Shown one piece after another: positions 1-64,000 of a stretch of 64,000 nucleotides of DNA; positions within the stretch are counted from its first letter, which is position 1; every line of letters starts with the position of its first letter. The notes below the pieces were generated by a model, which worked only from the letters and a program-made list of their open reading frames with translations, made no database searches and was not told the DNA's origin. The DNA comes from a bacterium (GTDB taxonomy: Bacteria; Patescibacteriota; Saccharimonadia; Saccharimonadales; Saccharimonadaceae), in NCBI GenBank assembly GCA_043724245.1, contig JAYSMZ010000018.1, forward strand, positions 626-64,625, given 5' to 3'. The position numbers were made by a program, and so were the translations under genes.

Positions 1-382
1 CGAAATTGACGATTGCATAGGCCATAATCGCAACAACAAGCCCAACCACTGCATACAAAACCGTATCTTTGGCCGCTGTGACGTTTTTGGCATCACCGCC
101 CGAAATGGTATATCGGATACCTCCGTAAATAATCATTAGGACGCTGACTGCACCGATAATAAATAGAAAAACATTAACAATTGTCGTAAAAATACCAGAC
201 TTACAGGCGGCGGCGCCTGTTTTGCTGTTAGTAAACAGACAGACCTTATCGACACTGTCCCCCCGGGCAACTTTTGCGCCGTCAGTTAAATCTGACGCCG
301 AGGCAAATTGAGTAACACCCAACGCCAGCACTGGGATCATCAAAAGACCTGCTAACAAAATTCTGATTGATTTTATTTTCAT
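1..382 (-). CDS. T4SS pilin-like small membrane protein, paralog 1 (3' end runs off the window)
   Basis: Not in the ORF track because it is open at the window edge. ATG at 382-380. My translation: MKIKSIRILLAGLLMIPVLALGVTQFASASDLTDGAKVARGDSVDKVCLFTNSKTGAAACKSGIFTTIVN...IYGGIRYTISGGDAKNVTAAKDTVLYAVVGLVVAIMAYAIVNF. Signal peptide plus 2 TM helices, with the same C-terminal module as 409-819 and 954-1370. Confidence 0.75.
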   Translation of the reverse strand, partial: MKIKSIRILLAGLLMIPVLALGVTQFASASDLTDGAKVARGDSVDKVCLFTNSKTGAAACKSGIFTTIVNVFLFIIGAVSVLMIIYGGIRYTISGGDAKNVTAAKDTVLYAVVGLVVAIMAYAIVNF

Positions 383-408
383 ATTTTCCCCTTTTATTGT
401 TTTATAGA

Positions 409-819
409 TTATGCACCTGGTGTTAAGCTTGTGATAACAAAGTTGACGATTGCATAGGCCAAGATTGCAACAACAATCCCCACAATCGCATACAATATAG
501 TATTTTTGGCGGCGGTTACGTTTTTAGAATCACCGCCGGAAACTATATAGCGGATACCACCGTAAATCAGCATAAGGACACTGATTGCACCGATAAGGTA
601 AAGGGCGATGTTGGTAATTTTTTGAAAAATACCACCATTGCCAAATAAATCTGATGGTTGGCTTGATCCTTGCGCCGAGCTAGCACCACCAGCAGCTCCA
701 GTAGTAAAGTTTACAGCCGAAACAGTTTGCGACGTTGCTCCAGCTAAACTTAGCCCCAAAACCATTATAGGCACAGCCAAAATACCGGCAAAGATAGTTT
801 TTATTAATTTCATTTTCAT
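409..819 (-). CDS. T4SS pilin-like small membrane protein, paralog 2
   Basis: 136 aa. Signal peptide, short variable Gly/Ser-rich ectodomain, then two TM helices joined by IYGGIRYIVSGGDSKNVTAAKNTILYAIVG. This is TrbC/VirB2-like topology, within a tandem array of paralogs. Confidence 0.8.
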   Translation of the reverse strand: MKMKLIKTIFAGILAVPIMVLGLSLAGATSQTVSAVNFTTGAAGGASSAQGSSQPSDLFGNGGIFQKITNIALYLIGAISVLMLIYGGIRYIVSGGDSKNVTAAKNTILYAIVGIVVAILAYAIVNFVITSLTPGA

Positions 820-953
820 TTATTGCCTCCTTCTCGCTGTTCAAAAATGACCTGAAAGCGATTAATAACCTTGCTCTATTTATAACAGATAATCGCTTAT
901 ATTTAAATATCCGCCCATTAAGAAGGCGGATATTTTCTTTTTATCGGTAATTA

Positions 954-1370
954 TTATTTTGGAATCAATCCGGTAATAACAAAATTAACGATCGCATAAG
1001 CCAGAATTGCCACTATAAGACCTACGATTGCATATAAAATCGTGTCTTTGGCCGCTGTGACGTGTTTAGAATCACCGCCGGAAATCGTATAGCGAATGCC
1101 TCCGTAAATCAACATAATAACGGCAATTGCCCCGATTATGAATAAAAAGATGTTAACAATAGTTTGGAATATTCCACCGCTTCCAAAGAGTGTCGTCGGT
1201 GTATTATTGGTGTCGTCCCGCGTACATTCCACTCCATTTTCAAGTGTTGGATTGTCACAATTTGAATTTGCCGCAAAAGTGCTGGCTGGCATCATCATAC
1301 CAACCCCGACCGCCATTAGGGGCGCTGCCAATAACCCTGCTAGCATGATTTTGATTGATCGTATTTTCAT
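954..1370 (-). CDS. T4SS pilin-like small membrane protein, paralog 3
   Basis: 138 aa. Signal peptide, variable head containing a Cys pair (NCDNPTLENGVEC), and a conserved tail IYGGIRYTISGGDSKHVTAAKDTILYAIVGLIVAILAYAIVNFVIT. Confidence 0.8.
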   Translation of the reverse strand: MKIRSIKIMLAGLLAAPLMAVGVGMMMPASTFAANSNCDNPTLENGVECTRDDTNNTPTTLFGSGGIFQTIVNIFLFIIGAIAVIMLIYGGIRYTISGGDSKHVTAAKDTILYAIVGLIVAILAYAIVNFVITGLIPK

Positions 1371-1483
1371 TTAATTATTCCTTTCGCTATTTAGTATTTG
1401 TTCTTTACAAATTACATAAGCGGATTAGTTGTTAATACCTTTATAGCAGATAACCAATCTTTTGTTAATAGGTGTTTGGTTTA

Positions 1484-1873
1484 TTATGCCCCAAACTGTC
1501 CAATAATATAGTTTACGATTGCATATGCCATAATCGCAACTATCAGACCGACTACGGCGTACAGCAAGGTGTTTTTTGCCTTGGTTACCAGTGTCGCGTC
1601 CCCACCGGAAGTTGTGTAGGTAATGCCAGCTATAATTATGACGATAACTGAAACTGCCGCAAGAATAAACAACAAAGTATTGACTATTATCTTTACATAA
1701 TTTGGAAGTTTGTTTGTTGTTCTACTTTTACACAGGACAGAATTTGCTGCGGCTCCAGTACAGGAGTCCTTTAATGGGTCATAGGGAGCAGCACCGGCGT
1801 GTGCTGGTATCAAGAACAGACCAAAGCTTACGATAAAACCTAGAGTTAATATCAGATATTTAATTTTTTTCAT
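1484..1873 (-). CDS. T4SS pilin-like small membrane protein, paralog 4
   Basis: Same architecture, with head Cys pair (DSCTGAAANSVLC) and tail TYTTSGGDATLVTKAKNTLLYAVVGLIVAIMAYAIVNY. I prefer the internal ATG at 1873 (MKKIKYL..., preceded by a GGGGGA RBS-like run) over the track start at 1891. Confidence 0.75.
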   Translation of the reverse strand: MKKIKYLILTLGFIVSFGLFLIPAHAGAAPYDPLKDSCTGAAANSVLCKSRTTNKLPNYVKIIVNTLLFILAAVSVIVIIIAGITYTTSGGDATLVTKAKNTLLYAVVGLIVAIMAYAIVNYIIGQFGA

Positions 1874-1907
1874 CTTGCCGATGTCCCCCAATAATTTTTA
1901 TATGCCA

Positions 1908-2216
1908 TTAAAACTTTCCTGTCATTTTCCCTATCACAAATTGAGTTATAAAAAATGCCAGGATTACCACTATTAAACCGATAACGGAGTACAAGATGGC
2001 GTTCTTTGCCTTGGCTATTTTTGCCGGGTCGTACGATGCCGATGCAAATGAAAAACCGGAGAGAATAATAATTATTACCGCAACAGCCCCAACTATAAAA
2101 TATATCCCATCTAATACTCCTCCGAGTACGCTAACTGCGCTTGTGTGGGGAATACTGACTTCGGTAGTTTTAATCTTAACCGGATCTACTGCTGCTAATA
2201 TTTCTAATATCATCAT
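1908..2216 (-). CDS. Short divergent pilin-like two-TM protein, paralog 5
   Basis: 102 aa. Two TM helices with a linker ASASYDPAKIAKAKNAILYSVIGLIVVILAF that echoes the ..AAK.TILYA.VG.. module. There is no obvious signal peptide. 4-nt overlap with the upstream gene. Confidence 0.6.
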   Translation of the reverse strand: MMILEILAAVDPVKIKTTEVSIPHTSAVSVLGGVLDGIYFIVGAVAVIIIILSGFSFASASYDPAKIAKAKNAILYSVIGLIVVILAFFITQFVIGKMTGKF

Positions 2217-2653
2217 TTTATTACCTTATCAAATACAAAATTAACTAATGCTATCGCGGAAATCATCAAGACTAACCCCATAACGGCCATTGTCATTATC
2301 GAACGTGCCTTGGCGGCAGTTTCAGGTTTACCTTGGCTGATAATAAACATCCAGCCTCCAAACAAGAACATAAACCCAGACAAATAGGCGGCAACCACGA
2401 TTGCCATTTCAACTATATTAAGCACAATAAGCCAAATAAACCTACTTAACCCCCCGGCGCTGGCCGGACTTTTTATATTGCACTTGTTGTCAGTCAGGCC
2501 TCGGTACCATGACGGAAACCCCAAAAAGCCTTGATTACAACTATCAGAAAGGCCTGCAGCGCTTGTCGTTTGAGGCGTAGTAGTAACAACCATAACCCCG
2601 CCAACAGCCGCAATTATGACGAATGATGTTATCCAGTTACGTAAGCTTTTCAT
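2213..2653 (-). CDS. Divergent pilin-like membrane protein, paralog 6
   Basis: 146 aa. Signal peptide, Cys pair (DSCNQGF...NKC), two TM helices with a loop IISQGKPETAAKARSIMTMAVMGLVL. Overlaps neighbours by 4 nt on both sides. Confidence 0.65.
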   Translation of the reverse strand: MKSLRNWITSFVIIAAVGGVMVVTTTPQTTSAAGLSDSCNQGFLGFPSWYRGLTDNKCNIKSPASAGGLSRFIWLIVLNIVEMAIVVAAYLSGFMFLFGGWMFIISQGKPETAAKARSIMTMAVMGLVLMISAIALVNFVFDKVIK

Positions 2654-3039
2654 GGCGAAAACAGACCTCCTGGAATAATAAAATTCAAAAAGGCAAACAT
2701 GGCAGCGTATACTATTATGCCTAAAATTACATTCGATAAGAATATATTGGCTTTCTTAATCCTGTCAGGGCTGCCACCGGCCGTCATATACATAACAGAT
2801 CCAAACACTACTCCGCCAACAGCCGCAATCCCGACTCCGGCGGTAAGAAAATTTATTGCCATCAGTAACAATCCCCAAATACCAGTGTCCTTGATGTTTG
2901 TTTTAGATTTTCCCTCCGTACAAGATATTATCGAAGTCTTGACGCCACCACACGTCGCGGCAGATGCAACAGGGCCAACAAAAACACCAGTCAGCCCTAT
3001 TATTAACCCAATTAAAAGTATTGTTTGTTTTATTTTCAT
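2650..3039 (-). CDS. Divergent pilin-like membrane protein, paralog 7 (first gene of the array)
   Basis: Signal peptide MKIKQTILLIGL..., Cys pair (ATCGGVKTSIISC), two TM helices with a loop MTAGGSPDRIKKANIFLSNVILGIIV. I prefer the ATG at 3039, which matches the MK.K starts of the paralogs, over the track start at 3078. Confidence 0.65.
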   Translation of the reverse strand: MKIKQTILLIGLIIGLTGVFVGPVASAATCGGVKTSIISCTEGKSKTNIKDTGIWGLLLMAINFLTAGVGIAAVGGVVFGSVMYMTAGGSPDRIKKANIFLSNVILGIIVYAAMFAFLNFIIPGGLFSP

Positions 3040-3188
3040 GCCTATTAATAAAGTACGATAAAAACTAGTATTACGCAAGTGTTTTAGAAAAACGTTATCA
3101 GATTAGTATTGCATTTTTTGCGTTTTTAGTGTATAAATATCTGTAACAACTTGGTTACTAATTATTAGCGTATGAAGGGATATAAACC

Positions 3189-4019
3189 GTGAAAAGTGAA
3201 TCAATAACAGATTGTGGTCATGAACGTAAGAAGTTTTCACCAAAGAAAGCAGTTGCGTCTGTAGCCGCGTTTGCGGTTTTTGCTACAGCTGGTATAGGTT
3301 GCGGCAAAGAGTTAACCAAAAGCCAGCCTCAACCAAAACCGACAAAAACCGAAATTGCTAGCCCAAGTCCCGAAGCAACCCCTGCTAACGTAGATATGTT
3401 TACCAACGCCATGGAAAAATACAAGAGAATGGACGTTGAAACGTTCGATGAATTACCATTTGACGAACGATTGCAGTATTCACAGTACGCAATAGACCTT
3501 ACTGTTTTGTCTGGCGAATATAAAGTTCTCTATGGACAAGCAAAATCCCGCGAATACAAGATAAAACCCGAGCCAGTTTCTATTGACAGCAACGGACAAG
3601 AAATATTAGACGCTAATTTATACAACAGACAATTGGCATATATCAATGTCGGTGACGGTAAAAGCACAGGCGATTGGGCGGTTAATTATGATACCAGAGA
3701 CGGCGAAAAGATTTTTAATAGCGTTTATTATGAGACTAGAAAAGGTAAGATGGTTTCCGTTGATTATCTTGATAACGTAGCAGAGCTAGAAAAAATGGGG
3801 AAAAGCGAACAAGACATGTTCTTAAAAAATAAATGGACCGCAACAGGAACAAGCGATCTTATGTCGGGCAAGGATAGGCAAGGTAATACAATTCAGTATA
3901 AAAACGTCAAATTTCATAATCAAGACGGCAAGGATTTTGAGGGAAAGTTTATTTATAAAACATATGAAAATTATGACGGTAATGAACAAGGGGTCTGGTT
4001 ACTGGATTTTTTCTATTAA
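3189..4019 (+). CDS. Putative lipoprotein, unknown function
   Basis: 276 aa. The N-terminal hydrophobic segment ends in a lipobox-like ATAGIGC. It is followed by a Pro/Thr-rich linker and a soluble domain. Divergent from the pilin array. Confidence 0.55.
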   Translation: MKSESITDCGHERKKFSPKKAVASVAAFAVFATAGIGCGKELTKSQPQPKPTKTEIASPSPEATPANVDMFTNAMEKYKRMDVETFDELPFDERLQYSQYAIDLTVLSGEYKVLYGQAKSREYKIKPEPVSIDSNGQEILDANLYNRQLAYINVGDGKSTGDWAVNYDTRDGEKIFNSVYYETRKGKMVSVDYLDNVAELEKMGKSEQDMFLKNKWTATGTSDLMSGKDRQGNTIQYKNVKFHNQDGKDFEGKFIYKTYENYDGNEQGVWLLDFFY

Positions 4020-4136
4020 AAAATTTGTTTAATAAAATGTATAATCTAAATCGAGAAAAACAACTATTTTTTAAGTTGACATGAAATCTAATACATTCTT
4101 GTATAACCATAGCCCTTGTGGTTAAATGTAGATATC

Positions 4137-7100
4137 ATGTGGCGCAAACACACATTCAAAAAAATTATTCTATTCTCGATGATTACATTGATCACATTTG
4201 GAATGGTCGAGCCTCTATTTATGACTACCGTTCGGGCCTTTGGGTCAGGAGGAGGAAGTACTGGCGGAACCTCTACCCACCTCTCCGACAAATTCACTCC
4301 AGTAGATGGTGCTCGATCATGGCTGTACCTTCGAATGCTATCTTATTGTTTTTCAATTACTCCACTGATTGACGGTGATAAAATATCGGCGGAACACGCA
4401 GAAAAAATAAATTGGTTCAAGGATCCAGGATATCAACCTGTCTATAATAATGGTGTAGCTGGTCCACCTAAACTGGATTTGATTGAAGACAACAGTTTTC
4501 TATCTGAGGCCGGATTCACTAGTGGTGTTAGTTGTTACAAATTTGAAGACACTCCCTCCACCAATAAATCGAGTTGGATACGGAATGCTGTTAAATTGTG
4601 GGGATATGATTCGGCAGCCTCAGCACTTTGTGACTTTGGGTTTGTGCGCGCAAACAGCCCGAATGACAGTGGGAATGATTGTGTGAATGGCAGCGGAGAT
4701 TTTAAGAGCCCAAACGGCACTAGGCTTGATTCTGATAAATTCAGACTAAGCGTTCTGTCAAAGGTTTACGGTGGAAATTTTGGTAATGACCCAACATTAA
4801 CAAAAGCACAAAATTATACATTTAATTGGTATTCATTTAGAGACCGTTGTTTGGGACTTGCAAATAGTATGACGCCATCCAATGCTGGTCCTGCCGAGAG
4901 ACAATATCATGTCAATGTGGTAGATAATTCGACTGGTAGGGTATCTAGAGTGGCATTTGTTGGCATGAAACCAAGAACAGAAACAATTTACAATCTTACG
5001 TCTATACAATCTCCTCAACGAGGCAATCTGAGCGCCCAATGCGGTGCAATGGAAGCAGTAATAAATGCTAATGCCGCTGCTCTTTCGACATGGATCAAGA
5101 ACAATATAAAAAATGGTGGAGGTGGTAATGTAGTTGACCCAACAAGCAATGAGGCTTTGAATCCTAGCGGCGGCACGAATAATAACACAACAGATAACAG
5201 TTGCGGGGCACAGGTATCAGGGATTGGATGGATAATTTGTCCTATTATAAGTGCATTGACGAAATTAGATGACGGGATGTGGTCATTAGTGTCGGGTCTT
5301 TTAAACGTCAGCCCAATCAAACAATCCAACCAAGCCAAAAGTATTTACAGTGCTTGGGGTTCAATCCGAAGTATCGCAAATATTCTTTTTGTAATATTTT
5401 TCCTTGTCATTATATTTTCTCAATTAACAGGCGCCGGTATCACGAATTATGGTGTCAAAAAAATGTTGCCGAAGATAATTATTGCGGCAATCTTGGTTAA
5501 CGTTTCGTTCATTATTATTCAGCTTGCTGTGGATTTGGCTAATATCATAGGCTCGAGTCTTTATAACTTCATCGTTGGTATGGCACCAGCATACACAGTA
5601 GGATGGGGTAGTGCGTTAGACATACTGGTAGGTGTTGCGGGAGCCGGAGCTGCGGCTGTTGGTGTAGTGGCTTTAGCCGGAGGACCGACTGCCTTATTCT
5701 TTATCTTGTTGGGACTTGCCTTAATAAGCGCGCTTGGATTATTAACAGCGGTTCTTACGCTTATATTTCGTCAGGCCGCTATAATTGTCTTGGCTATACT
5801 TGCACCATTAGCCTTCGTAGCCTATCTGCTTCCAAATACCGAAAGTTGGTTTAAAAAATGGAGAGGATTACTGTTGTCAATGTTAATGATGTATCCGATG
5901 GCTGCACTTATTTTTGCTGGCGCACAATTTGCAGCAGCGACAATTATCGGCAATGGCAAAGACTTTTGGAATATAATGATTGGACTGACAATGATGGCCT
6001 TGCCACTATTTTCTTTGCCATTCATAGCCAGACAAGGTGGTTCAATATTATCCAGGGTCAACGGTGCGTTACAAGGCGTGGCTAATCGGGCGAACCAGCC
6101 GATAAGAGACACGGCCAAAAGCTTCTCGGACAGCGCCGCCGCCAGGTTTCGAGCCAACAACGCGGATCAACGTGGCGGAGTATTAGGGGGCTTCCAGCGA
6201 GTTGGTAGAGGCCTTAGCTATCCTTCACGACACCTTAGTAGGGCATGGGAGGGTGCACGACTAAACCGCGAAGCCCAAACCGAAACAGCACAAAGTGAGC
6301 TCAAATCACAACTAGGCCGTAATCAGGTTCGTGGTATGTTCGGCAGAAGAATCAGGGGCCAAGAGACGGACGTAGCAGCAGCCGCAGCCAAGGAGATGCT
6401 GGCCCAAAACGCAACAATGACAAGCACAAGATTGAAAGAACAAAACCCTACAATAAACGCCAGGCATGGTGAAACAATGGGGTTAAATGAGCGTGGATAT
6501 GCGGCAGAAGGGAATAAAAAGGTCGCTGAGGCAAGGGTTAAGGAGGGCTTAATGGAAAATAGAGGATTTGATGAACTCAGACGACAAATTGACCACTCTG
6601 AATCTATCGCGGGCGCCGCGGAAAATCGAGCCGCGGGACGAGTCGAACGAGACCCGACTACATTACAAGTACGAAGAGATGCTTTCGAAGCCGAGGCTGA
6701 CCTTAATACTGATAAAAAGTGGACTGAAACGGGAATTGGAATCGACTCCACGCTAGACGACACAAGAGCAAGATTAGAGGAAGCAACAGTGGCAGCAGAA
6801 GGTGCAACTAGCGACGCGGCAGCCCTCACTGAATTGGACCCTCGCGTCCAGACAATGAAATCCTATGCCGAAGGTGCAAAAATGAGACACGAGGCAGCCC
6901 AAGAAGTAACCAAACAAACGATTGCAGATGACCCAACATTAGATGCCGATAGAGATCGGCTTGAAAATGCAAAGACGATCGCAGATACAGCGACGAAACT
7001 TGCTAGTGACAGAACCGAAGCTAAACCTGAGATATTAAGGGCAAGGGCTGCGAATAAAGCTGCTGAGCGCAAACTGGACACAACTAAAAAGAATGTGCAG

Positions 7101-8267
7101 ACAACTATTACGAGTGCTAGTTCAGATACCCCATCGGCAGAAGCAATCGCAGGCATCGATGCGGCAACGAGACTCTCACTACATACCACTGCAGTTGAAG
7201 AGGAAAGAGCCAAGCAAGAAAGTGACGAGGCTACGGATACACTAGCAACTGACCTCGAAAATAATCTGACATTACAAGATGAGCGATTGGCAGCCGCAAC
7301 TGCCAAAAAGGAACATGAGGCAGCAACCTCACAAAATACTCAACTTGTCACTGAAGCAACGTCAGGAGTGAAAGCAGAACCAGGCTCGAGATTGGCCGGA
7401 GTTGACGCTACAATACGAACTAGGCTGCAAACGGCACAGTTTGCAGCCAGTAATGCAGCCAGCGCAACTAGCCAAGCGCAACGTGAAATAACCTATGACT
7501 ATACAGAGGAGTTGTTGGACGATTCAACAGGTGCCGCAACGGCGGCGGCTGGCATAGGCGGACAAGAGGCAGAGGTCCGAGTTAAAGCTGGTGCAACTGC
7601 CGCACAATCAAAGCAGATGCAGGAGGACGTATCTGCAAATAAAACATTATTCGCCGAAAGAGGCCTAACGACTGGTGACGATCCAAAAGAATCAGCCGAT
7701 AAGCACCAGATACTAGACATTATTGTAAATGGCGTAGTACCAGGTGTTGGCGGTGCCCCGCCGACCACGGCAACAACGGAAGAGTTAATAACGGCTGATG
7801 AAATGATGGTTGATACTACCTCGAGGATGGGCATGGCACAAACATGGGACGCGATTGCAGCTATGCCTGGAGGACCTACCGCGACAGAAGAACAAAGAAC
7901 GGCAAAACGACGTCGAGCACAGGCATTTCGAGATTCTCTTAAACGGTCCGGCAATAGTCCAAAGTTCATTGGTGGTGCCGCTATGGGCGATCTTGCTGCC
8001 GGCACACCAAGCGATACTTATATGACTCTGGCTAAAAAAGTCATGCAAAAAACAAAGATTTCCGCTGGCGACTTTCTTGGCTTAGATAAGGACGAAATTG
8101 GTATATACGGCGCCGTTCTTGCAGATGACCCTAGTGTATTGAGCAATGACCAGAAAGAAGCCCTTCGTGTATCTATAGAAGAAGCTTATGAAGATAAGGA
8201 CATCAGAGGTCATCTATCTCAGGAAAAAAGAGACCGGATGGACGCGCTTTACGGTCTCTTGTCGTAA
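4137..8267 (+). CDS. Giant VirB6/TrbL-like polytopic T4SS membrane protein with long Ala/Glu-rich C-terminal tail
   Basis: N-terminal signal/TM, then a ~380-aa Cys-containing ectodomain. A block of about 6-7 hydrophobic helices follows (e.g. ILFVIFFLVIIFSQL, AILVNVSFIIIQLAVDLANIIG, LAILAPLAFVAYLLPNTESWFKKW), as in VirB6/TrbL. After that comes a ~740-aa low-complexity, coiled-coil-like tail. ATG 4137 (MWRKHTFKK) is preferred over TTG 4116. Confidence 0.7.
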   Translation: MWRKHTFKKIILFSMITLITFGMVEPLFMTTVRAFGSGGGSTGGTSTHLSDKFTPVDGARSWLYLRMLSYCFSITPLIDGDKISAEHAEKINWFKDPGYQPVYNNGVAGPPKLDLIEDNSFLSEAGFTSGVSCYKFEDTPSTNKSSWIRNAVKLWGYDSAASALCDFGFVRANSPNDSGNDCVNGSGDFKSPNGTRLDSDKFRLSVLSKVYGGNFGNDPTLTKAQNYTFNWYSFRDRCLGLANSMTPSNAGPAERQYHVNVVDNSTGRVSRVAFVGMKPRTETIYNLTSIQSPQRGNLSAQCGAMEAVINANAAALSTWIKNNIKNGGGGNVVDPTSNEALNPSGGTNNNTTDNSCGAQVSGIGWIICPIISALTKLDDGMWSLVSGLLNVSPIKQSNQAKSIYSAWGSIRSIANILFVIFFLVIIFSQLTGAGITNYGVKKMLPKIIIAAILVNVSFIIIQLAVDLANIIGSSLYNFIVGMAPAYTVGWGSALDILVGVAGAGAAAVGVVALAGGPTALFFILLGLALISALGLLTAVLTLIFRQAAIIVLAILAPLAFVAYLLPNTESWFKKWRGLLLSMLMMYPMAALIFAGAQFAAATIIGNGKDFWNIMIGLTMMALPLFSLPFIARQGGSILSRVNGALQGVANRANQPIRDTAKSFSDSAAARFRANNADQRGGVLGGFQRVGRGLSYPSRHLSRAWEGARLNREAQTETAQSELKSQLGRNQVRGMFGRRIRGQETDVAAAAAKEMLAQNATMTSTRLKEQNPTINARHGETMGLNERGYAAEGNKKVAEARVKEGLMENRGFDELRRQIDHSESIAGAAENRAAGRVERDPTTLQVRRDAFEAEADLNTDKKWTETGIGIDSTLDDTRARLEEATVAAEGATSDAAALTELDPRVQTMKSYAEGAKMRHEAAQEVTKQTIADDPTLDADRDRLENAKTIADTATKLASDRTEAKPEILRARAANKAAERKLDTTKKNVQTTITSASSDTPSAEAIAGIDAATRLSLHTTAVEEERAKQESDEATDTLATDLENNLTLQDERLAAATAKKEHEAATSQNTQLVTEATSGVKAEPGSRLAGVDATIRTRLQTAQFAASNAASATSQAQREITYDYTEELLDDSTGAATAAAGIGGQEAEVRVKAGATAAQSKQMQEDVSANKTLFAERGLTTGDDPKESADKHQILDIIVNGVVPGVGGAPPTTATTEELITADEMMVDTTSRMGMAQTWDAIAAMPGGPTATEEQRTAKRRRAQAFRDSLKRSGNSPKFIGGAAMGDLAAGTPSDTYMTLAKKVMQKTKISAGDFLGLDKDEIGIYGAVLADDPSVLSNDQKEALRVSIEEAYEDKDIRGHLSQEKRDRMDALYGLLS

Positions 8268-8302
8268 GAGAAAAAATATTAATATCTTTCACGCCGAATT
8301 TT

Positions 8303-8334
8303 TTATACTATAAGCTGTATGGCGGTATATAAAG
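8303..8334 (+). repeat. Direct repeat copy 1 (32 bp; duplicate of the 5' end of the prgI-like gene)
   Basis: ttatactataagcTgtatggcggtatataaag, versus 9087-9118 ttatactataagcAgtatggcggtatataaag. That is 31/32 identical. Confidence 0.9.
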
Positions 8335-8382
8335 GTATACAAAATGGTAGATGTTAGTCAGTAGATAGTAATTAGCGAATGT

Positions 8383-8718
8383 TTATTTATTCAACCGACT
8401 AGCAACAGCAAACTGCATAAAATATCGCTCCAAGTTTTGGTCTTGACCCGATTTACCAGCATCACTTAATATGGCCGTTAGATACACTTCTTTAGCTCGT
8501 AATACTTCTTTGGATTTGGGGGATTTATTGGCAATTAACGTTGATATGGTCGCATCAAACAAATCAATCGCACGCCTTACGGCCTGCAAACAACCCTCAT
8601 TGTCATCGCGGCGCTTAGCACTAAAAGACCTGCCGACCTCGCTTGAAATATTGCCCATTTGGTTAAAAATATTCATTTTCGACCAGCGCTCCTGGTCAAC
8701 TGCGTATGACTCATTCAT
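8383..8718 (-). CDS. Hypothetical helical protein (cassette gene 2)
   Basis: 111-aa ORF with a 4-nt overlap with the upstream gene. I recognise no motif. Confidence 0.5.
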   Translation of the reverse strand: MNESYAVDQERWSKMNIFNQMGNISSEVGRSFSAKRRDDNEGCLQAVRRAIDLFDATISTLIANKSPKSKEVLRAKEVYLTAILSDAGKSGQDQNLERYFMQFAVASRLNK

Positions 8719-9056
8719 TGTTTGACTTTCTCGGCAACCAGCAATGTTATTTGTTTTCGAAGATTTTCATCATCAACGCCACGAGACATATTTTGTTGCC
8801 TTGGCCGGATATTTATCATCGAGTCAAATTCAATAAATTCGTCCGTACCAAACTTTGCAGGATATAGGTTGATACCCCATAAATCATCTTGTTTCGAGCC
8901 ACTTTCTAACAATTTTTGCTCGGCATCTACGTGCATTTCTACATCTACAACCATAGCCTTTTTCTCAAGGTCAACAACAGCCTTCACTAGATTGCCGTAC
9001 ATCTTTTGCGCCATTTCGTTCAATTCAACGGCTGTTATCATATCAATCTGTTTCAT
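8715..9056 (-). CDS. Small conserved hypothetical protein, DUF5674-like (cassette gene 1)
   Basis: 113 aa. The pattern ...GNLVKAVVDLEKKAMVVDVEMHVDAEQKLLESGSKQDDLWGINLYP...FDSMINIRP... matches my recollection of the DUF5674 family. The function is unknown. Confidence 0.5.
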   Translation of the reverse strand: MKQIDMITAVELNEMAQKMYGNLVKAVVDLEKKAMVVDVEMHVDAEQKLLESGSKQDDLWGINLYPAKFGTDEFIEFDSMINIRPRQQNMSRGVDDENLRKQITLLVAEKVKQ

Positions 9057-9086
9057 ATAGATAGTATACCAGAGCGGAAAGGTGAG

Positions 9087-9118
9087 TTATACTATAAGCA
9101 GTATGGCGGTATATAAAG
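9087..9118 (+). repeat. Direct repeat copy 2 (contains the -10-like TATACT and start codon of the prgI-like gene)
   Basis: See the 8303-8334 entry. Confidence 0.9.
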
Positions 9119-10077
9119 TCCCCCAAGATGTTGAAGCTGACGATAAATTAATCGGACCGTTTAGTTTTCGCCAGTTTATTTATCTGGTTATTGTCGCTTT
9201 GGCAATTATGATGGCGTGGGGATTGGCGCAGTTATTTGTCCCTCTTTTAGTTCTGCCGTTGCCAATCATCATATTTTTCGGTGCACTTGCCTTGCCACTG
9301 CGCAAAGACCAACCAATGGAAATATACATGGCGGCAATGGTGTCGTTTTTCCTGAAACCACACCGACGTTTATGGGACCCGGATGGTATTGATTCATTAA
9401 TTGAAATTACCGTACCAAAAATTATCGAATACAGCCGAACTAAAGATTTATCTATGTCCGAAGCCGAACGCCGTTTTAGTTATTTGGCTGAAATAGTCGA
9501 CAGCCAAGGGTGGGCTATCCGTGGACCCGGAGTCCAAGCACCAAATAGTGCTATGACAAGCGACGCATATTTTGAAGCTCAGTCTGTCGAGGACATATTG
9601 GATAACAACGCAACAACTTCGCTTTCACTATCTGATAAATTAAAACAAAGTGAAGCCCGCCTGCGCCAAGAGGCGGTCGACATTATGCATAAAAAAGTGT
9701 TCGCGCCCAAACCACAGCCTGTTGCTACAGCCCAGCCAAAGCAACTGGCTCAGCCTCAGCCTGTTCAACCAATGCCAAGTCCTGCCAGTTATTTTGGAGG
9801 CACACCACTTGTCGAACCGGCTATTGCCGCTGAGCCAACAGTCGCTACGCCGATCAACTATAACCCATACCCAGATATCAGACAGTCGGTCATCGAACCA
9901 ATCGGGCAACAAAAACCAGCGGCCAAACCAAAAACAACCACTAGCGCAAAGGTGGTACCAGCTGGTATAATAAACCTCGCTAGTAATACCGATCTAACAA
10001 TCGCGGCTATTGCTCGTGAAGCTGATAGAATTCAGAAAAAACAAGACGCACAAGAGGTAATAGTTAAACTTCGATAG
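9103..10077 (+). CDS. PrgI/VirB3-like T4SS membrane protein with Pro/Gln-rich C-terminal extension
   Basis: The N-terminus MAVYKVPQDVEADDKLIGPFSFRQFIYLVIVALAIMMAW is followed by a second TM helix. This matches the PrgI-family (VirB3-like) signature of Gram-positive T4SS. ATG 9103 is preferred over GTG 9082. Confidence 0.65.
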   Translation: MAVYKVPQDVEADDKLIGPFSFRQFIYLVIVALAIMMAWGLAQLFVPLLVLPLPIIIFFGALALPLRKDQPMEIYMAAMVSFFLKPHRRLWDPDGIDSLIEITVPKIIEYSRTKDLSMSEAERRFSYLAEIVDSQGWAIRGPGVQAPNSAMTSDAYFEAQSVEDILDNNATTSLSLSDKLKQSEARLRQEAVDIMHKKVFAPKPQPVATAQPKQLAQPQPVQPMPSPASYFGGTPLVEPAIAAEPTVATPINYNPYPDIRQSVIEPIGQQKPAAKPKTTTSAKVVPAGIINLASNTDLTIAAIAREADRIQKKQDAQEVIVKLR

Positions 10078-10108
10078 CAAATACTAAGGGGAGTGGGAAC
10101 GAACAAAC

Positions 10109-10939
10109 ATGCCGCCAAACAATCAAACGCCAGTACAACCGCCTGCCGCTCCGCCTGCAGGTAATTCTGCTATCCAGGGCTCTGGTACCAATGCTCCTGC
10201 ACCACAAAAGCCAAAAAACCCTAATTCTACCCAAAACACCCTGTTATTATCAGAGATCCGCGACAATATGGTCATCATGACTGATGGTTCGTTCCGCGCT
10301 GTTGTTGCCTGCAAATCAATAAACTTCGATTTGATGAGCAGTACCGAACGCGAAGGCGTCGAATACAGTTACCAAAATTTCCTGAATGCCCTAAACCATC
10401 CAGTTCAAATACTTATCCGTTCACAACGTATTGATATTGGCCCGTACATTGAACGTCTAGTCGAAATACGTCGCAACCAGGATAATATGCTGCTAAACGT
10501 TTTGATGGATGATTACATCGACTATATCGATATGCTGTCCCAAGAAGCGAATATTATGGACAAATCATTTTTTATCGCAATTCCATACTATGCGCAGGGC
10601 GATGTTAACAACCTGGTTGAACAAGGCAAGGGATTCTTTGGCAAGTTATTTGGCGGAAATAAAAATATTATTACTAAAATTGACACTATCACTTACGAAA
10701 AAGCCAAAACTGAAATAAAAAACAGAGTTGACGGTGTTATGGCCGGGTTGTTCCAATTGGGAATACAAAGCGTCCAATTAAACACCAAAGAACTTGGCGA
10801 ACTGTATTATAACTTTTATAACCCAGACACAGCAGTACGCGAACCACTAGGAGATTTTGACAACGTAACATCGATTTATACCAAAAAAGCAACTGCTGAT
10901 ACACCAGTCGAACAAGCAGGAACAGAGGTAACAGAATGA
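10109..10939 (+). CDS. T4SS protein resembling a detached VirB4 N-terminal domain
   Basis: 276 aa. A disordered Pro-rich N-terminus precedes IRDNMVIMTDGSFRAVVACKSINFDLMSSTEREGVEYSYQNFLNALNHPVQILIRSQRIDIGPYIERL. That pattern is like the CagE/TrbE/VirB4 N-terminal region. The stop overlaps the VirB4 start as ATGA. Confidence 0.5.
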   Translation: MPPNNQTPVQPPAAPPAGNSAIQGSGTNAPAPQKPKNPNSTQNTLLLSEIRDNMVIMTDGSFRAVVACKSINFDLMSSTEREGVEYSYQNFLNALNHPVQILIRSQRIDIGPYIERLVEIRRNQDNMLLNVLMDDYIDYIDMLSQEANIMDKSFFIAIPYYAQGDVNNLVEQGKGFFGKLFGGNKNIITKIDTITYEKAKTEIKNRVDGVMAGLFQLGIQSVQLNTKELGELYYNFYNPDTAVREPLGDFDNVTSIYTKKATADTPVEQAGTEVTE

Positions 10940-12837
10940 TGGCACGAAAAAAATCCGATGTTTCCGAAATCGCTGCCGAGCAACGCGAACGTGAACAAAT
11001 CGAAGTTGAACAAGCATTTTTAAAGGGCGTTACAACACTTCGTGATTTAATCGCCCCCAGTAGTATCGAAATTCATTCATCACATTTTAGACTGGGAACA
11101 AAATATGGACGGACGCTATATATATATGGATACCCGCGACAAATTTATACCGGTTGGCTGAGTTCGCTGATTAATATTGACGAGGTTTTAGATGTCAGTA
11201 TGTTTGTTTATCCGGTTGAAAGTCAGGTTGTTCTGAAAAACTTGCGTAAAAAAGTGACTCAGCTGGAAGCGTCAATGTCAATTAACAGCGAAAAAGGCCG
11301 GATTCGGGACCCAGGTCTGGAAGCCGCTATCGGCGACGCCGAAGAACTTCGCGACCAATTGCAGGTTGGAGCCGAAAGGTTTTTCCGCTTCGGACTTTAC
11401 ATAACACTATATGCCGACAGTATGGATGAACTAGGGTTTGTCCAACATAAAATTGAAACGATTTTTGGCCAGCAAATGGTTTTCAGCAAAGTCGCCAGCA
11501 GTCAGCAAGAACAGGGATTGAACAGCACTATACCGCAAATGTCAGACCAGTTACAAATTCGTCGCAACATGGACACGGGTGCAATCAGCACAAGTTTCCC
11601 ATTCACCAGCGCCGATTTGACCCAAGAAAACGGCATACTTTATGGAATTAATATGCATAACAATGGCCTAGTCATCTTTGACAGGTTTAGTTTAGAAAAT
11701 GCTAATATGGTGGTTTTTGCAAAGTCGGGTGCAGGCAAATCTTTCACGGTTAAACTTGAGGCTTTGCGAAGTTTGATGACTGGTACTGAAGTCATTATCA
11801 TCGATCCGGAAAGTGACTACAAAAAACTTTGTGATGCGGTAGGTGGCAGTTATATTCGCCTAAGCTTGAATTCGAACACCAGGATTAATCCTTTTGATTT
11901 ACCGCGTGTTATTGATACCGACGAAGCCGACAATGCTTTGCGTGCCAATTTAATTACCCTGCATGGACTATTAAAGCTTATGCTGGGCACTACTCAGCCG
12001 ACAACAACCGGCGTCCCAATGCCTTCGGCATTAACTCCTACAGAAGAGGCAGACCTAGATCAAGCATTAATTGATACTTATGCTCGTGTCGGGATTACAG
12101 CCGATCCGTTGACGCATAATTCACAACCGCCAACAATCAGCGACTTGTATGATACGCTTTTGCACATGGGTGGCAGTGGGCCAAGTTTGGCTCAGCGTTT
12201 GCGGAAATACACGTCTGGAACTTTTGCCGGGATATTCAGCCAGCAATCCAATACTGAAATAAATAATATGATGGTGGTATTTAATACTCGTGACCTAGAG
12301 GATGAATTGCGACCGGTTGCAATGTATATTATTCTCAGTCATATCTGGAATTTAATCCGTGCAGAAAAAAAGAAACGGCTTTTAATAATTGATGAGGCCT
12401 GGGAAATGATGAAATATGACGACTCGGCAAACTTTTTATTCAGTCTGGCCAAACGAGCTCGTAAATATTATTTGGGCCTGACGACAATCACACAGGATGT
12501 CGAAGATTTTATGAGCAGTAAAATGGGGCGCGCCATCGTTGCCAACAGTTCGATGTCGATTCTGTTAAAGCAATCGCCAAGTGCAGTTGATGTCATGTCG
12601 AATGTCTTTAAGTTAACAGATGAGGAAAAGAAGCGATTAGCAAATTTCCCAATCGGCCAAGGTTTGTTCTTTGCCGGACAAAGCCACGTCCATATACAAA
12701 TTGACGCCAGCGATGCTGAAAAACAAATAGCCAACACCAATCCTCAAATTGCCGACCAGCCAATAGGTCCACAACCAACTCAACCAAACAGTGGGCCCAG
12801 CGCTAGTAGTTATATTAACCCCGAATCAAGCGTGTAA
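10936..12837 (+). CDS. virB4: VirB4-family T4SS ATPase
   Basis: 633 aa. Walker A is FAKSGAGKSFTVK and Walker B-like is LLIIDEAWEMM. The upstream motif GRTLYIYGYPRQIYTGWLSSL is typical of Gram-positive VirB4/TrsE-type ATPases. Confidence 0.85.
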   Translation: MMARKKSDVSEIAAEQREREQIEVEQAFLKGVTTLRDLIAPSSIEIHSSHFRLGTKYGRTLYIYGYPRQIYTGWLSSLINIDEVLDVSMFVYPVESQVVLKNLRKKVTQLEASMSINSEKGRIRDPGLEAAIGDAEELRDQLQVGAERFFRFGLYITLYADSMDELGFVQHKIETIFGQQMVFSKVASSQQEQGLNSTIPQMSDQLQIRRNMDTGAISTSFPFTSADLTQENGILYGINMHNNGLVIFDRFSLENANMVVFAKSGAGKSFTVKLEALRSLMTGTEVIIIDPESDYKKLCDAVGGSYIRLSLNSNTRINPFDLPRVIDTDEADNALRANLITLHGLLKLMLGTTQPTTTGVPMPSALTPTEEADLDQALIDTYARVGITADPLTHNSQPPTISDLYDTLLHMGGSGPSLAQRLRKYTSGTFAGIFSQQSNTEINNMMVVFNTRDLEDELRPVAMYIILSHIWNLIRAEKKKRLLIIDEAWEMMKYDDSANFLFSLAKRARKYYLGLTTITQDVEDFMSSKMGRAIVANSSMSILLKQSPSAVDVMSNVFKLTDEEKKRLANFPIGQGLFFAGQSHVHIQIDASDAEKQIANTNPQIADQPIGPQPTQPNSGPSASSYINPESSV

Positions 12838-12856
12838 AGGATAATGCAAGGGAATT

Positions 12857-15800
12857 ATGGCTGAACCCGCACGAAAATTTGATCCTGATATTGAACATGA
12901 TATTACACCCCCTTTTCTAAAGGGTCTCGAGGGCGGTGGCGATACCAATTCAAGACGAGGAAACCTAGAGGCTGTTAAGAATTCAGAATCCAAACCAGGA
13001 AAACTAGGTACTGGTTCTGTCGCGGAACGCGAGGCAAAAGGCTCAAATGTTATCAAGGGACCGTGGAAAAGTAGTGTTACCGGCAATAAACCTGGCTCAT
13101 CTAAATTCGGCGGTCTTTATGCTGCAATTAAAAAAAAGAGTCCAGTCGCAGTAATTATCGCACTTATATTTGGTGGAGGAGCAACAATTTTCATGGGGAG
13201 CGGCATTCTTGCGCCAATTTCCTTTATTACAAATGTCGCTGACGACCTTAACGACCAACTTGCCTCTCTTGACATTCGCAATGAACACATGGGGAGAAAC
13301 AAGATACCAAGCGTAGAAAGAGACAAGGCAATAGCAGGTTGTAGAACACTATCTATTAGATGTAAGTTCCGTACTATGTCAAAAACTCAGGTAAAAAAAT
13401 TTGAAAAAGCCGGAATAAAAGTAATTGGCGAAAAAGGTGGAATATTTGGCAATAGAATAAAACCGACTGAATATGTGTTTGAAAATAAGTCATATGGACC
13501 AAAAGAGTTTGCTAAAGAGATTAATATAAAAAGCGGAAACAGTAGGATACGTTATGCATTAAGGCGTGGAATTAATATGAAGTATATCGGTTTTAGCGAT
13601 AAATCATTTATTAACATACTAGATAAATTTGGTATATCAAGAAAACCTCCAGAACTCAGAGGTACCAAAGAAGATCGGGTAAAAGCCCTTATGGATAGAA
13701 CTGGTGCGAATAGTATTGATGATCTTAAGTTTAAGCCTGTGGACAAAGAAGGTAATGCTGTCCCCGATGGGGAAGAGCCACATCATTATTTACTAGAGGG
13801 AGACACAGGCCCAAATCCAAGACAATATAGCAAAAAACAGGTGGGTACCATGAAAAAGGCTATCTCTGGGGTGCAGTCTGCTGTGAGGCCAACAAAACTA
13901 ACAGGCGCTGCCTTAAAGGGTTTGTCGGTTTTAGGGGCAGTAGACCTAGCTTGTTCAATAAAAAATACGATTGGGATGGCAGCTATTGCCCAAAAAGTTG
14001 CAAATTCAGTCCAACTTGCAAAATACGCAATGCCTGTTATGAGTCTTGCTGGTCAAATGAAAGCTGGCGATATATCAACAGCTGATTCCGAAGTACTAGG
14101 CGAGTTTTTTATGAATCCAGACAATCGAAAAACGATTTCAGAAATAGCGGGCTCATCAGCGAGCGATGCGTCGGTAAAGGACGTCGCCAACCCGAATTAT
14201 GGCAAGAACGCTATGGATTCAGATTTGTATAGTATGTCGACAACAGGAGAGGTTGCATCAAACCCAGTAAACACTACGTATTCTTTGGGTATGGGGGTAA
14301 GCCGATTATTATCGGGTGTAGCCTTTTCTGCAGCAATAATGGACACAATTCTTAACGTTGGCTCGGATAATGATATGACCTGTAGATTTGCGCAAAATTG
14401 GTTTGTGCGCGGAGCCGGAGTGGTAGTTGCAGCTGTCGGGGTAGTTACTAGTGGCGGTACCTCTTTAGTACCACAGGCTGCATTGTTTGGTGGTATGATG
14501 GCAGCATTTTTAGCAGTTAACTATGCTCTAAAATCTGCGTTAAGTGGGTCATTATTTGAAGGAGGTATGCAGGATTCGCCAGTTGAAAGAGGAGCAGCTA
14601 CTTGGACGGGTATGGCCGTAATAGAGGGAGAAACGGCAAAAAACCGAGGTATGATGCCTGGAAACAGCAAACAGATTGTCGCCTACAACCAATTACAGAA
14701 CAGCTCGAAACTAGATTATATTGCAATGGAGTCCCAGGACGTCAACCCTCTTGATGTTTCGAGTCAATATTCATTCCTTGGGTCATTCGTAAGATCAATT
14801 AGTGGCCACTTTAGTTCTTCGGCAAACTCATCTTCGTTAAGCGGTATATTGTCGTTAATTTCTAGTAGTATGTCGTCAGCCGTAAATCCTCAAGCAACGT
14901 ATGCAAAAAATATTGATTCTTCAAGGTTCACAAAATGTGACGATGATATATATAAAGACGCTGGTATTGACGCTGACGTACAATGTAATATTCGATACGT
15001 AATGCCGACTGAAGATTTGGCGCTTGACACTGACGAAGTGGCACGTTATATGGAAGATAACGGTTATGTAGAAAAAGACACTACAACAGGACTACCGGCA
15101 GGATACACCGAACCAGTCCCAAGTGAAACTCAAAACTTTGCAATGAATTTATTAAATGGAGCAGTTGATAGTTTTTACAATGACAGAAACTACGGAGACA
15201 CAACCGCGGGCAAAGAGTATGGTCAGTTCCTTGACTACTGCGCCTACCGTTCAATGCCATTTGGTCAAACATATGAAGAATCAGGAGCGTTTAACGCAGC
15301 AGATCCGAGTTGGGTTGACGGAAGTAACTGCATGAAACAAGGAGCTCCTTATAGTTATTTCCGCATATATACATTTGATAAAACCGTAAACGCGGCTATT
15401 GATGATGAATATGCCGAAGATGTCACTTCGCAGGATTCTACCGACCCTGTGGGTTCAAGTCCGAACGTTGGAAATATCGATATAGATTATACGGATAACG
15501 GAGCAAATATACCGTGTGCCGCCGGTACAACAAATACAAATCCTGCAATCCAACAAGGGTATTACGAAGACCCTAGTGGCCGCATTTCGTTAAGCTATGG
15601 TAGGTCTCGTTACCGTGTCACCACCGTAAAAGTCCGAACCTGCAATGTTGGTTCAGGCAAACCGGTAAACTCACAAATATCCGCATCGGCTAAACAGATG
15701 CTAAAAGACAATGACAGACTGAGTATATACTCTGGGTTCAGAGACATGGCGTTGCAAACACAACTATGGTTCGATAACGGCCAGGACCAAAGGTACGTGG

Positions 15801-15976
15801 CCAGGCCTGGTACTTCTAATCATCAAATGGGCATAGCGATGGATTTGGCATGCGACGGCATAAAGATAGGTGGTCATTCAAACCAATGTTTTGTGTGGTT
15901 AAAGAATAATGCTTCCAAATATGGCTTCAAGAATTATGATCCCGAACCGTGGCACTGGTCGGTGAATGGTAGTTGA
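12857..15976 (+). CDS. Large T4SS-associated membrane protein with C-terminal VanY/M15-type peptidoglycan peptidase domain
   Basis: 1039 aa. TM helix near aa 95-125 and further hydrophobic segments mid-protein. The C-terminus SGFRDMALQTQLW...ARPGTSNHQMGIAMDL...YDPEPWHW carries the SxHxxGxAxD and ExWH motifs of the zinc D-Ala-D-Ala carboxypeptidase (M15B/VanY) family. Confidence 0.75.
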   Translation: MAEPARKFDPDIEHDITPPFLKGLEGGGDTNSRRGNLEAVKNSESKPGKLGTGSVAEREAKGSNVIKGPWKSSVTGNKPGSSKFGGLYAAIKKKSPVAVIIALIFGGGATIFMGSGILAPISFITNVADDLNDQLASLDIRNEHMGRNKIPSVERDKAIAGCRTLSIRCKFRTMSKTQVKKFEKAGIKVIGEKGGIFGNRIKPTEYVFENKSYGPKEFAKEINIKSGNSRIRYALRRGINMKYIGFSDKSFINILDKFGISRKPPELRGTKEDRVKALMDRTGANSIDDLKFKPVDKEGNAVPDGEEPHHYLLEGDTGPNPRQYSKKQVGTMKKAISGVQSAVRPTKLTGAALKGLSVLGAVDLACSIKNTIGMAAIAQKVANSVQLAKYAMPVMSLAGQMKAGDISTADSEVLGEFFMNPDNRKTISEIAGSSASDASVKDVANPNYGKNAMDSDLYSMSTTGEVASNPVNTTYSLGMGVSRLLSGVAFSAAIMDTILNVGSDNDMTCRFAQNWFVRGAGVVVAAVGVVTSGGTSLVPQAALFGGMMAAFLAVNYALKSALSGSLFEGGMQDSPVERGAATWTGMAVIEGETAKNRGMMPGNSKQIVAYNQLQNSSKLDYIAMESQDVNPLDVSSQYSFLGSFVRSISGHFSSSANSSSLSGILSLISSSMSSAVNPQATYAKNIDSSRFTKCDDDIYKDAGIDADVQCNIRYVMPTEDLALDTDEVARYMEDNGYVEKDTTTGLPAGYTEPVPSETQNFAMNLLNGAVDSFYNDRNYGDTTAGKEYGQFLDYCAYRSMPFGQTYEESGAFNAADPSWVDGSNCMKQGAPYSYFRIYTFDKTVNAAIDDEYAEDVTSQDSTDPVGSSPNVGNIDIDYTDNGANIPCAAGTTNTNPAIQQGYYEDPSGRISLSYGRSRYRVTTVKVRTCNVGSGKPVNSQISASAKQMLKDNDRLSIYSGFRDMALQTQLWFDNGQDQRYVARPGTSNHQMGIAMDLACDGIKIGGHSNQCFVWLKNNASKYGFKNYDPEPWHWSVNGS

Positions 15977-15977
15977 T

Positions 15978-16478
15978 ATGAATAAGAAGATTATTATCAT
16001 CATATCTGCGATAATCATCATTGTTTCAGTCTGTGCTGTTTTTTATATTTTTCAACAAAATTCAAAAAAATCTGTTGAATCAGACTCGGGGAATGTCAGT
16101 ATCAAAATTGCTAAGGGCGCCGAAAAAGATACGAAAATCATACAACCTGCCGTTGAGGCCTATTTGTCCCAAAATGTCTCTGAAACTATTGCGTCAAGAA
16201 GCAAACGATTATCTGCTTACTTTACGTCTGACAGCCCGGTTCTAAGCCGTGACATTGAAATTCGTTCAATAAACTCAGCAGTCAAAACAAAAGGGAGTTT
16301 GACATCGGTATCGTTTATTGCGGGTGAAAGTCAATTACCAACCCTAATTGTTAAAGCAGATGTAACAAGTTATGCTGGGTCAAATAGTAATACTGTTTCA
16401 CAAACTTATTGGGTATCCATGAAGAATAATTCCATGAAAGTTCTTAAGGCCTATGATATAGGGTTGATGGATCAATAA
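15978..16478 (+). CDS. Small N-terminally membrane-anchored protein (VirB8-like scaffold or immunity candidate)
   Basis: A single TM (IIIIISAIIIIVSVCAVFYIF) plus a ~130-aa beta-rich ectodomain. ATG 15978 sits directly after the upstream stop. Confidence 0.45.
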   Translation: MNKKIIIIISAIIIIVSVCAVFYIFQQNSKKSVESDSGNVSIKIAKGAEKDTKIIQPAVEAYLSQNVSETIASRSKRLSAYFTSDSPVLSRDIEIRSINSAVKTKGSLTSVSFIAGESQLPTLIVKADVTSYAGSNSNTVSQTYWVSMKNNSMKVLKAYDIGLMDQ

Positions 16479-16479
16479 T

Positions 16480-19400
16480 ATGAAGATGTTAACTAAGAAT
16501 AATTTCAAAAAAACAAACATATACCTTTGTTTATTGATAATGGTTTTATCTACATTATTATTGCCTTTAAAAGTTTTGGCGGTTGATTTAGATTTTTTTT
16601 CCGCTAATGATATTTTGTTTTATATGCCTTGCGAAGTGCCAACCAGTTCTGACAACAGCAGCGCCGGCGCTGCTTCTAACGGGACAATTGTTTTAATAGG
16701 TGATTCTATCTCAGTTGGCTTACAAAATGTTGGGATAGCAAAAAAACTCAAAGATAACGGATATACAGACGTTACTATTGACGCCGCCGGTAGCCGCAGC
16801 ATGTTAAGCCCCGGAGACAGCACAACTAATGGTCTTCAGGCAGTAGATGCCAACAAAGACAAAATATCCTCTGCCGGAACAATCGTGGTAGGGCTTGGCA
16901 CAAATACTGAGCCTGAATTCGAATCAAATTTAAAGAAAATGGTCAAGAAAATTCGGAATATAAATAATAATATACGAATATTTTGGACAAATGTTGGCGT
17001 TACAAATACTGGCGCAAAAGCCAGTATGGATGAATACAATAAAATTATCGATAGAAACAAGTCCGCCTTAGACTATACAGTTATCGATTGGCACAAAGAG
17101 GTTATAGATAATCCTAGTTTAATACCTATCCCTGACGGAATTCACCCTGGCGCTAATGGTTATAATAAACTTGCGGCACTCGTTACAAAAAGCGTAGGAA
17201 AAGCTGGGGCAATTAGTAGTAGCGGAGGCGCGCCCATGGATGGCACTGGAAACATACCATACGATCTTCCTGCTACATCAGGCAAAACAGGTTTAGAATC
17301 TGCGATTGATGAAAACGGTAAGTTTATTCACTCTAGCGAAAAAGTTACTTTTTCAAGCCTTGCAAAAAAGGGCCAGGCTTATCGTGACTATTACATAACG
17401 ATGCGTTGGAATTATGTATCGTGGAATTGGGATGGGACGACAGCTGATGCCGATAATGAACAATATGCCTGGATGGCACGGACCCCTAGGATGGTTCTAG
17501 TAACAAACGAAAGGACTGGAAAAAGTATTTACGCCGCAGCCCTAGAAGCTGGGCCGGCTCCATGGGCTGGCGCGGCTAGTGGAACAAGCGGCGCTTCTCG
17601 TAATGGTTGGCATAACCCACAAAGAGGTACGCCATCTGAATACACCGGTCGCGTTTCCGGATTCCCACCAAAAGCATTTAGTGCGTTAGGCGCTAGACAG
17701 GGTATGAGTAGTGGCAGTGGTGATGTTTTGAAATATCAATGGGCCCCCAACCAAAACGCCACTCCTGGTCCCACTACTGACAAAGTTGGCTCTTCGAACA
17801 CTCAAGCCGTAAGTAGTAATCCTAACTGTGGATGTGCTTCTTCGTCTTCGCCTAGCGCCAGCACCAACGGTAAGTTTGATAAATATTTGAAGGCATTAGC
17901 ATATACGGAAAGTGGTGGAAGCTACACGGTTGTAAATAGTTCTGGTTTTGAGGGAAGATACCAAATTGGACCAAATTACTTCAATAGTTACGCTGATAAT
18001 TATCCTCCTGGAAAACAACTAGGTCCGCATGCCGCCACTATGCCGGGTGATGTGCAGGACGCAATGGTTTATCTTCATTTATACGAACAATACCTAAAAG
18101 TAGACAAAGACACATTGCGACTGGCGGCGGGTTGGATTTGGCCAGCGGCGGCGGATTCACCCAACGATCCGGCTATGGATATTGTTTTGCCGGGTAATAA
18201 CGGTGGCCTTACGCCGCGAAAATATGCACAAATTGTCCTTGGTAACATGAAAAAATCTGCTGCTCAAAAACTTGAATTAAAATACCTTGATGCTCCAGAG
18301 TTCGAAAAATATTACAAAAAACTGGATGGCAACAAAAACACACCATATGGGGCCTTTCCTGGTGGAGGATCAAGTGCAAGTACGGCAGGTTCCAGCACTG
18401 GTAATGGTAATGCTAATAATGCAGTCTCAGGTGCAAGCACGGGTACTAAGCCAAAAATTCTCATTAGTCCTGGGCATACTGGTCAAACTGATACTAAAAT
18501 GATGGGGAACCCAGCAATAATAGATCATATATCCCCCAACCCTACCGAAATGCAAAACGTGTGGGACGTCGCAGTTATCGTCAAACGAAAACTAGAAGCA
18601 AAGGGATACGAAGTGTTAATGACAAAAAATAGCGCCAACGGAGGAATATTCTCGTGGGACCGAGCTCAAATGGCGAACGATAACAATGTTGACCTGGCCT
18701 TCGAAATTCATACCGATACTGGAGCTACTTATAATCATGATTGGAAGGTTGGTGAAGTTTGGTCACAATGGAAGGACGGCTATAGGGAAGCTGGGCGCAA
18801 CGGGAATGGACAAAAAGTTAAGCTTGTTGCATCAGATGCTGTTATGGCTAAAAGTCAAGAATATGCAAAAAAAGTTGCCACCGCTAGACAAGAGGCCGGT
18901 CAAACTGGCGTAAAAGGTGTTGTTGGAACCGGTAAATTCGGTACCAGGCCAGCAAAGCCTTTTGATTCGAGCTATCCAACTCCCGCTGGAAATATCCCAC
19001 TAGTAATGCTGTGGTCAAAAGTACCGTGGATATACAACGAGGTAGGTGGGGCGTCAGGTGGACTTACTGATCAGCAAATACAAGTATATGCCGAAGGATT
19101 GGTAAATGGTGTTGTTGAATCAGTCCCACCAGGGAGTGGTGGTTCTACCTCTAGCGAATGTGGAAATACTTCTGGTGATGGTGATGCCACTGCCATCGTA
19201 GAGACTGCTATAAAATACTCCTGGGATAGTTTGGGTGCGGTTCATGGTTGTACGCCGCAAGACGCCTATAAGGAGCCCTGGAAGAAGTTATATTCTGGAT
19301 ATTCCGGAGCTTGTGGTAACCCAGACTATAGCCCGTGCAACCAGTTTGTTGGTACAGTTATGCGTTCTAGTGCAGCTGACAATAAATTTGAACCAAACGT

Positions 19401-19647
19401 AGTATCTTCTCAGGCAAGATATATGGAATCACATCCTGAAAAATATACCAAAATTCCAAACCCTCAATCAACCAGGGATTTAGAGCCGGGTGATATACTG
19501 GTTAAAAAGGACGAGAGTCATATTATGATTTATGTTGGCGACAAGCCTGGTGGTGATATAAGGAATGGCTCGTTGGGCAAATACGCACCGGCAGCTGCCA
19601 GCACGGGATGGTATATGGGTGATATAAAGGCTTACAGGTTAAAATGA
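16480..19647 (+). CDS. Four-module secreted cell-wall hydrolase (SGNH esterase + lysozyme-like transglycosylase + Amidase_3-like + NlpC/P60-like)
   Basis: 1055 aa with a signal/TM. SGNH blocks are LIGDSISVG, VGLGTNT and DGIHP. SLT-like motif: ALAYTESGGSYTVVNSSGFEGRYQIG. Amidase_3-like motifs: ILISPGHTGQTD ... NNVDLAFEIHTD. C-terminal Cys/His papain-like module: SPCNQFVGTVM ... GDILVKKDESHIMIYVG. Confidence 0.8.
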   Translation: MKMLTKNNFKKTNIYLCLLIMVLSTLLLPLKVLAVDLDFFSANDILFYMPCEVPTSSDNSSAGAASNGTIVLIGDSISVGLQNVGIAKKLKDNGYTDVTIDAAGSRSMLSPGDSTTNGLQAVDANKDKISSAGTIVVGLGTNTEPEFESNLKKMVKKIRNINNNIRIFWTNVGVTNTGAKASMDEYNKIIDRNKSALDYTVIDWHKEVIDNPSLIPIPDGIHPGANGYNKLAALVTKSVGKAGAISSSGGAPMDGTGNIPYDLPATSGKTGLESAIDENGKFIHSSEKVTFSSLAKKGQAYRDYYITMRWNYVSWNWDGTTADADNEQYAWMARTPRMVLVTNERTGKSIYAAALEAGPAPWAGAASGTSGASRNGWHNPQRGTPSEYTGRVSGFPPKAFSALGARQGMSSGSGDVLKYQWAPNQNATPGPTTDKVGSSNTQAVSSNPNCGCASSSSPSASTNGKFDKYLKALAYTESGGSYTVVNSSGFEGRYQIGPNYFNSYADNYPPGKQLGPHAATMPGDVQDAMVYLHLYEQYLKVDKDTLRLAAGWIWPAAADSPNDPAMDIVLPGNNGGLTPRKYAQIVLGNMKKSAAQKLELKYLDAPEFEKYYKKLDGNKNTPYGAFPGGGSSASTAGSSTGNGNANNAVSGASTGTKPKILISPGHTGQTDTKMMGNPAIIDHISPNPTEMQNVWDVAVIVKRKLEAKGYEVLMTKNSANGGIFSWDRAQMANDNNVDLAFEIHTDTGATYNHDWKVGEVWSQWKDGYREAGRNGNGQKVKLVASDAVMAKSQEYAKKVATARQEAGQTGVKGVVGTGKFGTRPAKPFDSSYPTPAGNIPLVMLWSKVPWIYNEVGGASGGLTDQQIQVYAEGLVNGVVESVPPGSGGSTSSECGNTSGDGDATAIVETAIKYSWDSLGAVHGCTPQDAYKEPWKKLYSGYSGACGNPDYSPCNQFVGTVMRSSAADNKFEPNVVSSQARYMESHPEKYTKIPNPQSTRDLEPGDILVKKDESHIMIYVGDKPGGDIRNGSLGKYAPAAASTGWYMGDIKAYRLK

Positions 19648-20012
19648 TTATTAATAAAAAGATTTATATCATAGCAATCGCAGCTGTTGCTGTTATATCC
19701 TTGTTCGCAATATTTATATTCTCACAAAAACCAGTTGATACAAATGTTGACAACGGAGAATCTAGCCTAAAATTTAACCAGGACAGCCAATCTGCCATCG
19801 CTGCCTATCCCATTATTGCTAACTTACCAAAGGATATGTCGCCCGTATTTAGAATTGATTACGGTGTTTCCCTTAAATATCCAAAATATTCGAAAAAAAT
19901 CGCACTGTATATCAGCTCTGACAGACCAGACAATAAATTGTCTGCAATAGAATACATTTATAAAATGGGGTATGACCCTTCTGAATACGAAATAATATTT
20001 AAGGGATTATAA
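19644..20012 (+). CDS. Small membrane-anchored protein, unknown function
   Basis: 122 aa with an N-terminal TM. ATGA overlap with the hydrolase gene. Confidence 0.45.
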   Translation: MIINKKIYIIAIAAVAVISLFAIFIFSQKPVDTNVDNGESSLKFNQDSQSAIAAYPIIANLPKDMSPVFRIDYGVSLKYPKYSKKIALYISSDRPDNKLSAIEYIYKMGYDPSEYEIIFKGL

Positions 20013-20016
20013 AACC

Positions 20017-20736
20017 ATGCAACCTATAATTGATTACTTCACAAAGATACCGAGGAAAAAATTAGTTGTTAGATTATTAGTCACATTTTTTGTTTTGGTT
20101 GCAATTATTTTTTCTGTTTCACTTGTCTGGAATAATTACAATAGTCAAAAAATTGTAACACTCAACCCATCGCCTGGTACAACTATTGCAATAGGCGAAC
20201 AATCCGGTGACGAACCCACAATAACAAAACAAATTGCTAGCACAAATACACTTAAAAAAGTAACTTTACCGGTTGGTAATTATGCTGTGAAATTTACGGG
20301 TTCGTCGGATTATCAAGACAAATATATCTCAATTTTTATTGATAAACCAACCGAGATAAAAACTCCTAACTTAATGTACACAAATGAAAAGCTAAACAAA
20401 TTATTAATTTCTGAAAAGCCAGCTATCCAAAGCGTCATCAAGCCAGTTTTACCGAACCAGGGTTACCAAATTGATCATGAAGCGCCGATGGAGAACGGTA
20501 ATTGGTATGGGGCAAGATTAATCCCTGGCGGGTGGTATGCGTCACCACTTTCATCAAATATTTTGCCTGGTTTAATTAACGAGGATAACACCGAAGATAT
20601 GTTGCTGGTTATTTTGAAAAAAGAGAATGGTGGATGGAAACTGATGGCAGGACCATCGATAATATTTTGGATTGACAACTACCCCAATATCCCTCAAGAT
20701 ATCATACGAGCAACAAATAAACTCGGTTTTTATTAA
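20017..20736 (+). CDS. Membrane-anchored protein, unknown function (last gene of T4SS operon)
   Basis: 239 aa with an N-terminal TM (LVVRLLVTFFVLVAIIFSVSLVW) and a soluble ectodomain. Confidence 0.45.
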   Translation: MQPIIDYFTKIPRKKLVVRLLVTFFVLVAIIFSVSLVWNNYNSQKIVTLNPSPGTTIAIGEQSGDEPTITKQIASTNTLKKVTLPVGNYAVKFTGSSDYQDKYISIFIDKPTEIKTPNLMYTNEKLNKLLISEKPAIQSVIKPVLPNQGYQIDHEAPMENGNWYGARLIPGGWYASPLSSNILPGLINEDNTEDMLLVILKKENGGWKLMAGPSIIFWIDNYPNIPQDIIRATNKLGFY

Positions 20737-21795
20737 TTATTTCAACATTATTAAATTAGTATTTTTCTTGAATCCCTTAATAACCACGTCGGCGTCGGTT
20801 GTTGTAATTATTGTTTGGTAATTTTTTAAATACTTCGTTATTGCTTGGCGACGCGATGCGTCTAGTTCACTGAAAACATCATCCAGCAAGATTATCGGTT
20901 TCGTGTTGGTTATTTGTTCGATGATTTCAACTTCCATGAATTTGATTGCTAGGACAATAGTTCGGACTTCACCACGTGAGGCAACGTCCAAAGCCGAGTA
21001 GTTATTAAACTTGAATATGACATCATGCCTGTGTGGACCCGTGCCGGTAAAGCCCAGAGATTTGTCTCGCTCAATATGGCTATGTAAGTCATTTAACAAT
21101 TTTTGTTTAATATCGCCGATATACGTATTGGAATAATGAACAGACGCAATATTGTGCGACATTGCGATTAAATTGTACTGATCGTTTAACTTACTGTTTA
21201 TTCGTTCAATAAATGCGATTCTTTTTTCAATAATATATGCGCCGTATTCACTAATCGCGATGTCCCACACAAATAATTCGTTTTGACCGACACCACGTTT
21301 TTTTAATAAATTATTTCTTTGTTTTAGCGCCCGATCGTATTTATGAATGGCGCTTTGATACATTGGGTCAAGTTGGCTGATAAAACGATCAATAAATTGG
21401 CGCCGTCTGGTGGGTGAGCCGTGTAGCAATCGCAAATCGTCCGGTTCAAATAATACGACTGGGTGTTTGAGTTTTGCAGGCAGCCGATACATTGTTTTAT
21501 CACCAACGACAATCTTTTTCCGACCAGTGGTTAGTTCCGGATTATAAGTTATTGTCCTTTTGATAAAATTATCAAACTCAATATCTATACGCCACCAGGG
21601 CGAATTGTAACGAAGAATATCATTGTCGGTTCCTTTGAATGACGTGCCCCGCAAACCAATATAGATCGCCTCGATTATCGAAGTTTTTCCGCTACCATTA
21701 TTACCGACAATTACCGTAACGGTCGGCGATAGGTTGATTTTAAATTTATCATGCGAACGAATGTTCTGAACAGATAATTTTTTTACCACCGTCAT
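20737..21795 (-). CDS. recF: DNA replication and repair protein RecF
   Basis: Walker A VGNNGSGKTSIIEAI, an SMC-like C-terminal LLDDVFSELD, and synteny dnaA-dnaN-recF. Confidence 0.9.
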   Translation of the reverse strand: MTVVKKLSVQNIRSHDKFKINLSPTVTVIVGNNGSGKTSIIEAIYIGLRGTSFKGTDNDILRYNSPWWRIDIEFDNFIKRTITYNPELTTGRKKIVVGDKTMYRLPAKLKHPVVLFEPDDLRLLHGSPTRRRQFIDRFISQLDPMYQSAIHKYDRALKQRNNLLKKRGVGQNELFVWDIAISEYGAYIIEKRIAFIERINSKLNDQYNLIAMSHNIASVHYSNTYIGDIKQKLLNDLHSHIERDKSLGFTGTGPHRHDVIFKFNNYSALDVASRGEVRTIVLAIKFMEVEIIEQITNTKPIILLDDVFSELDASRRQAITKYLKNYQTIITTTDADVVIKGFKKNTNLIMLK

Positions 21796-21807
21796 AACAG
21801 GTTATAA

Positions 21808-22908
21808 CTAGCTCTTTAGTGGCATAATAATATGATAGTAGTTGGTATCGGGTTTGGTTGAACGTAGTACACATGGTGCGATTTTACCGCTGAATTTAAA
21901 TTCGACTTCGTCACCGTCGATTACCGACAGCGCTTCACTTAGATACCGAGAATTCAACGTAATGTGACCGTCGTTGCTAACGTTTGCGTTGGTTTCTGAA
22001 TTATTTTCACCAAACTGTGAGGCGATGGAATGAACCGAAAGGGCTTTTTTCTCTTTGTCGGCTGTTATTGTAACACTGCCGCCGGATTCCCTGGCAAATA
22101 AACCAGCGATTTTGTTAATACGAATAAAATCATTTTTGTTTAAAGTCACGGTTGTTTCGGATGATTTTGGTACCAATTGGCGATAATTTGGGAAGTTTCC
22201 GTCAATTAAGCGGCTGATAATTTCAGCGTCGTTAATCCTAAATCTGACTTGGGTATTATCAAACAAAATGTCAATTTCACTTGTGTCATCGGTAATGTTT
22301 CGCATTACTTCGGACAGGGTTTGGGTTGGAATAATTGCTGATACATCACTTTTTGTTTCAACTAATCGTCTTTCTGATAGGCGATAACCATCGGTCGCAG
22401 CCAAATATAATTGTCCCTCAAAAGAATTCCAGTAAACCCCTGTTAAAATCGGTCTAGTAGAGTCATTGCTAGTGTTAATAATTGTTTGTGTTACCGCATG
22501 TTTAAAATCTTCGGTTTTAATACTGTATTGAATAGATGATGATTCATTGATTGTTGGTAGTTCTGGAAATTCATCGGCAATAAAACCATTAATTGTTGAT
22601 GTGTATGTACCACTCTTAATGTGCAAGTTGTCGTTTACTACTTTAAGTTCGATTGATTCTTTAGGTAAACTGCTGATGAACTCGGTCATTAGTTTTGCAG
22701 GAATTGTAATTGCTCCTTGTTTTGCAACTTTTGCTCCAATATATTGGGTTGATGCAATTTCAAGGTTGGTTGCGGCTACTAAAAGACGGTTTGCATCAGT
22801 TCGAAGTAAAATATTACTTAGGATTGGCAACTGTGTTTTTGTACTGGCAACACGCCCAACAGCCGAAAGAGCTCGGTTAAGATTTTCCTGGGTTACGGTT
22901 AGTTCCAT
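21808..22908 (-). CDS. dnaN: DNA polymerase III beta sliding clamp
   Basis: 366 aa. The N-terminus ...LNRALSAVGRVASTKTQLPILSNILL... is typical of DnaN, and the gene lies downstream of dnaA. Confidence 0.9.
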   Translation of the reverse strand: MELTVTQENLNRALSAVGRVASTKTQLPILSNILLRTDANRLLVAATNLEIASTQYIGAKVAKQGAITIPAKLMTEFISSLPKESIELKVVNDNLHIKSGTYTSTINGFIADEFPELPTINESSSIQYSIKTEDFKHAVTQTIINTSNDSTRPILTGVYWNSFEGQLYLAATDGYRLSERRLVETKSDVSAIIPTQTLSEVMRNITDDTSEIDILFDNTQVRFRINDAEIISRLIDGNFPNYRQLVPKSSETTVTLNKNDFIRINKIAGLFARESGGSVTITADKEKKALSVHSIASQFGENNSETNANVSNDGHITLNSRYLSEALSVIDGDEVEFKFSGKIAPCVLRSTKPDTNYYHIIMPLKS

Positions 22909-23184
22909 TATTATTACCTTTCTTTAATTTCATTTTTTAGGTTTGTTAATAGGTCTTGTGGAAACCTAGTAAAACTTTTATTCAACAGGTAAATACCACG
23001 TAAATCGGGTGTGTTTTCAGTTGTGGAAAGTTGTGGTAAAGAATGTTTATTAAAATACGCTTTTACTATTTGAATAACATATTTATATTGTTTATGTAAA
23101 CTAATAGGGGATAAATTGCCGTGTGTTGTACGGTCAAGTTTGCGCAGGTTGTTCACAATTTTTACCCATTGGCTGAATACAATA
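22909..23184. promoter_or_regulatory. dnaA-dnaN spacer with DnaA-box-like 9-mers and AT-rich tract (candidate oriC segment)
   Basis: TGTGGAAAC 22957-22965, TGTGGAAAG 23022-23030, TGTGGTAAA 23032-23040 and TTGTTCACA 23149-23157. Each is one mismatch from TTWTNCACA or its complement. There is an AT-rich stretch at about 23041-23100. Confidence 0.45.
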
Positions 23185-24555
23185 TTAGGCATATAACTTC
23201 TCCCTTATTGACGCTACTTGTTCGCGAATTAGAAAATCTAGTTTGATGGCTTTTTCAATTTTTTCAATCGAGTGAATAGCTGTGGTGTGATCTTTTCTCC
23301 CTAATTCACGCGCAATTTTTGGAAAACTTAGGTGTAATTCACTCCGCAACAGATACATTGCAATTTGCCTAGGAACAACAATATATTTATCCCTTTTTTC
23401 ACCACAAATCTCATCAAGTTCAAGTTGGAAGTGTTTAGCGGTTTTATCAATAATCTGCTTAGTTGACAAGTGTTGTGGTCTTGAATGACGAATATTGCCC
23501 AACAGTCCTTCAGCGGTCGAAATATCCGGTTCAATCCCGCGCATCTCGGCATAAGCCAAGAGTTGGTTCAAAGCCCCCTCTAGCTCGCGAATATTGGTTT
23601 TTATGTTTGTAGCCAGATATTCAGTTGTTTCGTGGTTAAGTGTAATACCAGACTGGGCGGCTTTGATATTCAAAATTGCACAGCGGGTTTCAAAATCGGG
23701 CATTTGAATATCGATCGCCATACCCATTTCAAAGCGGCTTCGCAAACGTTCGGTTAAGGTTGGGATGCTTTTAGGTGGTTTGTCGCTACTGATGATAATC
23801 TGTTTATTGTTTTGGTGTAGGTGGTTAAAGGTGTGAAAGAATTCTTCTTGGGTTTTTTCTTTGCCAGCAATAAATTGCATATCATCGACAATTAATACGT
23901 CAACATTGCGATATTTTTCAGAAAACCCCTTTTTCTTGAACCGGATATGGTCTAAAAACTCACTAACGAAGGTTTCTGAACTGATATACAAAACACGGAT
24001 TTTTGGGTCTTTTTTAATAATTTCGTTACCAATTGCCTGGGCCAGGTGAGTTTTACCAAGGCCGACTCCGCCGTATAAATAAAGCGGGTTATATTTAACA
24101 CCTGGATTAGCTGCCACCGCCTGGCTGGCTGTATATGCTAGGTCATTACTTGAACCGACGATAAAATTATCAAATGAATATCGTGGATTCAGGTTGCCGG
24201 CAGAAGTTTGGCCGATTTTGGATTTATTATTGACAGACAGCAGCCCCTCAATATCAGTTGTGAACGCTGTGGCTGTGGTTGTTTCGCGGCTGGAACGTGT
24301 GTTCCTTCCTGTTGTATTGATAGTATAGGTGATTTGTTTTGGATTAATGCCATTTTTTGACAAAACACCACGGACTTGATCGTTGAATTTAACTTCAAAC
24401 TGTTTTTTTGCAAATATATTTGGAACAGATATGACTATACCGGCTTCATTTTGGTCTAATAGCTCAGTGTTTTTAAACCATGTCGTGAAAGTTGCGTGCG
24501 AAACCGAAAGCTCGATCTCTCCAAGCACACTCTGCCACAACGCCGCATTTTGCAT
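23185..24555 (-). CDS. dnaA: Chromosomal replication initiator DnaA
   Basis: 456 aa. AAA+ Walker A LYGGVGLGKTHLAQA, a box VII region, and a C-terminal DNA-binding motif GRKDHTTAIHSIEKI. Confidence 0.95.
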   Translation of the reverse strand: MQNAALWQSVLGEIELSVSHATFTTWFKNTELLDQNEAGIVISVPNIFAKKQFEVKFNDQVRGVLSKNGINPKQITYTINTTGRNTRSSRETTTATAFTTDIEGLLSVNNKSKIGQTSAGNLNPRYSFDNFIVGSSNDLAYTASQAVAANPGVKYNPLYLYGGVGLGKTHLAQAIGNEIIKKDPKIRVLYISSETFVSEFLDHIRFKKKGFSEKYRNVDVLIVDDMQFIAGKEKTQEEFFHTFNHLHQNNKQIIISSDKPPKSIPTLTERLRSRFEMGMAIDIQMPDFETRCAILNIKAAQSGITLNHETTEYLATNIKTNIRELEGALNQLLAYAEMRGIEPDISTAEGLLGNIRHSRPQHLSTKQIIDKTAKHFQLELDEICGEKRDKYIVVPRQIAMYLLRSELHLSFPKIARELGRKDHTTAIHSIEKIEKAIKLDFLIREQVASIREKLYA

Positions 24556-24810
24556 ATTTATCCCTCTTCTTTAAACACGATTTATTACCTATAACTATAA
24601 CGAACATTGGGGTTTTCCACAACCCAATAGGTAGTGTAGAAACCACGACGAAATAGAGGTAGGTGTTATACACAGCAGACATCTACCCCAATAAATATGT
24701 GGAAAAACATTGGTTTTTAGGGGACAACTTTTTATATCAAACAATCCAATCCGCAAAATTTCAAGGCTTATCTTGCTAAAAGGGGTGATTTTAGGTAGAA
24801 TAGTACGGAT
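24556..24810. promoter_or_regulatory. dnaA/rpmH divergent region with three perfect DnaA boxes (candidate oriC segment) and rpmH promoter
   Basis: Perfect TTWTNCACA matches: TTTTCCACA 24613-24621, TTATACACA 24666-24674 and TGTGGAAAA 24698-24706 (complement orientation). Promoter-like TTGCTA 24773-24778, 17 nt, TAGAAT 24796-24801. Confidence 0.55.
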
Positions 24811-24948
24811 ATGCCAAAAAGAACGTTCCAGCCACACACTAGGCACCGCGCCAAAACTCACGGATTTCGTGCACGTATTTCGACCAAAGCCGGGCGAAAT
24901 GTTATTAAACGACGTCGCGTCAAAGGTCGCGCCAAGTTGACCGCCTAA
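24811..24948 (+). CDS. rpmH: 50S ribosomal protein L34
   Basis: Below the ORF-track size cutoff. My translation is [45 protein letters not shown]. This is the canonical L34 sequence, in the canonical position upstream of rnpA. Confidence 0.9.
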
Positions 24949-24985
24949 TTTGGCTATTAGAATTTAGAAGATAGCCAATAGCAAT

Positions 24986-25015
24986 AAATAGCAGCGCAAA
25001 GCTGCTTATTTGTTT
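24986..25015 (+). terminator. Possible intrinsic terminator after rpmH
   Basis: Stem GCAGC(24991-24995)/GCTGC(25001-25005), extendable by A/T pairs with one bulge, followed by ttatttgttt. Confidence 0.4.
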
Positions 25016-25037
25016 GGATTAACCTTAACTGGCAAAT

Positions 25038-25105
25038 GGAATATAGCTATTGGCTATTGGGACTTGTTTAATTAGCCATCTTCCAATAGCCAACTTCCAC
25101 ATTCC
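25038..25105. repeat. GGCTATTGG-family palindromic intergenic element, locus A (plus a satellite at 24951-24982)
   Basis: Left arm GGAATATAGCTATTGGCTATTGG (25038-25060). Right arm CCAATAGCCAACTTCCACATTCC (25083-25105). The arms share an inverted TTGGCTATTGG core plus GGAAT/ATTCC. Upstream satellite: TGGCTATTAGAAT...ATAGCCAATAGC at 24951-24982. Confidence 0.8.
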
Positions 25106-25126
25106 AAATACGATATACTTAATCAT

Positions 25127-25510
25127 ATGATTCCTTATACTAATCGCTTTCACGGTCACAGTAGTCTGAACTATGTTTACAAAAATGGCCAAGCTGTTCG
25201 TAGCCACTTGGTTACGATTAAATATGTATCAAACAAGCATCGTGAAGCGTCCAGGATAGCGGTAGTTATTAGCAAAAAAACCTTAAAAAGTGCCGTTCGA
25301 CGAAATCGTATTCGCCGGCGAGTATATGAACAGGTCAGGTTGCGACTACCAAACCTAAAAGCAGTTTACGATATCGTATTTATTGTTACTTCTGGTGAGT
25401 TTATTAATTTATCTTTTGAAGAAATGTCACAGCAAATTGATCAGCTTTTTGACGGGGCCAGGATAATTAACAAGAAAAAAATCGTAAAAACAGCGCCAAA
25501 AAATCCATAA
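25127..25510 (+). CDS. rnpA: Ribonuclease P protein component
   Basis: 127 aa, basic, with the motif KKTLKSAVRRNRIRRRVYE. Synteny rpmH-rnpA-yidC. Confidence 0.85.
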   Translation: MIPYTNRFHGHSSLNYVYKNGQAVRSHLVTIKYVSNKHREASRIAVVISKKTLKSAVRRNRIRRRVYEQVRLRLPNLKAVYDIVFIVTSGEFINLSFEEMSQQIDQLFDGARIINKKKIVKTAPKNP

Positions 25511-25562
25511 ACTGCTATAATATATACATAAATACTAGTGCCGGTTTGGAGTTATTAGGCCT

Positions 25563-26522
25563 GTGGATATTTTTCAAATTATTGTTGTTCAGCCAATATT
25601 TAACCTGTTGATCGCTCTTTACAGTATCATCCCAGGCGGTGATTTTGGCGTTGCCGTAATTATATTTACGGTTATTGTTCGGTTCGCAATGTGGCCACTG
25701 GTTAAAAAACAGCTTCACCAAACCAAAGCCATGCAAAAGATGCAACCCGAACTTGCCAGAATAAAACGTGAAACCAAGGGTAACAAACAACTTGAAGGCG
25801 TGCGCATGATGGAACTTTACAAAAAACACGATATCAGCCCGTTCCGTTCAATCGGTATTTTGTTAATCCAACTCCCGATTTTTATTGCGCTATATCAAGT
25901 GATTCAGATTTTTACCCTGCATCGTGACCAAATCGGTAAATATACCTATGAATTTCTTAAATTTTTGGAGCCTGTCAAGGATTTGATTGCTCATCCAAAT
26001 CATTTTAACGAAACATCGCTTGGTTTTATCAGCTTAACCGGACAAGCCCTTAGAACCAACCCGTTTGCAATTAACATCGCCTTAATGATTTTGGCAATCG
26101 GCGCGGCTTATACGCAGTACGTTATGGCTAGACAAATTACACCTAAAACTAAAAGCAAAAAACGTCTGCGAGACATTATGACCGAAGCGTCATCGGGTAA
26201 AGAAACCGACAAAAGCGAGATGAACTCAATCATGATGGGATCTATGACTAAATTCTTGCCAGTCATGATGTTCCTGATTATTATTAACCTTCCGGGGGCA
26301 ATTGCTCTTTATTACACCGTTCAAAACATTGTTGCGGTTATTCAACAGGGGAAAGTGTTAAAAGAAGACACAAGTGAAATGATTGAGATAGCCGACGAAG
26401 CACCCGTGACTGCACACAAAAAGGCAACCGCCAAAGCGCGCGCCAAAGACGCTAGGCAAGCAACAATAATTCGTATCAAAGCCAAAGACCAGGCAGGTTG
26501 GCAAGGTAAAAAGAAAGGTTAA
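25563..26522 (+). CDS. yidC: Membrane protein insertase YidC/Oxa1 family
   Basis: 319 aa, short Gram-positive-type YidC. Motif IIFTVIVRFAMWPLVKKQLHQTKAMQKMQPELARIK, multiple TM helices and a basic C-terminal tail. Confidence 0.85.
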   Translation: MDIFQIIVVQPIFNLLIALYSIIPGGDFGVAVIIFTVIVRFAMWPLVKKQLHQTKAMQKMQPELARIKRETKGNKQLEGVRMMELYKKHDISPFRSIGILLIQLPIFIALYQVIQIFTLHRDQIGKYTYEFLKFLEPVKDLIAHPNHFNETSLGFISLTGQALRTNPFAINIALMILAIGAAYTQYVMARQITPKTKSKKRLRDIMTEASSGKETDKSEMNSIMMGSMTKFLPVMMFLIIINLPGAIALYYTVQNIVAVIQQGKVLKEDTSEMIEIADEAPVTAHKKATAKARAKDARQATIIRIKAKDQAGWQGKKKG

Positions 26523-26525
26523 CCC

Positions 26526-26987
26526 ATGGACAAAGAAGAATCAGTTCAATTCGCACAAAAATATCTTGAAGATTTACTGTCTTTTTTCGGGGCCAATATT
26601 ACAGTTTCATCAACCTGCGACGAAGACGTTATCGAACTATCTGTGCCGTCAAACGAGCTAAACAGCTTGCTGATTGGCCGAAATGCCGAGACACTACGAA
26701 GCTTGCAATACATTGTATCGACGGTCCTGCGCAGCAAGGACGCGCTTCTAACGCGTGTTAATGTCGACATTGCCGACTATAAAAAGCAACGAGCCGACCG
26801 TATTGCTGTACAGGCACGTGAATGGATAGAAGAAGTCAAAAAGACCGGGGATTCGAAAGTTGTTAATATGAACGCCGCCGATAGGCGCATCGTCCACAAA
26901 GTTGCCAGCGAATATGGCGATATCCAGACATTTTCCGAAGGCGAGGGTTTTGATCGTAAACTTACAATTGCCCAAGCCGGCTCATAA
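26526..26987 (+). CDS. jag: Jag/KhpB-like RNA-binding protein (KH + R3H)
   Basis: 153 aa. The C-terminal R3H-like region is MNAADRRIVHKVASEYGDIQTFSEGEG. The gene sits in the canonical position after yidC. Confidence 0.8.
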   Translation: MDKEESVQFAQKYLEDLLSFFGANITVSSTCDEDVIELSVPSNELNSLLIGRNAETLRSLQYIVSTVLRSKDALLTRVNVDIADYKKQRADRIAVQAREWIEEVKKTGDSKVVNMNAADRRIVHKVASEYGDIQTFSEGEGFDRKLTIAQAGS

Positions 26988-26990
26988 TTA

Positions 26991-27066
26991 GCAAATGGAA
27001 TGTGGCTATTGGCTATTAGCGCGGATTAAATTCGCTATCTTCCATATTCCAATAGCTATTAGCTAG
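26991..27066. repeat. GGCTATTGG-family intergenic element, locus B
   Basis: gcaaatggaatgtggctattggctattagc...cttccatattccaatagctattagc. The first ~30 nt are nearly identical to 25032-25060. The element fills the whole jag/GT4 convergent spacer. Confidence 0.8.
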
Positions 27067-27067
27067 C

Positions 27068-28174
27068 CTACGGTCTGATATAGTTCCGTATCGCGTCGAT
27101 ATACACACTATAGGTTTGTTTTGCCATGCGTGCCCACGAATATTTTGCGATTTGTTTGTAGCCTTCTTTAATCAACTTTTTTCGCAAGTTTTCATCTGAT
27201 AGCACCTCATCAATTGCCTTTGCCATATCATCCGTGTCTAACGGATTAAAATAATGGGCTGCGTCATCATAAACCTCTGGCAAACAGGTGGCATTACTGC
27301 TGACCACGGGCGCTCCATACCCCATTGCCTCCAGTCCAGGCAACCCGAACCCTTCCAATAGCGAAGGGAATACGTACGCGGCTGTGTTTTGGTACAGCCA
27401 ATCACGCTGCGGGTTTGGCAAGAAATCGGTAAAATGAATGTTTTTGTAACCTTTGCTTTCAAAATATTTTTTGTTTATCAAGGCACTGGCGTTGATTTTA
27501 CCAACTAATATCAGCCCCAAATCCGGGTATTTTTTTAATAATTTCTGATGAGCTTCACCTAACCTTTTTATATTTTTATAATCACTTTGCTGGCCGACGT
27601 ACATAAGGTATTTCTTGAATGGGGTTTGGTAGGCTACAACTTCACTTATGAAAATATCAGCAGACTCGGGAGTTACGGCAATTTTATCCGGCGATAACTT
27701 TTTGTCAAACTTTAACAGCTCGTTTTTGGTGAATTTACTTGGCGTCAATATAAATCGGCTGGTTTTTAAAACGCGCCTGAAAACAAACTTGCCAATAAAC
27801 TGTTTAAAGTGAAAAATTAACCAGTTTTTATCGGAATTATAAGTTTTTAATAGCGACAAATCGTGAAAAGTAGTTACGTGGGCACCTTTATACAAAACCG
27901 GTTGCTGGGGCATGCAAAAATGCACTAAATCGGGGTGCAGTTCGTCCAAATAAAACTTGAACCCGATCTGTTCAGACAGCGAATAATTATTGTATTTAAT
28001 TGTCCTGACATGAAAATTATCGTTTGTTGGTTTCCAATAATCTTTGTCTTTTTCGGGTACCAAAACCGTGTAATAAGTGACCGAGTCGATTTTTTGCAGA
28101 TAATGCAACAGTCGCTCGACATACATTCCAGTCGAAGTATTGATAATTCTGGCATCGATAGCAATATGACGCAT
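27068..28174 (-). CDS. Glycosyltransferase family 4 (GT-B)
   Basis: 368 aa. C-terminal EX7E-type motif: FPSLLEGFGLPGLEAMGYGAPVVSSNATCLPEV. Confidence 0.8.
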   Translation of the reverse strand: MRHIAIDARIINTSTGMYVERLLHYLQKIDSVTYYTVLVPEKDKDYWKPTNDNFHVRTIKYNNYSLSEQIGFKFYLDELHPDLVHFCMPQQPVLYKGAHVTTFHDLSLLKTYNSDKNWLIFHFKQFIGKFVFRRVLKTSRFILTPSKFTKNELLKFDKKLSPDKIAVTPESADIFISEVVAYQTPFKKYLMYVGQQSDYKNIKRLGEAHQKLLKKYPDLGLILVGKINASALINKKYFESKGYKNIHFTDFLPNPQRDWLYQNTAAYVFPSLLEGFGLPGLEAMGYGAPVVSSNATCLPEVYDDAAHYFNPLDTDDMAKAIDEVLSDENLRKKLIKEGYKQIAKYSWARMAKQTYSVYIDAIRNYIRP

Positions 28175-28204
28175 TAATTCAAGTATATCATCAGGTGTGA
28201 TTAT

Positions 28205-28804
28205 CTATCGTTGAACAATTGATGATTTTACAGTATCCACTAGCCTTGCAGGGTGAATAACCCAAATGCCGTGACCCGCCGAAAGATGAGTTTCAGGGTT
28301 GTCGGTAGGCTTTTTTGTATAAACCTCTACATGGCCTGCTGGCTCATGGTTAACAACGCCAATCGATCCATCATAAGCTTGTGCGATAGAAAAATTAGTT
28401 TCGGATCCTTGCAAATCCAGGTTAAACGGACCTCGTTGGCCTGACCGTACATCAAGTTCCCCTTGTTTTCTGCTGAAATCCAATATTTCTGGGAACTCGT
28501 TGGGAATATGTCTGGCAAAACATGTGACGTCGACATATTCTGGTCGTCTCCAGCCTCTTGAATCTATTCTGGCCATCGCATCGATGATATAATACATTTC
28601 TTTTTCGGTTTTTATTACCGTCATTAGGTCCTGATAGATACCATCAAGTGTGTTCGAGCAACACGCCATACTTTGATCGCCGTGTGTCACGGGGGGGATT
28701 TCATGGATGACTTCGGGTTCAAGAAGTGTCGGTACATAAAGTCTTTTTAGTTCCGCGACCAACCCCTCGGTAGGTGATAATTCAACCTTTTGCTCAGGTG
28801 ACAT
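28205..28804 (-). CDS. Hypothetical protein (orphan)
   Basis: 199-aa ORF with no motif I recognise. It is divergent from the RHH/RelE pair. Confidence 0.5.
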   Translation of the reverse strand: MSPEQKVELSPTEGLVAELKRLYVPTLLEPEVIHEIPPVTHGDQSMACCSNTLDGIYQDLMTVIKTEKEMYYIIDAMARIDSRGWRRPEYVDVTCFARHIPNEFPEILDFSRKQGELDVRSGQRGPFNLDLQGSETNFSIAQAYDGSIGVVNHEPAGHVEVYTKKPTDNPETHLSAGHGIWVIHPARLVDTVKSSIVQR

Positions 28805-28943
28805 AGTGAAACTCCCTTTTATAAAACGTTACTAATATAATAGCATTTTTTATACACACTGTCGATTTGATGTTTACAGCTATACATATATGCATATTGA
28901 TGCATTGATGTAAGTATGTTATTATGTAAATAAGGAGAAAATT

Positions 28944-29162
28944 ATGCGTACAACAATCACAATTAACGACACATTATTCCGAGCCCTCAAGATGCGTGCC
29001 TTCGAAGCCGATGAAAGCATCTCTAAACTCGTCGAGGATGCTGTTAAATATCAAATTCTAGAGGATTTGGAAGATATCGAAGACGCCAAGGCCCGTGAAA
29101 ACGAGCCAAGCTATTCATTTGACAATCTTGTCGCTAGTTTCAAGGCCGAAGGTTTGCTTTAA
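28944..29162 (+). CDS. Ribbon-helix-helix-type antitoxin
   Basis: 72 aa. N-terminal MRTTITINDTLFRALKMRA (RHH-like beta-strand and helix) with an acidic C-terminus. AAGGAG RBS at 28932-28937. It lies directly upstream of the RelE-like toxin. Confidence 0.65.
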   Translation: MRTTITINDTLFRALKMRAFEADESISKLVEDAVKYQILEDLEDIEDAKARENEPSYSFDNLVASFKAEGLL

Positions 29163-29166
29163 TTAT

Positions 29167-29415
29167 ATGTACAAAAAATCAGTTGAAAAAGACCTGCGGA
29201 AGTTACCAAAATCTGTTTTAAAGCAGATTGTTAGAAAAATCCAAACACTTGCTAAAAACCCACTACAGAACAGCTCGGTCAAACTAAGGGGCGCCACAAA
29301 CCTGTATAGAATCAGGCATACGGATTATCGCATTATTTACAGCTTTAACAATGACGAGCTAGTAATACTAGTAATCAAAATTGCTCATCGTAAAGATGTT
29401 TATAAAGGTTTTTAA
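29167..29415 (+). CDS. RelE/ParE-family type II toxin
   Basis: 82 aa from ATG 29167: MYKKSVEKDLRKLPKSVLKQIVRKIQTLAKNPL...LYRIRHTDYRIIYSFNNDELVILVIKIAHRKDVY. This is the classic RelE/ParE pattern. The track ORF start at 29095 lies within the antitoxin gene. Confidence 0.75.
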   Translation: MYKKSVEKDLRKLPKSVLKQIVRKIQTLAKNPLQNSSVKLRGATNLYRIRHTDYRIIYSFNNDELVILVIKIAHRKDVYKGF

Positions 29416-29960
29416 GATTTATTTATAAAAACGAATTTTTTGTACATTAGATAATTCCAAGTCAATGATGCGGCAGTAGCCAGGCCCTTGCCAAGGAATA
29501 AGACCAAATACTTCGCTTTAAACCACGAACCCAGCGCTTCCCCTAGCCATTTTACAGGTTGACTATCGGTAAACCACGGACCCAATAGCATATTTACACC
29601 TTCGATGATAATCGGCTGGATAACCCACATGCCGATAACTGTAATAATCACAAAATAGATCATATGTCGTTTTGTAATGTTTTTGGCTTTGAATGTGAAC
29701 GATTTGTTGGTGAAAAAGCTAAAGACCATCGCGACCGAGGTCGAAAAGAAGTTACTGGGAAGATTTGGAAAACCGCCAAATACAACCAACGCGAACAAGA
29801 TTCCCCAATCAATCGCCGTTGCGGTCAGGCCGACCATCACAAAACGGATTTGTTCAGCGAATCTTTTTATCAGATTTTTCAATGTTGCTTTCCTCGATGT
29901 AATAAAGTGGGCGCTGTTTGACCTCTTTGAATATTCGTCCGATATATTCACCAATAACAC
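29412..29960 (-). CDS. GtrA-family membrane protein
   Basis: Four TM helices, with an N-terminal RF.MVGLTATAIDWGILF motif typical of GtrA. The real start is probably the internal TTG at 29882 or later, because the track start overlaps the GT2 gene by 107 nt. Confidence 0.65.
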   Translation of the reverse strand: MLLVNISDEYSKRSNSAHFITSRKATLKNLIKRFAEQIRFVMVGLTATAIDWGILFALVVFGGFPNLPSNFFSTSVAMVFSFFTNKSFTFKAKNITKRHMIYFVIITVIGMWVIQPIIIEGVNMLLGPWFTDSQPVKWLGEALGSWFKAKYLVLFLGKGLATAASLTWNYLMYKKFVFINKS

Positions 29961-30813
29961 CTAACGACAACAGCTGTACGCCCCCCAGGAACAGCACGAT
30001 TGCCATCAATGATGGGTATCCGGCGACGGAATCACCAAATAATGCGGCTTTGAAAACTACGACAATCAGGTAAATAAAGGCGACGGCGGATACAATTACG
30101 CCAAAAAATGAAGAAATCCTTAGAGGTGTTGTCGAAAACGATGTAATACCGTCAATTGCCAGATTTATCAGTTTTCGCCAGTTTTGTTTGACTTCGCCGG
30201 CAGCACGCGGATCGCGGTCATAAGTAATTTCCTTTTTCTTGAAACCAACCCAGCTGAACATTCCTTTGGTATAGCGCTCCGATTCGCGAAGCTGTTTTAA
30301 GGCCTCGACGCAGCGTTTATCCAGCAGGCGGAAATCACCGGTGTTTCGAGGGATTTTAATCAGTTGACCCTGGGTCATTTTGTTTAACAACCAGTAATAG
30401 GTATTAGCAGTCACTATTTTTATCCAAGTTTCACCTTCTCGACTGCTACGTTTGGCGTAAACGTCATCATATCCCTCTTCCCAGAATTTAATCATTTTCG
30501 GAATCAGTTCCGGCGGATCCTGCAAATCGGCATCAATAATCACCGTTGCATCACCTATCACATGGTCCAAACCGGCAATCATGCCGATTTCTTTGCCAAA
30601 ATTGCGCGACAAACTGACGTATTTAACGCGGTCGTCTTTTTTGGCGTAATCTTTGATTATTTCCAAGGTTTTATCGTGGCTACCATCATCGGCGAACAAA
30701 AACTCGAATTCATACGATTTATTATCGTTGGCTAGTTTACCAATGCGTTGATAAAGGTGGCCCAAAACTTCTTGCTCGTTATAAGCGGGGATAAGAATAC
30801 TAATTTTTTTCAT
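29854..30813 (-). CDS. GT2 polyprenyl-phosphate hexosyltransferase (GtrB/DPM1-like)
   Basis: 319 aa. Motifs ISILIPAYNEQ, FADDGSHDKT, IIDADLQDPPE and two C-terminal TM helices. Confidence 0.85.
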   Translation of the reverse strand: MKKISILIPAYNEQEVLGHLYQRIGKLANDNKSYEFEFLFADDGSHDKTLEIIKDYAKKDDRVKYVSLSRNFGKEIGMIAGLDHVIGDATVIIDADLQDPPELIPKMIKFWEEGYDDVYAKRSSREGETWIKIVTANTYYWLLNKMTQGQLIKIPRNTGDFRLLDKRCVEALKQLRESERYTKGMFSWVGFKKKEITYDRDPRAAGEVKQNWRKLINLAIDGITSFSTTPLRISSFFGVIVSAVAFIYLIVVVFKAALFGDSVAGYPSLMAIVLFLGGVQLLSLGVIGEYIGRIFKEVKQRPLYYIEESNIEKSDKKIR

Positions 30814-30944
30814 CAGTACCAGTATAACGCAAGTTGGTAGGTAGTAGGTAGTAGTTGGTGTTTGGGAATTAGAGACAATACAATCAGGCTTATTAATTGA
30901 TGATAAAGTTATGTGTTTATGCTTAGCTCTGATATATTGATATT

Positions 30945-31550
30945 ATGACCCCAAAACAAATCAAGGTTTATCTTGCTAAATACACAGACAAGAAATCTAG
31001 GACAATCGTTATTGTTGATTTTGGGAACGTTGAAAAATGGAAAAAAAGTTTGGGTTGGCTTGTAGGGATACAAGAACTAGCGACACTTGCAAAGAACTTC
31101 TCTTCTGGTCAAAAATTCCTAAGACGATTTTATTACGGGATAGATTATGGTAGTTCAGAGTCCAGTAATGCACCTACGCCGTGGTCTGACGGCATCCTAA
31201 AGCGTGCTGACGCTAATGGTATGCATGTTATAAAAAAGAGGGTAAAGTACATTCATTCAACAGACAATCGTAAAGGGTTTGAGAAAAAATGCGACCTTGA
31301 CGTTGAGATGACAGTCGATTTGATTCGCGAGCGCGATAATTACGATACAATAGTTTTGTTTTCTGGGGATGGTGACTTAGCTTATGCTATAAACTATCTG
31401 CATCAGGAGTATGGGAAAAGCTGCATTGTTTTTGGTGCACGCGATCACGTCGGTAGGGAAATATTTGATGCAAAAACGTCAGGTTCAGTGACGGATATAT
31501 TTTTTGCCGAAGATTTTGAGTATAGATTGAACAAAGATCGTAAAAAGTAG
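30945..31550 (+). CDS. NYN/LabA-like (PIN-fold) domain protein
   Basis: 201 aa. Motifs VIVDFGNVEKW ... DLDVEMTVDLI ... IVLFSGDGDLAYAINYL, matching the acidic residue pattern of the NYN domain. Confidence 0.7.
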   Translation: MTPKQIKVYLAKYTDKKSRTIVIVDFGNVEKWKKSLGWLVGIQELATLAKNFSSGQKFLRRFYYGIDYGSSESSNAPTPWSDGILKRADANGMHVIKKRVKYIHSTDNRKGFEKKCDLDVEMTVDLIRERDNYDTIVLFSGDGDLAYAINYLHQEYGKSCIVFGARDHVGREIFDAKTSGSVTDIFFAEDFEYRLNKDRKK

Positions 31551-31560
31551 TGATAATTCA

Positions 31561-31584
31561 AAAGCTCACCTTGCGGTGAGCTTT
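31561..31584. terminator. Strong hairpin terminator between convergent genes
   Basis: AAAGCTCACC (31561-31570), loop TTGC, GGTGAGCTTT (31575-31584). This is a perfect 10-bp stem flanked by A/T runs on both sides. Confidence 0.7.
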
Positions 31585-31766
31585 GATCAAAATCCGGTGA
31601 ACCTAATGTCCACTCAGTATTATATACTGAATATGAACATAAATCAATATACCTGTCAAATTATACATAACTTTATATGTATAACAGATTATAAATTATT
31701 GATAATAATACAACACTTAATGCTAATGTTTATAAAAAAACAAATGGAGTTAATTTTCGCTATTTT

Positions 31767-33062
31767 CTAATACCTATAATGGTCTGATTTGAAAGGTCCG
31801 TTTTCAGGAATATTTAGGTATTCACTCTGTGTTTTGGTAAGTTTCGTCAGCTTTGCGCCCAGTTGATCTAAATGTAACCTTGCAACCTTTTCGTCCAAAT
31901 GTTTTGGCAACATATATACGCCAATTTTATATTTTTTGGTGAACAACTCGATTTGCGCCAGAACCTGGTTAGTAAACGAATTTGACATCACAAACGAAGG
32001 GTGACCAGTTGCACATCCCAGATTTACTAACCTACCTTCTGCCAGTAGGATAATTCGATGGCCATCAGGGAAGGTGTACATATCTACTTGCGGCTTGATA
32101 ACCTCTTTTTTAATACCCTTGAACTTATTTAGTTCAGCAACTTGTATTTCGATATCAAAATGTCCAATATTGCATACTATCGCCGTATCCTTCATTTTTG
32201 CCATATGTTCGATTCTAATGATGTCACGACAACCAGTGGTCGTTACGAAAATGTCACCAACCTTGACGGCTTCCTCCATAGTAACGACTTGGTGACCCTC
32301 CATTAATGCCTGTAGGGCGCATATCGGATCAATTTCGGTAACTAACACGCGACAGCCGTAGGCTGCAAGCGACTTGACGCTGCCCTTGCCGACATCACCA
32401 TATCCCGCTACAACCGCAACTTTGCCGGCCAGCATAATATCTGTTGCTCGTTTAATGCCGTCAACTAATGATTCACGGCAGCCATATAAATTGTCAAACT
32501 TAGATTTAGTGACGCTGTCGTTCACATTTATCGCTGGTATTTTTAATTCGCCTTTTTCAAGCATCGTGTACAAATGATGGACTCCGGTAGTTGTTTCTTC
32601 GGATACGCCTTTGATGTCTTTCAATAGCTCTGGGTGTTTTTGATGAATCAGGCCAGTTACATCTCCGCCATCATCCAACAGTATATTTGGGCCTTTGCCA
32701 CCTGCAAACTTTAATGTCTGCTCGGTGCACCACCAATATTCTTCTTCGGTTTCACCTTTCCAGGCAAAAACAGGTACGCCGGCCTTTGCTATTGCTGCCG
32801 CTGCGTGGTCTTGGGTCGAAAATATATTACATGAAGCCCAACGGACATCTGCGCCTAGTGCGACCAACGTTTCTATTAAAACCGCAGTCTGTATGGTCAT
32901 ATGTAGCGATCCGGCAATTCTGGCGCCCTTTAGGGGTTTGGATTTGCCATATTCAGTCCTTAAGCTCATTAGCCCTGGCATTTCTTTTTCAGCTAAGTTA
33001 ATTTCTTTTCTACCCCAATCAGCCAGAGAAATGTCACGAATTTTATAATCTGTATTTGCCAT
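31767..33062 (-). CDS. ahcY: Adenosylhomocysteinase
   Basis: 431 aa. Motifs [26 protein letters not shown]-binding GYGDVGKG, and C-terminal YRY. Confidence 0.95.
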
Positions 33063-33076
33063 AATGCTCCTTTGTC

Positions 33077-34030
33077 CTATATTATTATTTTCTCGTTAAA
33101 GTTATCTGCGTATCTCTTTATATACTCAGTTTTGGTGAACGTAAAATCTTGGGTTCCGTGAGTTTCAACGGCGTAAACAGACGAAACGGCGCCTAACTTA
33201 CCGCACATTTCTAAATCCAAACCTCGAACGTAGCCCATTAAAAACCCCGCCCTAAATGAATCGCCAGCGCCGGTTGGGTCTACGGCGCTAATCGGACGGG
33301 CGACTGGTACTTCGATTTTGCGCTTTACGTTTTTCCCGGTAATTTCGGAACCGTTTTTGCCTTTCGTGACAACGACAACCGGTATTTTTTTCAGGATTTC
33401 ATCTGTTGTCATGTCAACTCGTTCGGCCAGCATCGAAATTTCGTATTCGTTTAGAATCAACAACTCGGCTGTGTTGATAGCATCAACTAAATCTTTTTTA
33501 GGCACGGTTATTACTTGTTGGCCGATATCATAAAACATTCTTAAGTTATACTTTTTACATTCGGCCACTCGACGTCGCATTGCCACAGGGTCGTGGGGTG
33601 AAATTACGATAAAGACATCATCGCCTTTCCATTTTTCCAACGACTGATTGTCGCCATCAGACATTGCGCCCGGGTGGAACCCGCCAATTTGATTTTGGTC
33701 AGAATCGGTAAGTACATTAAAACTTGCCGTTGGTTTTTTGCTGCGGTTAACGTGTTCGACATCAACACCGGTTTTCGACAACTTTTCCATATATTGTTCG
33801 GCGTCGGGACCGACCGATCCTACTAAAATTGGCTTTTCGCCCAGTAGTGCCAGGGTGCGGCTGATATTGGCGCCAACTCCGCCGTGTTTATCTACGACCT
33901 TGTCCAAAAACATACTAATTGACAGAACATGAATTTTTTCAGGCTTAATAATATCCTGGTATCGTCCAGAGAAATTCATTATTCGATCGATGGCAATCGA
34001 CCCACAAATTATTATTTTCGGTAAACTCAC
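33077..34030 (-). CDS. PfkB-family carbohydrate/nucleoside kinase (adenosine kinase candidate)
   Basis: 317 aa. PfkB signature [16 protein letters not shown] start. Adjacent to ahcY. Confidence 0.75.
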
Positions 34031-34104
34031 TTAACTAATAATACCATTTTTAATAATCTACTTAAAACAGACAATAATTTTTTGTAATGTATAATAATAT
34101 AATT

Positions 34105-34653
34105 ATGTCAGAATTATTGCATGAATTATCAAAAATCAATACCAGCGTATCGGTTAGCAAATCACTGTTAGTTGATGGTATCGAACGCCGAATGACCGAC
34201 TATGGCTATACGGTAGTTGATCGGAATGACCAAAAACCTTGGGGTGCATATTTAAGGTTTTCTAATGATGAGGCAGATTCATTTGTTGAAGAATTTTTCC
34301 CAGAATTAACCCCGTCTGAAGCTAGGCTTGGGAACAAGGGCGCCGAACTAAGCCCTAAAATCTTGATAGTGTCACCGAATCAAAGATTAAGTTGGCAGTA
34401 TCATAACCTACGAGCTGAACGCTGGGCTTTTTTGACTGACGGGCTTTATGATAAAAGCATGACAGACCAAGAAGAAGGTGTTCAGACCGTACGCGCTGGT
34501 GAAACCGTACAATTTGCTGCAGAGGAACGTCATCGACTTATCGGCCGTGCAGCTGCTTACACGTTGGTCACCGAAATATGGAAACACCTAGATTCAAATA
34601 ACCTATCAAGTGAAGACGATGTTGTTCGACTAGCAGACGATTATTCGCGTTAA
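34105..34653 (+). CDS. Cupin protein resembling the type II phosphomannose isomerase domain
   Basis: KPWGAYLRF ... QRLSWQYHNLRAERWAFL ... ERHRLIG resembles the C-terminal cupin of bifunctional ManC/PMI. ATG 34105 (MSELLHEL) is preferred over 34087. Confidence 0.6.
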   Translation: MSELLHELSKINTSVSVSKSLLVDGIERRMTDYGYTVVDRNDQKPWGAYLRFSNDEADSFVEEFFPELTPSEARLGNKGAELSPKILIVSPNQRLSWQYHNLRAERWAFLTDGLYDKSMTDQEEGVQTVRAGETVQFAAEERHRLIGRAAAYTLVTEIWKHLDSNNLSSEDDVVRLADDYSR

Positions 34654-34714
34654 CAATGATATAATATTAATTACGATTTATTAGTTACAAGCTAACTTGG
34701 GGGAGATATTTCAA

Positions 34715-35710
34715 ATGGCAAAAAAGAAACGAGCATTAATTACTGGTATTACCGGCCAAGATGGTGGTCATCTGGCTCAACTTCTTCACGAAAAAGGTTA
34801 TGAGGTTTTCGGAATTATACGCGGACAACACAATCCAAAACGCGAAAAAGTTATGGCTGAATATCCATACGTTAACCTGGTTGAAGCCGATTTGACCGAC
34901 CAGTCATCATTAGTTCGTGCCATGATTGTCGCAAAGCCTGGCGAGGTTTATAACCTGGCTGCGATTAGCCATGTTGGTTATTCATTCAAAAACCCACAGC
35001 TGACATTTGAAGTAACTGGCAAGGGTGTGCTAAATATGTTGGAGGCTATTCGTTTAACTGACCCCGAAAATAAAGTTCGGTTTTACCAGGCATCAACCTC
35101 TGAAATGTTTGGCGGACTTGACTATAATCGTCCAAAAAATGGCTATAACGAAGAAGCATTATTTCACCCTCGTAGCCCGTACGGTGTAGCAAAGTTGTAT
35201 GGTTTCTGGATTACAAAAAATTATCGTGAAAGTTATAAGATGTTTGCAGTTTCGGGTATCCTGTTCAACCACGAAGGCGAACGACGCGGTGATGAGTTTG
35301 TGACTCGTAAAATTTCCAAAGCCGTCGCGCGCATTAAACTTGGCCTTCAGGATCATATTGAACTAGGTGATTTATGGCCAAAGCGAGACTGGGGCTATGC
35401 CGGTGATTACGTCGAAGGAATGTGGCGTATGTTACAGCAAGAAAAGCCGGATGATTATGTCCTGGCAACAGGTGAAACCCATTCTATTGAGGATTTCTTG
35501 GCCGAAGCATTCAAACAGATTGGAATTGATGACTGGCATCCTTACGTGAAACAAAACCCAGCTTTCATGCGTCCAGCAGAAGTTGACATTTTGCTTGGCG
35601 ATCCTTCAAAAGCAGAAAAAGTGTTGGGCTGGAGGCGTAAAGTAGACTTCAAAGGCCTGGTTGCACTGATGGTTAAAAACGACATTACAATTGAATCTGA
35701 AAAGATATAA
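34715..35710 (+). CDS. gmd: GDP-mannose 4,6-dehydratase
   Basis: ALITGITGQDGGHLAQLL, SPYGVAKLYGFW (YxxxK), and ILFNHEGERRGDEFVTRKI. ATG 34715 follows a GGGGAG RBS. Confidence 0.92.
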   Translation: MAKKKRALITGITGQDGGHLAQLLHEKGYEVFGIIRGQHNPKREKVMAEYPYVNLVEADLTDQSSLVRAMIVAKPGEVYNLAAISHVGYSFKNPQLTFEVTGKGVLNMLEAIRLTDPENKVRFYQASTSEMFGGLDYNRPKNGYNEEALFHPRSPYGVAKLYGFWITKNYRESYKMFAVSGILFNHEGERRGDEFVTRKISKAVARIKLGLQDHIELGDLWPKRDWGYAGDYVEGMWRMLQQEKPDDYVLATGETHSIEDFLAEAFKQIGIDDWHPYVKQNPAFMRPAEVDILLGDPSKAEKVLGWRRKVDFKGLVALMVKNDITIESEKI

Positions 35711-35721
35711 TATTCCGGTTC

Positions 35722-36273
35722 ATGAACCACTATAACCAATCTTGGGAAAGGAAATCTCGTCGCGTCGTTTATGACACGCCATATATGCAAGTGTATGAGG
35801 ATCGTGTATGTCTTCCTGACGGTCATATTATCGATGACTACAGCATTACAAAGCTCCCTGATGGCATTATCATCATAGCGACCGATAAAGATCATAATTT
35901 AATAATTTTTGACGAGTATAAATATGCTGTTAATGAAACTATTCTTACGCTCCCAGCAGGTGGAGTTGATTGTGACGAAACCCCAATTCAAGCCGCCGCC
36001 AGGGAACTACTCGAGGAAACAGGGTACAAGTCGACTGACCTTGAACTAATTGGTGAGTTCTATGTTTACCCTTCTAAGATACAGCATACTAACTTTATGA
36101 TTCGTGCCAAGAACGCAAAGAAGATAACAAATATTGAACATGAAGCTACGGAAACAATAGGTGAGGTTCAACTTATCCCTGTAAATAAACTAAAAGAACT
36201 TAGGCTGGCTGGAAAATTTAACACCACTCCACTATTTACAGCACTTGCCCTGGCATTCCCTGAGACCTTTTAA
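35722..36273 (+). CDS. NUDIX hydrolase
   Basis: 183 aa. Nudix box GGVDCDETPIQAAARELLEETGY. Confidence 0.8.
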   Translation: MNHYNQSWERKSRRVVYDTPYMQVYEDRVCLPDGHIIDDYSITKLPDGIIIIATDKDHNLIIFDEYKYAVNETILTLPAGGVDCDETPIQAAARELLEETGYKSTDLELIGEFYVYPSKIQHTNFMIRAKNAKKITNIEHEATETIGEVQLIPVNKLKELRLAGKFNTTPLFTALALAFPETF

Positions 36274-36279
36274 ATACGA

Positions 36280-37200
36280 TTACAGTTTAGACTTAACGAA
36301 ATCTCTAACCGTTTGGCGGATATCAATTTTTGGTCTCCAGCCAAGCTCGTTTTTTAAGCGAGATGCATCACCAACATTGTCTTTGATGTCATTCGGTCGA
36401 ACAAGTGATTGATCGATTTTATATTCGACGTCTTTTATGTGCATTTCATTTTTTAATAAATCAAATATTTCTGATCCTGACAGGCTTATTCCAGAGCATA
36501 TATTGTATTTATCGTCTTTTAAATTTTTTGATGTGGCTAATTGACGATATGCCCGGACAATATCTCTTACATCAGTATAATCACGTTTTGTCTCTAGGTC
36601 TCCAGTGACTATCGTATCTTCGCCCTCTTTTAATAACACCAGGCGACTATGCAAATCGGGTATAATAAAGCCCTTTGATTGGCCGGGCCCTATGTGGTTG
36701 AAGGGGCGAGCGATAACGCAATCTAACCCTCGGTTTCGATAATAAGCAACTTGGTTTTCAATCAAAACCTTACTAACTACATATGGGGATGAAAAACCAA
36801 TCTCGCCACTTTCATCTATTGGGAGAGGTTGATCTGGGCTGTATATTGCCCCACTGCTGACAATAACAATTCTAGGCCGTTTTTCCTGTTTCAGATAATA
36901 TTCGCATAGATTGGTTACCATAGAGCTATTTGCACTTATATAAGCCTGGGGCTTATCAAATGACGGACCCACAAAAGCTAGTCCGGCTAGGTGGATGACA
37001 GCTTTGATATCTGGAATATTTGGCCAACCTTCAATAAGGTTAGCTTTATGGTATTCACTAATAATATCTGAGACATCAGGATTGACATTTGTCTCTTGCC
37101 CAATCCCTACAACCGCCAAACCTGCATTATTCAGTTCTCGGGCCAAATGATGTCCGACAAAACCATTTACACCGGAAATGACAACTTTTTCTTTGTTCAC
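36280..37200 (-). CDS. Extended-SDR NAD(P)-dependent reductase, GDP-4-keto-6-deoxy-D-mannose reductase (Rmd)-like
   Basis: 306 aa with a GTG start. Motifs ISGVNGFVGHHL (GxxGxxG), SPYVVSK (YxxxK), ARPFNHIGPGQ, and TKRDYTDVRDIVRAY. As I recall it, this resembles Rmd rather than Fcl/ColC-type enzymes. Confidence 0.6.
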   Translation of the reverse strand: MNKEKVVISGVNGFVGHHLARELNNAGLAVVGIGQETNVNPDVSDIISEYHKANLIEGWPNIPDIKAVIHLAGLAFVGPSFDKPQAYISANSSMVTNLCEYYLKQEKRPRIVIVSSGAIYSPDQPLPIDESGEIGFSSPYVVSKVLIENQVAYYRNRGLDCVIARPFNHIGPGQSKGFIIPDLHSRLVLLKEGEDTIVTGDLETKRDYTDVRDIVRAYRQLATSKNLKDDKYNICSGISLSGSEIFDLLKNEMHIKDVEYKIDQSLVRPNDIKDNVGDASRLKNELGWRPKIDIRQTVRDFVKSKL

Positions 37201-37254
37201 TAATACAGTATAACATTGATTTAAGGGGATATTACCACTATAATAAGGGCTACT

Positions 37255-38076
37255 GTGGAATTTTTCAGAAAACTAAAAATACGATATCGTTATTCAGTTA
37301 TTTTACTTAGACAACTCGTGATAACCGACTTTAAAATTCGGTATAAAGGCTCTGTGCTTGGATATGTCTGGACATTATTACGACCACTTGCTCTGTTTGT
37401 GGTGCTTTATGTTGTATTTGTAAATTTTCTCAAAGTAGGTAGCAACGTTCCTCATTATGCGGTGTATTTATTATTAGGTGTGGTTTTTTGGAATTATTTT
37501 GTGGAAGTAACAATGAACGGAGTCTCTGCTATCGTAGGGAAGGGTGAACTGCTCCGAAAAATGGCCTTTCCTCGTTATGTTGTCGTGGTGGCCGGGTCTT
37601 TTTCAGCACTAATTAGTTTAATCATTAATCTGTTTGTATTTGCGGTCTTTATGATTATCAACGGAGTGCCATTTACGTTAAATATTCTGTGGCTAATCCC
37701 ACTAATTTTTGAGTTATTCGTGTTTTCACTATCTGTTTCATTTATACTCAGCGCGTTATATGTTCGTTTTAGGGATATAAATTATGTTTGGGAGGTAGTT
37801 CTACAGGCTGGCTTTTATGCAACTCCAATACTCTACCCAATTGCATTGGTTTATACCATGTCTCCAATTGTTGCAAAAATTATGATGTTGAATCCGGTAG
37901 CCCAGATAATACAAGACGCTCGTCATTTAGTAATAACCCAAGAGGCTGTAAATATTGGGGGTATTTATGGAAGTTCTTATGCCCGTTTGTTACCGATAGC
38001 GATTGTAATTGTAACAGCTATAGTTGGAGTTTGGTATTTCAGGAAAAAATCACCAAGCTTTGCGGAGGAAATATAA
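37255..38076 (+). CDS. wzm: ABC-2 polysaccharide export permease (Wzm/TagG-like)
   Basis: 273 aa, 6 TM helices. N-terminal LVITDFKIRYKGSVLGYVWTLLRPL is typical of ABC-2 type transporters. Confidence 0.8.
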   Translation: MEFFRKLKIRYRYSVILLRQLVITDFKIRYKGSVLGYVWTLLRPLALFVVLYVVFVNFLKVGSNVPHYAVYLLLGVVFWNYFVEVTMNGVSAIVGKGELLRKMAFPRYVVVVAGSFSALISLIINLFVFAVFMIINGVPFTLNILWLIPLIFELFVFSLSVSFILSALYVRFRDINYVWEVVLQAGFYATPILYPIALVYTMSPIVAKIMMLNPVAQIIQDARHLVITQEAVNIGGIYGSSYARLLPIAIVIVTAIVGVWYFRKKSPSFAEEI

Positions 38077-38077
38077 G

Positions 38078-39280
38078 ATGGCAGAAGATGAAATAGCAAT
38101 CAGTGTAAAACATGTTTCAAAGAACTTCAAATTGCCACACGAAAGAGCAGACAGCGTCAAAAGTCTTTTTGTAAATCCTTTCAATAACAATCGTAATAAA
38201 TTTGAAGTTCAGCATGCTTTGCGGGACATTTCTTTTGATATTAAAAAAGGTGATTTTTTTGGAATCGTTGGCAGAAACGGTAGCGGTAAAAGCACTTTAT
38301 TAAAAATAATTGCCGGTATTTACCAGCCCAACAAAGGTAGCGTTTCAATTAACGGCAGACTCGTCCCGTTTATCGAGCTGGGTGTTGGCTTTAATCCGGA
38401 ACTTACTGGGCGTGAAAATGTTTATCTTAACGGCGCACTTTTGGGATTTTCTGAAAAGGAAGTCGACAATAAATATTCAGCAATTGTTGACTTTGCCGAA
38501 CTAGACCGATTCATGGACCAAAAACTAAAAAATTACAGTAGTGGCATGCAGGTTCGTTTGGCCTTTTCTGTCGCAACAATACTTGCCGAATCAGAGATTT
38601 TGTTAATTGATGAGGTACTAGCTGTAGGCGATGCTGATTTTCAACGAAAATGCTTTGAATATTTTAAGAAACTTAAAAGGGAAAATAAAACCGTCGTTTT
38701 CGTGAGCCATGACATGCTTGCTATACGTGAATACTGTGACAGGGCATTGTTGATTGATGAAAGTAAAGTGATTAAACAAGGAAAAGCAGACGACGTGGCG
38801 TCGGCATATGCAAAACAATTCATGTCAGGTGATCTGAATTCTAAACCCAAGCTATCCAGCGAAAAACGGTGGGGCAACAAAGATATAATATTTACCGAGG
38901 TGGTTTTCGATAAAAATATATATCACTCAGACGATAAGTATATTGAGATTGAGACAAAATATAAAGTTATCAAGAACACAGCCAAACCAATTTTCGGTAT
39001 CGTGGTAAAAAATTCAATAGGAACCACGCTGACAGGCGTCAATACGCGCATTCAGCATATAAATACTGGTGTTTTTAAATCAGGAAATGCGGGCTCTATC
39101 GTTTGGAAGATTCCAAATATATTTAATGATGGGAAGTATTCAATAGATTTAGCTATAATACATGAAGATACGATAACACAATATGACTGGTGGGAGGATG
39201 CAAATGATTTTACCGTGTATAGGGAAGAACACACATCTTATCTAGTTGAGCCTTCTATTAAAATTAGCATAAGTAGGTAA
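38078..39280 (+). CDS. wzt: Polysaccharide ABC transporter ATP-binding protein with C-terminal glycan-binding domain (Wzt-like)
   Basis: ATG 38078 follows GGAGGA. Walker A GRNGSGKST, signature YSSGMQVRL, Walker B LLIDEVL. A ~150-aa beta-rich C-terminal extension resembles the Wzt carbohydrate-binding module. Confidence 0.85.
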   Translation: MAEDEIAISVKHVSKNFKLPHERADSVKSLFVNPFNNNRNKFEVQHALRDISFDIKKGDFFGIVGRNGSGKSTLLKIIAGIYQPNKGSVSINGRLVPFIELGVGFNPELTGRENVYLNGALLGFSEKEVDNKYSAIVDFAELDRFMDQKLKNYSSGMQVRLAFSVATILAESEILLIDEVLAVGDADFQRKCFEYFKKLKRENKTVVFVSHDMLAIREYCDRALLIDESKVIKQGKADDVASAYAKQFMSGDLNSKPKLSSEKRWGNKDIIFTEVVFDKNIYHSDDKYIEIETKYKVIKNTAKPIFGIVVKNSIGTTLTGVNTRIQHINTGVFKSGNAGSIVWKIPNIFNDGKYSIDLAIIHEDTITQYDWWEDANDFTVYREEHTSYLVEPSIKISISR

Positions 39281-39285
39281 TTATT

Positions 39286-40314
39286 ATGAACAAATATATG
39301 AATAAAATATTTCAAATATCAAAAAAAATTAAATTGCCAATAGAGGCAAAAAGTTGGGAGACTATTCTTCTGACAGAATCACCGTTTGTTAAATCAGAAT
39401 CAGAAAGAGCAGACATGACCATATCTTGCCATGATACAGATAGTATCTATAAGGTTAAAGACGCTGGGAAAATAATTCGTGAAGGTAAAAATGAGTTGCA
39501 AATTATGCACAATGGATTAAAAGTGTTGGCCGGTGGCTATTATGGTGATTGGATGGTTGATATTATTAAAAAGTTGCGGGGTCATCATGAGCCACAAGAA
39601 GAATTTGCGTTTTTTAAAATTCTAAAAGAGATAGACACAAAAAGACCAAACTATATGATAGAACTCGGTTCTTTTTGGTCATACTACAGCCTATGGTTCG
39701 CGAAGGAAAACCAGAATAATCATAATATCTGCTGTGAGCCTGATCCAAACAACATACAAATAGGTAAAAATAATGCAAAAATTAACAAGCTAAATGGTGT
39801 AAAATTTATTCAATCAGCCGCTGGTAGTCAAGACGGAAAATCTATTACATTAGAGATGGACTCAGACAAAAATCGTACTATCGAGGCGCCCGTCAGGTCC
39901 GTAGACTCTTTAATGCAAGAGAATAATTGGCCAAGGCTGGATATATTACATATGGACGTTCAGGGCCAAGAGATAGACGCACTGATAGGTGCTGTAAATA
40001 CAATTAAAAACGGAAAACTTAGGTTTCTTTTCGTATCAACCCACCACTACATTTTTTCTGGAGACCCGCTGACACATAAAAAATGTCTAGATTTTATCAC
40101 TCAAAACGGAGGTAACATTATAGCTCAGCATAGTGTTCTGGAATCTTTTAGCGGGGACGGTCTAATTGTGGCGTCATTCTATGATAATGATAATGGTATT
40201 AATATACACCTAAGTGTTAATAGCAGTCAAGATTCACTTTTCCGACCATTTGAGGTCGATCTTTCACTTATGATTAATGCATATGAGCGTGCGATAAAAG
40301 AAAGGGATAATTGA
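39286..40314 (+). CDS. FkbM-family methyltransferase-like protein
   Basis: 342 aa. MIELGSFWSYYSLWF ... CCEPDPNN ... LDILHMDVQGQEIDALIGA parallels the FkbM D.GA/EP/K.D.EG.E blocks. Confidence 0.6.
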   Translation: MNKYMNKIFQISKKIKLPIEAKSWETILLTESPFVKSESERADMTISCHDTDSIYKVKDAGKIIREGKNELQIMHNGLKVLAGGYYGDWMVDIIKKLRGHHEPQEEFAFFKILKEIDTKRPNYMIELGSFWSYYSLWFAKENQNNHNICCEPDPNNIQIGKNNAKINKLNGVKFIQSAAGSQDGKSITLEMDSDKNRTIEAPVRSVDSLMQENNWPRLDILHMDVQGQEIDALIGAVNTIKNGKLRFLFVSTHHYIFSGDPLTHKKCLDFITQNGGNIIAQHSVLESFSGDGLIVASFYDNDNGINIHLSVNSSQDSLFRPFEVDLSLMINAYERAIKERDN

Positions 40315-40348
40315 CTCTGGTGTCGATACGAGAGCCTGAAAAAATCTA

Positions 40349-41239
40349 ATGAATAAACCCATTAACCCAAACAATTTATCAAACACATTTATTTCTTATG
40401 CTCAATACAATGAAGATACCATACTATTTGCCCTTTTATCAGATGTTAGAGAAGGGGTTTACGTAGATGTTGGGGCAAACTACCCAACAATAGATTCAGT
40501 TACAAAACTATTTTATGAAAAGGGATGGCACGGAATCAACATTGAACCCATCCCTTGGGTCTATAAACTTGTTCAGGAGGAAAGACCCGACGATATCAAT
40601 TTAAATATAGGTATCGGTAATAAAGCGGATGAAATAGATTTTTTTGAAAACACTGAGATGTCCGGACACTCTGGTTTTAACCAAAAGGAACTAGGTGATG
40701 TTAAATTAAAAAAGTATAAAGTAAAAATAAATACCTTAAAACAGGTTTTTATTTCTAATAAAATTCAAAAAATAAATTTTCTAAAAATCGATGTAGAAGG
40801 TTTTGAAGACGAAGCCATAAATGGTAACGACTGGTCTATCTATCGTCCAGAGGTTGTGTGCATCGAGTCTAACCATAACAAGGCCAAAACCTCATGGCAA
40901 CGGGTGCTAACTGACAATCGTTACAAACTGTTTATAATGGATGGGTTAAACGAGTACTATGTGGCTGAAGAATCGTGGTATCGAACAAATGGTTTTGCCG
41001 ATAGGGCTGTGAGTATCGATTACAAATCACTGAGGCAACACCAATACTATGCATGGGTTGACGATATTAAACAGCTAAATAATGCTACAAAGCTGAATAA
41101 GGATTATTATAATCGTATACAGAAATTGAATGATGATAATAAACTATCTTTAAGAGGTGTGGGGTACCGAGAAAGGCTAAAGCGAAGCCTGAAGGGTTTA
41201 ACTGTTGATTGGGTACGACACAAACGTAGTAAAAATTGA
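40349..41239 (+). CDS. FkbM-family methyltransferase
   Basis: 296 aa. Motifs YVDVGANYPTIDSVT, INIEPIP and NFLKIDVEGFEDEAING. Confidence 0.7.
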   Translation: MNKPINPNNLSNTFISYAQYNEDTILFALLSDVREGVYVDVGANYPTIDSVTKLFYEKGWHGINIEPIPWVYKLVQEERPDDINLNIGIGNKADEIDFFENTEMSGHSGFNQKELGDVKLKKYKVKINTLKQVFISNKIQKINFLKIDVEGFEDEAINGNDWSIYRPEVVCIESNHNKAKTSWQRVLTDNRYKLFIMDGLNEYYVAEESWYRTNGFADRAVSIDYKSLRQHQYYAWVDDIKQLNNATKLNKDYYNRIQKLNDDNKLSLRGVGYRERLKRSLKGLTVDWVRHKRSKN

Positions 41240-41284
41240 TTTGTCACATTTTCCGCAATGTTTTTTGAGTATTGACCTGATAAG

Positions 41285-42514
41285 TCATTTTTTAACTAAT
41301 ATATTCATTGTTTCACGTCCCGTATCACCCCAAGAATAATCTGCGCATTTTTTTAGACCTTTATCAATAAGTATTTTACGCTTTTTGCTATCGTTTATTA
41401 ATATAACCACTGATTCATATATACCCAGACCATCCATTGTCTTTGTGTACAGGGCGGCATCACCGGCGATTTCCTTTGTTGCCTTGTTATCGAACGTTAT
41501 TACAGGGCATGATGATACCATTGCTTCTAAAATCGGCAAGCCAAAGCCCTCGTAAAGGGTTGGGTATACAAAGGCGAGAGCGTGTTTCAGTAAAAAACTT
41601 TTATCTGCTTCACTAATCCTGCCCAATATGTATATCTTGTCTTTATATGAACTTGACTCAATAGCTTTCTTAACTACATTGTCAAGCTCGTGGCTATCTT
41701 CAACAAATTCATTACCTGCGAGTACAAGATTTATGTCGCAACCTCTCGCATTTAATAAGTTAAAGGCATGTATGAGTTCGTCAACCTTACGTCGTTGATC
41801 TGTCCCGCCGATAAAAATAAGGTAATTGCCGTCAATTTTACTAACTAACTTTGTAATCTCTGCAGAACTTTTTATCTGATAATTCTCTGCGAATGAGGGC
41901 GCAAGATATATAGTTGAAATCTTCTTCTTGTCAATTTTGGCGATATTCACTAGGTCACTCGTGGTTGTGTTCGATATACTTATTATTTTGTCTGCCCTTT
42001 TTAAAGTTTTTATCCCATTTTTGTATTTTTTTCCATAATAATAAGCTCTTAGCGATGATAGGGCACGCTTTCTAAGGCGTAGGTTTCTAAGGTGCCATGA
42101 TTTTTTCCAACTCGGTAAATACATATCCCTAAGGATGAAAGGTATCAAATCATAGGAAACGACAATATTTGTAATTTTATTAGACCAAGGTATACCAAGC
42201 AAATAATCGGGTTGGAAAAAAATATCGACATGGTGCTTTGCTAGCCCAATATATTTAGGTCTCAAAAGGCTAATCCCAAACAATATTGCTCCTTTTGGGC
42301 TTTTCTTGAACTTTACTCTCTTATATATAATCTCAGAATAATCTCTATCAACACCAAAAGAATAATCAACTATCGGGTTTGACTCATCAAAGCGCAGGAA
42401 CACATATTCAACTCCGTCCTTTGGGAAATATTGCATAATATTAATTAAATAGCTTCCTATGCCACGGTTCTGATGACCAATTTGTAAAGGCCTTAGGTCT
42501 ATTGCTATTTTCAT
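41285..42514 (-). CDS. Glycosyltransferase family 4
   Basis: 409 aa. Motif VYPTLYEGFGLPILEAMVSSCPVITFDNKATKEI. Confidence 0.8.
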   Translation of the reverse strand: MKIAIDLRPLQIGHQNRGIGSYLINIMQYFPKDGVEYVFLRFDESNPIVDYSFGVDRDYSEIIYKRVKFKKSPKGAILFGISLLRPKYIGLAKHHVDIFFQPDYLLGIPWSNKITNIVVSYDLIPFILRDMYLPSWKKSWHLRNLRLRKRALSSLRAYYYGKKYKNGIKTLKRADKIISISNTTTSDLVNIAKIDKKKISTIYLAPSFAENYQIKSSAEITKLVSKIDGNYLIFIGGTDQRRKVDELIHAFNLLNARGCDINLVLAGNEFVEDSHELDNVVKKAIESSSYKDKIYILGRISEADKSFLLKHALAFVYPTLYEGFGLPILEAMVSSCPVITFDNKATKEIAGDAALYTKTMDGLGIYESVVILINDSKKRKILIDKGLKKCADYSWGDTGRETMNILVKK

Positions 42515-43680
42515 TGTTTAGACGCCTTTTCTATAGTATCTATAAACGCCCTAGCAGATGATTTAACATTAAACTTTATTGCTTGTTCGTATCCATCTCG
42601 GGTCAACTTGTTAGTACTTGTCAACGATTTCTCGATAGCGTGAGCAATCTCTTTTTGGTAAATAGCATCTACGTATATGGCTGCTTTACCGCATGCCTCT
42701 GGTAGTGAAGAGTTATTGCTGACGACAACGGGTACGCCACATGACATAGCCTCTACCGGAGGAATCCCAAACCCTTCATATATGCTAACGTAGGCAAAGG
42801 TGCTTGCTCCGGAGATTATTGCAGGTAAGTCCTCGTCTGTAACGTAATCTACTGGTTGAATAACACGCAGTCCATTCATACGCATCAACTGAATTTTGTT
42901 ATGTATTTCTCCGTCTTTCCAGCCTTTGGCCCCGACAAGCAATAGAGCGTACTTTTTTTGTATTTCTTGGGGTAATAGTTCATATGCTGCCAATAGAGTT
43001 ATTAGATTTTTCCTAGGCTCCAGGTTTCCCACAAATAAAATATAATCATCAAAAATACCATATTTTGCTTTTACCTGTTTAATTTCCATACTAGACCTTC
43101 TGTAAAATAACTTAGTGTCGATTATTGGATAAATAATATCAATCCTATTTGGGTCGTAGTCGTACTGTTTATGGATTTCATTCTTGCTATTTGTTGAAAT
43201 TGTTATTAATCTATCAGACCGTTTTGCAGATAAATTTACTTGGTCCACAAGGAATTCCATATTTTTTGAATCACCGAACTGAGGATATTTGATAAATGAT
43301 AAATCATAAATAATCGATATTGATTTACTAATGAATGTTGTTGGCCAAGAACTGTAATTTGGAAATATATATATTTTTTTCCCAAAAAGTATATCTATTG
43401 GTGGCAGAAGATGTCTTCTTTTTAAACCGTTAATCCTATGTGCCGACAATGGCATCAGTTTTACTTTAAAATTATTGAATTCAAATTTAGTTAGTTTGTC
43501 TTTGTCGTGATGAGGAACGCCTATTGTTATTTTAAGGTGTGAATATTCATCAAGATTCAATAAATTATCGACAGCCTTTAACAAAGACAACATATAATGA
43601 CCAATTCCAGAAAAATGTTTAAAAACAATAACTTCTGCGTCAATAAATATTTTGATATTATTTTTCTTGTAGTTTTTCAT
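42511..43680 (-). CDS. Glycosyltransferase family 4
   Basis: 389 aa. Motif AYVSIYEGFGIPPVEAMSCGVPVVVSNNSSLPEA. 4-nt overlap with the downstream GT4. Confidence 0.8.
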   Translation of the reverse strand: MKNYKKNNIKIFIDAEVIVFKHFSGIGHYMLSLLKAVDNLLNLDEYSHLKITIGVPHHDKDKLTKFEFNNFKVKLMPLSAHRINGLKRRHLLPPIDILFGKKIYIFPNYSSWPTTFISKSISIIYDLSFIKYPQFGDSKNMEFLVDQVNLSAKRSDRLITISTNSKNEIHKQYDYDPNRIDIIYPIIDTKLFYRRSSMEIKQVKAKYGIFDDYILFVGNLEPRKNLITLLAAYELLPQEIQKKYALLLVGAKGWKDGEIHNKIQLMRMNGLRVIQPVDYVTDEDLPAIISGASTFAYVSIYEGFGIPPVEAMSCGVPVVVSNNSSLPEACGKAAIYVDAIYQKEIAHAIEKSLTSTNKLTRDGYEQAIKFNVKSSARAFIDTIEKASKQ

Positions 43681-43819
43681 ATATTTAGTTGTACACCATT
43701 ATATATCATGTCGTAGAGTAACCCAAAAGAGTAATATCTTCCTGTTATGGGTATAAAACACATATATAAAAAGTTAACGATGCCTAGAAAAAGATGTCTC
43801 AAGGGGTTGGTTTTTGCTA

Positions 43820-45859
43820 TTAAATACCATATGTTGCTGAATACCAAGTTGGTTGCCATGGTTGCGCATAAACAACAAGGTTACCGTCCGATTGAAGTAT
43901 TAATCTTGAAGAGCCCCTGCCTCCACCATGTGAATCCCAAACCGGTACCCAGTCTGTGCGGTATAGCACCAAATTGCCGTCACTCTGCATAACTAACTTA
44001 GTGCCACTCTTGCCTACAGTCCAGCTTGCCCAGACTGCTCTTGTGGGCGAATAAAGTACCAGGTTCCCATCACCCTGGAGGTCTAAATGGTATCTTTCAT
44101 CACTAGACATTAAGGCTTGGCCAACCTCTAGGGTTTGGTTTGCGTTTAATACTAACGGTGGGCGTTGTAGCGTCTGAATGGAAACTTGTCCGATATTATC
44201 ACTTAGCCATCTGTTACCCTCTATAACCAGTCCATATTGTTCTTGGTTTCGCGCTTGTGGTGTACCTGGAGAAGTGAGAGAAAAGGTAAAGGTCCCAGTT
44301 TTTCCGGGTAATATGTTTCCCTCTTGAGCCTTGGCTGCCCGACTATGGGATGGAGCTAGCCAACTACTATCGCTATATATACTTGCATGGTCGAGTGGAT
44401 TTGTCGTGGCAATTTGAGTTAAATCAGCCGGTAGCGTTTGGTTTCCAGTGTTATTAATTATTGCTTTTACATAAACTTTTGACCCCGTATAGTTTGTTAT
44501 ATTTTTGGGACTAAGCTTGCGTGACATTAAACTATCAGCGTACGTCTCAAATGATAAGATCTGAGTTGAATAATATGGACTTGACGATGCAACTGTGATT
44601 GGCATATTAAATGTCCCGTCCAGCCAACGTTGTCCTTCAATCAGTACGCTAAACGTTTCTTGGTAACTTGCGATAGATGGGGGAGCTTTCATTTTAAAAG
44701 AAAAGGTTGCCGTACCGCCACCGCCTACGGTGTTTTCGTTCATTGCGGCGGGCCTGGTAGGGCTTAACCACCCATCCTCAAAGACAGATATTCTTTCTTT
44801 TGGATTTTCCGTACCTATGCGCAGGGTTTCTTTGTTCCACGTCTGGTTGCCAGTATTTTTTACAGAAAGTTTTATATAAACCTCCTGATTAGGTTCAATT
44901 GTTGGCGAATCGGATAGTTTATTTTGGTATCCACTATCAGAATAAACTTCTTTCGAAATTATGCTATAACCATAAGTCGCCGCTGTAGTTGTTCCGCCAA
45001 ACCAATCACTAAAATATAAATAAAAATTACGGTTGCCGTGTGAACTACACGAATCACCGGTGCCATAGCCTGCATTTAATGACGCCTGATTTGGTTGGTA
45101 GGTTGTGTAATTATAGAGTGCTTGTGTTGCTCGGTTTTGAATGTTCACCGTACTACCGCCACATGCGGTATTTGGGTTATATAATATGTAATTATTACCT
45201 AAAACATATGGTGTATACCAACTTGTCCCAGAACGATAAGGATTAGACCAATTTTGGTTATTCGTTTCAATAGCATGGAACATTGTTGCCGCCCAATATA
45301 GTTGGGCAGTTAAGCCATAATACTGGCTATCGCATGCCGCACCGTCGGGGCATCCATACCCGGTTGCTGAACGGTATTGTACAGGCAGTGGCCATGTATC
45401 TGTAACCAAGCCCTGTTCTTTTTGCAGAAGGACAATTAAAACCTGCGGATTAATCTGGTACTGTTGGGCAACATTATAAATAATTTGAGCAGTACCCAAG
45501 CCATTTTCATTATAATCTTTCAGGCAAGGATAAGGCGGTGCTGGCCACCCCCTGGTAGCGGCGTATTGTGCGTGAGTTAAGTCTGAACGCCCAAAATCAG
45601 ATGCTGGGTGTGTTCCGTTTGTATCACAATCTGGTACTTTATTATTAAGAAAAACTTGTATTTGGTTAACGCTCATTGAATTATTGTTAGTAAAAATTAT
45701 ATCATCAATAATTCTACCGGGGTCAAAGCCAATTACTGCCGTGGCATGGCTAACACCGGCAAGCACTAATACTAATAGGGTAACGACTGTCAAAGCCATC
45801 AAGATAAGTGAGGCTTTGTTTTTTATTGATTTTGTCGATAAACCCATTCTAGCTACCAT
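43820..45859 (-). CDS. Secreted multidomain protein with C-terminal bulb-type (B-lectin) mannose-binding domain
   Basis: 679 aa with a signal peptide. The N-terminal Cys-rich domain (INPQVLIVLLQKEQGLV...GYGCPDGAACD) has unknown function. Two Ig-like repeats are each marked by NTGNQT. The C-terminus has three intact QxDxNxVxY motifs: LQGDGNLVLY, MQSDGNLVLY and LQSDGNLVVY. Confidence 0.75.
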   Translation of the reverse strand: MVARMGLSTKSIKNKASLILMALTVVTLLVLVLAGVSHATAVIGFDPGRIIDDIIFTNNNSMSVNQIQVFLNNKVPDCDTNGTHPASDFGRSDLTHAQYAATRGWPAPPYPCLKDYNENGLGTAQIIYNVAQQYQINPQVLIVLLQKEQGLVTDTWPLPVQYRSATGYGCPDGAACDSQYYGLTAQLYWAATMFHAIETNNQNWSNPYRSGTSWYTPYVLGNNYILYNPNTACGGSTVNIQNRATQALYNYTTYQPNQASLNAGYGTGDSCSSHGNRNFYLYFSDWFGGTTTAATYGYSIISKEVYSDSGYQNKLSDSPTIEPNQEVYIKLSVKNTGNQTWNKETLRIGTENPKERISVFEDGWLSPTRPAAMNENTVGGGGTATFSFKMKAPPSIASYQETFSVLIEGQRWLDGTFNMPITVASSSPYYSTQILSFETYADSLMSRKLSPKNITNYTGSKVYVKAIINNTGNQTLPADLTQIATTNPLDHASIYSDSSWLAPSHSRAAKAQEGNILPGKTGTFTFSLTSPGTPQARNQEQYGLVIEGNRWLSDNIGQVSIQTLQRPPLVLNANQTLEVGQALMSSDERYHLDLQGDGNLVLYSPTRAVWASWTVGKSGTKLVMQSDGNLVLYRTDWVPVWDSHGGGRGSSRLILQSDGNLVVYAQPWQPTWYSATYGI

Positions 45860-45863
45860 AACC

Positions 45864-46436
45864 CTATTTTATCACTACGTCTTTGGCGGCAGACCCGGTT
45901 AGTGTAGAACTAGAATATTCAAGAAGAATATGCCAAGTACCGACAGAGAGTTCAGATGCCGGTATGTCAAAACCCTGACAGGTCGAAGTGCTAGCAAGGG
46001 CCTGTACCCCGGCAGTTTTCGTAACATTTGTTTCTTCTGCTTTTGTTAGTGTGAGGGTACATGTACCACTATCCACAACAGCTCCTATTTGAGAGCTAAT
46101 TACAAGTGGTGAACCACTCTGATTTTGATTCGCAGAAGTGATTAATACTTGAACGCTTTTCTGGTTGCTTCCTGGGATTGGGGCTGGAGCGGGCGGGGTT
46201 TCTTTTGAACCGGACTTAGCTGCAGAACCGGCTTTCTGTTGTTCTGAAGTAGCGGGGCCATTATTTACAGTACCTTGGTTATTTGATTTATTCTGTGCCT
46301 TTTGAGCTTCCCAGCCGAACAATTTACCATTCATGGCATAAACATATGTAAAAGCACTTGCCGTGACCAATAACACTATCGCAACAACAATTATGACAAC
46401 TGTTCTTTTTTTACTTTTTCTTTTTTCAATTTTCAT
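45864..46436 (-). CDS. Membrane-anchored protein with low-complexity linker, unknown function
   Basis: 190 aa. N-terminal TM, a Pro/Ser/Gln-rich linker, and a C-terminal beta-rich domain with 2 Cys. It lies 4 nt upstream of the lectin gene, so the two are probably co-transcribed. Confidence 0.5.
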   Translation of the reverse strand: MKIEKRKSKKRTVVIIVVAIVLLVTASAFTYVYAMNGKLFGWEAQKAQNKSNNQGTVNNGPATSEQQKAGSAAKSGSKETPPAPAPIPGSNQKSVQVLITSANQNQSGSPLVISSQIGAVVDSGTCTLTLTKAEETNVTKTAGVQALASTSTCQGFDIPASELSVGTWHILLEYSSSTLTGSAAKDVVIK

Positions 46437-46526
46437 AGTGATATGTTTATTTTCTTATATTATGGGCTTATTATACCATATGTATTAGATATAATCTAAA
46501 TAATAGAAACAGGCGTATATCGGAGC

Positions 46527-47618
46527 CTAATGAGTGATTATATTTAGAAAGTCTCGGTATGAGTTTTCAAACGTAAACTCTTTGCTCCATTGCCAGGCAT
46601 TTTTTCTCAATAACTCGTATTTATTTGTATCAGACAATAAACTTACTATTTGATTTCCCATTGATTGGTAGTTCGCATCGGGGGACAAAAGGCCGGTTTC
46701 ACCACTTTTAATACTATCCCTTAACCCGTCTACGTCATATGCGATAGCTGGCGTTCCTTGGCTGTTTGCCTCTGTCACGATTAATCCCCAACCTTCTTTC
46801 ACGGATGTTACTAATATGATGCCGGCTTGTTGCATCAATTCATTTTTTTTTGCACTTGATACCCGCCCCATGACCTTGATTGCGCTTGCGTGACGTGATT
46901 TATCTATATATTTAATTACATTTCTAGCATATAATCCCATATTATCCCCCGCAACAATCATTCGTAAGCTACTATTTTTGTCTCTCGCAATCTCGAACGC
47001 TTTTACGGCATGCAACGTGCGCTTCATCGGCCTAACTGCTCCCAAAGAAAGAATAATATTACTCTTTTTAATCCCCAATTTTCTTAATGGTTGTAGTGCC
47101 ATACCAACGCGAAATGTTTTTACATTTCGAAAACCGTACTTTTCCATATCCTTCTTGGTGCTTTGTGATTCGGTAATTGTAGTAGGGTAGCCTTTGGATA
47201 ATCTACGAAGCATATAAGGTTCTGACATGTAACCAATCCTGGACAAGGGAAATACCATTTGATGAAACCATACCTCGCGAGCCAGCTGGTAGCACAATAG
47301 GAAATTTTTTGTTTTATTATAAAAACCACTCCAAAAGGGCAGAGTATTCATTTCATCGATTACAATATCAGCCCATCCGTCTAAGTCTTTCTTATATAGG
47401 TTTCTAGCCTTTGCATATACGCTGTATCGATTACCAACTCGCAATATTGTTATACCGCCAATAGTTTCTTGAACCGATGAACTGGCATATCTGGCAGTGA
47501 TGACTTTAACTTCGTGACCATCACGTACTAATCGATCCATAATTTCACCGGAAACGATCTCAGCTCCACCCGCGAGAGGGTGTAGCCTATCTTTCCATGT
47601 CAACCAAAGGATTTTCAC
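46527..47618 (-). CDS. Glycosyltransferase family 4
   Basis: 363 aa. Motif VTSVKEGWGLIVTEANSQGTPAIAYDVDGLRDS. It contains an A9 homopolymer on the coding strand at 46843-46851. Confidence 0.8.
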   Translation of the reverse strand: MKILWLTWKDRLHPLAGGAEIVSGEIMDRLVRDGHEVKVITARYASSSVQETIGGITILRVGNRYSVYAKARNLYKKDLDGWADIVIDEMNTLPFWSGFYNKTKNFLLCYQLAREVWFHQMVFPLSRIGYMSEPYMLRRLSKGYPTTITESQSTKKDMEKYGFRNVKTFRVGMALQPLRKLGIKKSNIILSLGAVRPMKRTLHAVKAFEIARDKNSSLRMIVAGDNMGLYARNVIKYIDKSRHASAIKVMGRVSSAKKNELMQQAGIILVTSVKEGWGLIVTEANSQGTPAIAYDVDGLRDSIKSGETGLLSPDANYQSMGNQIVSLLSDTNKYELLRKNAWQWSKEFTFENSYRDFLNIITH

Positions 47619-48577
47619 TCACACTCTTCTCGAATTATATAAAGCGGTCGATTTTGGGTTTCGTAATATATGTTTTCAATATACAGTGCCAACAAACCTT
47701 GGCAAGCTAACACAACCCCAACTAAAAAGCTAAGGAACATCGCTAAAAACGCAGTCCCTGTTACCGCTAGGTTCAATGGGTCAGCAAATACATATTTTTC
47801 AATTAAAAGGGATATCATCAGCAGTATAGACACGGCAGAAATTAACAACCCCAAGACGCCGATTAGCTTTAACGGACGTGTTGAATGTTTGATTGTCCCA
47901 TCAATGGCTAGTTTTACAAGCTTATTGTATGAATAACTGGCTTTTCCGGCATGTCGAGCGTTTGCGCGAAAAGGTATGGTAGAGCGTTTATATCCAAGCC
48001 AGTCAATTAGATTTCTCGATATTCGATTTCGTTCAGTGAGTGCATTGTATTGGTCAACTACTTTGCGGTCAATAAGGCGAAAATCCGTAGAAGAGGGTAT
48101 TGTTTCTCGACTATTATCGACTATTTTTAACAGCAGGTAAAAAAGCTTTGATCCAATGGATTTTATGAACCCCTCACCCTGGTTACTTTCTCTAACTCCT
48201 ATAACAACTTCGTACCCACTTCGCCATTTTTCAATAAACTTATCGATTAGTCCTATTGGGTACTGGCCGTCTGCATCAACTATAAACACCGCATCGCCAA
48301 CTGCTTTTTTCATTGCGGCAGAGATTGCTGCTTCTTTACCAAAGTTTCTAGAAAAAGACGTATATTTAACTCGTCTATCCTGTTTCGAGAAAATTTTTAT
48401 TATGTCCAAAGAATCATCACTACTCCCATCGTCGATGTATATAATTTCGTATTTAATCTCAACTGCATCTAACGTATTAACGATTATTTTGTGATGCCAT
48501 TCAAGGTTTTCTCTTTCATTACAGACAGGGATGATGACGCTAATCAGTGGTAATTGGTTTTCTTTCATAATATCCAC
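47615..48577 (-). CDS. GT2 polyprenyl-phosphate hexosyltransferase (second GtrB/DPM1-like copy)
   Basis: 320 aa. Motifs ISVIIPVCNE, IDDGSSDDS, VDADGQYP and two C-terminal TM helices. Confidence 0.85.
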   Translation of the reverse strand: MDIMKENQLPLISVIIPVCNERENLEWHHKIIVNTLDAVEIKYEIIYIDDGSSDDSLDIIKIFSKQDRRVKYTSFSRNFGKEAAISAAMKKAVGDAVFIVDADGQYPIGLIDKFIEKWRSGYEVVIGVRESNQGEGFIKSIGSKLFYLLLKIVDNSRETIPSSTDFRLIDRKVVDQYNALTERNRISRNLIDWLGYKRSTIPFRANARHAGKASYSYNKLVKLAIDGTIKHSTRPLKLIGVLGLLISAVSILLMISLLIEKYVFADPLNLAVTGTAFLAMFLSFLVGVVLACQGLLALYIENIYYETQNRPLYIIREECE

Positions 48578-48645
48578 TATTGTAACAATTTTATCTTTAA
48601 CTGTATAATGGCTATTAATTAATTTGTTTAATAATTGGGGTAAGA

Positions 48646-49467
48646 ATGAGTAAATTGACAGCGTTGCACTATATAAAAAACCTTAAGCTTATTAGACGTA
48701 ATAAGGAATGGCTGCAAGTTAATGGTGTGAGAAGAGGGGATAAGTTTTCATATTACGGTAGCATAGTCTTGTCGTATGTTATGCGAAAAAAGAAAATCAA
48801 ATACCTTGGCTCAACACTATATTATGATAATATTGCTACCCCCTTAATACTACAAAGCTATCCTTATGAAGTTTATACGAGTGTAATTGCAAATATGCAT
48901 AAACACCCCAAAACCGTTTTAGATATAGGAGGGAACCTAGGTCAGTTTACTCTTACTATAAATTATATACTAAAGGGTAAAACACTAATTGATGTGTTTG
49001 AGCCGAACAGATATGCATATAAATTATTAATGAAAAATGTTGAATTCAAAAAAAATATTACTCTTTTTAATTATGGACTTGGCGATTCTGATACAAAAGA
49101 GGTATTGCATTTTAATCCGAACCGTACAAGTATTGGATCTGTTCTAGAACAGAATGCTGGCGAAGATGCCAGTATATCTCAAGAGATTAGCATAACTTCA
49201 AGCCCGCAAATTTTAACAAAGCGAAAGAAATATGATTTAGTTAAAGTAGACGTCGAAGGATACGAATTCCACGCGATAAAAGGGCTCGCTGGTATCAGTT
49301 GCAAATATCTTTTTATGGAATTTTCAGGCTTAACGAGGGAAAAAGATTACATGCATTCTGAGATGATGACGTTAATGGAGAAACAGTGGGGGGAGTATGA
49401 TATTTGTTATTGTAGTGGTCTTGGGTCTGAAGATGATATATTTGATATGTTGATAAGGTTCAAGTAA
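48646..49467 (+). CDS. FkbM-family methyltransferase
   Basis: 273 aa. Motifs VLDIGGNLGQFTL, VFEPN and DLVKVDVEGYEFHAIKG. Confidence 0.65.
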   Translation: MSKLTALHYIKNLKLIRRNKEWLQVNGVRRGDKFSYYGSIVLSYVMRKKKIKYLGSTLYYDNIATPLILQSYPYEVYTSVIANMHKHPKTVLDIGGNLGQFTLTINYILKGKTLIDVFEPNRYAYKLLMKNVEFKKNITLFNYGLGDSDTKEVLHFNPNRTSIGSVLEQNAGEDASISQEISITSSPQILTKRKKYDLVKVDVEGYEFHAIKGLAGISCKYLFMEFSGLTREKDYMHSEMMTLMEKQWGEYDICYCSGLGSEDDIFDMLIRFK

Positions 49468-49490
49468 AATTAATAATTATTAAAAGATTT

Positions 49491-50687
49491 TTATTTTAAA
49501 TATCTGACTAAGTCATCAATGACTTTTTGGTGATCAAATTGTTTTGCTTGTTCAACAGCCTCTTCGGCCATCTTTTTTCTTTTAGAATCATTTTTAAATA
49601 ATTTAATAATCTCATTAGCAAAACTATCCGTATCAAACAAGCCAACGCTTTTGAATCCTTTTTTATACACTCCACCAAAGATATCAAGGTTATAAGACAC
49701 CACAGGGAGTCCAGACGACATTGCTTCACAAACAGCCAGTCCCCACCCATTTTCGTGATCGGGGCACAAAAAAACTTTGGCGCTTTTTAATATACTATAA
49801 ACCTCATCTTTATCGATGAACCCCAATAAAGAAAAGCTATCCTCTAGGGAGTTTTCTTCTAATTGTTTGGACAACTGTTTTCTATAATTATCGCCCCCGC
49901 CACCAATCCAAGCTAATTTGAGTTTAGGGTTTGAAGCGTGAACTATTTTCCATATTTTTACAGTATCAAAGATTCCTTTTACTGGGGCAATTCGTCCTAA
50001 AACGACAACGTCGTAAGGATACTTTTTCTTGGAAGTGAAATTATTTATTGCTTGAAAATCAATCCCAGCACTCAAAATATCAAGCTTTTCTTTTGGGAAA
50101 TTTAGGGCAATTACTTCATCGTAAAGCTTTAAGTTCAGTGCTAGTATCTTGGTGCTTCTTTTTTTCATCATCCAAAAACTAAGCCTTTGTAGGCTATAAG
50201 CAAGTGCATTTACTGCATAATTTCCTTGTCGTTTTTTAGGAGGTAATATTATATGATAAATTCTACTTAACCACCTAATCCCAGATTTTTTCCTGGTAAT
50301 AAAAAAAGCAGGCCAAATATCCGCATATGCAATATCAGAACAAGAGTAAATTGTTTGAATATCTTCTTTCTTTAATATCCAAAATACCTGCCATGCCCTG
50401 ACTACATAAGATAGGAAAATGTATATCGGGTTATCTTCACACTCAAATCTATTATGGGGTAATAACCTAAACTCAATATTTGATTGGTCAACATTATCCC
50501 AATGGGCTTTTGCAAAGTGTGGTGTGATAATTATAATTTTTATCTCTTTCGGAAGGCGTGGAGCAATGTCAATAAAAAGTTGATCTCCTCCGGTCAGTAC
50601 TTTTGGAGAAACTAAACCCGTAAACAATACATGCATACTTTTTTTGTCGGGAATTGATTTCTTTTTCGAATTTATCATAACTATCAA
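49491..50687 (-). CDS. Glycosyltransferase family 4
   Basis: 398 aa. Motif LCPDHENGWGLAVCEAMSSGLPVVSYN. Confidence 0.75.
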   Translation of the reverse strand: MIVMINSKKKSIPDKKSMHVLFTGLVSPKVLTGGDQLFIDIAPRLPKEIKIIIITPHFAKAHWDNVDQSNIEFRLLPHNRFECEDNPIYIFLSYVVRAWQVFWILKKEDIQTIYSCSDIAYADIWPAFFITRKKSGIRWLSRIYHIILPPKKRQGNYAVNALAYSLQRLSFWMMKKRSTKILALNLKLYDEVIALNFPKEKLDILSAGIDFQAINNFTSKKKYPYDVVVLGRIAPVKGIFDTVKIWKIVHASNPKLKLAWIGGGGDNYRKQLSKQLEENSLEDSFSLLGFIDKDEVYSILKSAKVFLCPDHENGWGLAVCEAMSSGLPVVSYNLDIFGGVYKKGFKSVGLFDTDSFANEIIKLFKNDSKRKKMAEEAVEQAKQFDHQKVIDDLVRYLK

Positions 50688-50702
50688 GTAGATCAGAAAA
50701 TA

Positions 50703-51875
50703 TCATGAAAATATTGCGATAATCTCATTCTTCTCCTCATCAGTTAACTCCGGATTGTTTCCGAAATACAAACCTTGTTCATGTATTAACCCGGCGTTTG
50801 AATCATTTGGGAAATCACCCTTTTCGTATTTATTGAAAAATGGTTGTTTCGTCATATCTCCACCTACGATTGGTCTTAATTCTAGTTTTCCGATACATTT
50901 TTCCACTAATTCATCACGAATCTCTTTAGTTTTGCATATGACAGGGAATGCGAAATTTGAGACTAAATCGATATGGTTGTATCGGACCGGATAGAACCTA
51001 TCCTTTTGTGTATAAATCTTGTCAGCGATTTCCAAGAAAGTTTCTTGACGTTTTTGAACAATTTCATCCAGGTATGGGACTTGAGTGTTACCAATAAAGC
51101 CGTTTATTTCCGTTGGTCGTAAATTATAACCTAAATCGTAAAAAGTATATCGTGAGTAAAATGAGCTATTTACATTATGTTTATCACGAATCTCTTGTTG
51201 GGTTTTTTCGGCTAGGTTACGATCCCAACCATGTGCTCGGACAAGGCTTAACATCTCGGCTATTTCATCATCGTCTGTGCAAACGGCGCCGCCCTCGACA
51301 GTAGACATATGATGACCGACATAAAATGAAAAAGTACTGGCTTGGCCATAATTACCAAGTTTTTCACCTTTGTAGATAGTGCCAAGTGATTCACAGTTAT
51401 CTTCGATTAGTACAATATTATCTTTTTCGCAAATATCACGTATTTTATCAATGTCATCACAAAAACCAAGTAAATTGGTTAAAAAGAGCATTTTTATTTC
51501 AGTTTTTTTGAGTGTTTTTTGTAATTGATTACTAGAAACATTTAAAGTATCAATTTCAACATCAATAGGGACGACAGTTAATCCTAATTCGATTAATGGC
51601 ATTATATTCGTAGACCATGTGAGCGCAGAAACACCAATGTTATCGCCCTTTTTAATTTTGCCGATATTAAGCAATGCCTGAACAGTGGCTAGGTTTGCTG
51701 AACTACCACTATTAACAAATATACAATGCCTGCGTCCTTGCCATTTAGCAAATCTTTTTTCAAACTCTCTGCACTGTTGACCAAAACTAAGCATTTCGGC
51801 ACTTTTAATAAAAGAAATCAACTTATCTTTCGTGTCTGATTCATTATAAAATGTTGTTTTAATAAGCTTTATCAT
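50703..51875 (-). CDS. colD: PLP/PMP-dependent GDP-4-keto-6-deoxy-D-mannose 3-dehydratase (ColD-like), DegT/DnrJ/EryC1 fold
   Basis: 390 aa. VNSGSSANL, LIEDNCESLG, and FSFYVGHHMSTVEGG with His188-His189 where aminotransferases carry the Schiff-base Lys. It is followed by VRAHGWDRNL. This closely parallels E. coli ColD as I recall it. Confidence 0.75.
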   Translation of the reverse strand: MIKLIKTTFYNESDTKDKLISFIKSAEMLSFGQQCREFEKRFAKWQGRRHCIFVNSGSSANLATVQALLNIGKIKKGDNIGVSALTWSTNIMPLIELGLTVVPIDVEIDTLNVSSNQLQKTLKKTEIKMLFLTNLLGFCDDIDKIRDICEKDNIVLIEDNCESLGTIYKGEKLGNYGQASTFSFYVGHHMSTVEGGAVCTDDDEIAEMLSLVRAHGWDRNLAEKTQQEIRDKHNVNSSFYSRYTFYDLGYNLRPTEINGFIGNTQVPYLDEIVQKRQETFLEIADKIYTQKDRFYPVRYNHIDLVSNFAFPVICKTKEIRDELVEKCIGKLELRPIVGGDMTKQPFFNKYEKGDFPNDSNAGLIHEQGLYFGNNPELTDEEKNEIIAIFS

Positions 51876-51929
51876 GCTCTGAATATTATATATAATATCC
51901 CTATAAAAGCAAAATCTGAACGGGTTACT

Positions 51930-53177
51930 TTAATCTTTAATTATCTGCGTATGGGCATTTATCACGAAGATAATACCGACAATTGCAATGGCGCATGTAA
52001 TGGCATCAAGACCAACCAAGGCTGTAGACATATTAGAATATTTTCCAATAACCTCAGAAAAGATAAATATCGAACCACCGGTTGCGGCAGATATCCAAAC
52101 TGCAATATATTTTCGTAGGACTACAAAATATAAAACAACAGCAGTGATGATTAGTAAAAAGAATTTATAAAGAAATGAGAGTATGCCTATAGTGCTAATC
52201 AGTTGTGGGCTATAATTTACTCCGAATAGTGCAGAGGCCAGTAGGTTCCCAAAAAAGAACAACACAATAATTGCGACCAGTGTGATAACAGTAAAGTAGC
52301 TAATTACTTTAGCAAATGGCTTACGATTTAAGGGGTAATTATTTATATTTATTTCTCCAAGGAATGGCCAAATAAATATCATGCCAGCAAAAAAGACAAC
52401 ACGACTAATCACATAAATATCAGTGTAAAATTTAATATCAATATGTTCGAGGTTCTGCATAATTAGTAAATCAGCTACTTGGGTCAAGCCTATAACCATT
52501 ATTGCAACGGAAGTCAACGCAGCATACCTGATAATAGGACCCATATGTTTATTCCTAAGTTCACTGATCGGGGTTTTTAACGACTTGGTTATTTTAGGAA
52601 GTTGTTCACTGGAAAACAAGTAGAAAATTATTATAATTGTAATAATTTGTGCAATTGTCATAGACAGCATCGTTATCAAACCATTATGGCTGATAATCGA
52701 AGTCGTAATTCCGATTAGGAATTGACAGCTAGCAGAAATCAAGGCAACCAAACCTAATTTAACCATTTTGTTTTTACCGTTAAAGTACCCGGATATTATT
52801 ACGATAGGGATTGAAAAAAGCATCATCAAAGATATTGGTAATGCAAAGAGCACAGGCGTGTGTATTTTGTCCATTACAAATGGAGAAATTATTAAAAAGA
52901 TTACAGCCACCAATAGGAATATTTTAAATAAAAACGCTTGTAGCAACTCAATCTTATTGTTTGTTTGACTATTATTTTCACTTTTTGATAAGCCGATTGT
53001 TATTGCCAAAATTGATGACAAGAATGTTGATATTTGAGTAAATAAAGATAAAGAAACTGTGATAATAACGTATTCAGGTGGAGGCAAGATACGGCCAAAT
53101 AACGGGTAAGCCGTATAATTTAGCGCCGAAGCAACGATGCTAAGGATAACAAATATAAATATACTTTTTTTCATCAT
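51930..53177 (-). CDS. Polytopic membrane protein, MOP/Wzx-type flippase candidate
   Basis: 415 aa with about 12-14 hydrophobic helices and no soluble domain. It lies in a glycan operon with a 4-nt overlap with the GT2. Confidence 0.55.
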   Translation of the reverse strand: MMKKSIFIFVILSIVASALNYTAYPLFGRILPPPEYVIITVSLSLFTQISTFLSSILAITIGLSKSENNSQTNNKIELLQAFLFKIFLLVAVIFLIISPFVMDKIHTPVLFALPISLMMLFSIPIVIISGYFNGKNKMVKLGLVALISASCQFLIGITTSIISHNGLITMLSMTIAQIITIIIIFYLFSSEQLPKITKSLKTPISELRNKHMGPIIRYAALTSVAIMVIGLTQVADLLIMQNLEHIDIKFYTDIYVISRVVFFAGMIFIWPFLGEININNYPLNRKPFAKVISYFTVITLVAIIVLFFFGNLLASALFGVNYSPQLISTIGILSFLYKFFLLIITAVVLYFVVLRKYIAVWISAATGGSIFIFSEVIGKYSNMSTALVGLDAITCAIAIVGIIFVINAHTQIIKD

Positions 53178-54031
53178 TTTTTTTGTATTTTAGCCCTCAA
53201 GTAACCGGCACCACCAAAACCAAACTCACAGGTTTTCATAAATAACATCCCTATGCCAATTATTGGGTTTTTGAATAACCTTTTTGGGTTTGAAAAAAAG
53301 AGTCGATATCGACCGATAATACTGGTTTGTTGACTAACATTTGCTGCCGATTTATTCGAATATTTATATTTTGTAAATTTTTCAGCGTAGTAAAACTTCT
53401 TTTTTATTGATTTCCAAAGAGAAATGCGTCCCTCGTTATGATAGATAAAACTACCGACGCGATCAATCTCTCCTAATTCTTCGATTCTTTGCGACAAATC
53501 CCAATCCTCGCCACTTGTCATTTTTTCATTATAACCACCAACTTTTAAATAATCACTTCTTTTGAAAAATCGAGCAGCTTCCATATATGGTATCCCGACA
53601 TAGAAACTTCTTTCTAGTTTTTTACATCGAGCCCAAAAACCCTCACCAAAAGATTCTTCCGGTATTACCAAGCCTGTAATTTTGCGATTGTCCTCCATTA
53701 CTTTTACGCATTCTTGGATGACATTCGAGGATAGGTTCATATCACTATCTATAATGATGACATATTTACCAGTTGCCGTACTCACGCCAAAATTTCTTTG
53801 GGCACTTCGTTCAGGGCCTTTCGAGTAGAATAGTTTTGTATATTTTTTTGCAATGTTCGGTGTTTTGTCTGACGAAAAGTTATCTATGACAATTATCTCT
53901 ATGTGTTCGTAGGTTTGATTTTTGATTGACTCAAGACAAGCCCCCAGCGTTTTTGCTGAGTTTTTCGTAGGCACAATAACTGATACAATAGTGGTTAGCA
54001 TTAAGAGAATTATAACATTATAAGGTATCAT
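53174..54031 (-). CDS. Glycosyltransferase family 2
   Basis: 285 aa. Motifs VSVIVPTKNSAKTL, IDNFSSDKT, IIIDSDM and GEDWDL. Confidence 0.8.
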   Translation of the reverse strand: MIPYNVIILLMLTTIVSVIVPTKNSAKTLGACLESIKNQTYEHIEIIVIDNFSSDKTPNIAKKYTKLFYSKGPERSAQRNFGVSTATGKYVIIIDSDMNLSSNVIQECVKVMEDNRKITGLVIPEESFGEGFWARCKKLERSFYVGIPYMEAARFFKRSDYLKVGGYNEKMTSGEDWDLSQRIEELGEIDRVGSFIYHNEGRISLWKSIKKKFYYAEKFTKYKYSNKSAANVSQQTSIIGRYRLFFSNPKRLFKNPIIGIGMLFMKTCEFGFGGAGYLRAKIQKK

Positions 54032-54087
54032 GTGCTTTCATATATTCACAATTGTTCAATAATTAATTTACATAAGGATTTGGTCTA

Positions 54088-56310
54088 GTGACTAAAACAA
54101 AATTCGATTTAAGAATCATATATTCTTTCTTGAAAAAAAATTGGTTCATATTATTTACAATTTTAACTTATATGTTTTTTACCTTTTATTATTTGGGACC
54201 GTCAGTTACCTCGTGCGCTAATACCGTGTATGGTTTTGGCGACAACACTGCCGGACCGATATGGAGGGCTACTTTACCGGAGGACCAGGGTTTAATCGGT
54301 TCATACACAAACATGACAAATGCTCCTTTTGGTGACAATCTGAATAGCCCTATCGGCTATAGTCTTATTGGCCAAACCGCTCTTATCAGGACTTCGATGG
54401 CGGTAGCCGGTCCTGTGTGTGGTTATAACATAATAAATATGATTGGCTTCTTATTGAGCGCCTTAGCGATGTTTGGGTTTATTTTTGCCGTTACTCGTAA
54501 AAGATGGATTGCACTTCTTGCTGGTTATGCGGTGTCATTTACACCGTATTATCAAATGAAAATTGGAGGGCATCCGAGTTACGGATATCAAGCAATTTTT
54601 ATAGGAATCATATGGTTGTTTTATAGATTACTAAAATTAAAAAGGAAAAGAGACGTTGCTTACTTAAGCATCGTGTTCGCAATTGCAGTTTATTTTGACC
54701 CATATTTTTCCCTCTTAGCAGCAATAACCTTAGGATCTTTAGGTTTGGCCTGGCTAATAGTGTATAGAAAAATCATTACTATTAACTTTTGGAAGTTAAA
54801 TAATAAAATAAAAAATATAGAGACGATAAAACAATTCAGGCTCTTGTTGCTTTCATTATTATTAATAGTACTCCTTGTGCTGCCCCTCGCTTTTGTGTTC
54901 TCGTCACAGGCAGGACAGATTAACTCAAACGTAGCTTCCTCGCGTGGCAATGTCTTATTTGAAGCGAAGGCTTGTAGTAATTGGCCTCATGAATATTTAG
55001 TACCATTTGTTTTAAACCCAGTTTTTGAAAAAGTGATTGGGAAAGACCGCTATATTGGGACAATTAATAATTTAAGAGATAATTTTTCGTGCGGGATTGG
55101 CGAAGATTCTGTAGGATTAAGTTTGACGTTAGTTTTTATTACTACAGTAGGGTTTATCATATTTCTTTGGGAAATGCTAAATAAGAGAAGACTGGGTCTT
55201 GATAAGAGGTTTGGCTATAACCCTAAAATGGTTGTTGTTGGAATGATTTCTTTGGCAGTTATTTCTATAGCAATCGGCTTCCCGCCACTTATCTATCATA
55301 ATATTATTCCCACCCCGTCGTTCATAATTCTTTCAATAACTTCAACCTGGAGAACACTAGCTAGGGTCTATGTGTTAGTAAATATTTCCCTGGTCGTATT
55401 ATCTTCAATTGTAATAGCATATTTTTATCAGCATTTTGATCTGAAAAAATATTATCGTTTAATTGCAATTCTGTTTGCTCTAATTTGCCTAGGGGTAATG
55501 GTTGAGTATCAAGCATTTATGCCATTTAGCGGAAATAGTTTGAGTACGTTTAATTACAACAAAGATGTTCCTCCAGCTTATACGTGGTTGAAAAATCAAA
55601 ATGGTATAAAGACTTTAGCAGAATATCCTCTAGAGAGGAGTGGGGGTGAATCGAATGCAACAGCCTACTATTTGACAATGCAAGTAGTTCATAAGAAAAA
55701 AGTATTTAACAGTGCTTTGTCATATAGTCCTCAAGAGACATTAAAATCTGGGTTAAAAAACCTATCAGACCCTCAAACCCTACCAGTTTTAAGGGCTTTA
55801 GGGGTGGACGCTGTAGTGATCCACGGATATGATAAAAAACAGATCGAGAAAATTCCTAATGCAAATGTAATATACACAGCAACGAAACCACAATTTAATA
55901 TTTCAGAATTTACTCCAACTGTGAAGAATGACGATGTTGCGGTTTTGAGTCTAATTAATGTGACCCCATCAACTTTTGTTATTGAACTTGGGGAAGGATT
56001 TGCCCGCAATACGACCATAATTAACTCAGTATTTGATTGGCAATATGAAGCCATGCAGGGGTCTATTTTTAATATTCAATCCAATCGAGGGAAAATGTTA
56101 AATACTGCAACGGACGTTTGTTTTGATATAAAAATGTCCGTACCGACTGAAACAGCATTTTTGGACCCAAAAGTTGACGGAATCTCCAGTGGAACCAACC
56201 CTATAAATGGTGTATACAAAACAATAAAACTAAATGTAAAAAGCACCATAGAATTACATAATAGCACTGGTCATAATATGAGGGTAACAAAAATAGGGTG
56301 CAACCCCTAG
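54088..56310 (+). CDS. Large polytopic membrane protein with C-terminal soluble domain (GT-C-fold glycosyltransferase / YfhO-like candidate)
   Basis: 740 aa with a GTG start. About 11-13 TM helices in the first ~480 aa, then a ~260-aa extracytoplasmic domain. It is located among polyprenyl-phosphate sugar synthase genes. Confidence 0.5.
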   Translation: MTKTKFDLRIIYSFLKKNWFILFTILTYMFFTFYYLGPSVTSCANTVYGFGDNTAGPIWRATLPEDQGLIGSYTNMTNAPFGDNLNSPIGYSLIGQTALIRTSMAVAGPVCGYNIINMIGFLLSALAMFGFIFAVTRKRWIALLAGYAVSFTPYYQMKIGGHPSYGYQAIFIGIIWLFYRLLKLKRKRDVAYLSIVFAIAVYFDPYFSLLAAITLGSLGLAWLIVYRKIITINFWKLNNKIKNIETIKQFRLLLLSLLLIVLLVLPLAFVFSSQAGQINSNVASSRGNVLFEAKACSNWPHEYLVPFVLNPVFEKVIGKDRYIGTINNLRDNFSCGIGEDSVGLSLTLVFITTVGFIIFLWEMLNKRRLGLDKRFGYNPKMVVVGMISLAVISIAIGFPPLIYHNIIPTPSFIILSITSTWRTLARVYVLVNISLVVLSSIVIAYFYQHFDLKKYYRLIAILFALICLGVMVEYQAFMPFSGNSLSTFNYNKDVPPAYTWLKNQNGIKTLAEYPLERSGGESNATAYYLTMQVVHKKKVFNSALSYSPQETLKSGLKNLSDPQTLPVLRALGVDAVVIHGYDKKQIEKIPNANVIYTATKPQFNISEFTPTVKNDDVAVLSLINVTPSTFVIELGEGFARNTTIINSVFDWQYEAMQGSIFNIQSNRGKMLNTATDVCFDIKMSVPTETAFLDPKVDGISSGTNPINGVYKTIKLNVKSTIELHNSTGHNMRVTKIGCNP

Positions 56311-56386
56311 CTTAACTTCGCTTCCCATTATAAAATCAAAAATAATTTTTCGAGGCTATGTGAAGCACATGGGTTATAATAAAACA

Positions 56387-57430
56387 ATGATTACAGTTAT
56401 TATTGCCGGTGGGTCCGGGACCCGCCTATGGCCACTATCAACCCCTAAATACCCAAAACATTTATTAAAATTAACAGGCAAACGCACGTTGTTGCAGACG
56501 GCATATGACCGAGCATCAAAAATTAGCGAAACAATATATGTCGTTACCGAAGCTGGTCATTCGGATTTGGTCCGCGCTCAACTGCCAGAATTACCTGAAA
56601 GTGCATTTTTAATCGAACCTGGTCGACGCGGTACTGCCCATTGCATATTGTTTGCGTTGGATGTTATCGGAAGATATCACGACCATGACGAGCCGATTGC
56701 TTTTATTCATTCTGACCATCATATCCGCGATGTCGGCGGATTTACACGTTCGTTTTCGACAGCAGCAAAGGTATCAAGCGCTGAAAATCAGGTTACTTTA
56801 ATTGGCATCGAGCCAACCTTTCCATCAACCGGATTCGGGTATATTGAACGCAACGGTGTCATAAACGCCGGCAACGGGGTTTTTAATGTCAAATCTTTCA
56901 AGGAAAAACCAGACTTTGAAAAAGCAAAGCGGTATATGGAATCAGGCAATTATTTGTGGAACTGCGGATATTTTGTTGGTTCAGTCAATACTTTTCTGGA
57001 TGAGATGAAACTATCTGCTCCGGACTTACAGAAACATTTTGAAAAGCTTGAATCAATCGCAAAAATTGGGAGTAAGGAATATAACGATGTATATCTGGCG
57101 TTTGACAGCCAAGTTATTGATATTGCACTGATTGAAAAAGCCAAAAGCCTAGCCGTTGTTGCTGCCAGCTTTGACTGGATGGATATCGGGTCATTCAAGG
57201 ATTTACACGATGTCGTACCTCAGGACGAAAAAGGTAATTACTTTTATGGCGAAAACATTCACGCCATCGATGTCGAAAACGTATTTGTCAGAAACGAAGA
57301 GAGCGAAAAACCGATCGCTGTTATTGGCCTGGACAATGTTGTTGTCGTAAATACGCCAGACGGCATATTAATATCTAGGAAGGATGTCAGTCATCGGACG
57401 GGGGAAGTGGCTAAAAAATTACATCAGTAA
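56387..57430 (+). CDS. manC: Mannose-1-phosphate guanylyltransferase (no fused PMI cupin)
   Basis: MITVIIAGGSGTRLWPLSTPKYPKHLL is the canonical NTP-transferase N-terminus. The track start is 56360. ATG 56387 gives the canonical N-terminus and sits 6 nt after TATAAT (56375-56380). Confidence 0.85.
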   Translation: MITVIIAGGSGTRLWPLSTPKYPKHLLKLTGKRTLLQTAYDRASKISETIYVVTEAGHSDLVRAQLPELPESAFLIEPGRRGTAHCILFALDVIGRYHDHDEPIAFIHSDHHIRDVGGFTRSFSTAAKVSSAENQVTLIGIEPTFPSTGFGYIERNGVINAGNGVFNVKSFKEKPDFEKAKRYMESGNYLWNCGYFVGSVNTFLDEMKLSAPDLQKHFEKLESIAKIGSKEYNDVYLAFDSQVIDIALIEKAKSLAVVAASFDWMDIGSFKDLHDVVPQDEKGNYFYGENIHAIDVENVFVRNEESEKPIAVIGLDNVVVVNTPDGILISRKDVSHRTGEVAKKLHQ

Positions 57431-57431
57431 T

Positions 57432-57447
57432 TTCGCCGTACGGCGAA
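57432..57447. terminator. Perfect 16-nt palindrome immediately after manC stop (possible terminator hairpin)
   Basis: TTCGCC-GTAC-GGCGAA. It has no T-run, so it is weak as an intrinsic terminator. Confidence 0.35.
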
Positions 57448-57479
57448 TAGAATATAGCTGTTAGCTATTGGAATATGGC
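57448..57479. repeat. GGCTATTGG-family intergenic element, locus C
   Basis: tagaatatagctgttagctattggaatatggc shares the GAATATAGCT and GCTATTGGAATATGG words with loci A, B and D. Confidence 0.7.
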
Positions 57480-57592
57480 ATTGAGCGGAATGAACCCATG
57501 GGAGTGTATTTTAGAGTATATTAAAACTAGCTTAAAAAAAGGTTAATGACTTACTAATTCGTGGTATAATCATATTAGAGTAGTGAGGGAAT

Positions 57593-58438
57593 ATGACAAA
57601 TCAATCAATCACAATCTTTGGTGATTCACAAATACGCCGTCATTGGGATGCAGATAATGAGTTTTGGTATTTTTCCGTTGTTGACGTTATTTCGGTTCTA
57701 ACGAATAGTAATAATCCTCAGGTATACTGGCGTGTTCTGAAAAAACGACTAATTGACGAAGGCTCAAATGAAACCGTTACAAAATGTAACGGTTTGAAGA
57801 TGCTGGCTGAAGACGGTAAAATGCGCATAACCGATGTCGCCGATACCGAAACTATGCTTCGTCTAATTCAATCAATTCCTTCGCCAAATGCTGAACCATT
57901 CAAATTATGGCTGGCTCGTGTCGGATACGAACGATTGGAAGAAACGGCAGATCCCGAATTGGCGATAAGTCGCGCACTTAAAACATACCTACAAAAGGGC
58001 TATAGTAGAGAATGGATAAACCAACGACTTAAAAGTATCGAAATCCGCAAAGATCTGACTGACGAATGGGATAATCGAGGTGTCAAAGAGGGTCTGGAAT
58101 ATGCTATTTTAACAAATGAGATTACCAAAGCGTGGGCGGGGCTTACGACAAAAGAGTACAAGCAACTAAAGGGATTAAAAAAAGAAAATCTGCGTGATAA
58201 TATGACTAATCTGGAATTAGTCTTGAATATGCTGGCCGAAACGGCAACGACAGAAATATCTAAAAAAGAAAAACCTGATAATATGCCTGCAAACAAAAAT
58301 GTGGCGAAACGCGGCGGATCAGTCGCCGGCAAAGCCCGCACAGAAACTGAGAAAGAATTAGGAAGAAGTGTAATATCAGACAAAAATTATTTACAATCGA
58401 AACGACCATTAAAAAAATTTGATAAATCAAATCTTTGA
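57593..58438 (+). CDS. BRO-N domain protein (DinD/antirepressor-like)
   Basis: 281 aa. The N-terminus FGDSQIRRHWDADNEFWYFSVVDVISVLTNSNNP...YWRVLKKRL matches the Bro-N pattern. GAGGGA RBS. An upstream TATAAT lies at 57565-57570. Confidence 0.6.
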   Translation: MTNQSITIFGDSQIRRHWDADNEFWYFSVVDVISVLTNSNNPQVYWRVLKKRLIDEGSNETVTKCNGLKMLAEDGKMRITDVADTETMLRLIQSIPSPNAEPFKLWLARVGYERLEETADPELAISRALKTYLQKGYSREWINQRLKSIEIRKDLTDEWDNRGVKEGLEYAILTNEITKAWAGLTTKEYKQLKGLKKENLRDNMTNLELVLNMLAETATTEISKKEKPDNMPANKNVAKRGGSVAGKARTETEKELGRSVISDKNYLQSKRPLKKFDKSNL

Positions 58439-58489
58439 TTGATAATATTACAGGGTAATAGGAAATACGGAAAAACATAAACGAAATGA

Positions 58490-58518
58490 TTGAAATTAGT
58501 AAGGTTTTATAGTATAAT
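58490..58518 (+). promoter_or_regulatory. Near-consensus sigma70-type promoter for the vbhA/fic module
   Basis: TTGAAA (58490-58495), 17 nt, TATAAT (58513-58518). The first ATG (58522) is too close to be transcribed, which favours ATG 58528 on a leaderless mRNA. Confidence 0.5.
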
Positions 58519-58527
58519 AGTATGAGC

Positions 58528-58731
58528 ATGAAAAAACAAAACACCGCAAACAACGGTCGCGAGCAGGCCACTAGGGCAGCTATAGGATCTATCCGCTGCG
58601 AAGGGCTGCGACCGAGTGCCAGCACCAGTAAACATTTGCGAAATTATTCATCAGGTAAGATATCGGCCAGCCAGTTGCACGAAAGTGTAATGGGCGAAGT
58701 CGAGTCTATTTTAGCGCGTTCCAACAGGTAG
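58528..58731 (+). CDS. VbhA-like antitoxin of Fic toxin
   Basis: About 67 aa. It contains SIRCEG, matching the inhibitory (S/T)xxxE(G/N) motif of class I Fic antitoxins. It lies immediately upstream of the fic gene. The track start is 58522. Confidence 0.6.
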   Translation: MKKQNTANNGREQATRAAIGSIRCEGLRPSASTSKHLRNYSSGKISASQLHESVMGEVESILARSNR

Positions 58732-58737
58732 CAGATT

Positions 58738-59340
58738 ATGGCTTACCAGCTAGAAAAAGACCCGTATATCGATTCAGTAACGGGGATATTAAGGAATCTA
58801 TTCGGGGCCAAAGATTTAAAAACTTTAGAACAAATCGAAGCTGAAATAACGGTTGCAGTCATTGCAACATTAAACGATCACCCAATACCAGGTAGTTTTG
58901 ATCTGGAACATCTGCAAGCCATTCATAAACGTCTGTTTGCCAGTATTTATGATTGGGCCGGAAAACTACGTACTGTTGAAATGGCCAAAGACAATACACG
59001 ATTTGCACCAATTGAGTATTTGGTGCAGGCGGCCGAAAATTTATTTGATGAACTAAAGTCGGAAAAATATTTAGATAACTTGGACGATAAAAAATATATA
59101 GCCAGATTTGCTCATTATTATTCCGAAGTTAATATATTACACCCGTTTCGCGAAGGTAATGGACGAGCTGAACGCGTGTTTTTTTCACTGTTAGCTGGGC
59201 GCAGTGGACGTCATGTTGCATGGGACGAGTTGGACCCCGGCCAGGCGATCCAGGCTTCAATAAAAGCGTATAATGGTGACGAGGGACAATTGATTAAACT
59301 TCTGTCCCCTCTTTTTTCAAAAGTTAATAGTCGAGGATAA
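58738..59340 (+). CDS. fic: Fic-domain protein (AMPylase-type toxin)
   Basis: 200 aa. The Fic motif HPFREGNGRAER is intact, matching HxFx(D/E)GNGRxxR. Confidence 0.85.
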   Translation: MAYQLEKDPYIDSVTGILRNLFGAKDLKTLEQIEAEITVAVIATLNDHPIPGSFDLEHLQAIHKRLFASIYDWAGKLRTVEMAKDNTRFAPIEYLVQAAENLFDELKSEKYLDNLDDKKYIARFAHYYSEVNILHPFREGNGRAERVFFSLLAGRSGRHVAWDELDPGQAIQASIKAYNGDEGQLIKLLSPLFSKVNSRG

Positions 59341-59342
59341 TT

Positions 59343-61178
59343 ATGTGCGGAATAGTCGGATACGTTGGTGAAAAATCAGCAAAGAACTATTTAATCAGCG
59401 GACTGCATCGTTTGGAATACCGCGGTTATGATTCCGCTGGGATTGTTACAATTAGCGCGGATAACAAGGCAACCATGATACGAGCAAAGGGAAAGGTTGC
59501 AAAATTAGAAGAACTGACAAATTCAATTCGCCGTACGGCGAAATTTTCGACCGATAAAATTGGGATTGGTCATACGCGGTGGGCGACACACGGCGAACCA
59601 TCTGAAAGAAATGCTCATCCGCACAAAGCCGGCGATATTTATTTGGTTCATAATGGCATTATCGAAAATTACAAAGAATTAAAAGCCACGTTAATAAAAC
59701 ATAAATTTATTACAGATACTGATACCGAAGTTTTAGCGGCACTGATTAATTCGCTTTACGACCAAAATACTACTTTGGCGGATGCTGTGAACCAAGCACT
59801 AAAACTGGTTGTTGGTACATACGGTATTGCAGTTATATCGGTTCGTAATCCGGAAGAAATCGTCGTTGCACGATCGGGTAGCCCGCTAATTATCGGTGTT
59901 GGCGACAATGTAACATATATAGCCAGTGACGCATCTGCCTTAATCGGGTTTACCGATAAGGCTATTTATTTAAATGACGGCGAAATGGCGATCTGCAGTG
60001 GGGGCGGTGTAGAATTACGCGACATGTCAGCACAACCGATTTCATGTAAAGTCGAAACCATTGAAACGGACATGCAAGCAATCCAAAAACAAGGCTACGA
60101 CCACTTTTTGCTAAAAGAAATTTGCGAGCAGCCATCGACTCTGCAATCGACCCTAAGCGGACGAATTAATGTAAAAGATAAAGTCGCGAATTTGGGTGGA
60201 TTAAACCTAAGTCCCGACGAGCTGCGAAAAATCGAGCACATTGTTATTATCGGTTGCGGAACGGCCTATTACGCCGGACTGCTGGGGTTATATTATTTGG
60301 AACAATTAGTCGATGGGCTGACAATTGACGTGGTCGCGGCATCAGAATTTCGTTACAGGTCATTCCATTTGCCCAAAAATACAGTTGCGCTAGTTATCTC
60401 ACAGTCTGGCGAGACGGCTGATACATTGGCTTGCCTGCGCGAAATAAAACGGCGGGGTATTAAAACGTTGGGAATCGTTAATGCTGTCGGATCAACTATT
60501 GCCCGCGAAGTTGACGGCGGCGTTTACGTACATGCCGGTCCGGAAATATCTGTGGCGTCGACCAAGGCGTTTACATCACAAATCGCGACAATTATTATGT
60601 TTGGCATTCAGTTGGCCCAAGCCAAAGGCGCTGATAAAAAAGAAGTCTCAAAGTATATCCAGGAACTTTCAAAACTGCCTGATGAAATTGAAAAAATTGT
60701 AAGTAAAGACAAAGATAAAATTGCTAGTATTGCAAAGCGCTATGCAATGTACGAACATGCGCTATATTTCGGACGTGATACTCTTTATCCGGTTGCAATG
60801 GAGGGTGCGCTTAAACTTAAAGAAATCTCGTACATTCAAGCCGAAGGATATGCATCGGGTGAGTTAAAACACGGACCGATTGCATTAATAGACGATTCGT
60901 TTTTTGAAGTAGCACTGCTAATTGATAATTGGCTGTTTGATAAAAGCCTTAGTACGTTAGAAGAGGTAAATGCCAGGGGCGGACATATTTTTGTTATAAC
61001 AAACAGCAAAAAATCGATAAAGTCCGAAGAAATTATTCGAGTTAATACTCAACTGGATATTCTGGCACCAATCTTAATAAATGTTGTACAACAATTATTT
61101 GCATATTATATAGCTGTGGCACGCGGCAACGATGTTGATCAACCGCGCAATTTGGCTAAGAGCGTCACTGTTGAGTGA
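59343..61178 (+). CDS. glmS: Glutamine--fructose-6-phosphate aminotransferase
   Basis: 611 aa. N-terminal MCGIVGY with the catalytic Cys2, HTRWATHG, two SIS domains, and C-terminal LAKSVTVE. Confidence 0.95.
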   Translation: MCGIVGYVGEKSAKNYLISGLHRLEYRGYDSAGIVTISADNKATMIRAKGKVAKLEELTNSIRRTAKFSTDKIGIGHTRWATHGEPSERNAHPHKAGDIYLVHNGIIENYKELKATLIKHKFITDTDTEVLAALINSLYDQNTTLADAVNQALKLVVGTYGIAVISVRNPEEIVVARSGSPLIIGVGDNVTYIASDASALIGFTDKAIYLNDGEMAICSGGGVELRDMSAQPISCKVETIETDMQAIQKQGYDHFLLKEICEQPSTLQSTLSGRINVKDKVANLGGLNLSPDELRKIEHIVIIGCGTAYYAGLLGLYYLEQLVDGLTIDVVAASEFRYRSFHLPKNTVALVISQSGETADTLACLREIKRRGIKTLGIVNAVGSTIAREVDGGVYVHAGPEISVASTKAFTSQIATIIMFGIQLAQAKGADKKEVSKYIQELSKLPDEIEKIVSKDKDKIASIAKRYAMYEHALYFGRDTLYPVAMEGALKLKEISYIQAEGYASGELKHGPIALIDDSFFEVALLIDNWLFDKSLSTLEEVNARGGHIFVITNSKKSIKSEEIIRVNTQLDILAPILINVVQQLFAYYIAVARGNDVDQPRNLAKSVTVE

Positions 61179-61180
61179 CG

Positions 61181-61265
61181 CTTGGCTATTAGAATATAGA
61201 ATCTGGAATATAGAGATTGGAATATGGAAGGTGGCTTGTGGCTATTGGCCAAATTCTAATAGCAA
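61181..61265. repeat. GGCTATTGG-family palindromic intergenic element, locus D
   Basis: cttGGCTATTAGAATatagaatctGGAATATagagattGGAATATGGAAGGTGGCTtgtGGCTATTGGccaaATTCTAATAGC. An 11-bp inverted repeat GCTATTAGAAT/ATTCTAATAGC lies at the ends. The element fills the glmS/GT4 convergent spacer. Confidence 0.8.
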
Positions 61266-61281
61266 AATGCCAAACGCCAGA

Positions 61282-62436
61282 CTAAGAGTTGTCTTTGACA
61301 ATCTTGGTTATCTTGGTGATGAATAAACTTTTATCGAAGCGTTTGGCTTTGCGACGGAGTGTGCCTGGTAAAAATTCAATTTGCTGAGCGCGCCGAATGG
61401 CATCAACGACAGATTCAACTGATTGTTTATCGAAAAGTACGCCACTTTCGCCGTCCTCAACAATATCAAGTGCTCCGCCTTTGCTGTATGCAATTACCGG
61501 TGCACCGGCTGCCAATGCTTCAACCTGAACAATGCCAAAATCTTCTTCGGCTGGGAAAATGTAGCCACGGGCACTATTTAACGCATTCGTTACGGCGTCA
61601 TCGGACGCATCACCAAATCGGTCAGTGTAAAATTTAACTGTCGGTCCAGCCATATCGACGAGCCGCTGATGCTCGCTACCATTACCGTAAACATACAGCG
61701 GAACTGATAGTTTCGTGGCGGCCGCTACTGCTAAATCAATTCGTTTATATGGAACTTGGCGACCCAGTGCAACATAATGGTCACCACGAGTCCTGTCGGG
61801 TTCAAATCTGTCGACATCAACCGGCGGGTGAATGACTGTAGAAAATTTGTTGTAATACTTTTTTATCCTTTTTTGAGTTTCGGTGCTGTTTGCTATAAAA
61901 ACATCGATTTTTTGGGCTGCCTTGTAATCAGCTTTTTTTAATCGTGGGACCATCAATGGCATTGCTAAACGGACGACCCAGTTTAATCGGCCAAAGCCAG
62001 GATCACGACGGTATTCATCGTAATGACTCCAGTAATACCGGATTGGCGTGTGACAGTAACAGATGTGAGTTTGGTCTTCGCGTGTCTTTTGAACTTGTTT
62101 TGATTCGGCGCTGGCACTGCTGAGGATAATATCAAACCGCGACAAATCTAGTTTATTAAATGCGTTGACGCGAAGCATTGGAAAAAATTTGTGAAGTTTG
62201 CGCAGTGGCCCGGGTAGTTTTTGCAAATAAGTTGTTCGAACATCCAATTTTTTAAAAGCTGGCATTTTTTCAGGCGTATAGGTTGATGTGTAAATTGGTG
62301 CATCCGGAAAGGCATCATGCATAGCCAAAACGACATTTTCGGCGCCGCCCATATTAGTCAACCAATCGTGCACAATCACCACGCGTGGTGATTGTTTGGC
62401 TATTGGAATTTGGCTATTGGAATTTGGCGTGCTCAT
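61282..62436 (-). CDS. Glycosyltransferase family 4
   Basis: 384 aa. Motifs VVIVHDWLTNMGGAENVV and FPAEEDFGIVQVEALAAGAPVIAYSKGGALDIV. The first ~14 codons are encoded by repeat locus E. Confidence 0.8.
   Translation of the reverse strand: MSTPNSNSQIPIAKQSPRVVIVHDWLTNMGGAENVVLAMHDAFPDAPIYTSTYTPEKMPAFKKLDVRTTYLQKLPGPLRKLHKFFPMLRVNAFNKLDLSRFDIILSSASAESKQVQKTREDQTHICYCHTPIRYYWSHYDEYRRDPGFGRLNWVVRLAMPLMVPRLKKADYKAAQKIDVFIANSTETQKRIKKYYNKFSTVIHPPVDVDRFEPDRTRGDHYVALGRQVPYKRIDLAVAAATKLSVPLYVYGNGSEHQRLVDMAGPTVKFYTDRFGDASDDAVTNALNSARGYIFPAEEDFGIVQVEALAAGAPVIAYSKGGALDIVEDGESGVLFDKQSVESVVDAIRRAQQIEFLPGTLRRKAKRFDKSLFITKITKIVKDNS
62395..62427. repeat. GGCTATTGG-family element, locus E: 14-bp tandem (2 full units + partial)
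   Basis: tttggctattggaa (62395-62408), tttggctattggaa (62409-62422), tttgg. Confidence 0.85.
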
Positions 62437-62798
62437 TTAGATAATCCTGACTTGAAGGCATTTATTAGTTTTTGACAACTAATGCTATGAGTTATTAGTA
62501 AATCTAAATCTGATTTTTGTAAATACCCAAGCTTTTCTGATAAATACAGAAAGTTTTTGACCTCGAGTAGCGATCCGTACACCATTGTATAAAAGCGGAG
62601 CTTATCCTTTATTGATGAGCGACCGAACCCTTCGGCTATGTTTGCAGATATCGAACTTGCTGCCCGTCGTAATTGGCTTGTTACTGCAAATATTTCTTCT
62701 TTGGGGAAATGTTTTGTTATTTTGTATACTCCGACAGCAAACAGTTGGCTTTCTTGCCAAACCGTTAAGTCTTCAAATGAAGTTATGTTATTTGCCAT
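62433..62798 (-). CDS. Four-helix-bundle protein (23S rRNA intervening-sequence protein family)
   Basis: 121 aa. FEDLTVWQESQLFAVGVYKITKHFPKEEIFAVTSQLRRAASSISANIAEGFGR is the hallmark of the TIGR02436/PF05635 family. ATGA overlap with the downstream GT4. Confidence 0.8.
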   Translation of the reverse strand: MANNITSFEDLTVWQESQLFAVGVYKITKHFPKEEIFAVTSQLRRAASSISANIAEGFGRSSIKDKLRFYTMVYGSLLEVKNFLYLSEKLGYLQKSDLDLLITHSISCQKLINAFKSGLSK

Positions 62799-62822
62799 AT
62801 TCTAATAGCCACCTTCCAATTG
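62796..62822. repeat. GGCTATTGG-family element, locus F
   Basis: catATTCTAATAGCCACCTTCCAATtgc. Its reverse complement GGAAGGTGGCTATTAGAAT matches words in locus D. It spans the spacer and the start codon of the four-helix-bundle gene. Confidence 0.75.
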
Positions 62823-64000
62823 CTACTTTGCGCCCTTCTTGTGTAATACCACTCCAATTGTTTTGAACATGATTTTTATGTCCAGCCAAAATGTCCAGTT
62901 CTGGGCGTAATATAGTTCTAGTTCGATTCGTTCATCAAATGACAGTTGACTGCGGCCAGATACTTGCCAGATTCCTGTCATGCCGGATTTGACACTGTGA
63001 AGCAACGAGGCACGGCCTTTTATCAGTTTTGATTCTTGGGGTAAAATCGGCCTGGGACCAACTAAACTAAGATCTCCGCGCAGTACATTAAATATCTGAG
63101 GAAGTTCGTCAAGCGATGTCTTTCGCAAAAAACTACCAAATCTAGTAACACGAGGGTCATTTTCGACTTTGCGATTTTTTTCGTATTCGACAACTAAATC
63201 ATTGCGTCCCATTGCACGAAACTCTTCGGCTGCGTCCTTTAATTCATATCCGGGCAAATGTTTCATTGTGCGGAATTTAATTAAGTCGATTGGTTCTGAA
63301 AAACGACTAAGACGTGGGCTGATATAAAGTGCCGGGCCTGGATCGGTAAGTTTCATTATTAAATATATTACTAGTAAAACGGGCGATAGGATAATAGTAA
63401 TCAATACGCCTGCAACTAAATCGAAAATTCGTTTGGCAATCGATCCCCAGCCTATTAACGGTGTTTGATAAACGGAAATCATTGGATAGCCCAAAAAGAC
63501 ATCGATTGTATTTTTACCCGAATAGAACTCGGCTTCACCTGGAATAAAGTTATAACTGATGTGATTTGATTGAGCGGCGCTGAGAATTAGTTGGTTCCTG
63601 TCGGTTGAATCATATAGATCAGTCTGTATAATTGCGGTAATATTGTTTGTTTCAATGTCGCGTAAAGCTGTTTCTACTGATGAATAATGATGGACTTTTA
63701 ATTCTGCCGGTACTATTTTTTTAGGCCCGGCGATTGCAATAATATGGTAACCACTTTTTACAGTATTAGCCAGATTTAAGGCAATATCGCTGGTTGCAAT
63801 AGAGGAACCGATTAACAGGACGCGGTTAACGCCTTTGCCATACCTGAACATCAGACTTCGAATCAATCGCAGTATTTCGCGCTCGACCAAAATCAAAACA
63901 AAAGCGGCAACCAGGCCATAAACCGCAACTAACCTGGCGGGCATGATAGTCTTATCGCTGACATATTGCCAGCCAATAATTAATAAGATGCCGATAAACG
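62823..64000 (-). CDS. Polyprenyl-phosphate glycosyl-1-phosphate transferase (WbaP/EpsE-type bacterial sugar transferase), 5' end beyond window
   Basis: C-terminal catalytic domain: DELPQIFNVLRGDLSLVGPRP ... GMTGIWQVSGRS. The reading frame stays open upstream of the track ATG (63944) to the window edge (FIGILLIIGWQYVSDKTI-M...). The true start is therefore probably outside the window. Confidence 0.85.
   Translation of the reverse strand, partial: FIGILLIIGWQYVSDKTIMPARLVAVYGLVAAFVLILVEREILRLIRSLMFRYGKGVNRVLLIGSSIATSDIALNLANTVKSGYHIIAIAGPKKIVPAELKVHHYSSVETALRDIETNNITAIIQTDLYDSTDRNQLILSAAQSNHISYNFIPGEAEFYSGKNTIDVFLGYPMISVYQTPLIGWGSIAKRIFDLVAGVLITIILSPVLLVIYLIMKLTDPGPALYISPRLSRFSEPIDLIKFRTMKHLPGYELKDAAEEFRAMGRNDLVVEYEKNRKVENDPRVTRFGSFLRKTSLDELPQIFNVLRGDLSLVGPRPILPQESKLIKGRASLLHSVKSGMTGIWQVSGRSQLSFDERIELELYYAQNWTFWLDIKIMFKTIGVVLHKKGAK

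Follow-up and report, generated by a model that had tools for sequence, protein, structure and literature searches.

Does the T4SS-like gene block that lies beside recF, dnaN and dnaA in a Saccharimonadia (TM7) bacterium belong to a conjugative element, or is it a host-interaction machine of the cell that carries it? We addressed this question in a 64-kb stretch of DNA (hereafter the window), in which the original prediction had placed a minimal T4SS at positions 1-20736. The conserved origin-adjacent T4SS-like cluster of Saccharibacteria is real and biologically intriguing. The copy studied here is almost certainly a vertically inherited, origin-adjacent T4SS of the Patescibacteria type, orthologous to SEML1_0004-0019 of Southlakia epibionticum ML1. 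This identity and the mechanism considered below, taken jointly, are in our judgement probably the best explanation of the locus.

Chromosomal position and relatives of the locus

The final gene of the block runs to 20736, directly followed by the stop of recF at 20737, which confirmed the predicted zero-nt gap; beyond dnaA the order is rpmH, rnpA, yidC and jag (Table 1). The dnaA-rpmH region is likely the oriC neighbourhood, judging from DnaA-box-like 9-mers, whose window-wide count was not above chance and of which the local cluster alone is suggestive. In agreement with the prediction, no Pfam family match to a relaxase, a coupling protein (T4CP) or an integrase was found in the 64 kb, the scan covering every ORF of at least 90 aa in 25-64 kb. 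Moreover, the 64-kb window holds no tRNA genes, and the GC content of the block is close to that of the surrounding genes, except in the VirB6 tail. Past position 1, contig L081 completes the outermost pilin gene and continues with a hairpin, then a convergent gene whose C-terminus is Hsp20-like, and in relatives hsp20 and comFC come next upstream, not a relaxase, T4CP or integrase.

Relatives of the locus were found as 574 candidate stretches in species-representative genomes. In the best 80 of these 574, all species-level genomes, VirB4 identity was 79-93%, and the titles were nearly all Saccharibacteria or Saccharimonadales MAGs; the guess that the DNA came from a CPR epibiont was therefore right. 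Of the 55 loci whose downstream flank reaches 9 kb or more, 54 have dnaN/dnaA/recF on the opposite strand at a downstream distance of 5.3-8.8 kb, so that the presence of the locus is not patchy or strain-specific, its position and relative strand being the same. Together with hsp20/comFC upstream, the 574 relatives and this fixed neighbourhood agree with the earlier view that the locus does not lie in an ICE. The block belongs to the chromosomal core and displays a gradient of conservation. The median identity in 52 loci was 82.5% for VirB4, 78.5% for DnaA and 70.8% for DnaN, the VirB4-DnaA comparison being biased because the loci were picked by VirB4 similarity. The exposed parts evolve fast (identity 38-45% for the pilins, 36% for VirB6, aligned over just 28% of the protein, and ~26% for the VanY protein).

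Composition of the gene block

The predicted pilins, VirB6/TrbL-like protein, PrgI/VirB3, VirB4 and wall hydrolases were all recovered (Table 1). Instead of the 17 proteins originally counted, the block contains 19 ORFs, including two minus-strand genes inserted in the operon. The TrsD-like gene for a VirB4 N-domain, the VirB8-like candidate and this DUF5674 two-gene insertion had been missed, and of the several ATGA overlaps reported five were confirmed.

Table 1. Features of the T4SS-like block and of the adjoining origin region.
Feature	Position	Strand	Basis or remark
VirB2-like T4SS pilin 0	1..382	-	PF18895 E 1.6e-9, 38.1 bits; window start removes last codons
VirB2-like pilin 1, 136 aa	409..819	-	PF18895 E 5.1e-12
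VirB2-like pilin 2, 138 aa	954..1370	-	PF18895 E 3.2e-12
VirB2-like pilin 3	1484..1891	-	PF18895 E 3.4e-8; TrbC/VirB2 PF04956 E 7.5e-6, slightly below cutoff
VirB2-like pilin 4, 102 aa, short N-terminus	1908..2216	-	PF18895 E 7.4e-12; ATGA overlap with next gene
Divergent pilin 5, 146 aa	2213..2653	-	PF18895 26.1 bits (cutoff 26.6)
Divergent pilin 6	2650..3078	-	Signal peptide, Cys pair, two hydrophobic helices like other pilins
Divergent intergenic region, 110 bp	3079..3188	.	Gene layout; between pilin array and plus-strand apparatus genes
276-aa lipoprotein-like protein	3189..4019	+	Cys in AGIGC following N-terminal hydrophobic stretch
Extended VirB6/TrbL-like polytopic membrane protein, 1383 aa	4116..8267	+	Homologues and fold match
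Inserted two-gene module: 111-aa protein and 113-aa DUF5674 protein	8383..9056	-	PF18924 E 1.3e-29; ATGA overlap
PrgI/VirB3-like membrane protein	9082..10077	+	PF12666 E 5e-11
TrsD-like protein	10109..10939	+	ATGA overlap with VirB4; NCBIfam matches below cutoffs
VirB4-family ATPase	10936..12837	+	Walker A GAGKSFT; PF19044; P-loop_TraG E 1e-28
1039-aa membrane protein, C-terminal VanY/LdcB-type (LAS) peptidoglycan carboxypeptidase domain	12857..15976	+	PF02557 E 5.8e-15
170-aa bitopic protein (VirB8-like candidate)	15966..16478	+	AF2 model and fold matches
1055-aa secreted multidomain wall hydrolase	16480..19647	+	PF13472 and PF01520 above cutoffs
122-aa bitopic protein	19644..20012	+	No family match; in 3/80 related loci
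239-aa bitopic exported protein, last block gene	20017..20736	+	No credible family match; in 12/80 related loci
recF, dnaN, dnaA	20737..24555	-	Pfam; convergent with T4SS operon, 0-nt gap
dnaA-rpmH intergenic region	24556..24948	.	Three DnaA-box-like 9-mers (24613, 24666, 24698); rpmH 24811-24948

All seven expected pilin-like genes were found on the minus strand. Five of them passed the Pfam PF18895 (T4SS_pilin) cutoff of 26.6 bits, pilin 5 fell slightly below it, and pilin 6, which gave no Pfam pilin match, has the same two-helix architecture. Pilin 0 is complete on contig L081 (133 aa), and pilin 1 shares 47-56% identity with pilins 0 and 2. Pilin 3 probably starts at the ATG at 1873 and pilin 6 at 3039, each start giving a protein of 129 aa. 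A positional orthologue of pilin 5 occurs in the related locus L001 (51% identity), and 39 related loci hold positional orthologues of pilin 6. The small array was once proposed to code for secreted substrates of the Ptx type; this view is superseded, the genes being those of VirB2-like pilins. From the gene layout, the region dividing the array from the plus-strand genes is presumed to be a bidirectional promoter region; a promoter scan gave a signal not above that of shuffles.

The prediction of a VirB4 with the Walker A motif was borne out by the P-loop_TraG match, by the CD1110-type NCBIfam model NF045971 (367.5 bits, cutoff 325, covering positions 171-734 of its 752) and by PDB 4ag5 (E 6.3e-49). 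The protein covers positions 280-892 of the VirB4_plasma model; measured against full-length VirB4 models, the initial ~170-280 positions are missing. The TrsD-like protein, whose gene immediately precedes VirB4 in 78 of 79 loci, aligns with VirB4_plasma positions 99-279 of 894 (E 3e-6) and with TrsD NF041427 (E 1.7e-5), both below the curated cutoffs. Judging from these alignments, it is the detached VirB4 N-terminal domain, which would otherwise be missing. The PrgI/VirB3-like protein was also confirmed, and its gene is present in 73 of the 80 related loci.

The VirB6/TrbL-like assignment stood through homologues and fold, and not through a direct family match, since both Pfam and NCBIfam were empty for the protein itself. 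Many of its 1427 homologues carry precomputed PF19590/PF04610, and two of them (P0050 and P0054) passed the TrbL cutoff. When the AF2 model of the core (pLDDT 78) was compared with the PDB, the five best fold matches were all R388 TrwI/VirB6 (probability 0.84-0.98, TM 0.28-0.42), a specific but weak match (E 0.04, TM 0.33-0.42). The protein consists of a Cys-containing N-terminal domain, a core of ~7 helices (residues ~350-700) that is kept in all homologues, and a ~680-aa Ala/Thr/Glu-rich hydrophilic tail that is alignable in 3-30% of them. This tail is Arg-rich, follows the last membrane helix and has a GC content above that of the rest of the gene.

The wall hydrolases could be specified: the 1039-aa protein has a VanY/LdcB domain, and the 1055-aa protein has GDSL and Amidase_3 domains. 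The former also gave LdcB/VanY NCBIfam matches and matched D-Ala-D-Ala carboxypeptidases of the PDB (E ~1e-6), and occurs in 63 of the 80 related loci at ~25% identity. The latter, with tblastn matches in only 13 of the 80, contains an SGNH/GDSL esterase (PDB 4h08 hydrolase, E 2e-4), a weak SLT/Rpf-like transglycosylase signal, Amidase_3 and a further C-terminal domain; PF06737 and PF01464 were sub-threshold. The AF2 model of the 170-aa protein encoded between them (pLDDT 79.9, six-sequence alignment, one good model out of five) matched CagV/VirB8, TraH and TraM of pIP501, OrfG of ICESt3, TcpC, DotI and Brucella VirB8 in the PDB (E 5e-3 to 1e-1, probability up to 1.0), and an iterated HMM detected similar ORFs in 19 loci, mostly 2.8-4.7 kb past VirB4 and in a few up to 6.4 kb. 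The modelled fold makes this protein a candidate VirB8-like (NTF2-fold) component, with the caveat that NTF2 folds are common.

The 276-aa lipoprotein-like protein gave no Pfam, NCBIfam or PADLOC match, occurs in only 3 of the 80 related loci and resembles the non-essential NTF2-like SEML1_0012 in size and neighbourhood. The DUF5674 module, without a PADLOC match and absent from all 80 related loci, sits in the T4SS block, yet is probably not part of the T4SS; no family could be assigned to its 111-aa member. The 239-aa protein is, by its position, a putative counterpart of the essential SEML1_0004/0005.

Comparison with known systems

The original prediction implied novelty; however, the system, its pilin array, its location close to dnaA and the absence of relaxase and T4CP genes from the cluster have already been published (PMC7427843, PMC10633639, PMC12102498, PMC12857230). 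Compared by gene table and not by alignment, SEML1_0004-0019 of ML1 (PMC10633639) is the mirror image of the window. There dnaA-dnaN-recF is followed by small exported proteins, then by a lysozyme-like hydrolase and a ~3.3-kb protein; after VirB4 come a ~290-aa gene, PrgI and the large VirB6/T4SS membrane proteins, and the pilin array precedes Hsp20 and ComFC. The ML1 cluster likewise has no recognisable coupling protein or relaxase. The window differs in having seven pilins instead of six, one large VirB6-like protein instead of two (0011, 0013), and SGNH and Amidase_3 domains where SEML1_0006 is lysozyme-like; relative to ML1, the 170-aa VirB8-like candidate after the VanY protein and the DUF5674 insertion are extra. 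Tn-seq in S. epibionticum classified SEML1_0004-0011 and 0013-0019 as 'ES' (Wang 2023, Cell, PMC10633639), and the ML1 table gives an NTF2-like match for SEML1_0012. Essentiality for epibiotic growth has thus been shown in the literature for the orthologue, a T4SS with pilins and without recognisable coupling or relaxase proteins. The earlier interpretation as a host-interaction machine rather than a conjugation system agrees with this essentiality and with published reasoning; it is supported and already published, and since the system has been described and is essential in a cultured relative, the present copy adds little new.

With the T4SSs of a phylum-wide Patescibacteria survey (Quinonero-Coronel 2025, Microb Genom, PMC12102498) the window shares an MPF_FATA-related VirB4, an adjacent TrsD homologue, PrgI/VirB3, VirB6, the lack of a relaxase, dnaA/dnaN proximity and a VirB2 array, which in the survey comprises 2-11 genes with ~25% mean identity. 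VirB8 was rarely HMM-detected in Patescibacteria and had no structural homologue in ML1 (PMC12102498), whereas the window has a fold-level candidate. The conjugative MPF_FATA systems of monoderms (pCF10 Prg/Pcf, pIP501 Tra, pGO1 Trs, C. difficile CTn-type CD1110) have in common with it a CD1110-family VirB4, PrgI, a pGO1-style TrsD-like protein, a VirB6-like polytopic protein, an NTF2-type VirB8-like candidate and, in the role of VirB1, large multidomain wall hydrolases. Unlike them, the window has no coupling protein, relaxase or oriT-associated genes, its locus is chromosomal, fixed by the origin and vertically inherited, and it carries a VirB2-like pilin array, which is absent there. Coupling-protein-free T4SSs (Bordetella pertussis Ptl, Brucella VirB, Helicobacter pylori ComB) likewise have VirB2/3/4/6/8-type components and no VirD4 in the locus, and set a precedent for DNA uptake and for protein export in two steps (Sec, then T4SS). 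However, they belong to diderms and have an outer-membrane core of VirB7/9/10, whereas the window has no such core and no genes for toxins or known substrates. The extended VirB6 proteins of, e.g., Rickettsiales (FEMS review 2025, PMC12857230) also combine a polytopic core with large hydrophilic extra domains, a likeness of layout; the Ala/Thr/Glu-rich tail in the window is scarcely alignable even within Saccharimonadia.

Possible function and alternatives

The field literature describes the function of these systems as 'completely unknown'. The mechanism that we tentatively prefer is a pilus or conduit at the host interface that is driven by VirB4 and works without a coupling protein. VirB4, composed of the TrsD-like N-domain and the ATPase body, would be docked to the membrane by PrgI/VirB3 beside the polytopic VirB6-like platform and the VirB8-like bitopic protein, and would extract the seven Sec-exported VirB2-like pilins from the membrane for polymerisation on VirB6 into a pilus or conduit across the cell's own monoderm wall. 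The VanY/LdcB carboxypeptidase, amidase, SGNH esterase and possibly transglycosylase encoded downstream would open peptidoglycan locally; we infer that their target may be the cell's own wall and perhaps also that of the host. Since the cluster holds a pilus-building T4SS subset with no coupling protein or relaxase, its output would most likely be the filament or conduit on the cell surface, along with proteins that are handled at the host contact site without a coupling protein, and relaxase-led DNA transfer would be unlikely. VirB4, unlike VirD4, is required for pilus biogenesis in Agrobacterium, where it dislocates pilin from the membrane. It speaks against this mechanism that Gram-positive T4SSs are normally without VirB2.

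We consider it unlikely that the machine is instead an effector translocator, injecting cytoplasmic proteins into the host bacterium after their recruitment by a VirD4-like protein encoded elsewhere or by the VirB6 tail. Effector delivery is the common speculation of the field, and the ~680-aa Arg-rich, fast-evolving tail past the last membrane helix is probably cytoplasmic. T4CP genes often lie far from virB4, many Patescibacteria genomes have VirD4 homologues and, because only 64 kb are visible, a T4CP may be encoded elsewhere in this genome. However, the 64 kb gave no T4CP family match, the distal T4CP homologue of S. epibionticum is non-essential whereas the T4SS genes are essential, and no gene in the locus or next to it was recognisable as a candidate effector.

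We assign a smaller likelihood to an uptake machine resembling H. pylori ComB, already proposed in the literature, which would import DNA, nucleotides or other host material into a cell unable to make nucleotides. To our knowledge, ComB-type systems also have no T4CP or relaxase. The pilin array has comFC as a neighbour in relatives, and also in S. epibionticum: SEML1_0020 is Hsp20, and SEML1_0021 carries the assignment K02242, which we take to be ComFC (KEGG); nevertheless, SEML1_0021 is non-essential. VirB4 is weakly similar to the archaeal DNA importers CedB and CedD, but this similarity is of the generic P-loop kind and far below the cutoff. Moreover, deletion of comEC in S. epibionticum abolished competence and left the cells viable, and therefore ComEC-dependent DNA import cannot account for the essentiality of the T4SS.

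Finally, an integrated conjugative element or its decayed remnant, with relaxase, coupling protein and integrase just outside the window, could appeal to the occurrence of CD1110-type VirB4 on monoderm conjugative elements and to the left end of the locus being the window edge, but is extremely improbable and largely refuted by the convergent hsp20-like gene beyond that edge, by hsp20 and comFC at this place in relatives, by the window's lack of an integrase and tRNA genes and the block's GC content, similar to that of its surroundings outside the VirB6 tail, by the identical chromosomal position in 54 of 55 species-level genomes, and by a VirB4 at least as conserved as DnaA at these loci, which were chosen by VirB4 similarity.

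Composition of the T4SS locus

The seven pilin genes at the left end of the window are followed by apparatus genes, which diverge on the plus strand from a 110-bp intergenic region next to the array. The ORF listing and the family scans bore out the parts list of the original prediction at its coordinates, and the tight packing that it described was also found: ATGA overlaps of 4 nt occur at five gene junctions of the T4SS block, and the last T4SS gene ends directly before the stop codon of recF, leaving a 0-nt gap to recF-dnaN-dnaA. The gene inventory itself had overlooked the TrsD-like N-domain of VirB4, a VirB8-like candidate and an inserted gene pair. Promoter and terminator scans of the window gave no signal above that of shuffled sequences.

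Features of the T4SS block and of the rest of the window, in sequence order.
Position	Strand	Feature	Remark
1-382	-	pilin gene	ORF listing
409-819	-	pilin gene	ORF listing
954-1370	-	pilin gene	ORF listing
1484-1891	-	pilin gene	ORF listing
1908-2216	-	pilin gene	ORF listing
2213-2653	-	pilin gene	ORF listing
2650-3078	-	pilin gene	ORF listing
3189-4019	+	276-aa lipoprotein-like protein
	+	1383-aa polytopic protein	VirB6-like
5900-8267	+	part of the 1383-aa protein gene encoding the tail
8383-9056	-	111-aa protein without a family and 113-aa DUF5674 protein, ATGA overlap	two-gene module between VirB6-like gene and prgI
	+	PrgI	PF12666
	+	276-aa TrsD-like protein
	+	VirB4
	+	1039-aa VanY/LdcB protein
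	+	170-aa bitopic protein
16480-19647	+	1055-aa hydrolase
19644-20736	+	two small bitopic proteins	small terminal genes
~27000-57500		surface-polysaccharide region
29095-29415	+	ParE-family toxin gene
43820-45859	-	679-aa secreted protein
57593-59340	+	Bro-N domain protein beside Fic/DOC protein
61282-63944		surface-polysaccharide region
62433-62798	-	'23S rRNA intervening sequence protein' gene

All seven pilins begin with a segment resembling a signal peptide, which is short in the fifth gene; a variable part follows, in many cases with a pair of Cys residues, and then two hydrophobic helices separated by a short loop. The cutoff of the Pfam T4SS_pilin family (PF18895) was passed by five of them, including the first gene as completed from L081, a public contig of 1.6 kb that reaches beyond window position 1. 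Another pilin scored 0.5 bit below this cutoff, and one had no PF18895 match but is built in the same way and is matched in relatives by positional orthologues. With pairwise identities of 17-56%, the seven proteins form a divergent VirB2-like array, whose paralogues show positional orthology between the window genome and its nearest relative. An older idea, that the small array encodes secreted substrates resembling pertussis toxin, was ruled out because the proteins match the T4SS pilin family.

VirB4 is of the MPF_FATA type (NF045971, CD1110 family, 367.5 bits against a cutoff of 325) and matched PDB entry 4ag5 with an E-value of 6e-49. The 633-aa protein, encoded at 10936-12837, lacks ~170 positions at the start of the CD1110-type model and matches positions 280-892 of a full-length VirB4 model, whereas the 276-aa TrsD-like protein matches positions 99-279 of that same model and also the TrsD family, with scores below the curated cutoffs. 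Since the two proteins cover complementary parts of one VirB4 model, VirB4 appears to be split between the TrsD-like gene and the ATPase gene. This agrees with Quinonero-Coronel et al. (2025, PMC12102498), who noted a remote homology between TrsD and the N-terminus of VirB4. BLASTP of the TrsD-like protein against the window VirB4 found no similarity, as expected of complementary pieces rather than duplicates, and a PDB sequence search with the TrsD-like protein returned chance-level matches only. The TrsD-like gene overlaps virB4 by ATGA and adjoins it in 78 of 79 related loci; PrgI is present near virB4 in 73 of 80.

The identification of the 1383-aa protein as VirB6/TrbL-like rests on its homologues and on a weak fold match, not on any direct family match. 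Pfam and NCBIfam scans of the protein itself, including the TrbL/VirB6 profile, were empty even at E-values up to 1, and a phmmer search returned nothing. Among 1427 homologues, many carry precomputed TrbL-type domains, and two that we re-scanned (E ~1e-70 to the 1383-aa protein) passed the TrbL cutoff with 28 bits against 25.9. In addition, the top five PDB matches to an AlphaFold model of the conserved core (pLDDT 78) were all TrwI/VirB6 of plasmid R388, the fold similarity being weak (E 0.04-0.26, TM 0.28-0.42). In a profile search of the family against PDB sequences, the matches were confined to the tail and of low-complexity or coiled-coil type. Together, the domains of the homologues, the two scores above the TrbL cutoff and the weak core fold match suggest a VirB6/TrbL identity, and the protein would be an 'extended' VirB6. 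Its helical core is conserved in all homologues and its N-terminal domain could be aligned in about half, while the ~680-aa Ala/Thr/Glu-rich tail aligned in 3-30%. This tail follows an Arg-rich segment past the last membrane helix and is hydrophilic and rich in Ala, Thr, Glu and Arg; it is barely alignable among 120 homologues, though most have some length of tail. The GC content of the part encoding it is 0.48-0.51, compared with ~0.41-0.43 in the rest of the gene and ~0.40 in the window.

The 170-aa protein was modelled as a membrane helix followed by an NTF2-like domain (pLDDT 79.9, from six sequences). Its best structural neighbours belong to the VirB8 family: CagV, TraH and TraM of pIP501, OrfG of ICESt3, TcpC, DotI and Brucella VirB8; unrelated NTF2 enzymes were also among the matches. 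With an iterated HMM, 19 related loci yielded similar ORFs; most lie 2.8-4.7 kb past VirB4, a few as far as 6.4 kb. These results suggest a VirB8-like component found in a subset of lineages, which stays a candidate because the alignment is shallow and the NTF2 fold is common.

Of the putative wall-active proteins, the 1039-aa membrane protein has a VanY/LdcB-type carboxypeptidase at its C-terminal end, and the 1055-aa hydrolase combines GDSL/SGNH and Amidase_3 domains with a sub-threshold transglycosylase signal. Sub-region Pfam scans found no match for the N-terminal 930 residues of the VanY protein, the C-terminal domain of the hydrolase or the small bitopic proteins. The two-gene DUF5674 module, which starts only 25 bp from the start of prgI, was missing from all 80 related T4SS loci. 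It is therefore a lineage-specific insertion that splits the T4SS operon. PADLOC gave no match for this gene pair or for the lipoprotein-like gene.

Chromosomal position and conservation

Following the T4SS block, recF, dnaN and dnaA lie on the minus strand, with dnaA at 23185-24555, and next come rpmH, rnpA, yidC and the gene of a Jag-like KH/R3H protein. There are three DnaA-box-like 9-mers in the dnaA-rpmH spacer; window-wide, 20 such 9-mers were found against 20.5 expected, which is no enrichment. As the cumulative GC skew has no clear turning point at dnaA, the origin adjacency rests on gene content rather than on skew.

The VirB4 query retrieved 574 confirmed relatives among species-representative genomes. 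The best 80 of these are 79-93% identical to it, and nearly all come from genomes titled Saccharibacteria or Saccharimonadales MAGs. According to tblastn of all window proteins against these 80 loci, gene order is conserved, and dnaN, dnaA and recF are found on the opposite strand, 5.3-8.8 kb past VirB4, in 54 of the 55 loci that have at least 9 kb of downstream flank. The virB4-recF segment spans 5.3 to 8.8 kb in related loci and is longest in the window (~9.0 kb to dnaN). The lipoprotein-like gene, the 1055-aa hydrolase gene and the small terminal genes were detectable in only 3-13 of the 80 related loci.

Median identities were calculated from the 52 loci that hold all markers. The value for VirB4, inflated by the choice of loci on VirB4 similarity, was 82.5%, compared with 78.5% for DnaA and 70.8% for DnaN. 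The medians then fell to 70% for the TrsD-like protein, 52% for PrgI, 38-45% for the pilins, 36% for VirB6 (over a quarter of its length) and 26% for the VanY protein. Despite the VirB4-based choice of loci, the gradient is clear: the inside of the apparatus is conserved and the outside is variable. In these loci, chosen by VirB4 similarity, VirB4 was more conserved than DnaA in 45 of 52 genomes and than DnaN in 50 of 52, a pattern that fits an essential, housekeeping-like role.

The ~280 bases that L081 adds beyond the window start place the left boundary of the locus ~300 nt outside the window. The seventh pilin ends there, and the stretch also has a hairpin carrying a T-run and a convergent gene whose C-terminus is of the Hsp20 type (L081 1540-1659). 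Relatives whose loci extend past the pilins have hsp20 and a gene for a ComF-type phosphoribosyltransferase at this place (L003, L005, L014, L017 and others). The two genes also flank the array in Southlakia epibionticum, as SEML1_0020 (Hsp20) and SEML1_0021, the ML1 gene assigned K02242 and presumably comFC, so that a competence-associated gene adjoins the T4SS throughout the class. The ML1 copy of this neighbour is non-essential (Wang et al. 2023, PMC10633639).

The Pfam scan covered every ORF of at least 90 aa in the 64-kb window and gave no match to a relaxase (MOB), a VirD4/TraG-type or TcpA coupling protein, or an integrase/recombinase, in line with the original prediction. The window also contains no tRNA genes, and Rfam returned nothing at gathering thresholds. 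That the locus is an integrated conjugative element is effectively refuted: its distribution is not patchy, as 54 of the 55 species-level genomes whose flank is long enough carry it at the same site, the flank beyond the pilins is an hsp20-like gene, and the window holds no integrase, relaxase or tRNA gene. The T4SS block is a vertically inherited core locus and not a mobile element.

Relation to known systems and possible function

The reading of the locus as a dedicated system rather than an ICE or a conjugation apparatus was thus supported, but it had already been published. McLean et al. (2020) had described such a T4SS region as conserved in Saccharibacteria; it encodes VirB4, VirB6 and a series of small proteins with Sec signals. 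In S. epibionticum an 'apparent T4SS (SEML1_0006-0019)', including its pilin series, is essential by Tn-seq, resembles Gram-positive conjugative systems and has no recognisable coupling or relaxase proteins (Wang et al. 2023, PMC10633639); essentiality for epibiotic growth is known only for these orthologues. The ML1 gene order mirrors that of the window: dnaA, dnaN and recF; two small proteins (one PEGA); a lysozyme-like hydrolase; a 3.3-kb gene; VirB4 (K12063); an 882-bp gene; PrgI; a 3.0-kb 'T4SS protein'; an 837-bp NTF2-like protein (non-essential); a 3.3-kb TrbL/VirB6-like protein; six PF18895 pilins; Hsp20; and the K02242 gene (PMC10633639, supplement). Quinonero-Coronel et al. (2025, PMC12102498) reported a distinct Patescibacteria VirB4 clade allied to MPF_FATA. 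Its virB4 genes lie near those for TrsD, PrgI and VirB6, the pilin arrays comprise 2-11 genes, relaxases are almost absent, and dnaA/dnaN are close by. The window shares with these chromosomal systems a Patescibacteria-like VirB4, its TrsD-like, PrgI and VirB6-like neighbours, the divergent pilin array and the relaxase-free cluster near dnaA/dnaN. Its likeness to the conjugative T4SS of monoderms (MPF_FATA) lies in the VirB4 type. Those systems have a coupling protein and a relaxase, for which the ORFs of at least 90 aa in the 64 kb gave no Pfam match, and a mobile context, whereas the locus is fixed in position across species. They carry surface adhesins and no VirB2 pilin, whereas the window encodes seven VirB2-like pilins and no recognised PrgB-like adhesin.

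The system as a whole is already known, and the window represents one more orthologue. The evidence for a split VirB4, the VirB8-like candidate, the positional orthology of the pilins, the conservation gradient and the operon insertion are small additions that do not change the existing picture of this T4SS. The locus bears on the way in which ultrasmall epibionts, which make up much of the uncultured bacteria, exploit their hosts. The window opens no new question and, given what S. epibionticum already offers as a model, makes no open question easier to test.

In model systems such as VirB/VirD4 of Agrobacterium, VirB2, VirB3, VirB4, VirB6, VirB8 and a wall hydrolase suffice to build a pilus but not to recruit substrates. 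The cluster appears to hold this pilus-building subset (VirB2/3/4/6, a VirB8-like protein and a wall hydrolase) without the genes for substrate recruitment. This combination favours a VirB4-driven machine independent of a coupling protein, building a pilin filament or conduit at the host contact, a reading to which we give slightly less than an even chance. Driven by VirB4, the filament or conduit would be assembled through the wall, where the adjacent hydrolases would open the peptidoglycan for it.

A 2024 perspective called the role of the T4SS completely unknown and mentioned effector delivery as well as uptake. Translocation of effectors by way of a coupling protein encoded at a distance is weakened by the non-essentiality of the T4CP homologue of S. 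epibionticum. ComB-like uptake is weakened, as comEC deletion in S. epibionticum abolishes competence without loss of viability, although import independent of ComEC would be compatible with this result.

A further reading is a pilus-only T4SS in a monoderm, in which VirB4 would build a filament from functionally distinct pilin paralogues conserved in position, and fast-evolving outer parts would set which host wall can be breached, so that the locus would be both the host-range determinant and the feeding conduit of the epibiont. The outer parts meant here are the pilins, the ectodomain and tail of VirB6, the hydrolase set and the VirB8-like protein of some lineages. We regard it as unlikely. 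A 2025 FEMS review (PMC12857230) presented these systems as the first T4SS shown to be essential to the survival of the cell that carries it, and as one that may form pili in a monoderm. The elements of the pilus-only reading are already a matter of speculation in the literature, and only the gradient from a conserved inside to a variable outside and the VirB8-like candidate are added here.

Other features of the window

Outside the T4SS block the window contains origin-region housekeeping genes, a large surface-polysaccharide cluster, a ParE toxin, an NYN protein and a Bro-N/Fic pair. The polysaccharide region encodes many GT1/GT2/GT4 glycosyltransferases, GDP-mannose dehydratase and epimerase, a Wzm/Wzt-type ABC exporter, three FkbM methyltransferases, a DegT aminotransferase and a sugar transferase. 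With its GC down at 0.34-0.36, the segment from 48 to 56 kb looks variable or acquired. The Bro-N and Fic/DOC proteins matched the PADLOC candidate defence families PDC-S13 (E 1.5e-133) and PDC-S04 (E 3e-70). A 291-bp gap upstream of the ParE-family toxin gene probably holds a small antitoxin gene. The '23S rRNA intervening sequence protein' gene, encoding a four-helix bundle (PF05635, E 2e-33), lies amid glycosyltransferase genes. The sole Pfam match of the 679-aa secreted protein was the Ig-like domain N_BRCA1_IG, and its C-terminus carries three '(Q)xDGNLVxY' repeats, which by eye seem to resemble those of bulb-type mannose-binding lectins.

What the first reader, a model, noticed from the sequence alone, without database searches (positions are those of the whole stretch)
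1..3078. Seven-gene tandem array of pilin-like paralogs: conserved tail, hypervariable Cys-bracketed head
All seven ORFs share one topology: signal peptide, short ectodomain, TM, loop, TM.

Paralogs 1-4 share a nearly invariant C-terminal module, IYGGIRY.(I/V)SGGD.K.VTAAK.T(I/V)LYA(I/V)VG..VAI.AYAIVN. Within that module, long stretches of nucleotide identity are visible, e.g. tagaatcaccgccggaaa in both 409-819 and 954-1370.

The 30-45 residues after the signal peptide are unrelated between copies. In most copies they contain exactly two cysteines (NCD...VEC, DSC...LC, VCLF...AAC, SCNQ...KC, TCGG...SC).

This conserved-scaffold, variable-exposed-loop pattern is what one expects from diversifying selection or recombination on a surface filament. 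It could reflect antigenic or host-range variation, or a heteropolymeric pilus.
Basis: seen in the sequence. Interest (0 to 1): 0.7.

Follow-up and report, generated by a model that had tools for sequence, protein, structure and literature searches.

The report
Saccharibacterial secretion-system pilin gene array
These seven small genes are the VirB2-like "pilin" array that sits beside the chromosomal type IV secretion system of Saccharibacteria, a feature already published and shown to be essential in a cultured relative; the copies are old, stable, specialised paralogs, not a fast-varying surface-antigen repertoire.

Summary
Seven minus-strand genes (1-3078, the first cut by the window edge) encode small two-helix membrane proteins. 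Their tails are conserved and their N-terminal heads are mutually unrelated, mostly bracketed by two cysteines.

They belong to Pfam T4SS_pilin (PF18895) and lie beside VirB6-like/PrgI/VirB4 genes, next to dnaA. The synteny matches the essential pilin array SEML1_0014-0019 of Southlakia epibionticum, so the kind is already published.

The variation reading is not supported:
- Each of the seven copies has a positional ortholog in related genomes. Ortholog heads are about 50% identical; paralog heads are 17%, the shuffled level.
- Synonymous sites between paralog tails are saturated, and no gene-conversion tract is significant.
- Head pN never exceeds pS.
- Two other samples carry the locus at 100% nucleotide identity.

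Across 79 loci from other Saccharimonadia genomes the order is p7-p6-p5-p4 followed by 1-5 distal copies.

Two features appear new. Cysteine-pair spacing is specific to each paralog type. The p3-type gene has its own conserved extended -10 promoter and terminator, while p7, p6 and p5 overlap by 4 nt.

Best model: a heteromeric T4SS filament or tube with p3 as major subunit. This is a new member of a known kind, of modest interest.

The parts
1..382 (-). p1: distal pilin paralog. Its C-terminal 6 codons and stop lie beyond the window start. Head is SDLTDGAKVARGDSVDKVC...AAC.
   Evidence: Full 133-aa protein from L002 (100% nt identity). PF18895 38.1 bits against a cutoff of 26.6. Orthologs at the last array position in L003, L005, L006 and L007.
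409..819 (-). p2: distal pilin paralog with a Cys-free, Gly/Ala/Ser-rich head (AVNFTTGAAGGASSAQGSSQPSDLFG).
   Evidence: PF18895 46.1 bits. Ortholog heads are 84% identical in L003 and L005.
879..892 (-). Promoter-like element TTATCTGTTATAAA (TGn-extended -10, TATAAA at 884-879) upstream of p2.
   Evidence: Two matches in the window against 0.07 expected. The same element is seen in L003, L005, L006 and L007. Function is inferred.
905..935 (-). Perfect 12-bp hairpin (AAAAUAUCCGCC/GGGCGGAUAUUU) immediately after the p3 stop, followed by a U/A-rich run. Terminator-like.
   Evidence: Fold z-score -3.4. A hairpin sits at the same place in 7 genomes, with 3 pairs showing compensatory changes. Function is inferred.
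954..1370 (-). p3: candidate major pilin, 138 aa. Head is C-x10-C followed by TP..LFG. It forms its own transcription unit.
   Evidence: PF18895 46.8 bits. 4186 homologs, and 98/120 of the best have exactly 2 head Cys. AF2 model with hairpin helices 67-96 and 101-135 at pLDDT above 90.
1440..1468 (-). Sigma-70-type promoter upstream of p3: -35 TTAACA (1468-1463), 17-nt spacer, TGc-extended -10 TATAAA (1445-1440).
   Evidence: TTAACAAA and TAT.TG.TATAA are invariant in 7 genomes. In 66 complete arrays the motif precedes the last pilin in 47% and positions 1-4 in 0-2%. Background is 0.034 per kb. Function is inferred.
1484..1873 (-). p4: fourth core paralog, 129 aa from ATG (a TTG at 1891 would give 135 aa). 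Head is C-x9-C.
   Evidence: PF18895 33.9 bits; TrbC/VirB2 PF04956 26.5 bits, below its 27.9 cutoff. Cys spacing median is 9 in the 44 type-4 orthologs with two Cys.
1908..2216 (-). p5: short core paralog of 102 aa, with no signal peptide and no Cys. Its start overlaps the p6 stop by 4 nt.
   Evidence: PF18895 45.6 bits. NCBIfam NF045849 (Mbov_0395 pilin-like conjugal transfer protein) 44.1 bits against a cutoff of 40. No signal peptide in the six related loci; 0 Cys in 54/54 type-5 genes.
2213..2653 (-). p6: core paralog of 146 aa with a strongly conserved head, C..GFLGFPSWYRGL....C (Cys spacing about 21). Its start overlaps the p7 stop by 4 nt.
   Evidence: PF18895 26.1 bits, just under the 26.6 cutoff. 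hhalign against the p3 family gives probability 98.1%. Head alignment; 66/72 orthologs have 2 Cys.
2650..3039 (-). p7: first gene of the array, 129 aa from ATG (a TTG at 3078 would give 142 aa). Head is CGGV.TS.I.C. C-terminus is LNFIIPGGLF.
   Evidence: PF18895 is sub-threshold in p7 and orthologs (16-22 bits). hhalign against the p3 family gives probability 96.4%. Alignment.
3189..4019 (+). First gene of the divergent T4SS operon: 276-aa exported protein of unknown function.
   Evidence: No Pfam hit. A gene of 276-378 aa without a family hit sits at the same position in L001 and L005-L009. An 837-bp gene occupies a comparable place in ML1 (SEML1_0012); its equivalence is not established.
4116..8267 (+). 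VirB6/TrbL-like polytopic membrane protein (1383 aa) with a long Ala/Glu/Thr-rich C-terminal region.
   Evidence: The translation shows a multi-TM block. Counterparts at the same position in L008 and L009 carry PF19590 TrbL_3. No direct Pfam hit here.
9082..10077 (+). PrgI (VirB3-like).
   Evidence: PF12666, E 5e-11.
10936..12837 (+). VirB4-family ATPase.
   Evidence: NF045971 conju_CD1110, 367.5 bits against a cutoff of 325. PF19044.
12857..19647 (+). Two very large cell-wall hydrolase proteins (VanY-type carboxypeptidase; amidase_3 plus GDSL) with a 170-aa ORF between them. Probable VirB1-type wall-remodelling functions.

Best explanation
The array is the VirB2-like pilin gene set of the chromosomal, origin-proximal, monoderm-type type IV secretion system found across Saccharimonadia (Patescibacteria). 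It is the syntenic counterpart of the pilin array SEML1_0014-0019 of Southlakia epibionticum.

Biogenesis (inferred). Six of the seven proteins are exported by Sec-type signal peptides. They insert as a helical hairpin with the N-terminal head outside, a short positively charged loop inside, and the C-terminus outside. The head of five copies is probably closed by one disulfide.

What the copies are (shown). The seven are not interchangeable variants. They are ancient paralogs kept in a fixed order, each under purifying selection.

How they work together (inferred). They co-assemble on the VirB4/VirB6/PrgI machine into one heteromeric filament or tube. The p3-type protein, on its own conserved strong promoter with its own terminator, is the major shaft subunit. 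The co-transcribed core genes p7-p6-p5-p4, of which p7/p6/p5 overlap by 4 nt, are low-copy initiator, tip or base subunits. p2 and p1 are lineage-specific extra distal subunits.
For: Family and context:
- PF18895 is above its cutoff for p1-p5, 0.5 bit below it for p6, and sub-threshold but consistent for p7. All types are linked by profile comparison.
- The array is adjacent to VirB6-like, PrgI, VirB4 and wall hydrolase genes.
- dnaA, dnaN and recF lie at 20.7-24.6 kb.

Synteny with ML1:
- ML1 has the order dnaA-dnaN-recF-T4SS-six pilins (132, 185, 103, 126, 127, 138 aa)-convergent Hsp20.
- All six ML1 pilins are called essential by Tn-seq. This includes the last gene, where polarity cannot explain the result (PMC10633639).

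Stable paralogs:
- The same seven-gene order occurs in L003, L005, L006 and L007.
- The order 7-6-5-4-(distal x1-5) dominates among 79 loci from other genomes.
- Ortholog heads are 50% identical against 17% for paralog heads, which is the shuffled level.
- pN is below pS throughout.

Disulfide:
- Head Cys counts are almost always 0, 2 or 4, with type-specific spacing. Tails are essentially Cys-free.

Expression architecture:
- An invariant TTAACA-N17-TGnTATAAA lies upstream of p3-type genes and is about 80-fold enriched there.
- A hairpin follows the p3-type gene in 7 genomes.
- p7/p6 and p6/p5 overlap by 4 nt.

Fold: AF2 gives a confident two-helix hairpin.
Against: - No filament has been shown for this system in any Patescibacterium, and monoderm T4SSs normally lack pili.
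- Foldseek found no significant match to solved VirB2, TraA or any other pilin. PDB sequence search found none. A helical hairpin is too generic to discriminate.
- The major-subunit role of p3 rests only on promoter and terminator anatomy. No expression or proteomic data were examined.
- In 53% of surveyed arrays my strict promoter pattern was not found before the last pilin.
- Essentiality of the upstream ML1 pilins could partly reflect polar effects.
- Signal-peptide cleavage sites and the disulfide are inferred from sequence only.
Confidence: 0.6

Rival explanations
1. Variation system. The copies are a repertoire of exposed heads that diversify under positive selection or by recombination or gene conversion on a constant scaffold, giving antigenic or host-range variation. 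Quinonero-Coronel et al. 2025 also suggest it, by analogy with Bartonella and Anaplasma.
For: - Heads are unalignable between paralogs.
- Heads evolve 3-5 times faster than tails between orthologs: dN 0.09-0.66 against 0.03-0.24.
- The number and type of distal copies differ among species, from 1 to 5.
- The suggestion appears in PMC12102498.
Against: - Each head type is conserved at its array position across genomes with saturated dS.
- pN never exceeds pS. Head pN/pS is about 0.1-0.3 where dS is not saturated, and the p3-type gene is the most conserved.
- Paralog tails have pS of 0.55-0.83, and no identical run is significant after correction.
- The locus is 100% identical in contigs from other runs.
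- All copies are intact, with start codons and ribosome-binding-like sequences. There are no silent cassettes.
Confidence: 0.08
2. No pilus. The seven hairpin proteins are membrane-embedded or wall-spanning stalk or channel subunits of a pilus-less monoderm T4SS, comparable to the small VirB2-like proteins of Mycoplasma ICEs. Their heads contact the peptidoglycan or other machine parts and do not decorate a filament.
For: - Monoderm T4SSs generally lack pili (PMC10633639 and PMC12857230).
- p5 passes the NCBIfam cutoff for the Mycoplasma ICE Mbov_0395 pilin-like family, and p2-p4 hit it weakly.
- A fixed stoichiometric set with overlapping genes fits a machine component.
- No structural match to solved pilins was found.
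Against: - A gene with its own strong promoter and terminator (p3) suggests one subunit made in large excess, as for a polymer.
- Cryo-ET of the Saccharimonadia member M. amalyticus shows an unassigned tube 8.6-9 nm wide and 60-70 nm long, with a tip density, running from its inner membrane to the host (PMC11880426). On my recollection, not checked here, that width is in the range of VirB2-family pili.
Confidence: 0.22
3. Alternative major pilins. The core p7-p4 set is constant, but the distal copies p3, p2 and p1 are alternative shaft subunits used under different conditions or with different hosts. That would be a slowly evolving host-range repertoire, and the three would not be co-polymerised.
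For: - p3 and p2-p1 form separate promoter/terminator units.
- Distal copy number varies from 1 to 5 between species.
- Distal tails are 70-78% identical, so they could fit the same lattice.
- A stray distal-type pilin outside the array is non-essential in ML1 (SEML1_0024).
Against: - In ML1 both distal pilins of the array (0018, 0019) are called essential on a single host.
- p2-type and p1-type heads are themselves well conserved between species (84% and 49%), which argues for fixed roles.
Confidence: 0.15

Closest known systems
Essential pilin array of the Southlakia epibionticum ML1 T4SS (SEML1_0014-0019; Wang et al. 2023, Cell, PMC10633639)
   Same: - Same synteny: dnaA-dnaN-recF, T4SS genes, divergently transcribed pilin array, convergent Hsp20.
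- Same size pattern, including a ~100-aa third gene that overlaps the second.
- Same Pfam family, PF18895.
   Different: - Seven genes here against six in ML1, with one more distal copy.
- The nearest genome found is an uncultured lake MAG, GCA_026395405.1, with 73% identity on p3.
VirB2 arrays of Patescibacteria (Quinonero-Coronel et al. 2025, Microb Genom, PMC12102498)
   Same: - The paper reports 441 arrays of 2-11 VirB2-like genes, most abundant in Saccharimonadia and Microgenomatia.
- These are often near virB4 and dnaA.
- Within-array identity is low, averaging about 25%.
   Different: - A text search of that paper found no mention of a signal peptide and no mention of cysteine in connection with the pilins, and the passages read describe no positional orthology or promoter.
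- The paper suggests host-adaptive variation, which my comparisons do not support.
- p1-p3 here are more similar overall (48-56%) than the paper's average.
VirB2/TrbC/TraA conjugative pilins of diderm T4SSs (Pfam PF04956)
   Same: - Small size, a cleavable leader, two hydrophobic helices joined by a short basic loop, and genetic linkage to VirB3, VirB4 and VirB6.
- p4 gives a near-threshold PF04956 hit.
   Different: - Diderm systems normally use one pilin plus a VirB5 tip protein. Here there are seven paralogs and no VirB5.
- A disulfide-bracketed N-terminal head is not, to my knowledge, a VirB2 feature. This rests on my recollection and was not checked here.
- There is no significant sequence or fold match to solved pilins.
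Tandemly amplified VirB2 genes of Bartonella Trw (trwL) and Anaplasma phagocytophilum virB2 paralogs
   Same: Multiple tandem VirB2-family genes in a host-interaction T4SS. PMC12102498 cites them as the analogy.
   Different: Those arrays are interpreted as variable surface repertoires. Here the copies are ancient and positionally orthologous, with saturated synonymous divergence and purifying selection.
Major/minor pilin sets of type IV pili and type II secretion pseudopili (functional analogy only)
   Same: One abundantly expressed major subunit with its own promoter, plus a conserved operon of several low-copy paralogs that share the assembly scaffold and differ in the exposed part. Cys-bracketed exposed loops are also typical of those pilins. 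This comparison rests on my own knowledge.
   Different: The fold, the machinery and the leader are unrelated. No N_methyl or prepilin-peptidase motif is present. The division of labour here is inferred from gene anatomy only.
Mbov_0395-family pilin-like conjugal transfer proteins of Mycoplasma ICEs (NCBIfam NF045849)
   Same: An ~80-residue two-helix protein in a monoderm MPF-FATA-type T4SS. p5 scores 44.1 bits against a cutoff of 40.
   Different: - It is a single gene per ICE, as far as I recall; this was not checked here.
- The other six paralogs fall below the cutoff.
- The system here is chromosomal. No relaxase or coupling-protein family appeared among the T4SS-side ORFs scanned. The ORFs at 41-64 kb were not scanned.

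Membership tests
Pfam PF18895 T4SS_pilin | Whole-protein score at or above the gathering cutoff of 26.6 bits. | tested here: met
   p1 38.1, p2 46.1, p3 46.8, p4 33.9 and p5 45.6 bits. p6 scores 26.1, which is 0.5 bit short. p7 scores 16.0, and its orthologs 16.8-21.7. So the cutoff is met for five copies and not for p6 and p7 on score alone.
Pfam PF18895 T4SS_pilin | Homology of the below-threshold copies (p6, p7) to the family. | tested here: met
   hhalign of ortholog alignments against a clean 120-sequence p3-family profile gives p7 probability 96.4% (E 1e-9), p6 98.1% (E 1e-13) and p5 98.8%. Caveat: hydrophobic helices inflate such scores.
Saccharibacterial chromosomal T4SS pilin array (as in S. 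epibionticum ML1) | Array lies between the divergent VirB6/PrgI/VirB4 operon and a convergent Hsp20 gene, close to dnaA-dnaN-recF. | tested here: met
   Window gene content. Hsp20 is seen just beyond the window start in L002 and in L003 and L005-L009. ML1 gene table.
Saccharibacterial chromosomal T4SS pilin array (as in S. epibionticum ML1) | Essential for epibiotic growth. | not testable with these tools
   Known only from Tn-seq in ML1. This organism is uncultured.
VirB2/TrbC conjugative pilin (PF04956) | Score at or above the gathering cutoff of 27.9 bits. | tested here: not met
   Only p4 hits, at 26.5 bits. The other copies give no hit.
VirB2/TrbC conjugative pilin (PF04956) | Leader peptide followed by two hydrophobic helices joined by a short basic loop. 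| tested here: met
   Hydropathy segments. The AF2 model has helices 3-26, 67-96 and 101-135, with the hairpin at pLDDT above 90. The p3 loop RYTISGGDSKHVTAAKD is net positive by inspection of the sequence. p5 lacks the leader.
VirB2/TrbC conjugative pilin (PF04956) | Structural similarity to solved conjugative pilins. | tested here: inconclusive
   Foldseek against PDB gave no match with E of 0.001 or better. The top hits are generic helical hairpins. The PDB sequence profile search found nothing.
VirB2/TrbC conjugative pilin (PF04956) | Polymerises into an extracellular pilus on a VirB4-dependent machine. | not testable with these tools
   The only lead is an unassigned 8.6-9 nm tube in M. 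amalyticus cryo-ET.
Type IV pilins (T4P/T2SS; PF07963 N_methyl) | Class III signal peptide with a prepilin-peptidase site and an N-methylated hydrophobic N-terminal helix. | tested here: not met
   No N_methyl hit for any copy. The leaders look Sec-type, with a basic n-region, an h-region and A-x-A.
Pilin or surface-antigen variation systems (gene-conversion or amplification repertoires) | Recent recombination tracts, or high nucleotide identity in the constant part. | tested here: not met
   Tail nucleotide identity is 55-74% and pS is 0.55-0.83. The longest identical run is 20 nt, with permutation P of 0.03-0.98.
Pilin or surface-antigen variation systems (gene-conversion or amplification repertoires) | Variable region under positive selection, or differing between close relatives. 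| tested here: not met
   Head pN is below pS in all 26 window-to-ortholog comparisons and in all 630 pairs of a 15-species clade. Contigs from other runs are identical. Codon site models and true strain-level sampling were not possible.
NCBIfam NF045849 (Mbov_0395 pilin-like conjugal transfer protein) | Score at or above the cutoff of 40 bits. | tested here: met
   p5 scores 44.1 bits. p4 scores 36.0, p3 26.6 and p2 22.4, all below the cutoff. The cutoff is met for p5 only.

The most novel reading that the evidence does not exclude
The seven paralogs build a heteromeric VirB2-family tube, which would be the first such case. Known conjugative pili are homopolymers of one VirB2 pilin with a VirB5 tip.

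In this reading the p3-type protein forms the shaft. The four universally conserved, co-transcribed paralogs p7-p6-p5-p4, each with its own fixed disulfide loop (or none, for the leaderless p5), form the initiation or tip complex that replaces VirB5.

The structure could correspond to the unassigned, barb-tipped 'lance/conduit' about 9 nm wide and 60-70 nm long that cryo-ET shows bridging Mycosynbacter amalyticus to its host. That would make it the feeding or injection tube of Saccharibacteria.
Probability: 0.3. Interest if true: 0.75.

Novelty: new member of a known kind. Interest (0 to 1): 0.33.

Why it matters
Saccharibacteria and other Patescibacteria live attached to host bacteria. Their T4SS, pilin array included, is essential, yet a 2024 review calls its role 'completely unknown' (PMC11665869).

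This instance adds no new kind of system. The cross-genome comparison does sharpen the question:
- The array is a fixed set of specialised subunits and not a variable repertoire.
- One subunit type carries a dedicated, conserved promoter and terminator.
- Each type has its own disulfide-loop signature.

Together these yield concrete, testable assignments (major against minor subunits, exposed epitopes) for people working on cultivable strains such as ML1, TM7x or M. amalyticus. They also argue against the published analogy to antigenically variable VirB2 arrays.

Tried and rejected
- **Related loci via the VirB6-like protein.** A genome-contig scan with the 1383-aa protein found no confirmed relative. 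I replaced it with a pilin-alignment scan.
- **Solved-structure searches.** The PDB sequence search with the pilin profile gave only chance hits at E about 0.7. Foldseek against PDB with the AF2 model returned generic helical hairpins only, so fold comparison cannot confirm or deny VirB2 kinship.
- **Generic promoter/terminator scan of 1-4200.** It showed no enrichment over shuffles and missed the conserved promoter, because that promoter's -10 ends in A. Cross-species alignment found it instead.
- **Gene-conversion test.** Runs of 19-20 identical nt between p1, p2 and p3 tails are not significant after correction for six tests.
- **dN/dS between the window and its nearest relatives.** dS is saturated, often with pS above 0.75, so omega is unreliable. 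I used a better-sampled sister clade for unsaturated estimates.
- **First hhalign runs.** These used a target alignment that contained the window's own p5-p7. I discarded them and repeated the comparison with a clean profile.
- **Rfam and tRNA scans of the window.** Nothing found.
- **Readings considered and rejected.** Type IV pilins: no prepilin motif. Decaying duplicate copies: all are intact, conserved across genomes and under purifying selection. Holin- or bacteriocin-like small membrane proteins: the T4SS synteny and the PF18895 hits argue against them.

Full report
**1. What is in the sequence**

ORF listing and direct reading show seven consecutive minus-strand genes between 1 and 3078.
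- p1 is 1-382. Its ATG is at 382-380, and the last six codons and stop lie beyond the window.
- p2 is 409-819 and p3 is 954-1370.
- p4 is 1484-1873, or 1484-1891 from an upstream TTG.
- p5 is 1908-2216 and p6 is 2213-2653.
- p7 is 2650-3039, or 2650-3078 from an upstream TTG.

A Logan contig that is 100% identical to the window over 1454 nt (L002) supplies the full 133-aa p1. It also shows a hairpin terminator and a convergent gene beyond the window start; the same place holds Hsp20 in L003 and L005-L009.

Hydropathy and an AlphaFold2 model of p3 give the following layout: an N-terminal signal-peptide helix, a 30-45-residue head, then a two-helix hairpin. The model has mean pLDDT 79.6 overall and above 90 over the hairpin (helices 67-96 and 101-135).

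p5 is the exception. It has 102 aa, no signal peptide and no cysteine.

Five of the seven heads contain exactly two Cys; p2 and p5 have none.

**2. How conserved the tail is and how different the heads are**

- Tail identity is 70-78% among p1-p3.
- It is 52-64% between p1-p3 and p4.
- It is 20-38% for p5-p7 against the rest.
- Head identity between paralogs averages 0.17, the same as shuffled heads (0.17 +/- 0.09).

So the 'conserved tail, unrelated heads' observation holds. However, 'nearly invariant' applies only to p1-p3, and 'all seven share one topology' fails for p5.

**3. What family it is**

Pfam PF18895 (T4SS_pilin) is hit above its curated cutoff by p1-p5. p6 falls 0.5 bit below the cutoff, and p7 and its orthologs hit it sub-threshold.

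Clean profile-profile comparisons link the p7, p6 and p5 ortholog groups to the p3 family with probabilities of 96-99%. An earlier run was contaminated by self-sequences and was discarded.

p4 nearly reaches the TrbC/VirB2 cutoff. p5 passes the NCBIfam cutoff for the Mycoplasma-ICE 'Mbov_0395 pilin-like conjugal transfer protein'. None of the copies has a type IV prepilin motif.

The divergently transcribed neighbours are:
- an exported 276-aa protein of unknown function;
- a 1383-aa VirB6/TrbL-like membrane protein;
- PrgI (VirB3-like);
- a protein matching the TraC-like family in orthologous loci;
- a CD1110-family VirB4 ATPase;
- two proteins of more than 1000 aa carrying cell-wall hydrolase domains.

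recF, dnaN and dnaA follow at 20.7-24.6 kb, with rnpA, yidC and jag on the other side of the presumed origin.

p3 has 4186 database homologs. Those that carry names are called 'pilin [Candidatus Saccharibacteria]' or come from Saccharimonadales.

**4. It is a published kind of locus**

- Wang et al. [quoted passage not shown]
- Their Tn-seq table shows dnaA-dnaN-recF, then T4SS genes SEML1_0004-0013. Six plus-strand pilins, SEML1_0014-0019, follow (132, 185, 103, 126, 127 and 138 aa), all called GD/ES/ES. A convergent Hsp20 comes next. This is the mirror image of the window.
- Quinonero-Coronel et al. 2025 (PMC12102498) counted 441 VirB2 arrays of 2-11 genes in 383 Patescibacteria assemblies. 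These are enriched in Saccharimonadia and often near dnaA. The authors suggested, by analogy with Bartonella and Anaplasma, that the variability might help adaptation to host strains.

**5. Testing the variation hypothesis**

I retrieved syntenic loci from related uncultured Saccharimonadia (L003, L005-L009), plus 79 loci from GTDB species-representative genomes.

*Positional orthology.*
- L003, L005, L006 and L007 have the same seven genes in the same order.
- Each window paralog has an ortholog at the same position with a recognisably conserved head. Examples are the p6 head C..GFLGFPSWYRGL....C, the p7 head CGGV.TS.I.C, the p2 Cys-free head AV(N/D)F.TGA.GGA.SAQG..QPSDLFGNGG, and the p1 head SDLTDGA.AA.G....C.F....C.
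- Ortholog heads average 50% identity and ortholog tails 79%.
- Among the 120 best p3 homologs, 98 have exactly two head Cys, in a shared C-x(10-12)-C...TP..LFG pattern.

*Divergence.*
- Synonymous differences between paralog tails are saturated (pS 0.55-0.83). The longest identical runs (19-20 nt) are within what codon-position-preserving permutation gives, with P of 0.03-0.10 uncorrected for six tests. The tails are therefore kept similar by selection on the protein, not by recent duplication or conversion.
- Between orthologs, heads accumulate 3-5 times more non-synonymous change than tails. Even so, pN never exceeds pS.
- In a 15-species sister clade with unsaturated pairs, head pN/pS is 0.03/0.28 to 0.13/0.46 and tail pN/pS is 0.00-0.02/0.19-0.32. 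None of the 630 pairs has pN above pS. The last, p3-type gene is the most conserved of all.

*Strain level.* Contigs from two other sequencing runs match the window at 100% over 8033 nt and 1454 nt.

There is no head diversification between the closest sequences available. Divergence along the gene is not uniform, but the pattern is relaxed constraint and not positive selection.

**6. Architecture across the class**

In loci with complete arrays, arrays of 5-7 genes dominate: 16 arrays of five, 41 of six and 7 of seven.

The first three positions are almost always p7-type, p6-type and p5-type. The fourth is usually p4-type. These are followed by 1-5 distal genes of the p1/p2/p3 type.

Cysteine content is type-specific:

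| Type | Cys in the head | Median spacing when there are two |
|---|---|---|
| 7 | 2 in 45/67, 4 in 14/67 | about 10 |
| 6 | 2 in 66/72 | about 21 |
| 5 | 0 in 54/54 | not applicable |
| 4 | 2 in 44/56 | about 9 |
| distal (1-3) | mostly 0 or 2 | about 12 |

Tails are essentially Cys-free. The dominance of even counts in an exported segment supports one intramolecular disulfide per pair, but this is an inference.

**7. Expression anatomy, which I did not see described in the papers read**

- p7/p6 and p6/p5 overlap by 4 nt (ATGA). p5 and p4 are 16-34 nt apart.
- p4 to p3 and p3 to p2 are separated by 113 and 134 nt.
- The p4-p3 spacer contains TTAACA-N17-TATAAA with a TGn extended -10, at window 1468-1440 on the minus strand. 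TTAACAAA and TAT.TG.TATAA are invariant in seven genomes.
- Directly after the p3 stop there is a perfect 12-bp hairpin at 935-905 (z = -3.4). A hairpin occupies the same place in all seven genomes, with compensatory changes.
- A second TGnTATAAA element (892-879) precedes p2. A terminator follows p1 just outside the window.
- In 66 complete arrays, the pattern TTRAYA-N13-15-TGnTAKAAH precedes the last pilin in 47% of arrays, a middle distal pilin in 10%, and positions 1-4 in 0-2%. Background is 0.034 per kb per strand.

The p3-type gene is thus a self-contained transcription unit embedded in the array. That arrangement is expected for a subunit needed in large excess. Promoter and terminator function are inferred and were not measured.

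**8. Most likely mechanism**

*Shown:*
- family membership;
- synteny with an experimentally essential T4SS;
- fixed paralog order;
- purifying selection on heads and tails;
- type-specific Cys patterns;
- the conserved promoter and hairpin sequences.

*Inferred:*
- Sec export and signal-peptide cleavage for six copies. p5 would insert without a leader, but the positive-inside rule predicts the same orientation.
- A hairpin with head and C-terminus outside and the basic loop inside.
- Disulfide closure of the head loop.
- Extraction and polymerisation by the VirB4/VirB6/PrgI machine into one heteromeric structure. p3 would be the shaft subunit, p7-p4 low-copy initiator, tip or base subunits standing in for the missing VirB5, and p2 and p1 additional distal subunits.

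In ML1 each array pilin is called essential on a single host. That includes the terminal one, where polarity cannot be the cause. This fits non-redundant roles.

Cryo-ET of Mycosynbacter amalyticus shows an unassigned tube 8.6-9 nm wide and 60-70 nm long, with a tip density. It runs from the parasite's inner membrane into the host interface (PMC11880426). On my recollection, not checked here, that width is in the range of VirB2-family pili. This is a lead, not evidence of identity.

The thin filaments of that organism were later shown to be unrelated Ig-fold 'Pam' pili (bioRxiv 10.64898/2026.03.03.709456). So not every filament in these bacteria is a T4SS product.

**9. Rivals**

- A variation repertoire is disfavoured, for the reasons in section 5.
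- A pilus-less channel or stalk role cannot be excluded. Monoderm T4SSs usually lack pili. p5 resembles the Mycoplasma ICE protein. Neither Foldseek nor PDB sequence search links the model to solved pilins.
- The distal copies might be alternative and not co-assembled subunits. Their separate transcription units and variable number fit this reading. The essentiality of both distal array pilins in ML1 argues against it.

**10. Verdict**

It is another instance of the published Saccharibacterial T4SS pilin array, so it is a new member of a known kind.

The 'diversifying selection or recombination' interpretation is not supported. The 'heteropolymeric pilus' alternative is the best-supported model but remains unproven.

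The incremental findings are modestly interesting and directly testable in the cultivable strains:
- positional orthology of the paralog types;
- type-specific disulfide loops;
- a leaderless, Cys-free p5 type;
- a dedicated promoter and terminator for the p3 type.

Noticed in passing
window 20737-26987: Replication-origin neighbourhood. recF, dnaN and dnaA lie on the minus strand (20737-24555). rnpA, yidC and a Jag-like KH/R3H gene lie on the plus strand (25127-26987), with a ~570-nt gap at 24556-25126 that probably holds oriC. The T4SS therefore starts less than 1 kb from recF, as in S. epibionticum ML1.
   Followed up: partly
window 6001-8000 (within ORF 4116-8267): The C-terminal half of the VirB6-like protein is a long Ala/Glu/Thr/Gln-rich, low-complexity or coiled-coil-like region. 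It has GC 0.505 and AT skew 0.33, against about 0.40 GC elsewhere. The gene at the equivalent position differs widely in length in related loci (790-1383 aa).
   Followed up: no
window 8383-9056 (minus strand): Two small opposite-strand genes sit between the VirB6-like gene and prgI. One is a DUF5674 protein (E 1e-29). In related loci (L005, L006, L007) the VirB6-like and PrgI genes are adjacent with no such genes between them.
   Followed up: no
window 3079-3188 and the equivalent regions of L005-L009: The divergent intergenic region between p7 and the T4SS operon contains a conserved motif, TTATACACTAAAAACG(Y)AAAAAA(W)GCAAT. It is seen in six genomes and is possibly the shared divergent promoter or an operator.
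   Followed up: no
window 34087-41239 and onward to ~56000: Surface-polysaccharide cluster: GDP-mannose 4,6-dehydratase, epimerases, a Wzm/Wzt-type ABC exporter and two FkbM methyltransferases. It lies in a region of lower GC (0.34-0.36 at 38-56 kb against about 0.41), which may indicate horizontal acquisition.
   Followed up: no
L048 (JBLMYW010000041.1) and L053 (DATJIC010000017.1): Contigs carrying typical six-gene Saccharimonadia pilin arrays are filed under MAGs named Acidobacteriota and Verrucomicrobiia. This is most likely binning contamination.
   Followed up: no
L005:8176-8661 and L007:7610-8083: The p7-type orthologs in these two genomes carry an inserted segment with a second Cys pair (AKCG..TLK.GESCCGGV...C). 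About 20% of p7-type proteins in the survey have four Cys.
   Followed up: partly
L008:12056-12451 (minus strand): A stray p2-like distal pilin is encoded about 1.6 kb outside the array, beyond Hsp20. ML1 likewise has a non-essential pilin (SEML1_0024) outside its array.
   Followed up: no
L003:1836-2297; L008:10001-10420 and 12056-12451; L009:7955-8428: Some pilins carry short, low-complexity C-terminal extensions, such as NSSSATTTTTTTTHIS, GTGATA, GGGSSGGTNV, or a Pro/Gly-rich 25-mer. These would be surface-exposed if the C-terminus is outside, and they might be glycosylation sites.
   Followed up: no

Follow-up and report, generated by a model that had tools for sequence, protein, structure and literature searches.

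Evidence for insertion of a DUF5674 cassette with long target duplication at the prgI gene of Saccharibacteria

Results

The window, by which we mean the whole 64,000-nt stretch of DNA that was analysed, contains a chromosomal T4SS locus in which a VirB6-like gene and a PrgI/VirB3-like gene are separated by a small cassette (Table 1). A direct repeat of 32 nt, TTATACTATAAGC(T/A)GTATGGCGGTATATAAAG, with a start-to-start distance of 784 nt, encloses 752 bp that hold two overlapping genes on the opposite strand. Its coordinates and its identity of 31/32, as given in the original prediction, were borne out. When up to three mismatches were allowed, the window held these two copies only, and 100 dinucleotide shuffles gave 0 matches; self-BLAST of the 752-kb genome (G000) also returned them as the sole pair of this repeat. 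A repeat pair on contig C35 of the genome belongs to a different, multi-copy repeat family.

Table 1. Features at the cassette insertion in the window, and repeats at the prgI sites of other assemblies
Feature	Position (nt)	Strand	Description
VirB6-like polytopic T4SS gene	4116..8267	+	ORF; its hypervariable C-terminal tail flanks the insertion on the left
R1 (upstream repeat copy)	8303..8334	+	relic of the prgI -10 box, start codon and first 5 codons; 31/32 identical to 9087-9118
Relic ORF, 12 codons	8319..8357	+	MAVYKGIQNGRC, then stop; opened by the duplicated start codon, read from sequence
TAG/GGTAG-rich stretch, 47 nt	8335..8381	+	between the relic and the stop of the partner gene; stops in all three plus-strand frames
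Partner gene, 111 aa	8383..8718	-	predicted four-helix bundle (AlphaFold pLDDT 86.8, four long helices)
DUF5674 gene, 113 aa	8715..9056	-	first cassette gene; PF18924, 102.9 bits, E 1.3e-29
Spacer, 30 nt	9057..9086	-	leaderless-type promoter of the cassette: TGGTATACT, 6 nt, ATG on the minus strand
R2 (downstream repeat copy)	9087..9118	+	functional copy: prgI -10 box, leaderless start, first codons
prgI/VirB3-like T4SS gene	9103..10077	+	Pfam PF12666, E 4.8e-11; intact thanks to the duplication
L039			repeat 76 nt, 93% identical
G280/L040			repeat 85 nt, 96% identical
L146			repeat 30 nt, 100% identical
L152			repeat 56 nt, 95% identical
L151			repeat 104 nt, 89% identical
L149			cassette at the prgI site, no repeat

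The two copies differ in their role. The downstream copy R2 contains TATACT, the ATG at 9103 and the five initial codons of the PrgI-family gene, in agreement with the original prediction, and this promoter together with the first 30 prgI codons is nearly invariant across the genus. The upstream copy R1 lies in the ancestral position, adjoining the virB6-prgI spacer, and is preceded by ...tttg, as are the single copies at the empty sites of G005 and G004 described below. The duplication thus preserves both the promoter and the complete reading frame of the essential prgI, while the copy facing virB6 is a dead relic; PrgI has been reported to be essential for the epibiotic growth of S. epibionticum (PMC12102498). 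The short relic ORF, which had been predicted as a product of the upstream copy, was read directly from the sequence and ends at the first TAG of the TAG-rich stretch. An origin of this stretch (8335-8381) as decayed prgI was rejected, its alignment to prgI nucleotides 17-72 being no better than that of shuffles (p 0.29). Its alignment to the equivalent stretch of L146 gave a p of 0.016, and TAG-rich arrays were also found elsewhere in the genome and after the partner gene in L147/L150. The window relic thus ends after 32 nt, where the TAG-rich stretch of non-prgI origin begins.

Short words had been noted just inside the repeats, namely GGTATAC (8334-8340) with its complement GTATACC (9064-9070), and the shared word TAGATAGTA. 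These words are present, but a reading of them as element ends or terminal repeats was rejected: GTATACC is the -10 box of the DUF5674 gene, and the shared word belongs to the TAG-rich stretch. No terminal inverted repeats of the insert were found beyond the 7-nt palindromic word, itself a -10 box, the Rfam search of 7800-9600 returned no structured element, and the terminator scan returned no terminator. The motif TGnTATACT, followed by 6-7 nt and ATG, precedes DUF5674 in all cassettes of the clade, and motifs of this type are enriched before long ORFs in the genome; the sigma-70 scan is blind to such extended -10 promoters.

The cassette was expected to consist of a DUF5674-like gene and a gene for a helical protein, and both assignments were supported by the Pfam match and by the four-helix model of the partner. 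The DUF5674 score of 102.9 bits compares with a Pfam gathering cut-off of 27, and positions 7-107 of the 109 in the profile are covered. The two genes overlap by ATGA, and the partner is, judging from this overlap, translationally coupled to DUF5674. DUF5674 is a large and unusually conserved family, with more than 8000 homologues, an identity of 55-86% and a mean column identity of 64% across phyla, and the invariant residues K25, D29, H42, E46, S54, Q56, W60, N63, FIEFDS74-79, N82 and N89. Its predicted model (pLDDT 94.9) had no fold match in the PDB and BFVD by Foldseek, the best E values being 1.8 and 1.2. The partner protein, with 1749 cluster representatives at E<=1e-3, had no sequence match in Pfam, NCBIfam, PADLOC or the PDB, and it was placed by Foldseek as a generic four-helix bundle, with FliS as the best match (E 0.06).

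Searches with both proteins against Pfam, NCBIfam, PADLOC and PHROGs gave nothing except the DUF5674 name, and profile searches of PDB sequences gave chance matches only. Neither protein matched a restriction or modification family, the PADLOC MTase_II match at E 0.015 being at chance level. Readings of the motifs as MazG-like, HEPN/MNT or HUH-transposase were rejected, since the R-x4-6-H, HUH and EExxE motifs are all lacking and no tool supported them. A literature search found no mention of DUF5674 or PF18924, and the phage collection contained no homologue.

To place the insertion among relatives, we compared the orthologous loci of the genus. In the sister species G005 and the next relative G004, the VirB6-like gene is directly followed by prgI, with a single 32-nt copy and no cassette, which is the empty site that the original prediction had proposed to look for. 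The downstream copy of the window is identical to the G005 target (32/32), and the window prgI is 89% identical to that of G005 and 76% to that of G004. DNA homology between the window and G005 is lost at about 6352 and regained only at the repeat. Within the sampled genus, DUF5674 was carried only by G000 and G280. A search for other copies, also suggested at the outset, located the same cassette at the prgI site in six other assemblies of the same genus, as well as the gene pair in more than 150 loci.

The repeats at these occupied sites vary in extent (Table 1). The duplications of 56-104 nt reach as far as about prgI codon 25-29, and the inner end of the repeat differs by genome, from +16 to about +88 of prgI. 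Each relic resembles the prgI start of its own genome; in L039, for instance, both copies have TCA and GAA. The duplication in L151 includes the cassette's own promoter. L151 and L152 match at 91% as far as the relic's outer end, past which the two sequences are unrelated. The original prediction had remarked on the unusual length of the repeat and on the lack of a recombinase; the insert indeed had no mobility-family match, and 32 nt turned out to be at the short end of the range. An assembly artefact, in which reads from two populations would have been mis-joined, might be suspected in a 37-contig metagenome-type assembly such as this. However, the order of virB6, relic, cassette and prgI recurs in six other independent assemblies from different studies, each with its own variants, and a 32-nt repeat, whose copies moreover differ at one base, is below the usual assembly k-mers, leaving a mis-join with a negligible probability.

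The same data bear on the view of the feature as a site-specific insertion with duplication of the target. The insertion and the duplication are supported by the empty sites, whereas "site-specific" is better replaced by homology-guided, because the repeat consists in every case of the prgI start of the host itself and other contexts show different local duplications. A recombinase acting in trans on a miniature non-autonomous element, with the 32 nt as the core of its attachment sites (attL/attR), would account for the use of an identical site in several genomes and for direct repeats that restore the target gene, as they do for islands in gene ends. It is nonetheless a very improbable explanation, given that the repeat is host sequence with a variable inner end, that unrelated duplications flank the cassette elsewhere and that G000 has one Xer-like tyrosine recombinase only, on another contig, with none near the cassette.

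We further examined the history of the site with trees. In the prgI tree, the occupied genomes (6 of the 27 in-genus rows) are scattered and interleaved with empty ones, and the occupied state requires five changes, four of which are forced by well-supported branches; the window is sister to the empty G005 (100/100), and G280 to the empty G016 (100/98). The repeat copies differ by 0-11%, whereas between cassettes the divergence amounts to 0.5-0.6 substitutions per site and synonymous sites are saturated, and the relics are therefore, on these sequence distances, young relative to the cassettes.

These results can be set against a single insertion in the ancestor of the genus, followed by vertical descent and many precise losses, with the relic kept alike by gene conversion or by promoter selection. 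The cassettes of the window, G280 and L039 have diverged from one another as far as the T4SS genes beside them have (pS 0.5-0.9 vs 0.7-0.85), the cassette DNA tree is star-like, as is the host tree, and all seven T4SS-site cassettes fall within one 13-row clade (99 SH-aLRT). In addition, the left junction lies in the same small prgI region in all of them, the truncated relic is common to the window and L146, and direct repeats ease precise loss. Vertical descent of the T4SS-site cassettes may thus be compatible with the data, a clade of the window with L149 not being rejected (p-AU 0.34). However, this course needs many independent precise losses to yield the scattered occupancy, and the relics are 89-100% identical to the live copy, whereas the adjacent spacer and TAG-rich DNA has diverged almost past alignment. 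Relic and live copy differ at -18 (C vs T) in both L151 and L152, indicating that conversion is not homogenising the copies, and the -10 box of the L146 relic is TGTACT, which counts against the relic being a conserved, live promoter. Monophyly of the T4SS-site cassettes was also rejected, although weakly (p-AU 0.032) and on star-like trees. Taken together, we consider a single ancient insertion possible but rather unlikely.

Beyond the T4SS site, the partner adjoins DUF5674, always following it, in nearly all of the 185 loci examined, and the two form a fixed pair in more than 150 loci of many phyla. At least 10 phyla contain the pair, which is also present on conjugative plasmids and in some genomes lies within toxin-antitoxin-rich islands (HicAB, MazE, zeta). 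For the partner on a cyanobacterial plasmid, homology to the window partner was not detectable. Local duplications flanked the pair in 13 of 151 loci, compared with 1 of 204 shifted controls; they measured 14-170 nt, occurred in several unrelated contexts and were lacking in more than 90% of the loci. The duplicated targets are unrelated to one another, being the prgI start, the pheS end, a pilin gene start or whole small genes. In the pheS case, 73 nt from the end of pheS are repeated downstream, where the neighbouring DNA is variable, and both junctions show microhomologies of 4-5 nt (ATGA, GATGA); in G450, the same cassette after pheS has only about 14 nt duplicated. Genes after pheS differ in other genomes, and the pheS-pheT junction carries a stack of several cassettes.

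Alternatively, the repeats might be enriched at this pair through an activity of the cassette itself. DUF5674, an acidic/His-rich protein, with or without the partner, would then break DNA and leave a long staggered target duplication, in a new recombinase-less mode of transposition like the one that has been suggested for the restriction enzymes of restriction-modification complexes. The enrichment at unrelated targets is what this would lead one to expect, as are the presence of the pair in at least 10 phyla and on conjugative plasmids unaccompanied by any other mobility gene, the inserted DNA of L070, which spans exactly from start codon to stop codon, and the invariant D, E and H residues, which suggest an enzyme. 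Self-movement is nevertheless improbable: the proteins show no similarity to nucleases, transposases or recombinases in sequence or fold, terminal repeats are not conserved, and neither the wide range of duplication lengths nor the large majority of loci lacking a duplication fits it well. We rate equally low the stronger idea of the pair as a novel type of autonomous selfish element, in which DUF5674 provokes a break or strand switch. If true, a self-inserting pair would be the long-sought mechanism of insertion with long target duplication, contained in a 0.7-kb cassette.

Discussion

The comparison of occupied and empty prgI sites supports the interpretation of the window feature as a self-contained cassette of two genes that was inserted with long target duplication. 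As to its origin, we infer a rare illegitimate insertion, after which the relic acted as a homology arm for RecA-dependent spread and precise deletion, and to this course we give an even chance. The duplication would first have been made by a rare insertion at the level of microhomology, and at tightly packed essential junctions only duplicating insertions would survive. The relic would then constitute a portable homology arm on the hypervariable side, which is the virB6 tail here and the genes after pheS elsewhere, and any relative with the conserved prgI start could incorporate such DNA, once taken up, through ordinary homologous recombination. Such integration would rewrite the relic with the recipient's sequence, and recombination between the two copies would delete the cassette precisely.

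The window's genome encodes RecA, ComEC and DprA, and natural transformation, with integration of the DNA by homologous recombination, has been described for Saccharibacteria (PMC11665869). In favour of the homology arm, homology between the close relatives L151 and L152 stops exactly at the outer edge of the relic. On the other side, the T4SS-site cassette copies are all anciently diverged in a star tree, with no transfer caught in the act, an arm of 30-100 nt is short for RecA-dependent integration, and the model is silent on the origin of the first duplication and on the promoter-covering duplication of L151. The window and L146 have the same truncated relic across a deep divergence, yet it is 97-100% identical to the live copy, and this needs repeated refreshing, conversion or selection. 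Since the group of these hosts now has naturally transformable laboratory cultures, spread by the homology arm is directly testable.

The findings could be of importance in several respects. The loci form a natural series, in which a 0.7-kb cassette occupies one essential-gene site in at least seven genomes, with empty sister sites, duplications of 0-104 nt and parallel cases at other junctions. They show that in Saccharibacteria an opposite-strand insert is tolerated in the essential T4SS operon, and enters it repeatedly, provided that the promoter and start of prgI are duplicated. The cassette probably carries a selfish or conditionally useful module, an enzyme and its partner with an addiction-like character; a selfish, addiction-like role of DUF5674 and the partner, in particular, is plausible. 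The pair is very widespread, mobile and functionally blank, and DUF5674, whose fold has no known relative, represents a target for biochemistry.

Among known systems, integrase-mediated islets with attL/attR differ from the cassette, which has no nearby recombinase and no element-borne core common to all insertions, and DNA transposons and insertion sequences differ in that the cassette has neither transposase nor terminal inverted repeats and makes a long, variable duplication. The cassette resembles integron cassettes in that small cassettes, promoter-poor or of a single operon, gather at one site, as in the pheS-pheT stack; unlike them, it has no IntI integrase and no attC-like folded site, and its boundary repeats copy the neighbouring host gene. 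It shares with type II toxin-antitoxin systems the composition of two small coupled genes with a patchy, horizontally spread distribution, but no toxin or antitoxin homology was found (Pfam, NCBIfam, PADLOC, PDB sequence and fold), and DUF5674 is unusually conserved.

Closer parallels are found in naturally competent bacteria. Minimal mobile elements of Neisseria are recombinase-less cassettes that are exchanged by transformation between two conserved flanking genes and are not known to leave a target duplication. The present cassette is likewise recombinase-less and present or absent at a fixed site in a naturally competent genus, but one of its flanks is hypervariable and the duplicated target copy substitutes for it. 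Homology-facilitated illegitimate recombination and insertion-duplication (Campbell-type) integration are known in Acinetobacter, Streptococcus pneumoniae and Bacillus subtilis. They use one short homologous anchor, RecA and the competence machinery and give microhomology junctions, and a single crossover duplicates the homologous segment. Those events were obtained in the laboratory with engineered donors, whereas the putative anchor of the cassette would be a natural relic travelling along with it.

Insertion with long target duplication itself first emerged from genome comparisons about 25 years ago. It was described for restriction-modification (RM) gene complexes by Nobusato et al. (2000), as cited in Furuta, Abe & Kobayashi (2010, Nucleic Acids Res; PMC2853133). 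These complexes are inserted without a transposase or integrase and are flanked by variable direct repeats of more than 30 bp, which correspond to one copy in a related genome free of the insert and permit loss or amplification; most cases come from naturally competent bacteria, and the mechanism is unsolved (PMC2853133). The repeats of the window align in the same manner to a single copy in the insert-free G005 and G004 (compare PMC2853133). The duplication is similarly variable and longer than 30 bp (32 nt in the window, 30-104 at the same site and 73-170 in other contexts), and the 752-bp insert, with two genes and no mobility family, corresponds to RM-complex insertions of less than 20 kb that lack mobile-element genes. 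The present case differs in its cargo, which is a pair of DUF5674 and a four-helix protein with no R or M genes, and in the recurrence of the cassette at one site in several species with differing duplication lengths. It also differs in the piece that is duplicated, the promoter and start of an essential secretion gene, and in the host, a reduced-genome epibiont.

Results

The cassette of the window lies between the virB6-like gene and prgI of a T4SS locus, which also holds TrsD-like, VirB4 (CD1110 family) and cell-wall hydrolase genes. Direct comparison of the two copies of TTATACTATAAGC(T/A)GTATGGCGGTATATAAAG bore out the 32-bp direct repeat of the original prediction, with 31 of 32 nt the same; none of 100 shuffled sequences gave a match. 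No third copy was found within the window with up to 3 mismatches allowed, and a self-comparison of the window's own genome (G000, a Saccharibacterium; 752 kb, 37 contigs) indicated that this was its sole pair of the 32-nt repeat. The predicted content of the downstream copy, the relic ORF and the two overlapping opposite-strand genes were also present, one of the genes being DUF5674, and the two genes are joined by an ATGA overlap. The GTATACC word just inside the repeats, which had been noted as a separate feature, is explained by the minus-strand promoter of the cassette itself, which is of the same type as that of prgI.

Coordinates of the cassette and its boundaries in the window
Feature	Position	Strand	Description
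R1, relic copy of the repeat	8303-8334		31/32 identical to R2; in ancestral left context
Relic ORF, 12 codons	8319-8357		opened by the upstream repeat copy
Partner gene, 111 aa	8383-8718	-	without any family match
DUF5674 gene	8715-9056	-	PF18924, E 1.3e-29
Cassette promoter	9057-9071	-	TGGTATACT, 6 nt, then ATG
R2, live copy of the repeat	9087-9118		TATACT, ATG at 9103, first prgI codons; in ancestral right context
prgI	start 9103		PrgI family, PF12666, E 4.8e-11

The 276-aa gene at 10109-10939, before VirB4, matched the NCBIfam TrsD/TraD model (E 1.7e-5) and also the N-terminal region of a VirB4 model. In L039, another locus with the cassette at prgI, the orthologue of this gene is TraC-like in Pfam, and a TrsD homologue adjoining VirB4 has been described as a regular, essential component of the T4SS of Patescibacteria (PMC12102498). 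Thus, this gene is probably TrsD and not a detached VirB4 N-domain.

The relatives compared, which were all metagenome-type assemblies, had a prgI homologue in 38 of 41 cases. DUF5674 was not found in any of 24 congeneric species, and a wider family sample added only one carrier within the genus, G280 (UBA5170). The sister species G005 is 89% identical to the window in PrgI and 83.6% in DNA over 9086-12846. In G005 and the next relative, G004, the stop codon of the VirB6-like gene is followed by a short spacer and a single 32-nt copy leading directly into prgI. This is the empty site that the original prediction had proposed looking for, and its single copy supports the claimed insertion with target duplication. 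Judged from these sites, the inserted DNA is 8335-9086 plus one repeat copy.

What was duplicated is a promoter with a gene start. The layout TG-n-TATACT, 5-9 nt and ATG is a frequent gene start in G000, where 63% of TATACT sites of this layout lie upstream of an ORF of at least 80 aa, compared with 14-31% for control hexamers, and this enrichment suggests leaderless transcripts. Extended -10 boxes (TGnTATACT or TATAAT) were also observed 5-9 nt before the ATG of many genes, as at window 9087-9105 and 9054-9071 (minus strand), with no room for a Shine-Dalgarno sequence, and leaderless mRNAs appear common in this genome. The extended -10 motif and first 30 codons of prgI are near-invariant across the genus, and a cultured relative, S. 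epibionticum, has been reported to need PrgI for epibiotic growth (PMC12102498). An insertion at the prgI start would be survivable only with promoter and start kept, and the duplication provides both.

The order and orientation of virB6, relic, partner, DUF5674, spacer and prgI were the same in six other assemblies of the genus. The repeat measured 76 nt (93% identity) in L039, 85 nt (96%) in G280/L040, 30 nt (100%) in L146, 56 nt (95%) in L152 and 104 nt (89%) in L151, and was absent from L149. Every relic has the variants of its own genome's prgI start. The longer relics reach about codon 25-29 of prgI and adjoin the stop codon of the partner, and those of the window and L146 end after about 30 nt at a 45-nt TAG-rich stretch, which is alignable between the two (p 0.016); a derivation of this stretch from prgI was ruled out (p 0.29). 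Short GGTAG/TAG-rich arrays, such as GGTAGGTAGTAGATAGTAGGTGG, which give stops in every frame of one strand, occur at about ten mostly intergenic sites in G000 (window 8346-8378 and 30838-30859; contigs C3, C5, C13, C17, C20 and C36), and also after the partner gene in L147/L150 and L146. The repeat of L151 (481-584 and 1250-1353) includes the cassette's promoter and the first DUF5674 bases, and looks as if the cassette and prgI start had been duplicated in tandem and most of one copy lost.

The flanks of the pair elsewhere were scanned over 600 nt on either side for direct repeats at E<=1e-4, with pseudo-cassettes shifted by 1.9 kb as the control. Such a repeat was found in 13 of 151 loci and in 1 of 204 shifted controls, and the duplicated sequence differed between cases: the last 73 nt of pheS in L070, the promoter and start of a pilin-like gene in L135 (124 nt), and whole genes in L174 (57-aa membrane protein, 170 nt) and L037 (49 aa, 138 nt). 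The ends of the L070 insert coincide exactly with the start codon of DUF5674 and the stop codon of the partner, both junctions having 4-5-nt microhomology (ATGA, GATGA), and relatives have one pheS end followed by differing genes. The relic lies on the variable downstream side in L070 and on the variable virB6 side in the window. In one of these relatives, G450, the same pair occupies the pheS junction, and only about 14 nt of the pheS end is repeated.

The pheS-pheT junction is an insertion hotspot in other Saccharimonadales (L070 3900-5330; L238, from G450, 1690-3080), where the genes after pheS vary by genome, each attached by an ATGA stop/start overlap, with up to three cassettes stacked before pheT (DUF5674 pair, methyltransferase or hydrolase). 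Two further repeats were observed in G000 outside the window. Around a single 200-aa gene of unassigned family there is a 42-nt direct repeat (90%; contig C35 1552-1593 and 2255-2296). Other genomes of the genus have two or three copies of this repeat on a contig, without the genes that flank it here, which suggests a distinct family of cassette-boundary repeats. The other direct repeat, of 50 nt (94%; contig C30 304-352 and 4174-4223), encloses a 3.8-kb segment of about five genes, one of them an ABC-transporter ATPase-like ORF, and is a candidate for another insertion with long target duplication.

DUF5674 homologues number more than 8000 in a large protein collection, many being 70-86% identical to that of the window, and 1749 cluster representatives were counted for the partner family at E<=1e-3. 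Of 185 loci from species genomes and metagenomes, almost every one has the partner after DUF5674, the hosts being Saccharibacteria, other Patescibacteria, Omnitrophota, Bacteroidota, Planctomycetota, Actinomycetota and others; no homologue of the pair was found in the phage collection. Its neighbours vary (toxin-antitoxin-rich islands, tryptophan or threonine biosynthesis genes, pheS-pheT), and no constant third gene was present among the neighbourhoods compared. All seven T4SS-site cassettes fell in one well-supported 13-row clade that includes cassettes from other contexts, their strict monophyly being weakly rejected (p-AU 0.032). Distant versions are carried by Nostocales conjugative plasmids: in cultured cyanobacteria (L233, Nostoc punctiforme pNPUN01, 2962-3665; L234, Trichormus variabilis plasmid A), DUF5674 is 35-38% identical and overlaps by 4 nt the next gene, which encodes a 124-aa protein; the surroundings hold small genes, an ERF-family recombinase and an epsilon-exonuclease-like gene. 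This plasmid pair offers a tractable system for studying the function of the pair.

DUF5674 is highly conserved, its mean column identity across phyla being 64%, and its invariant residues include K25, D29, H42, E46, the FIEFDS motif and N82/N89. Its predicted model was confident (pLDDT 94.9), with no fold match in the PDB or among predicted viral structures. The partner was modelled as a four-helix bundle (pLDDT 86.8) with generic structural matches only, and no Pfam model matched it. Neither protein matched defence, toxin-antitoxin or phage families. The architecture, patchy spread and neighbours suggest, by analogy, that the cargo may be a selfish enzyme-plus-regulator or addiction-like module. 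A role of the two proteins themselves in mobility is conceivable but unlikely.

Discussion

The cassettes of different genomes are old relative to their relics. Synonymous sites among the cassettes of the window, G280 and L039 are near saturation (pS 0.5-0.9), like those of the flanking T4SS genes, and the DNA of the cassettes has diverged by 0.5-0.6 substitutions per site, giving a star-like tree of low resolution. The repeat copies within one genome differ by 0-11%, and the spacer and TAG-rich DNA beside them is hardly alignable between genomes; thus, the relics have been either renewed repeatedly or protected. The main rival to the reading preferred below is a single ancient insertion with many precise losses and with conversion or selection on the relic, which we consider rather unlikely. 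L151 and L152, which are 91% alike, have C in both relics where both live copies have T, indicating that the duplication is older than their split and that this position was not homogenised. In the PrgI tree, the occupied genomes are scattered, with the window sister to the empty G005 (100/100) and G280 to the empty G016 (100/98), and the tree requires five state changes, of which well-supported branches impose four.

Homology between L151 and L152 stops exactly at the outer edge of the relic, the virB6 tails beyond being unrelated. The virB6 tail of the window (6352-8267) likewise has no DNA homology with that of G005, though the genes of the opposite flank share 84% identity. G004 has a homologue of the C-terminal tail of the window's VirB6-like protein. 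This tail is a segment prone to swapping, with its end at the relic repeat.

Saccharibacteria are naturally transformable; homologous recombination integrates the DNA, and plasmids are not known from them (PMC11665869). G000 encodes RecA, ComEC and DprA, and its tyrosine recombinases are limited to one Xer-like protein. The reading that we prefer, with about even confidence from the sequence comparisons, is that a rare illegitimate insertion would have made the first duplication, and that the relic would then provide a homology arm that travels with the cassette, on the flank whose DNA varies too much to pair. Imported DNA could thereby be integrated by ordinary recombination and bring the cassette in front of any prgI start that is conserved, part of the relic being replaced by recipient sequence at each transfer, and recombination between the two repeat copies would remove the cassette precisely. 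This model would account for the constancy of the site in the absence of a recombinase, for relics that look young beside old cassettes, for the scattered distribution and the clean empty sites, and for the loss of homology at the relic's outer edge.

[quoted passage not shown] The window cassette has the published features of such events, namely, repeats longer than 30 bp with a single aligned counterpart in a related genome and a small insert without mobility genes, whereas its cargo is not a restriction-modification system. Therefore, it is an event of that same kind, carrying a new passenger.
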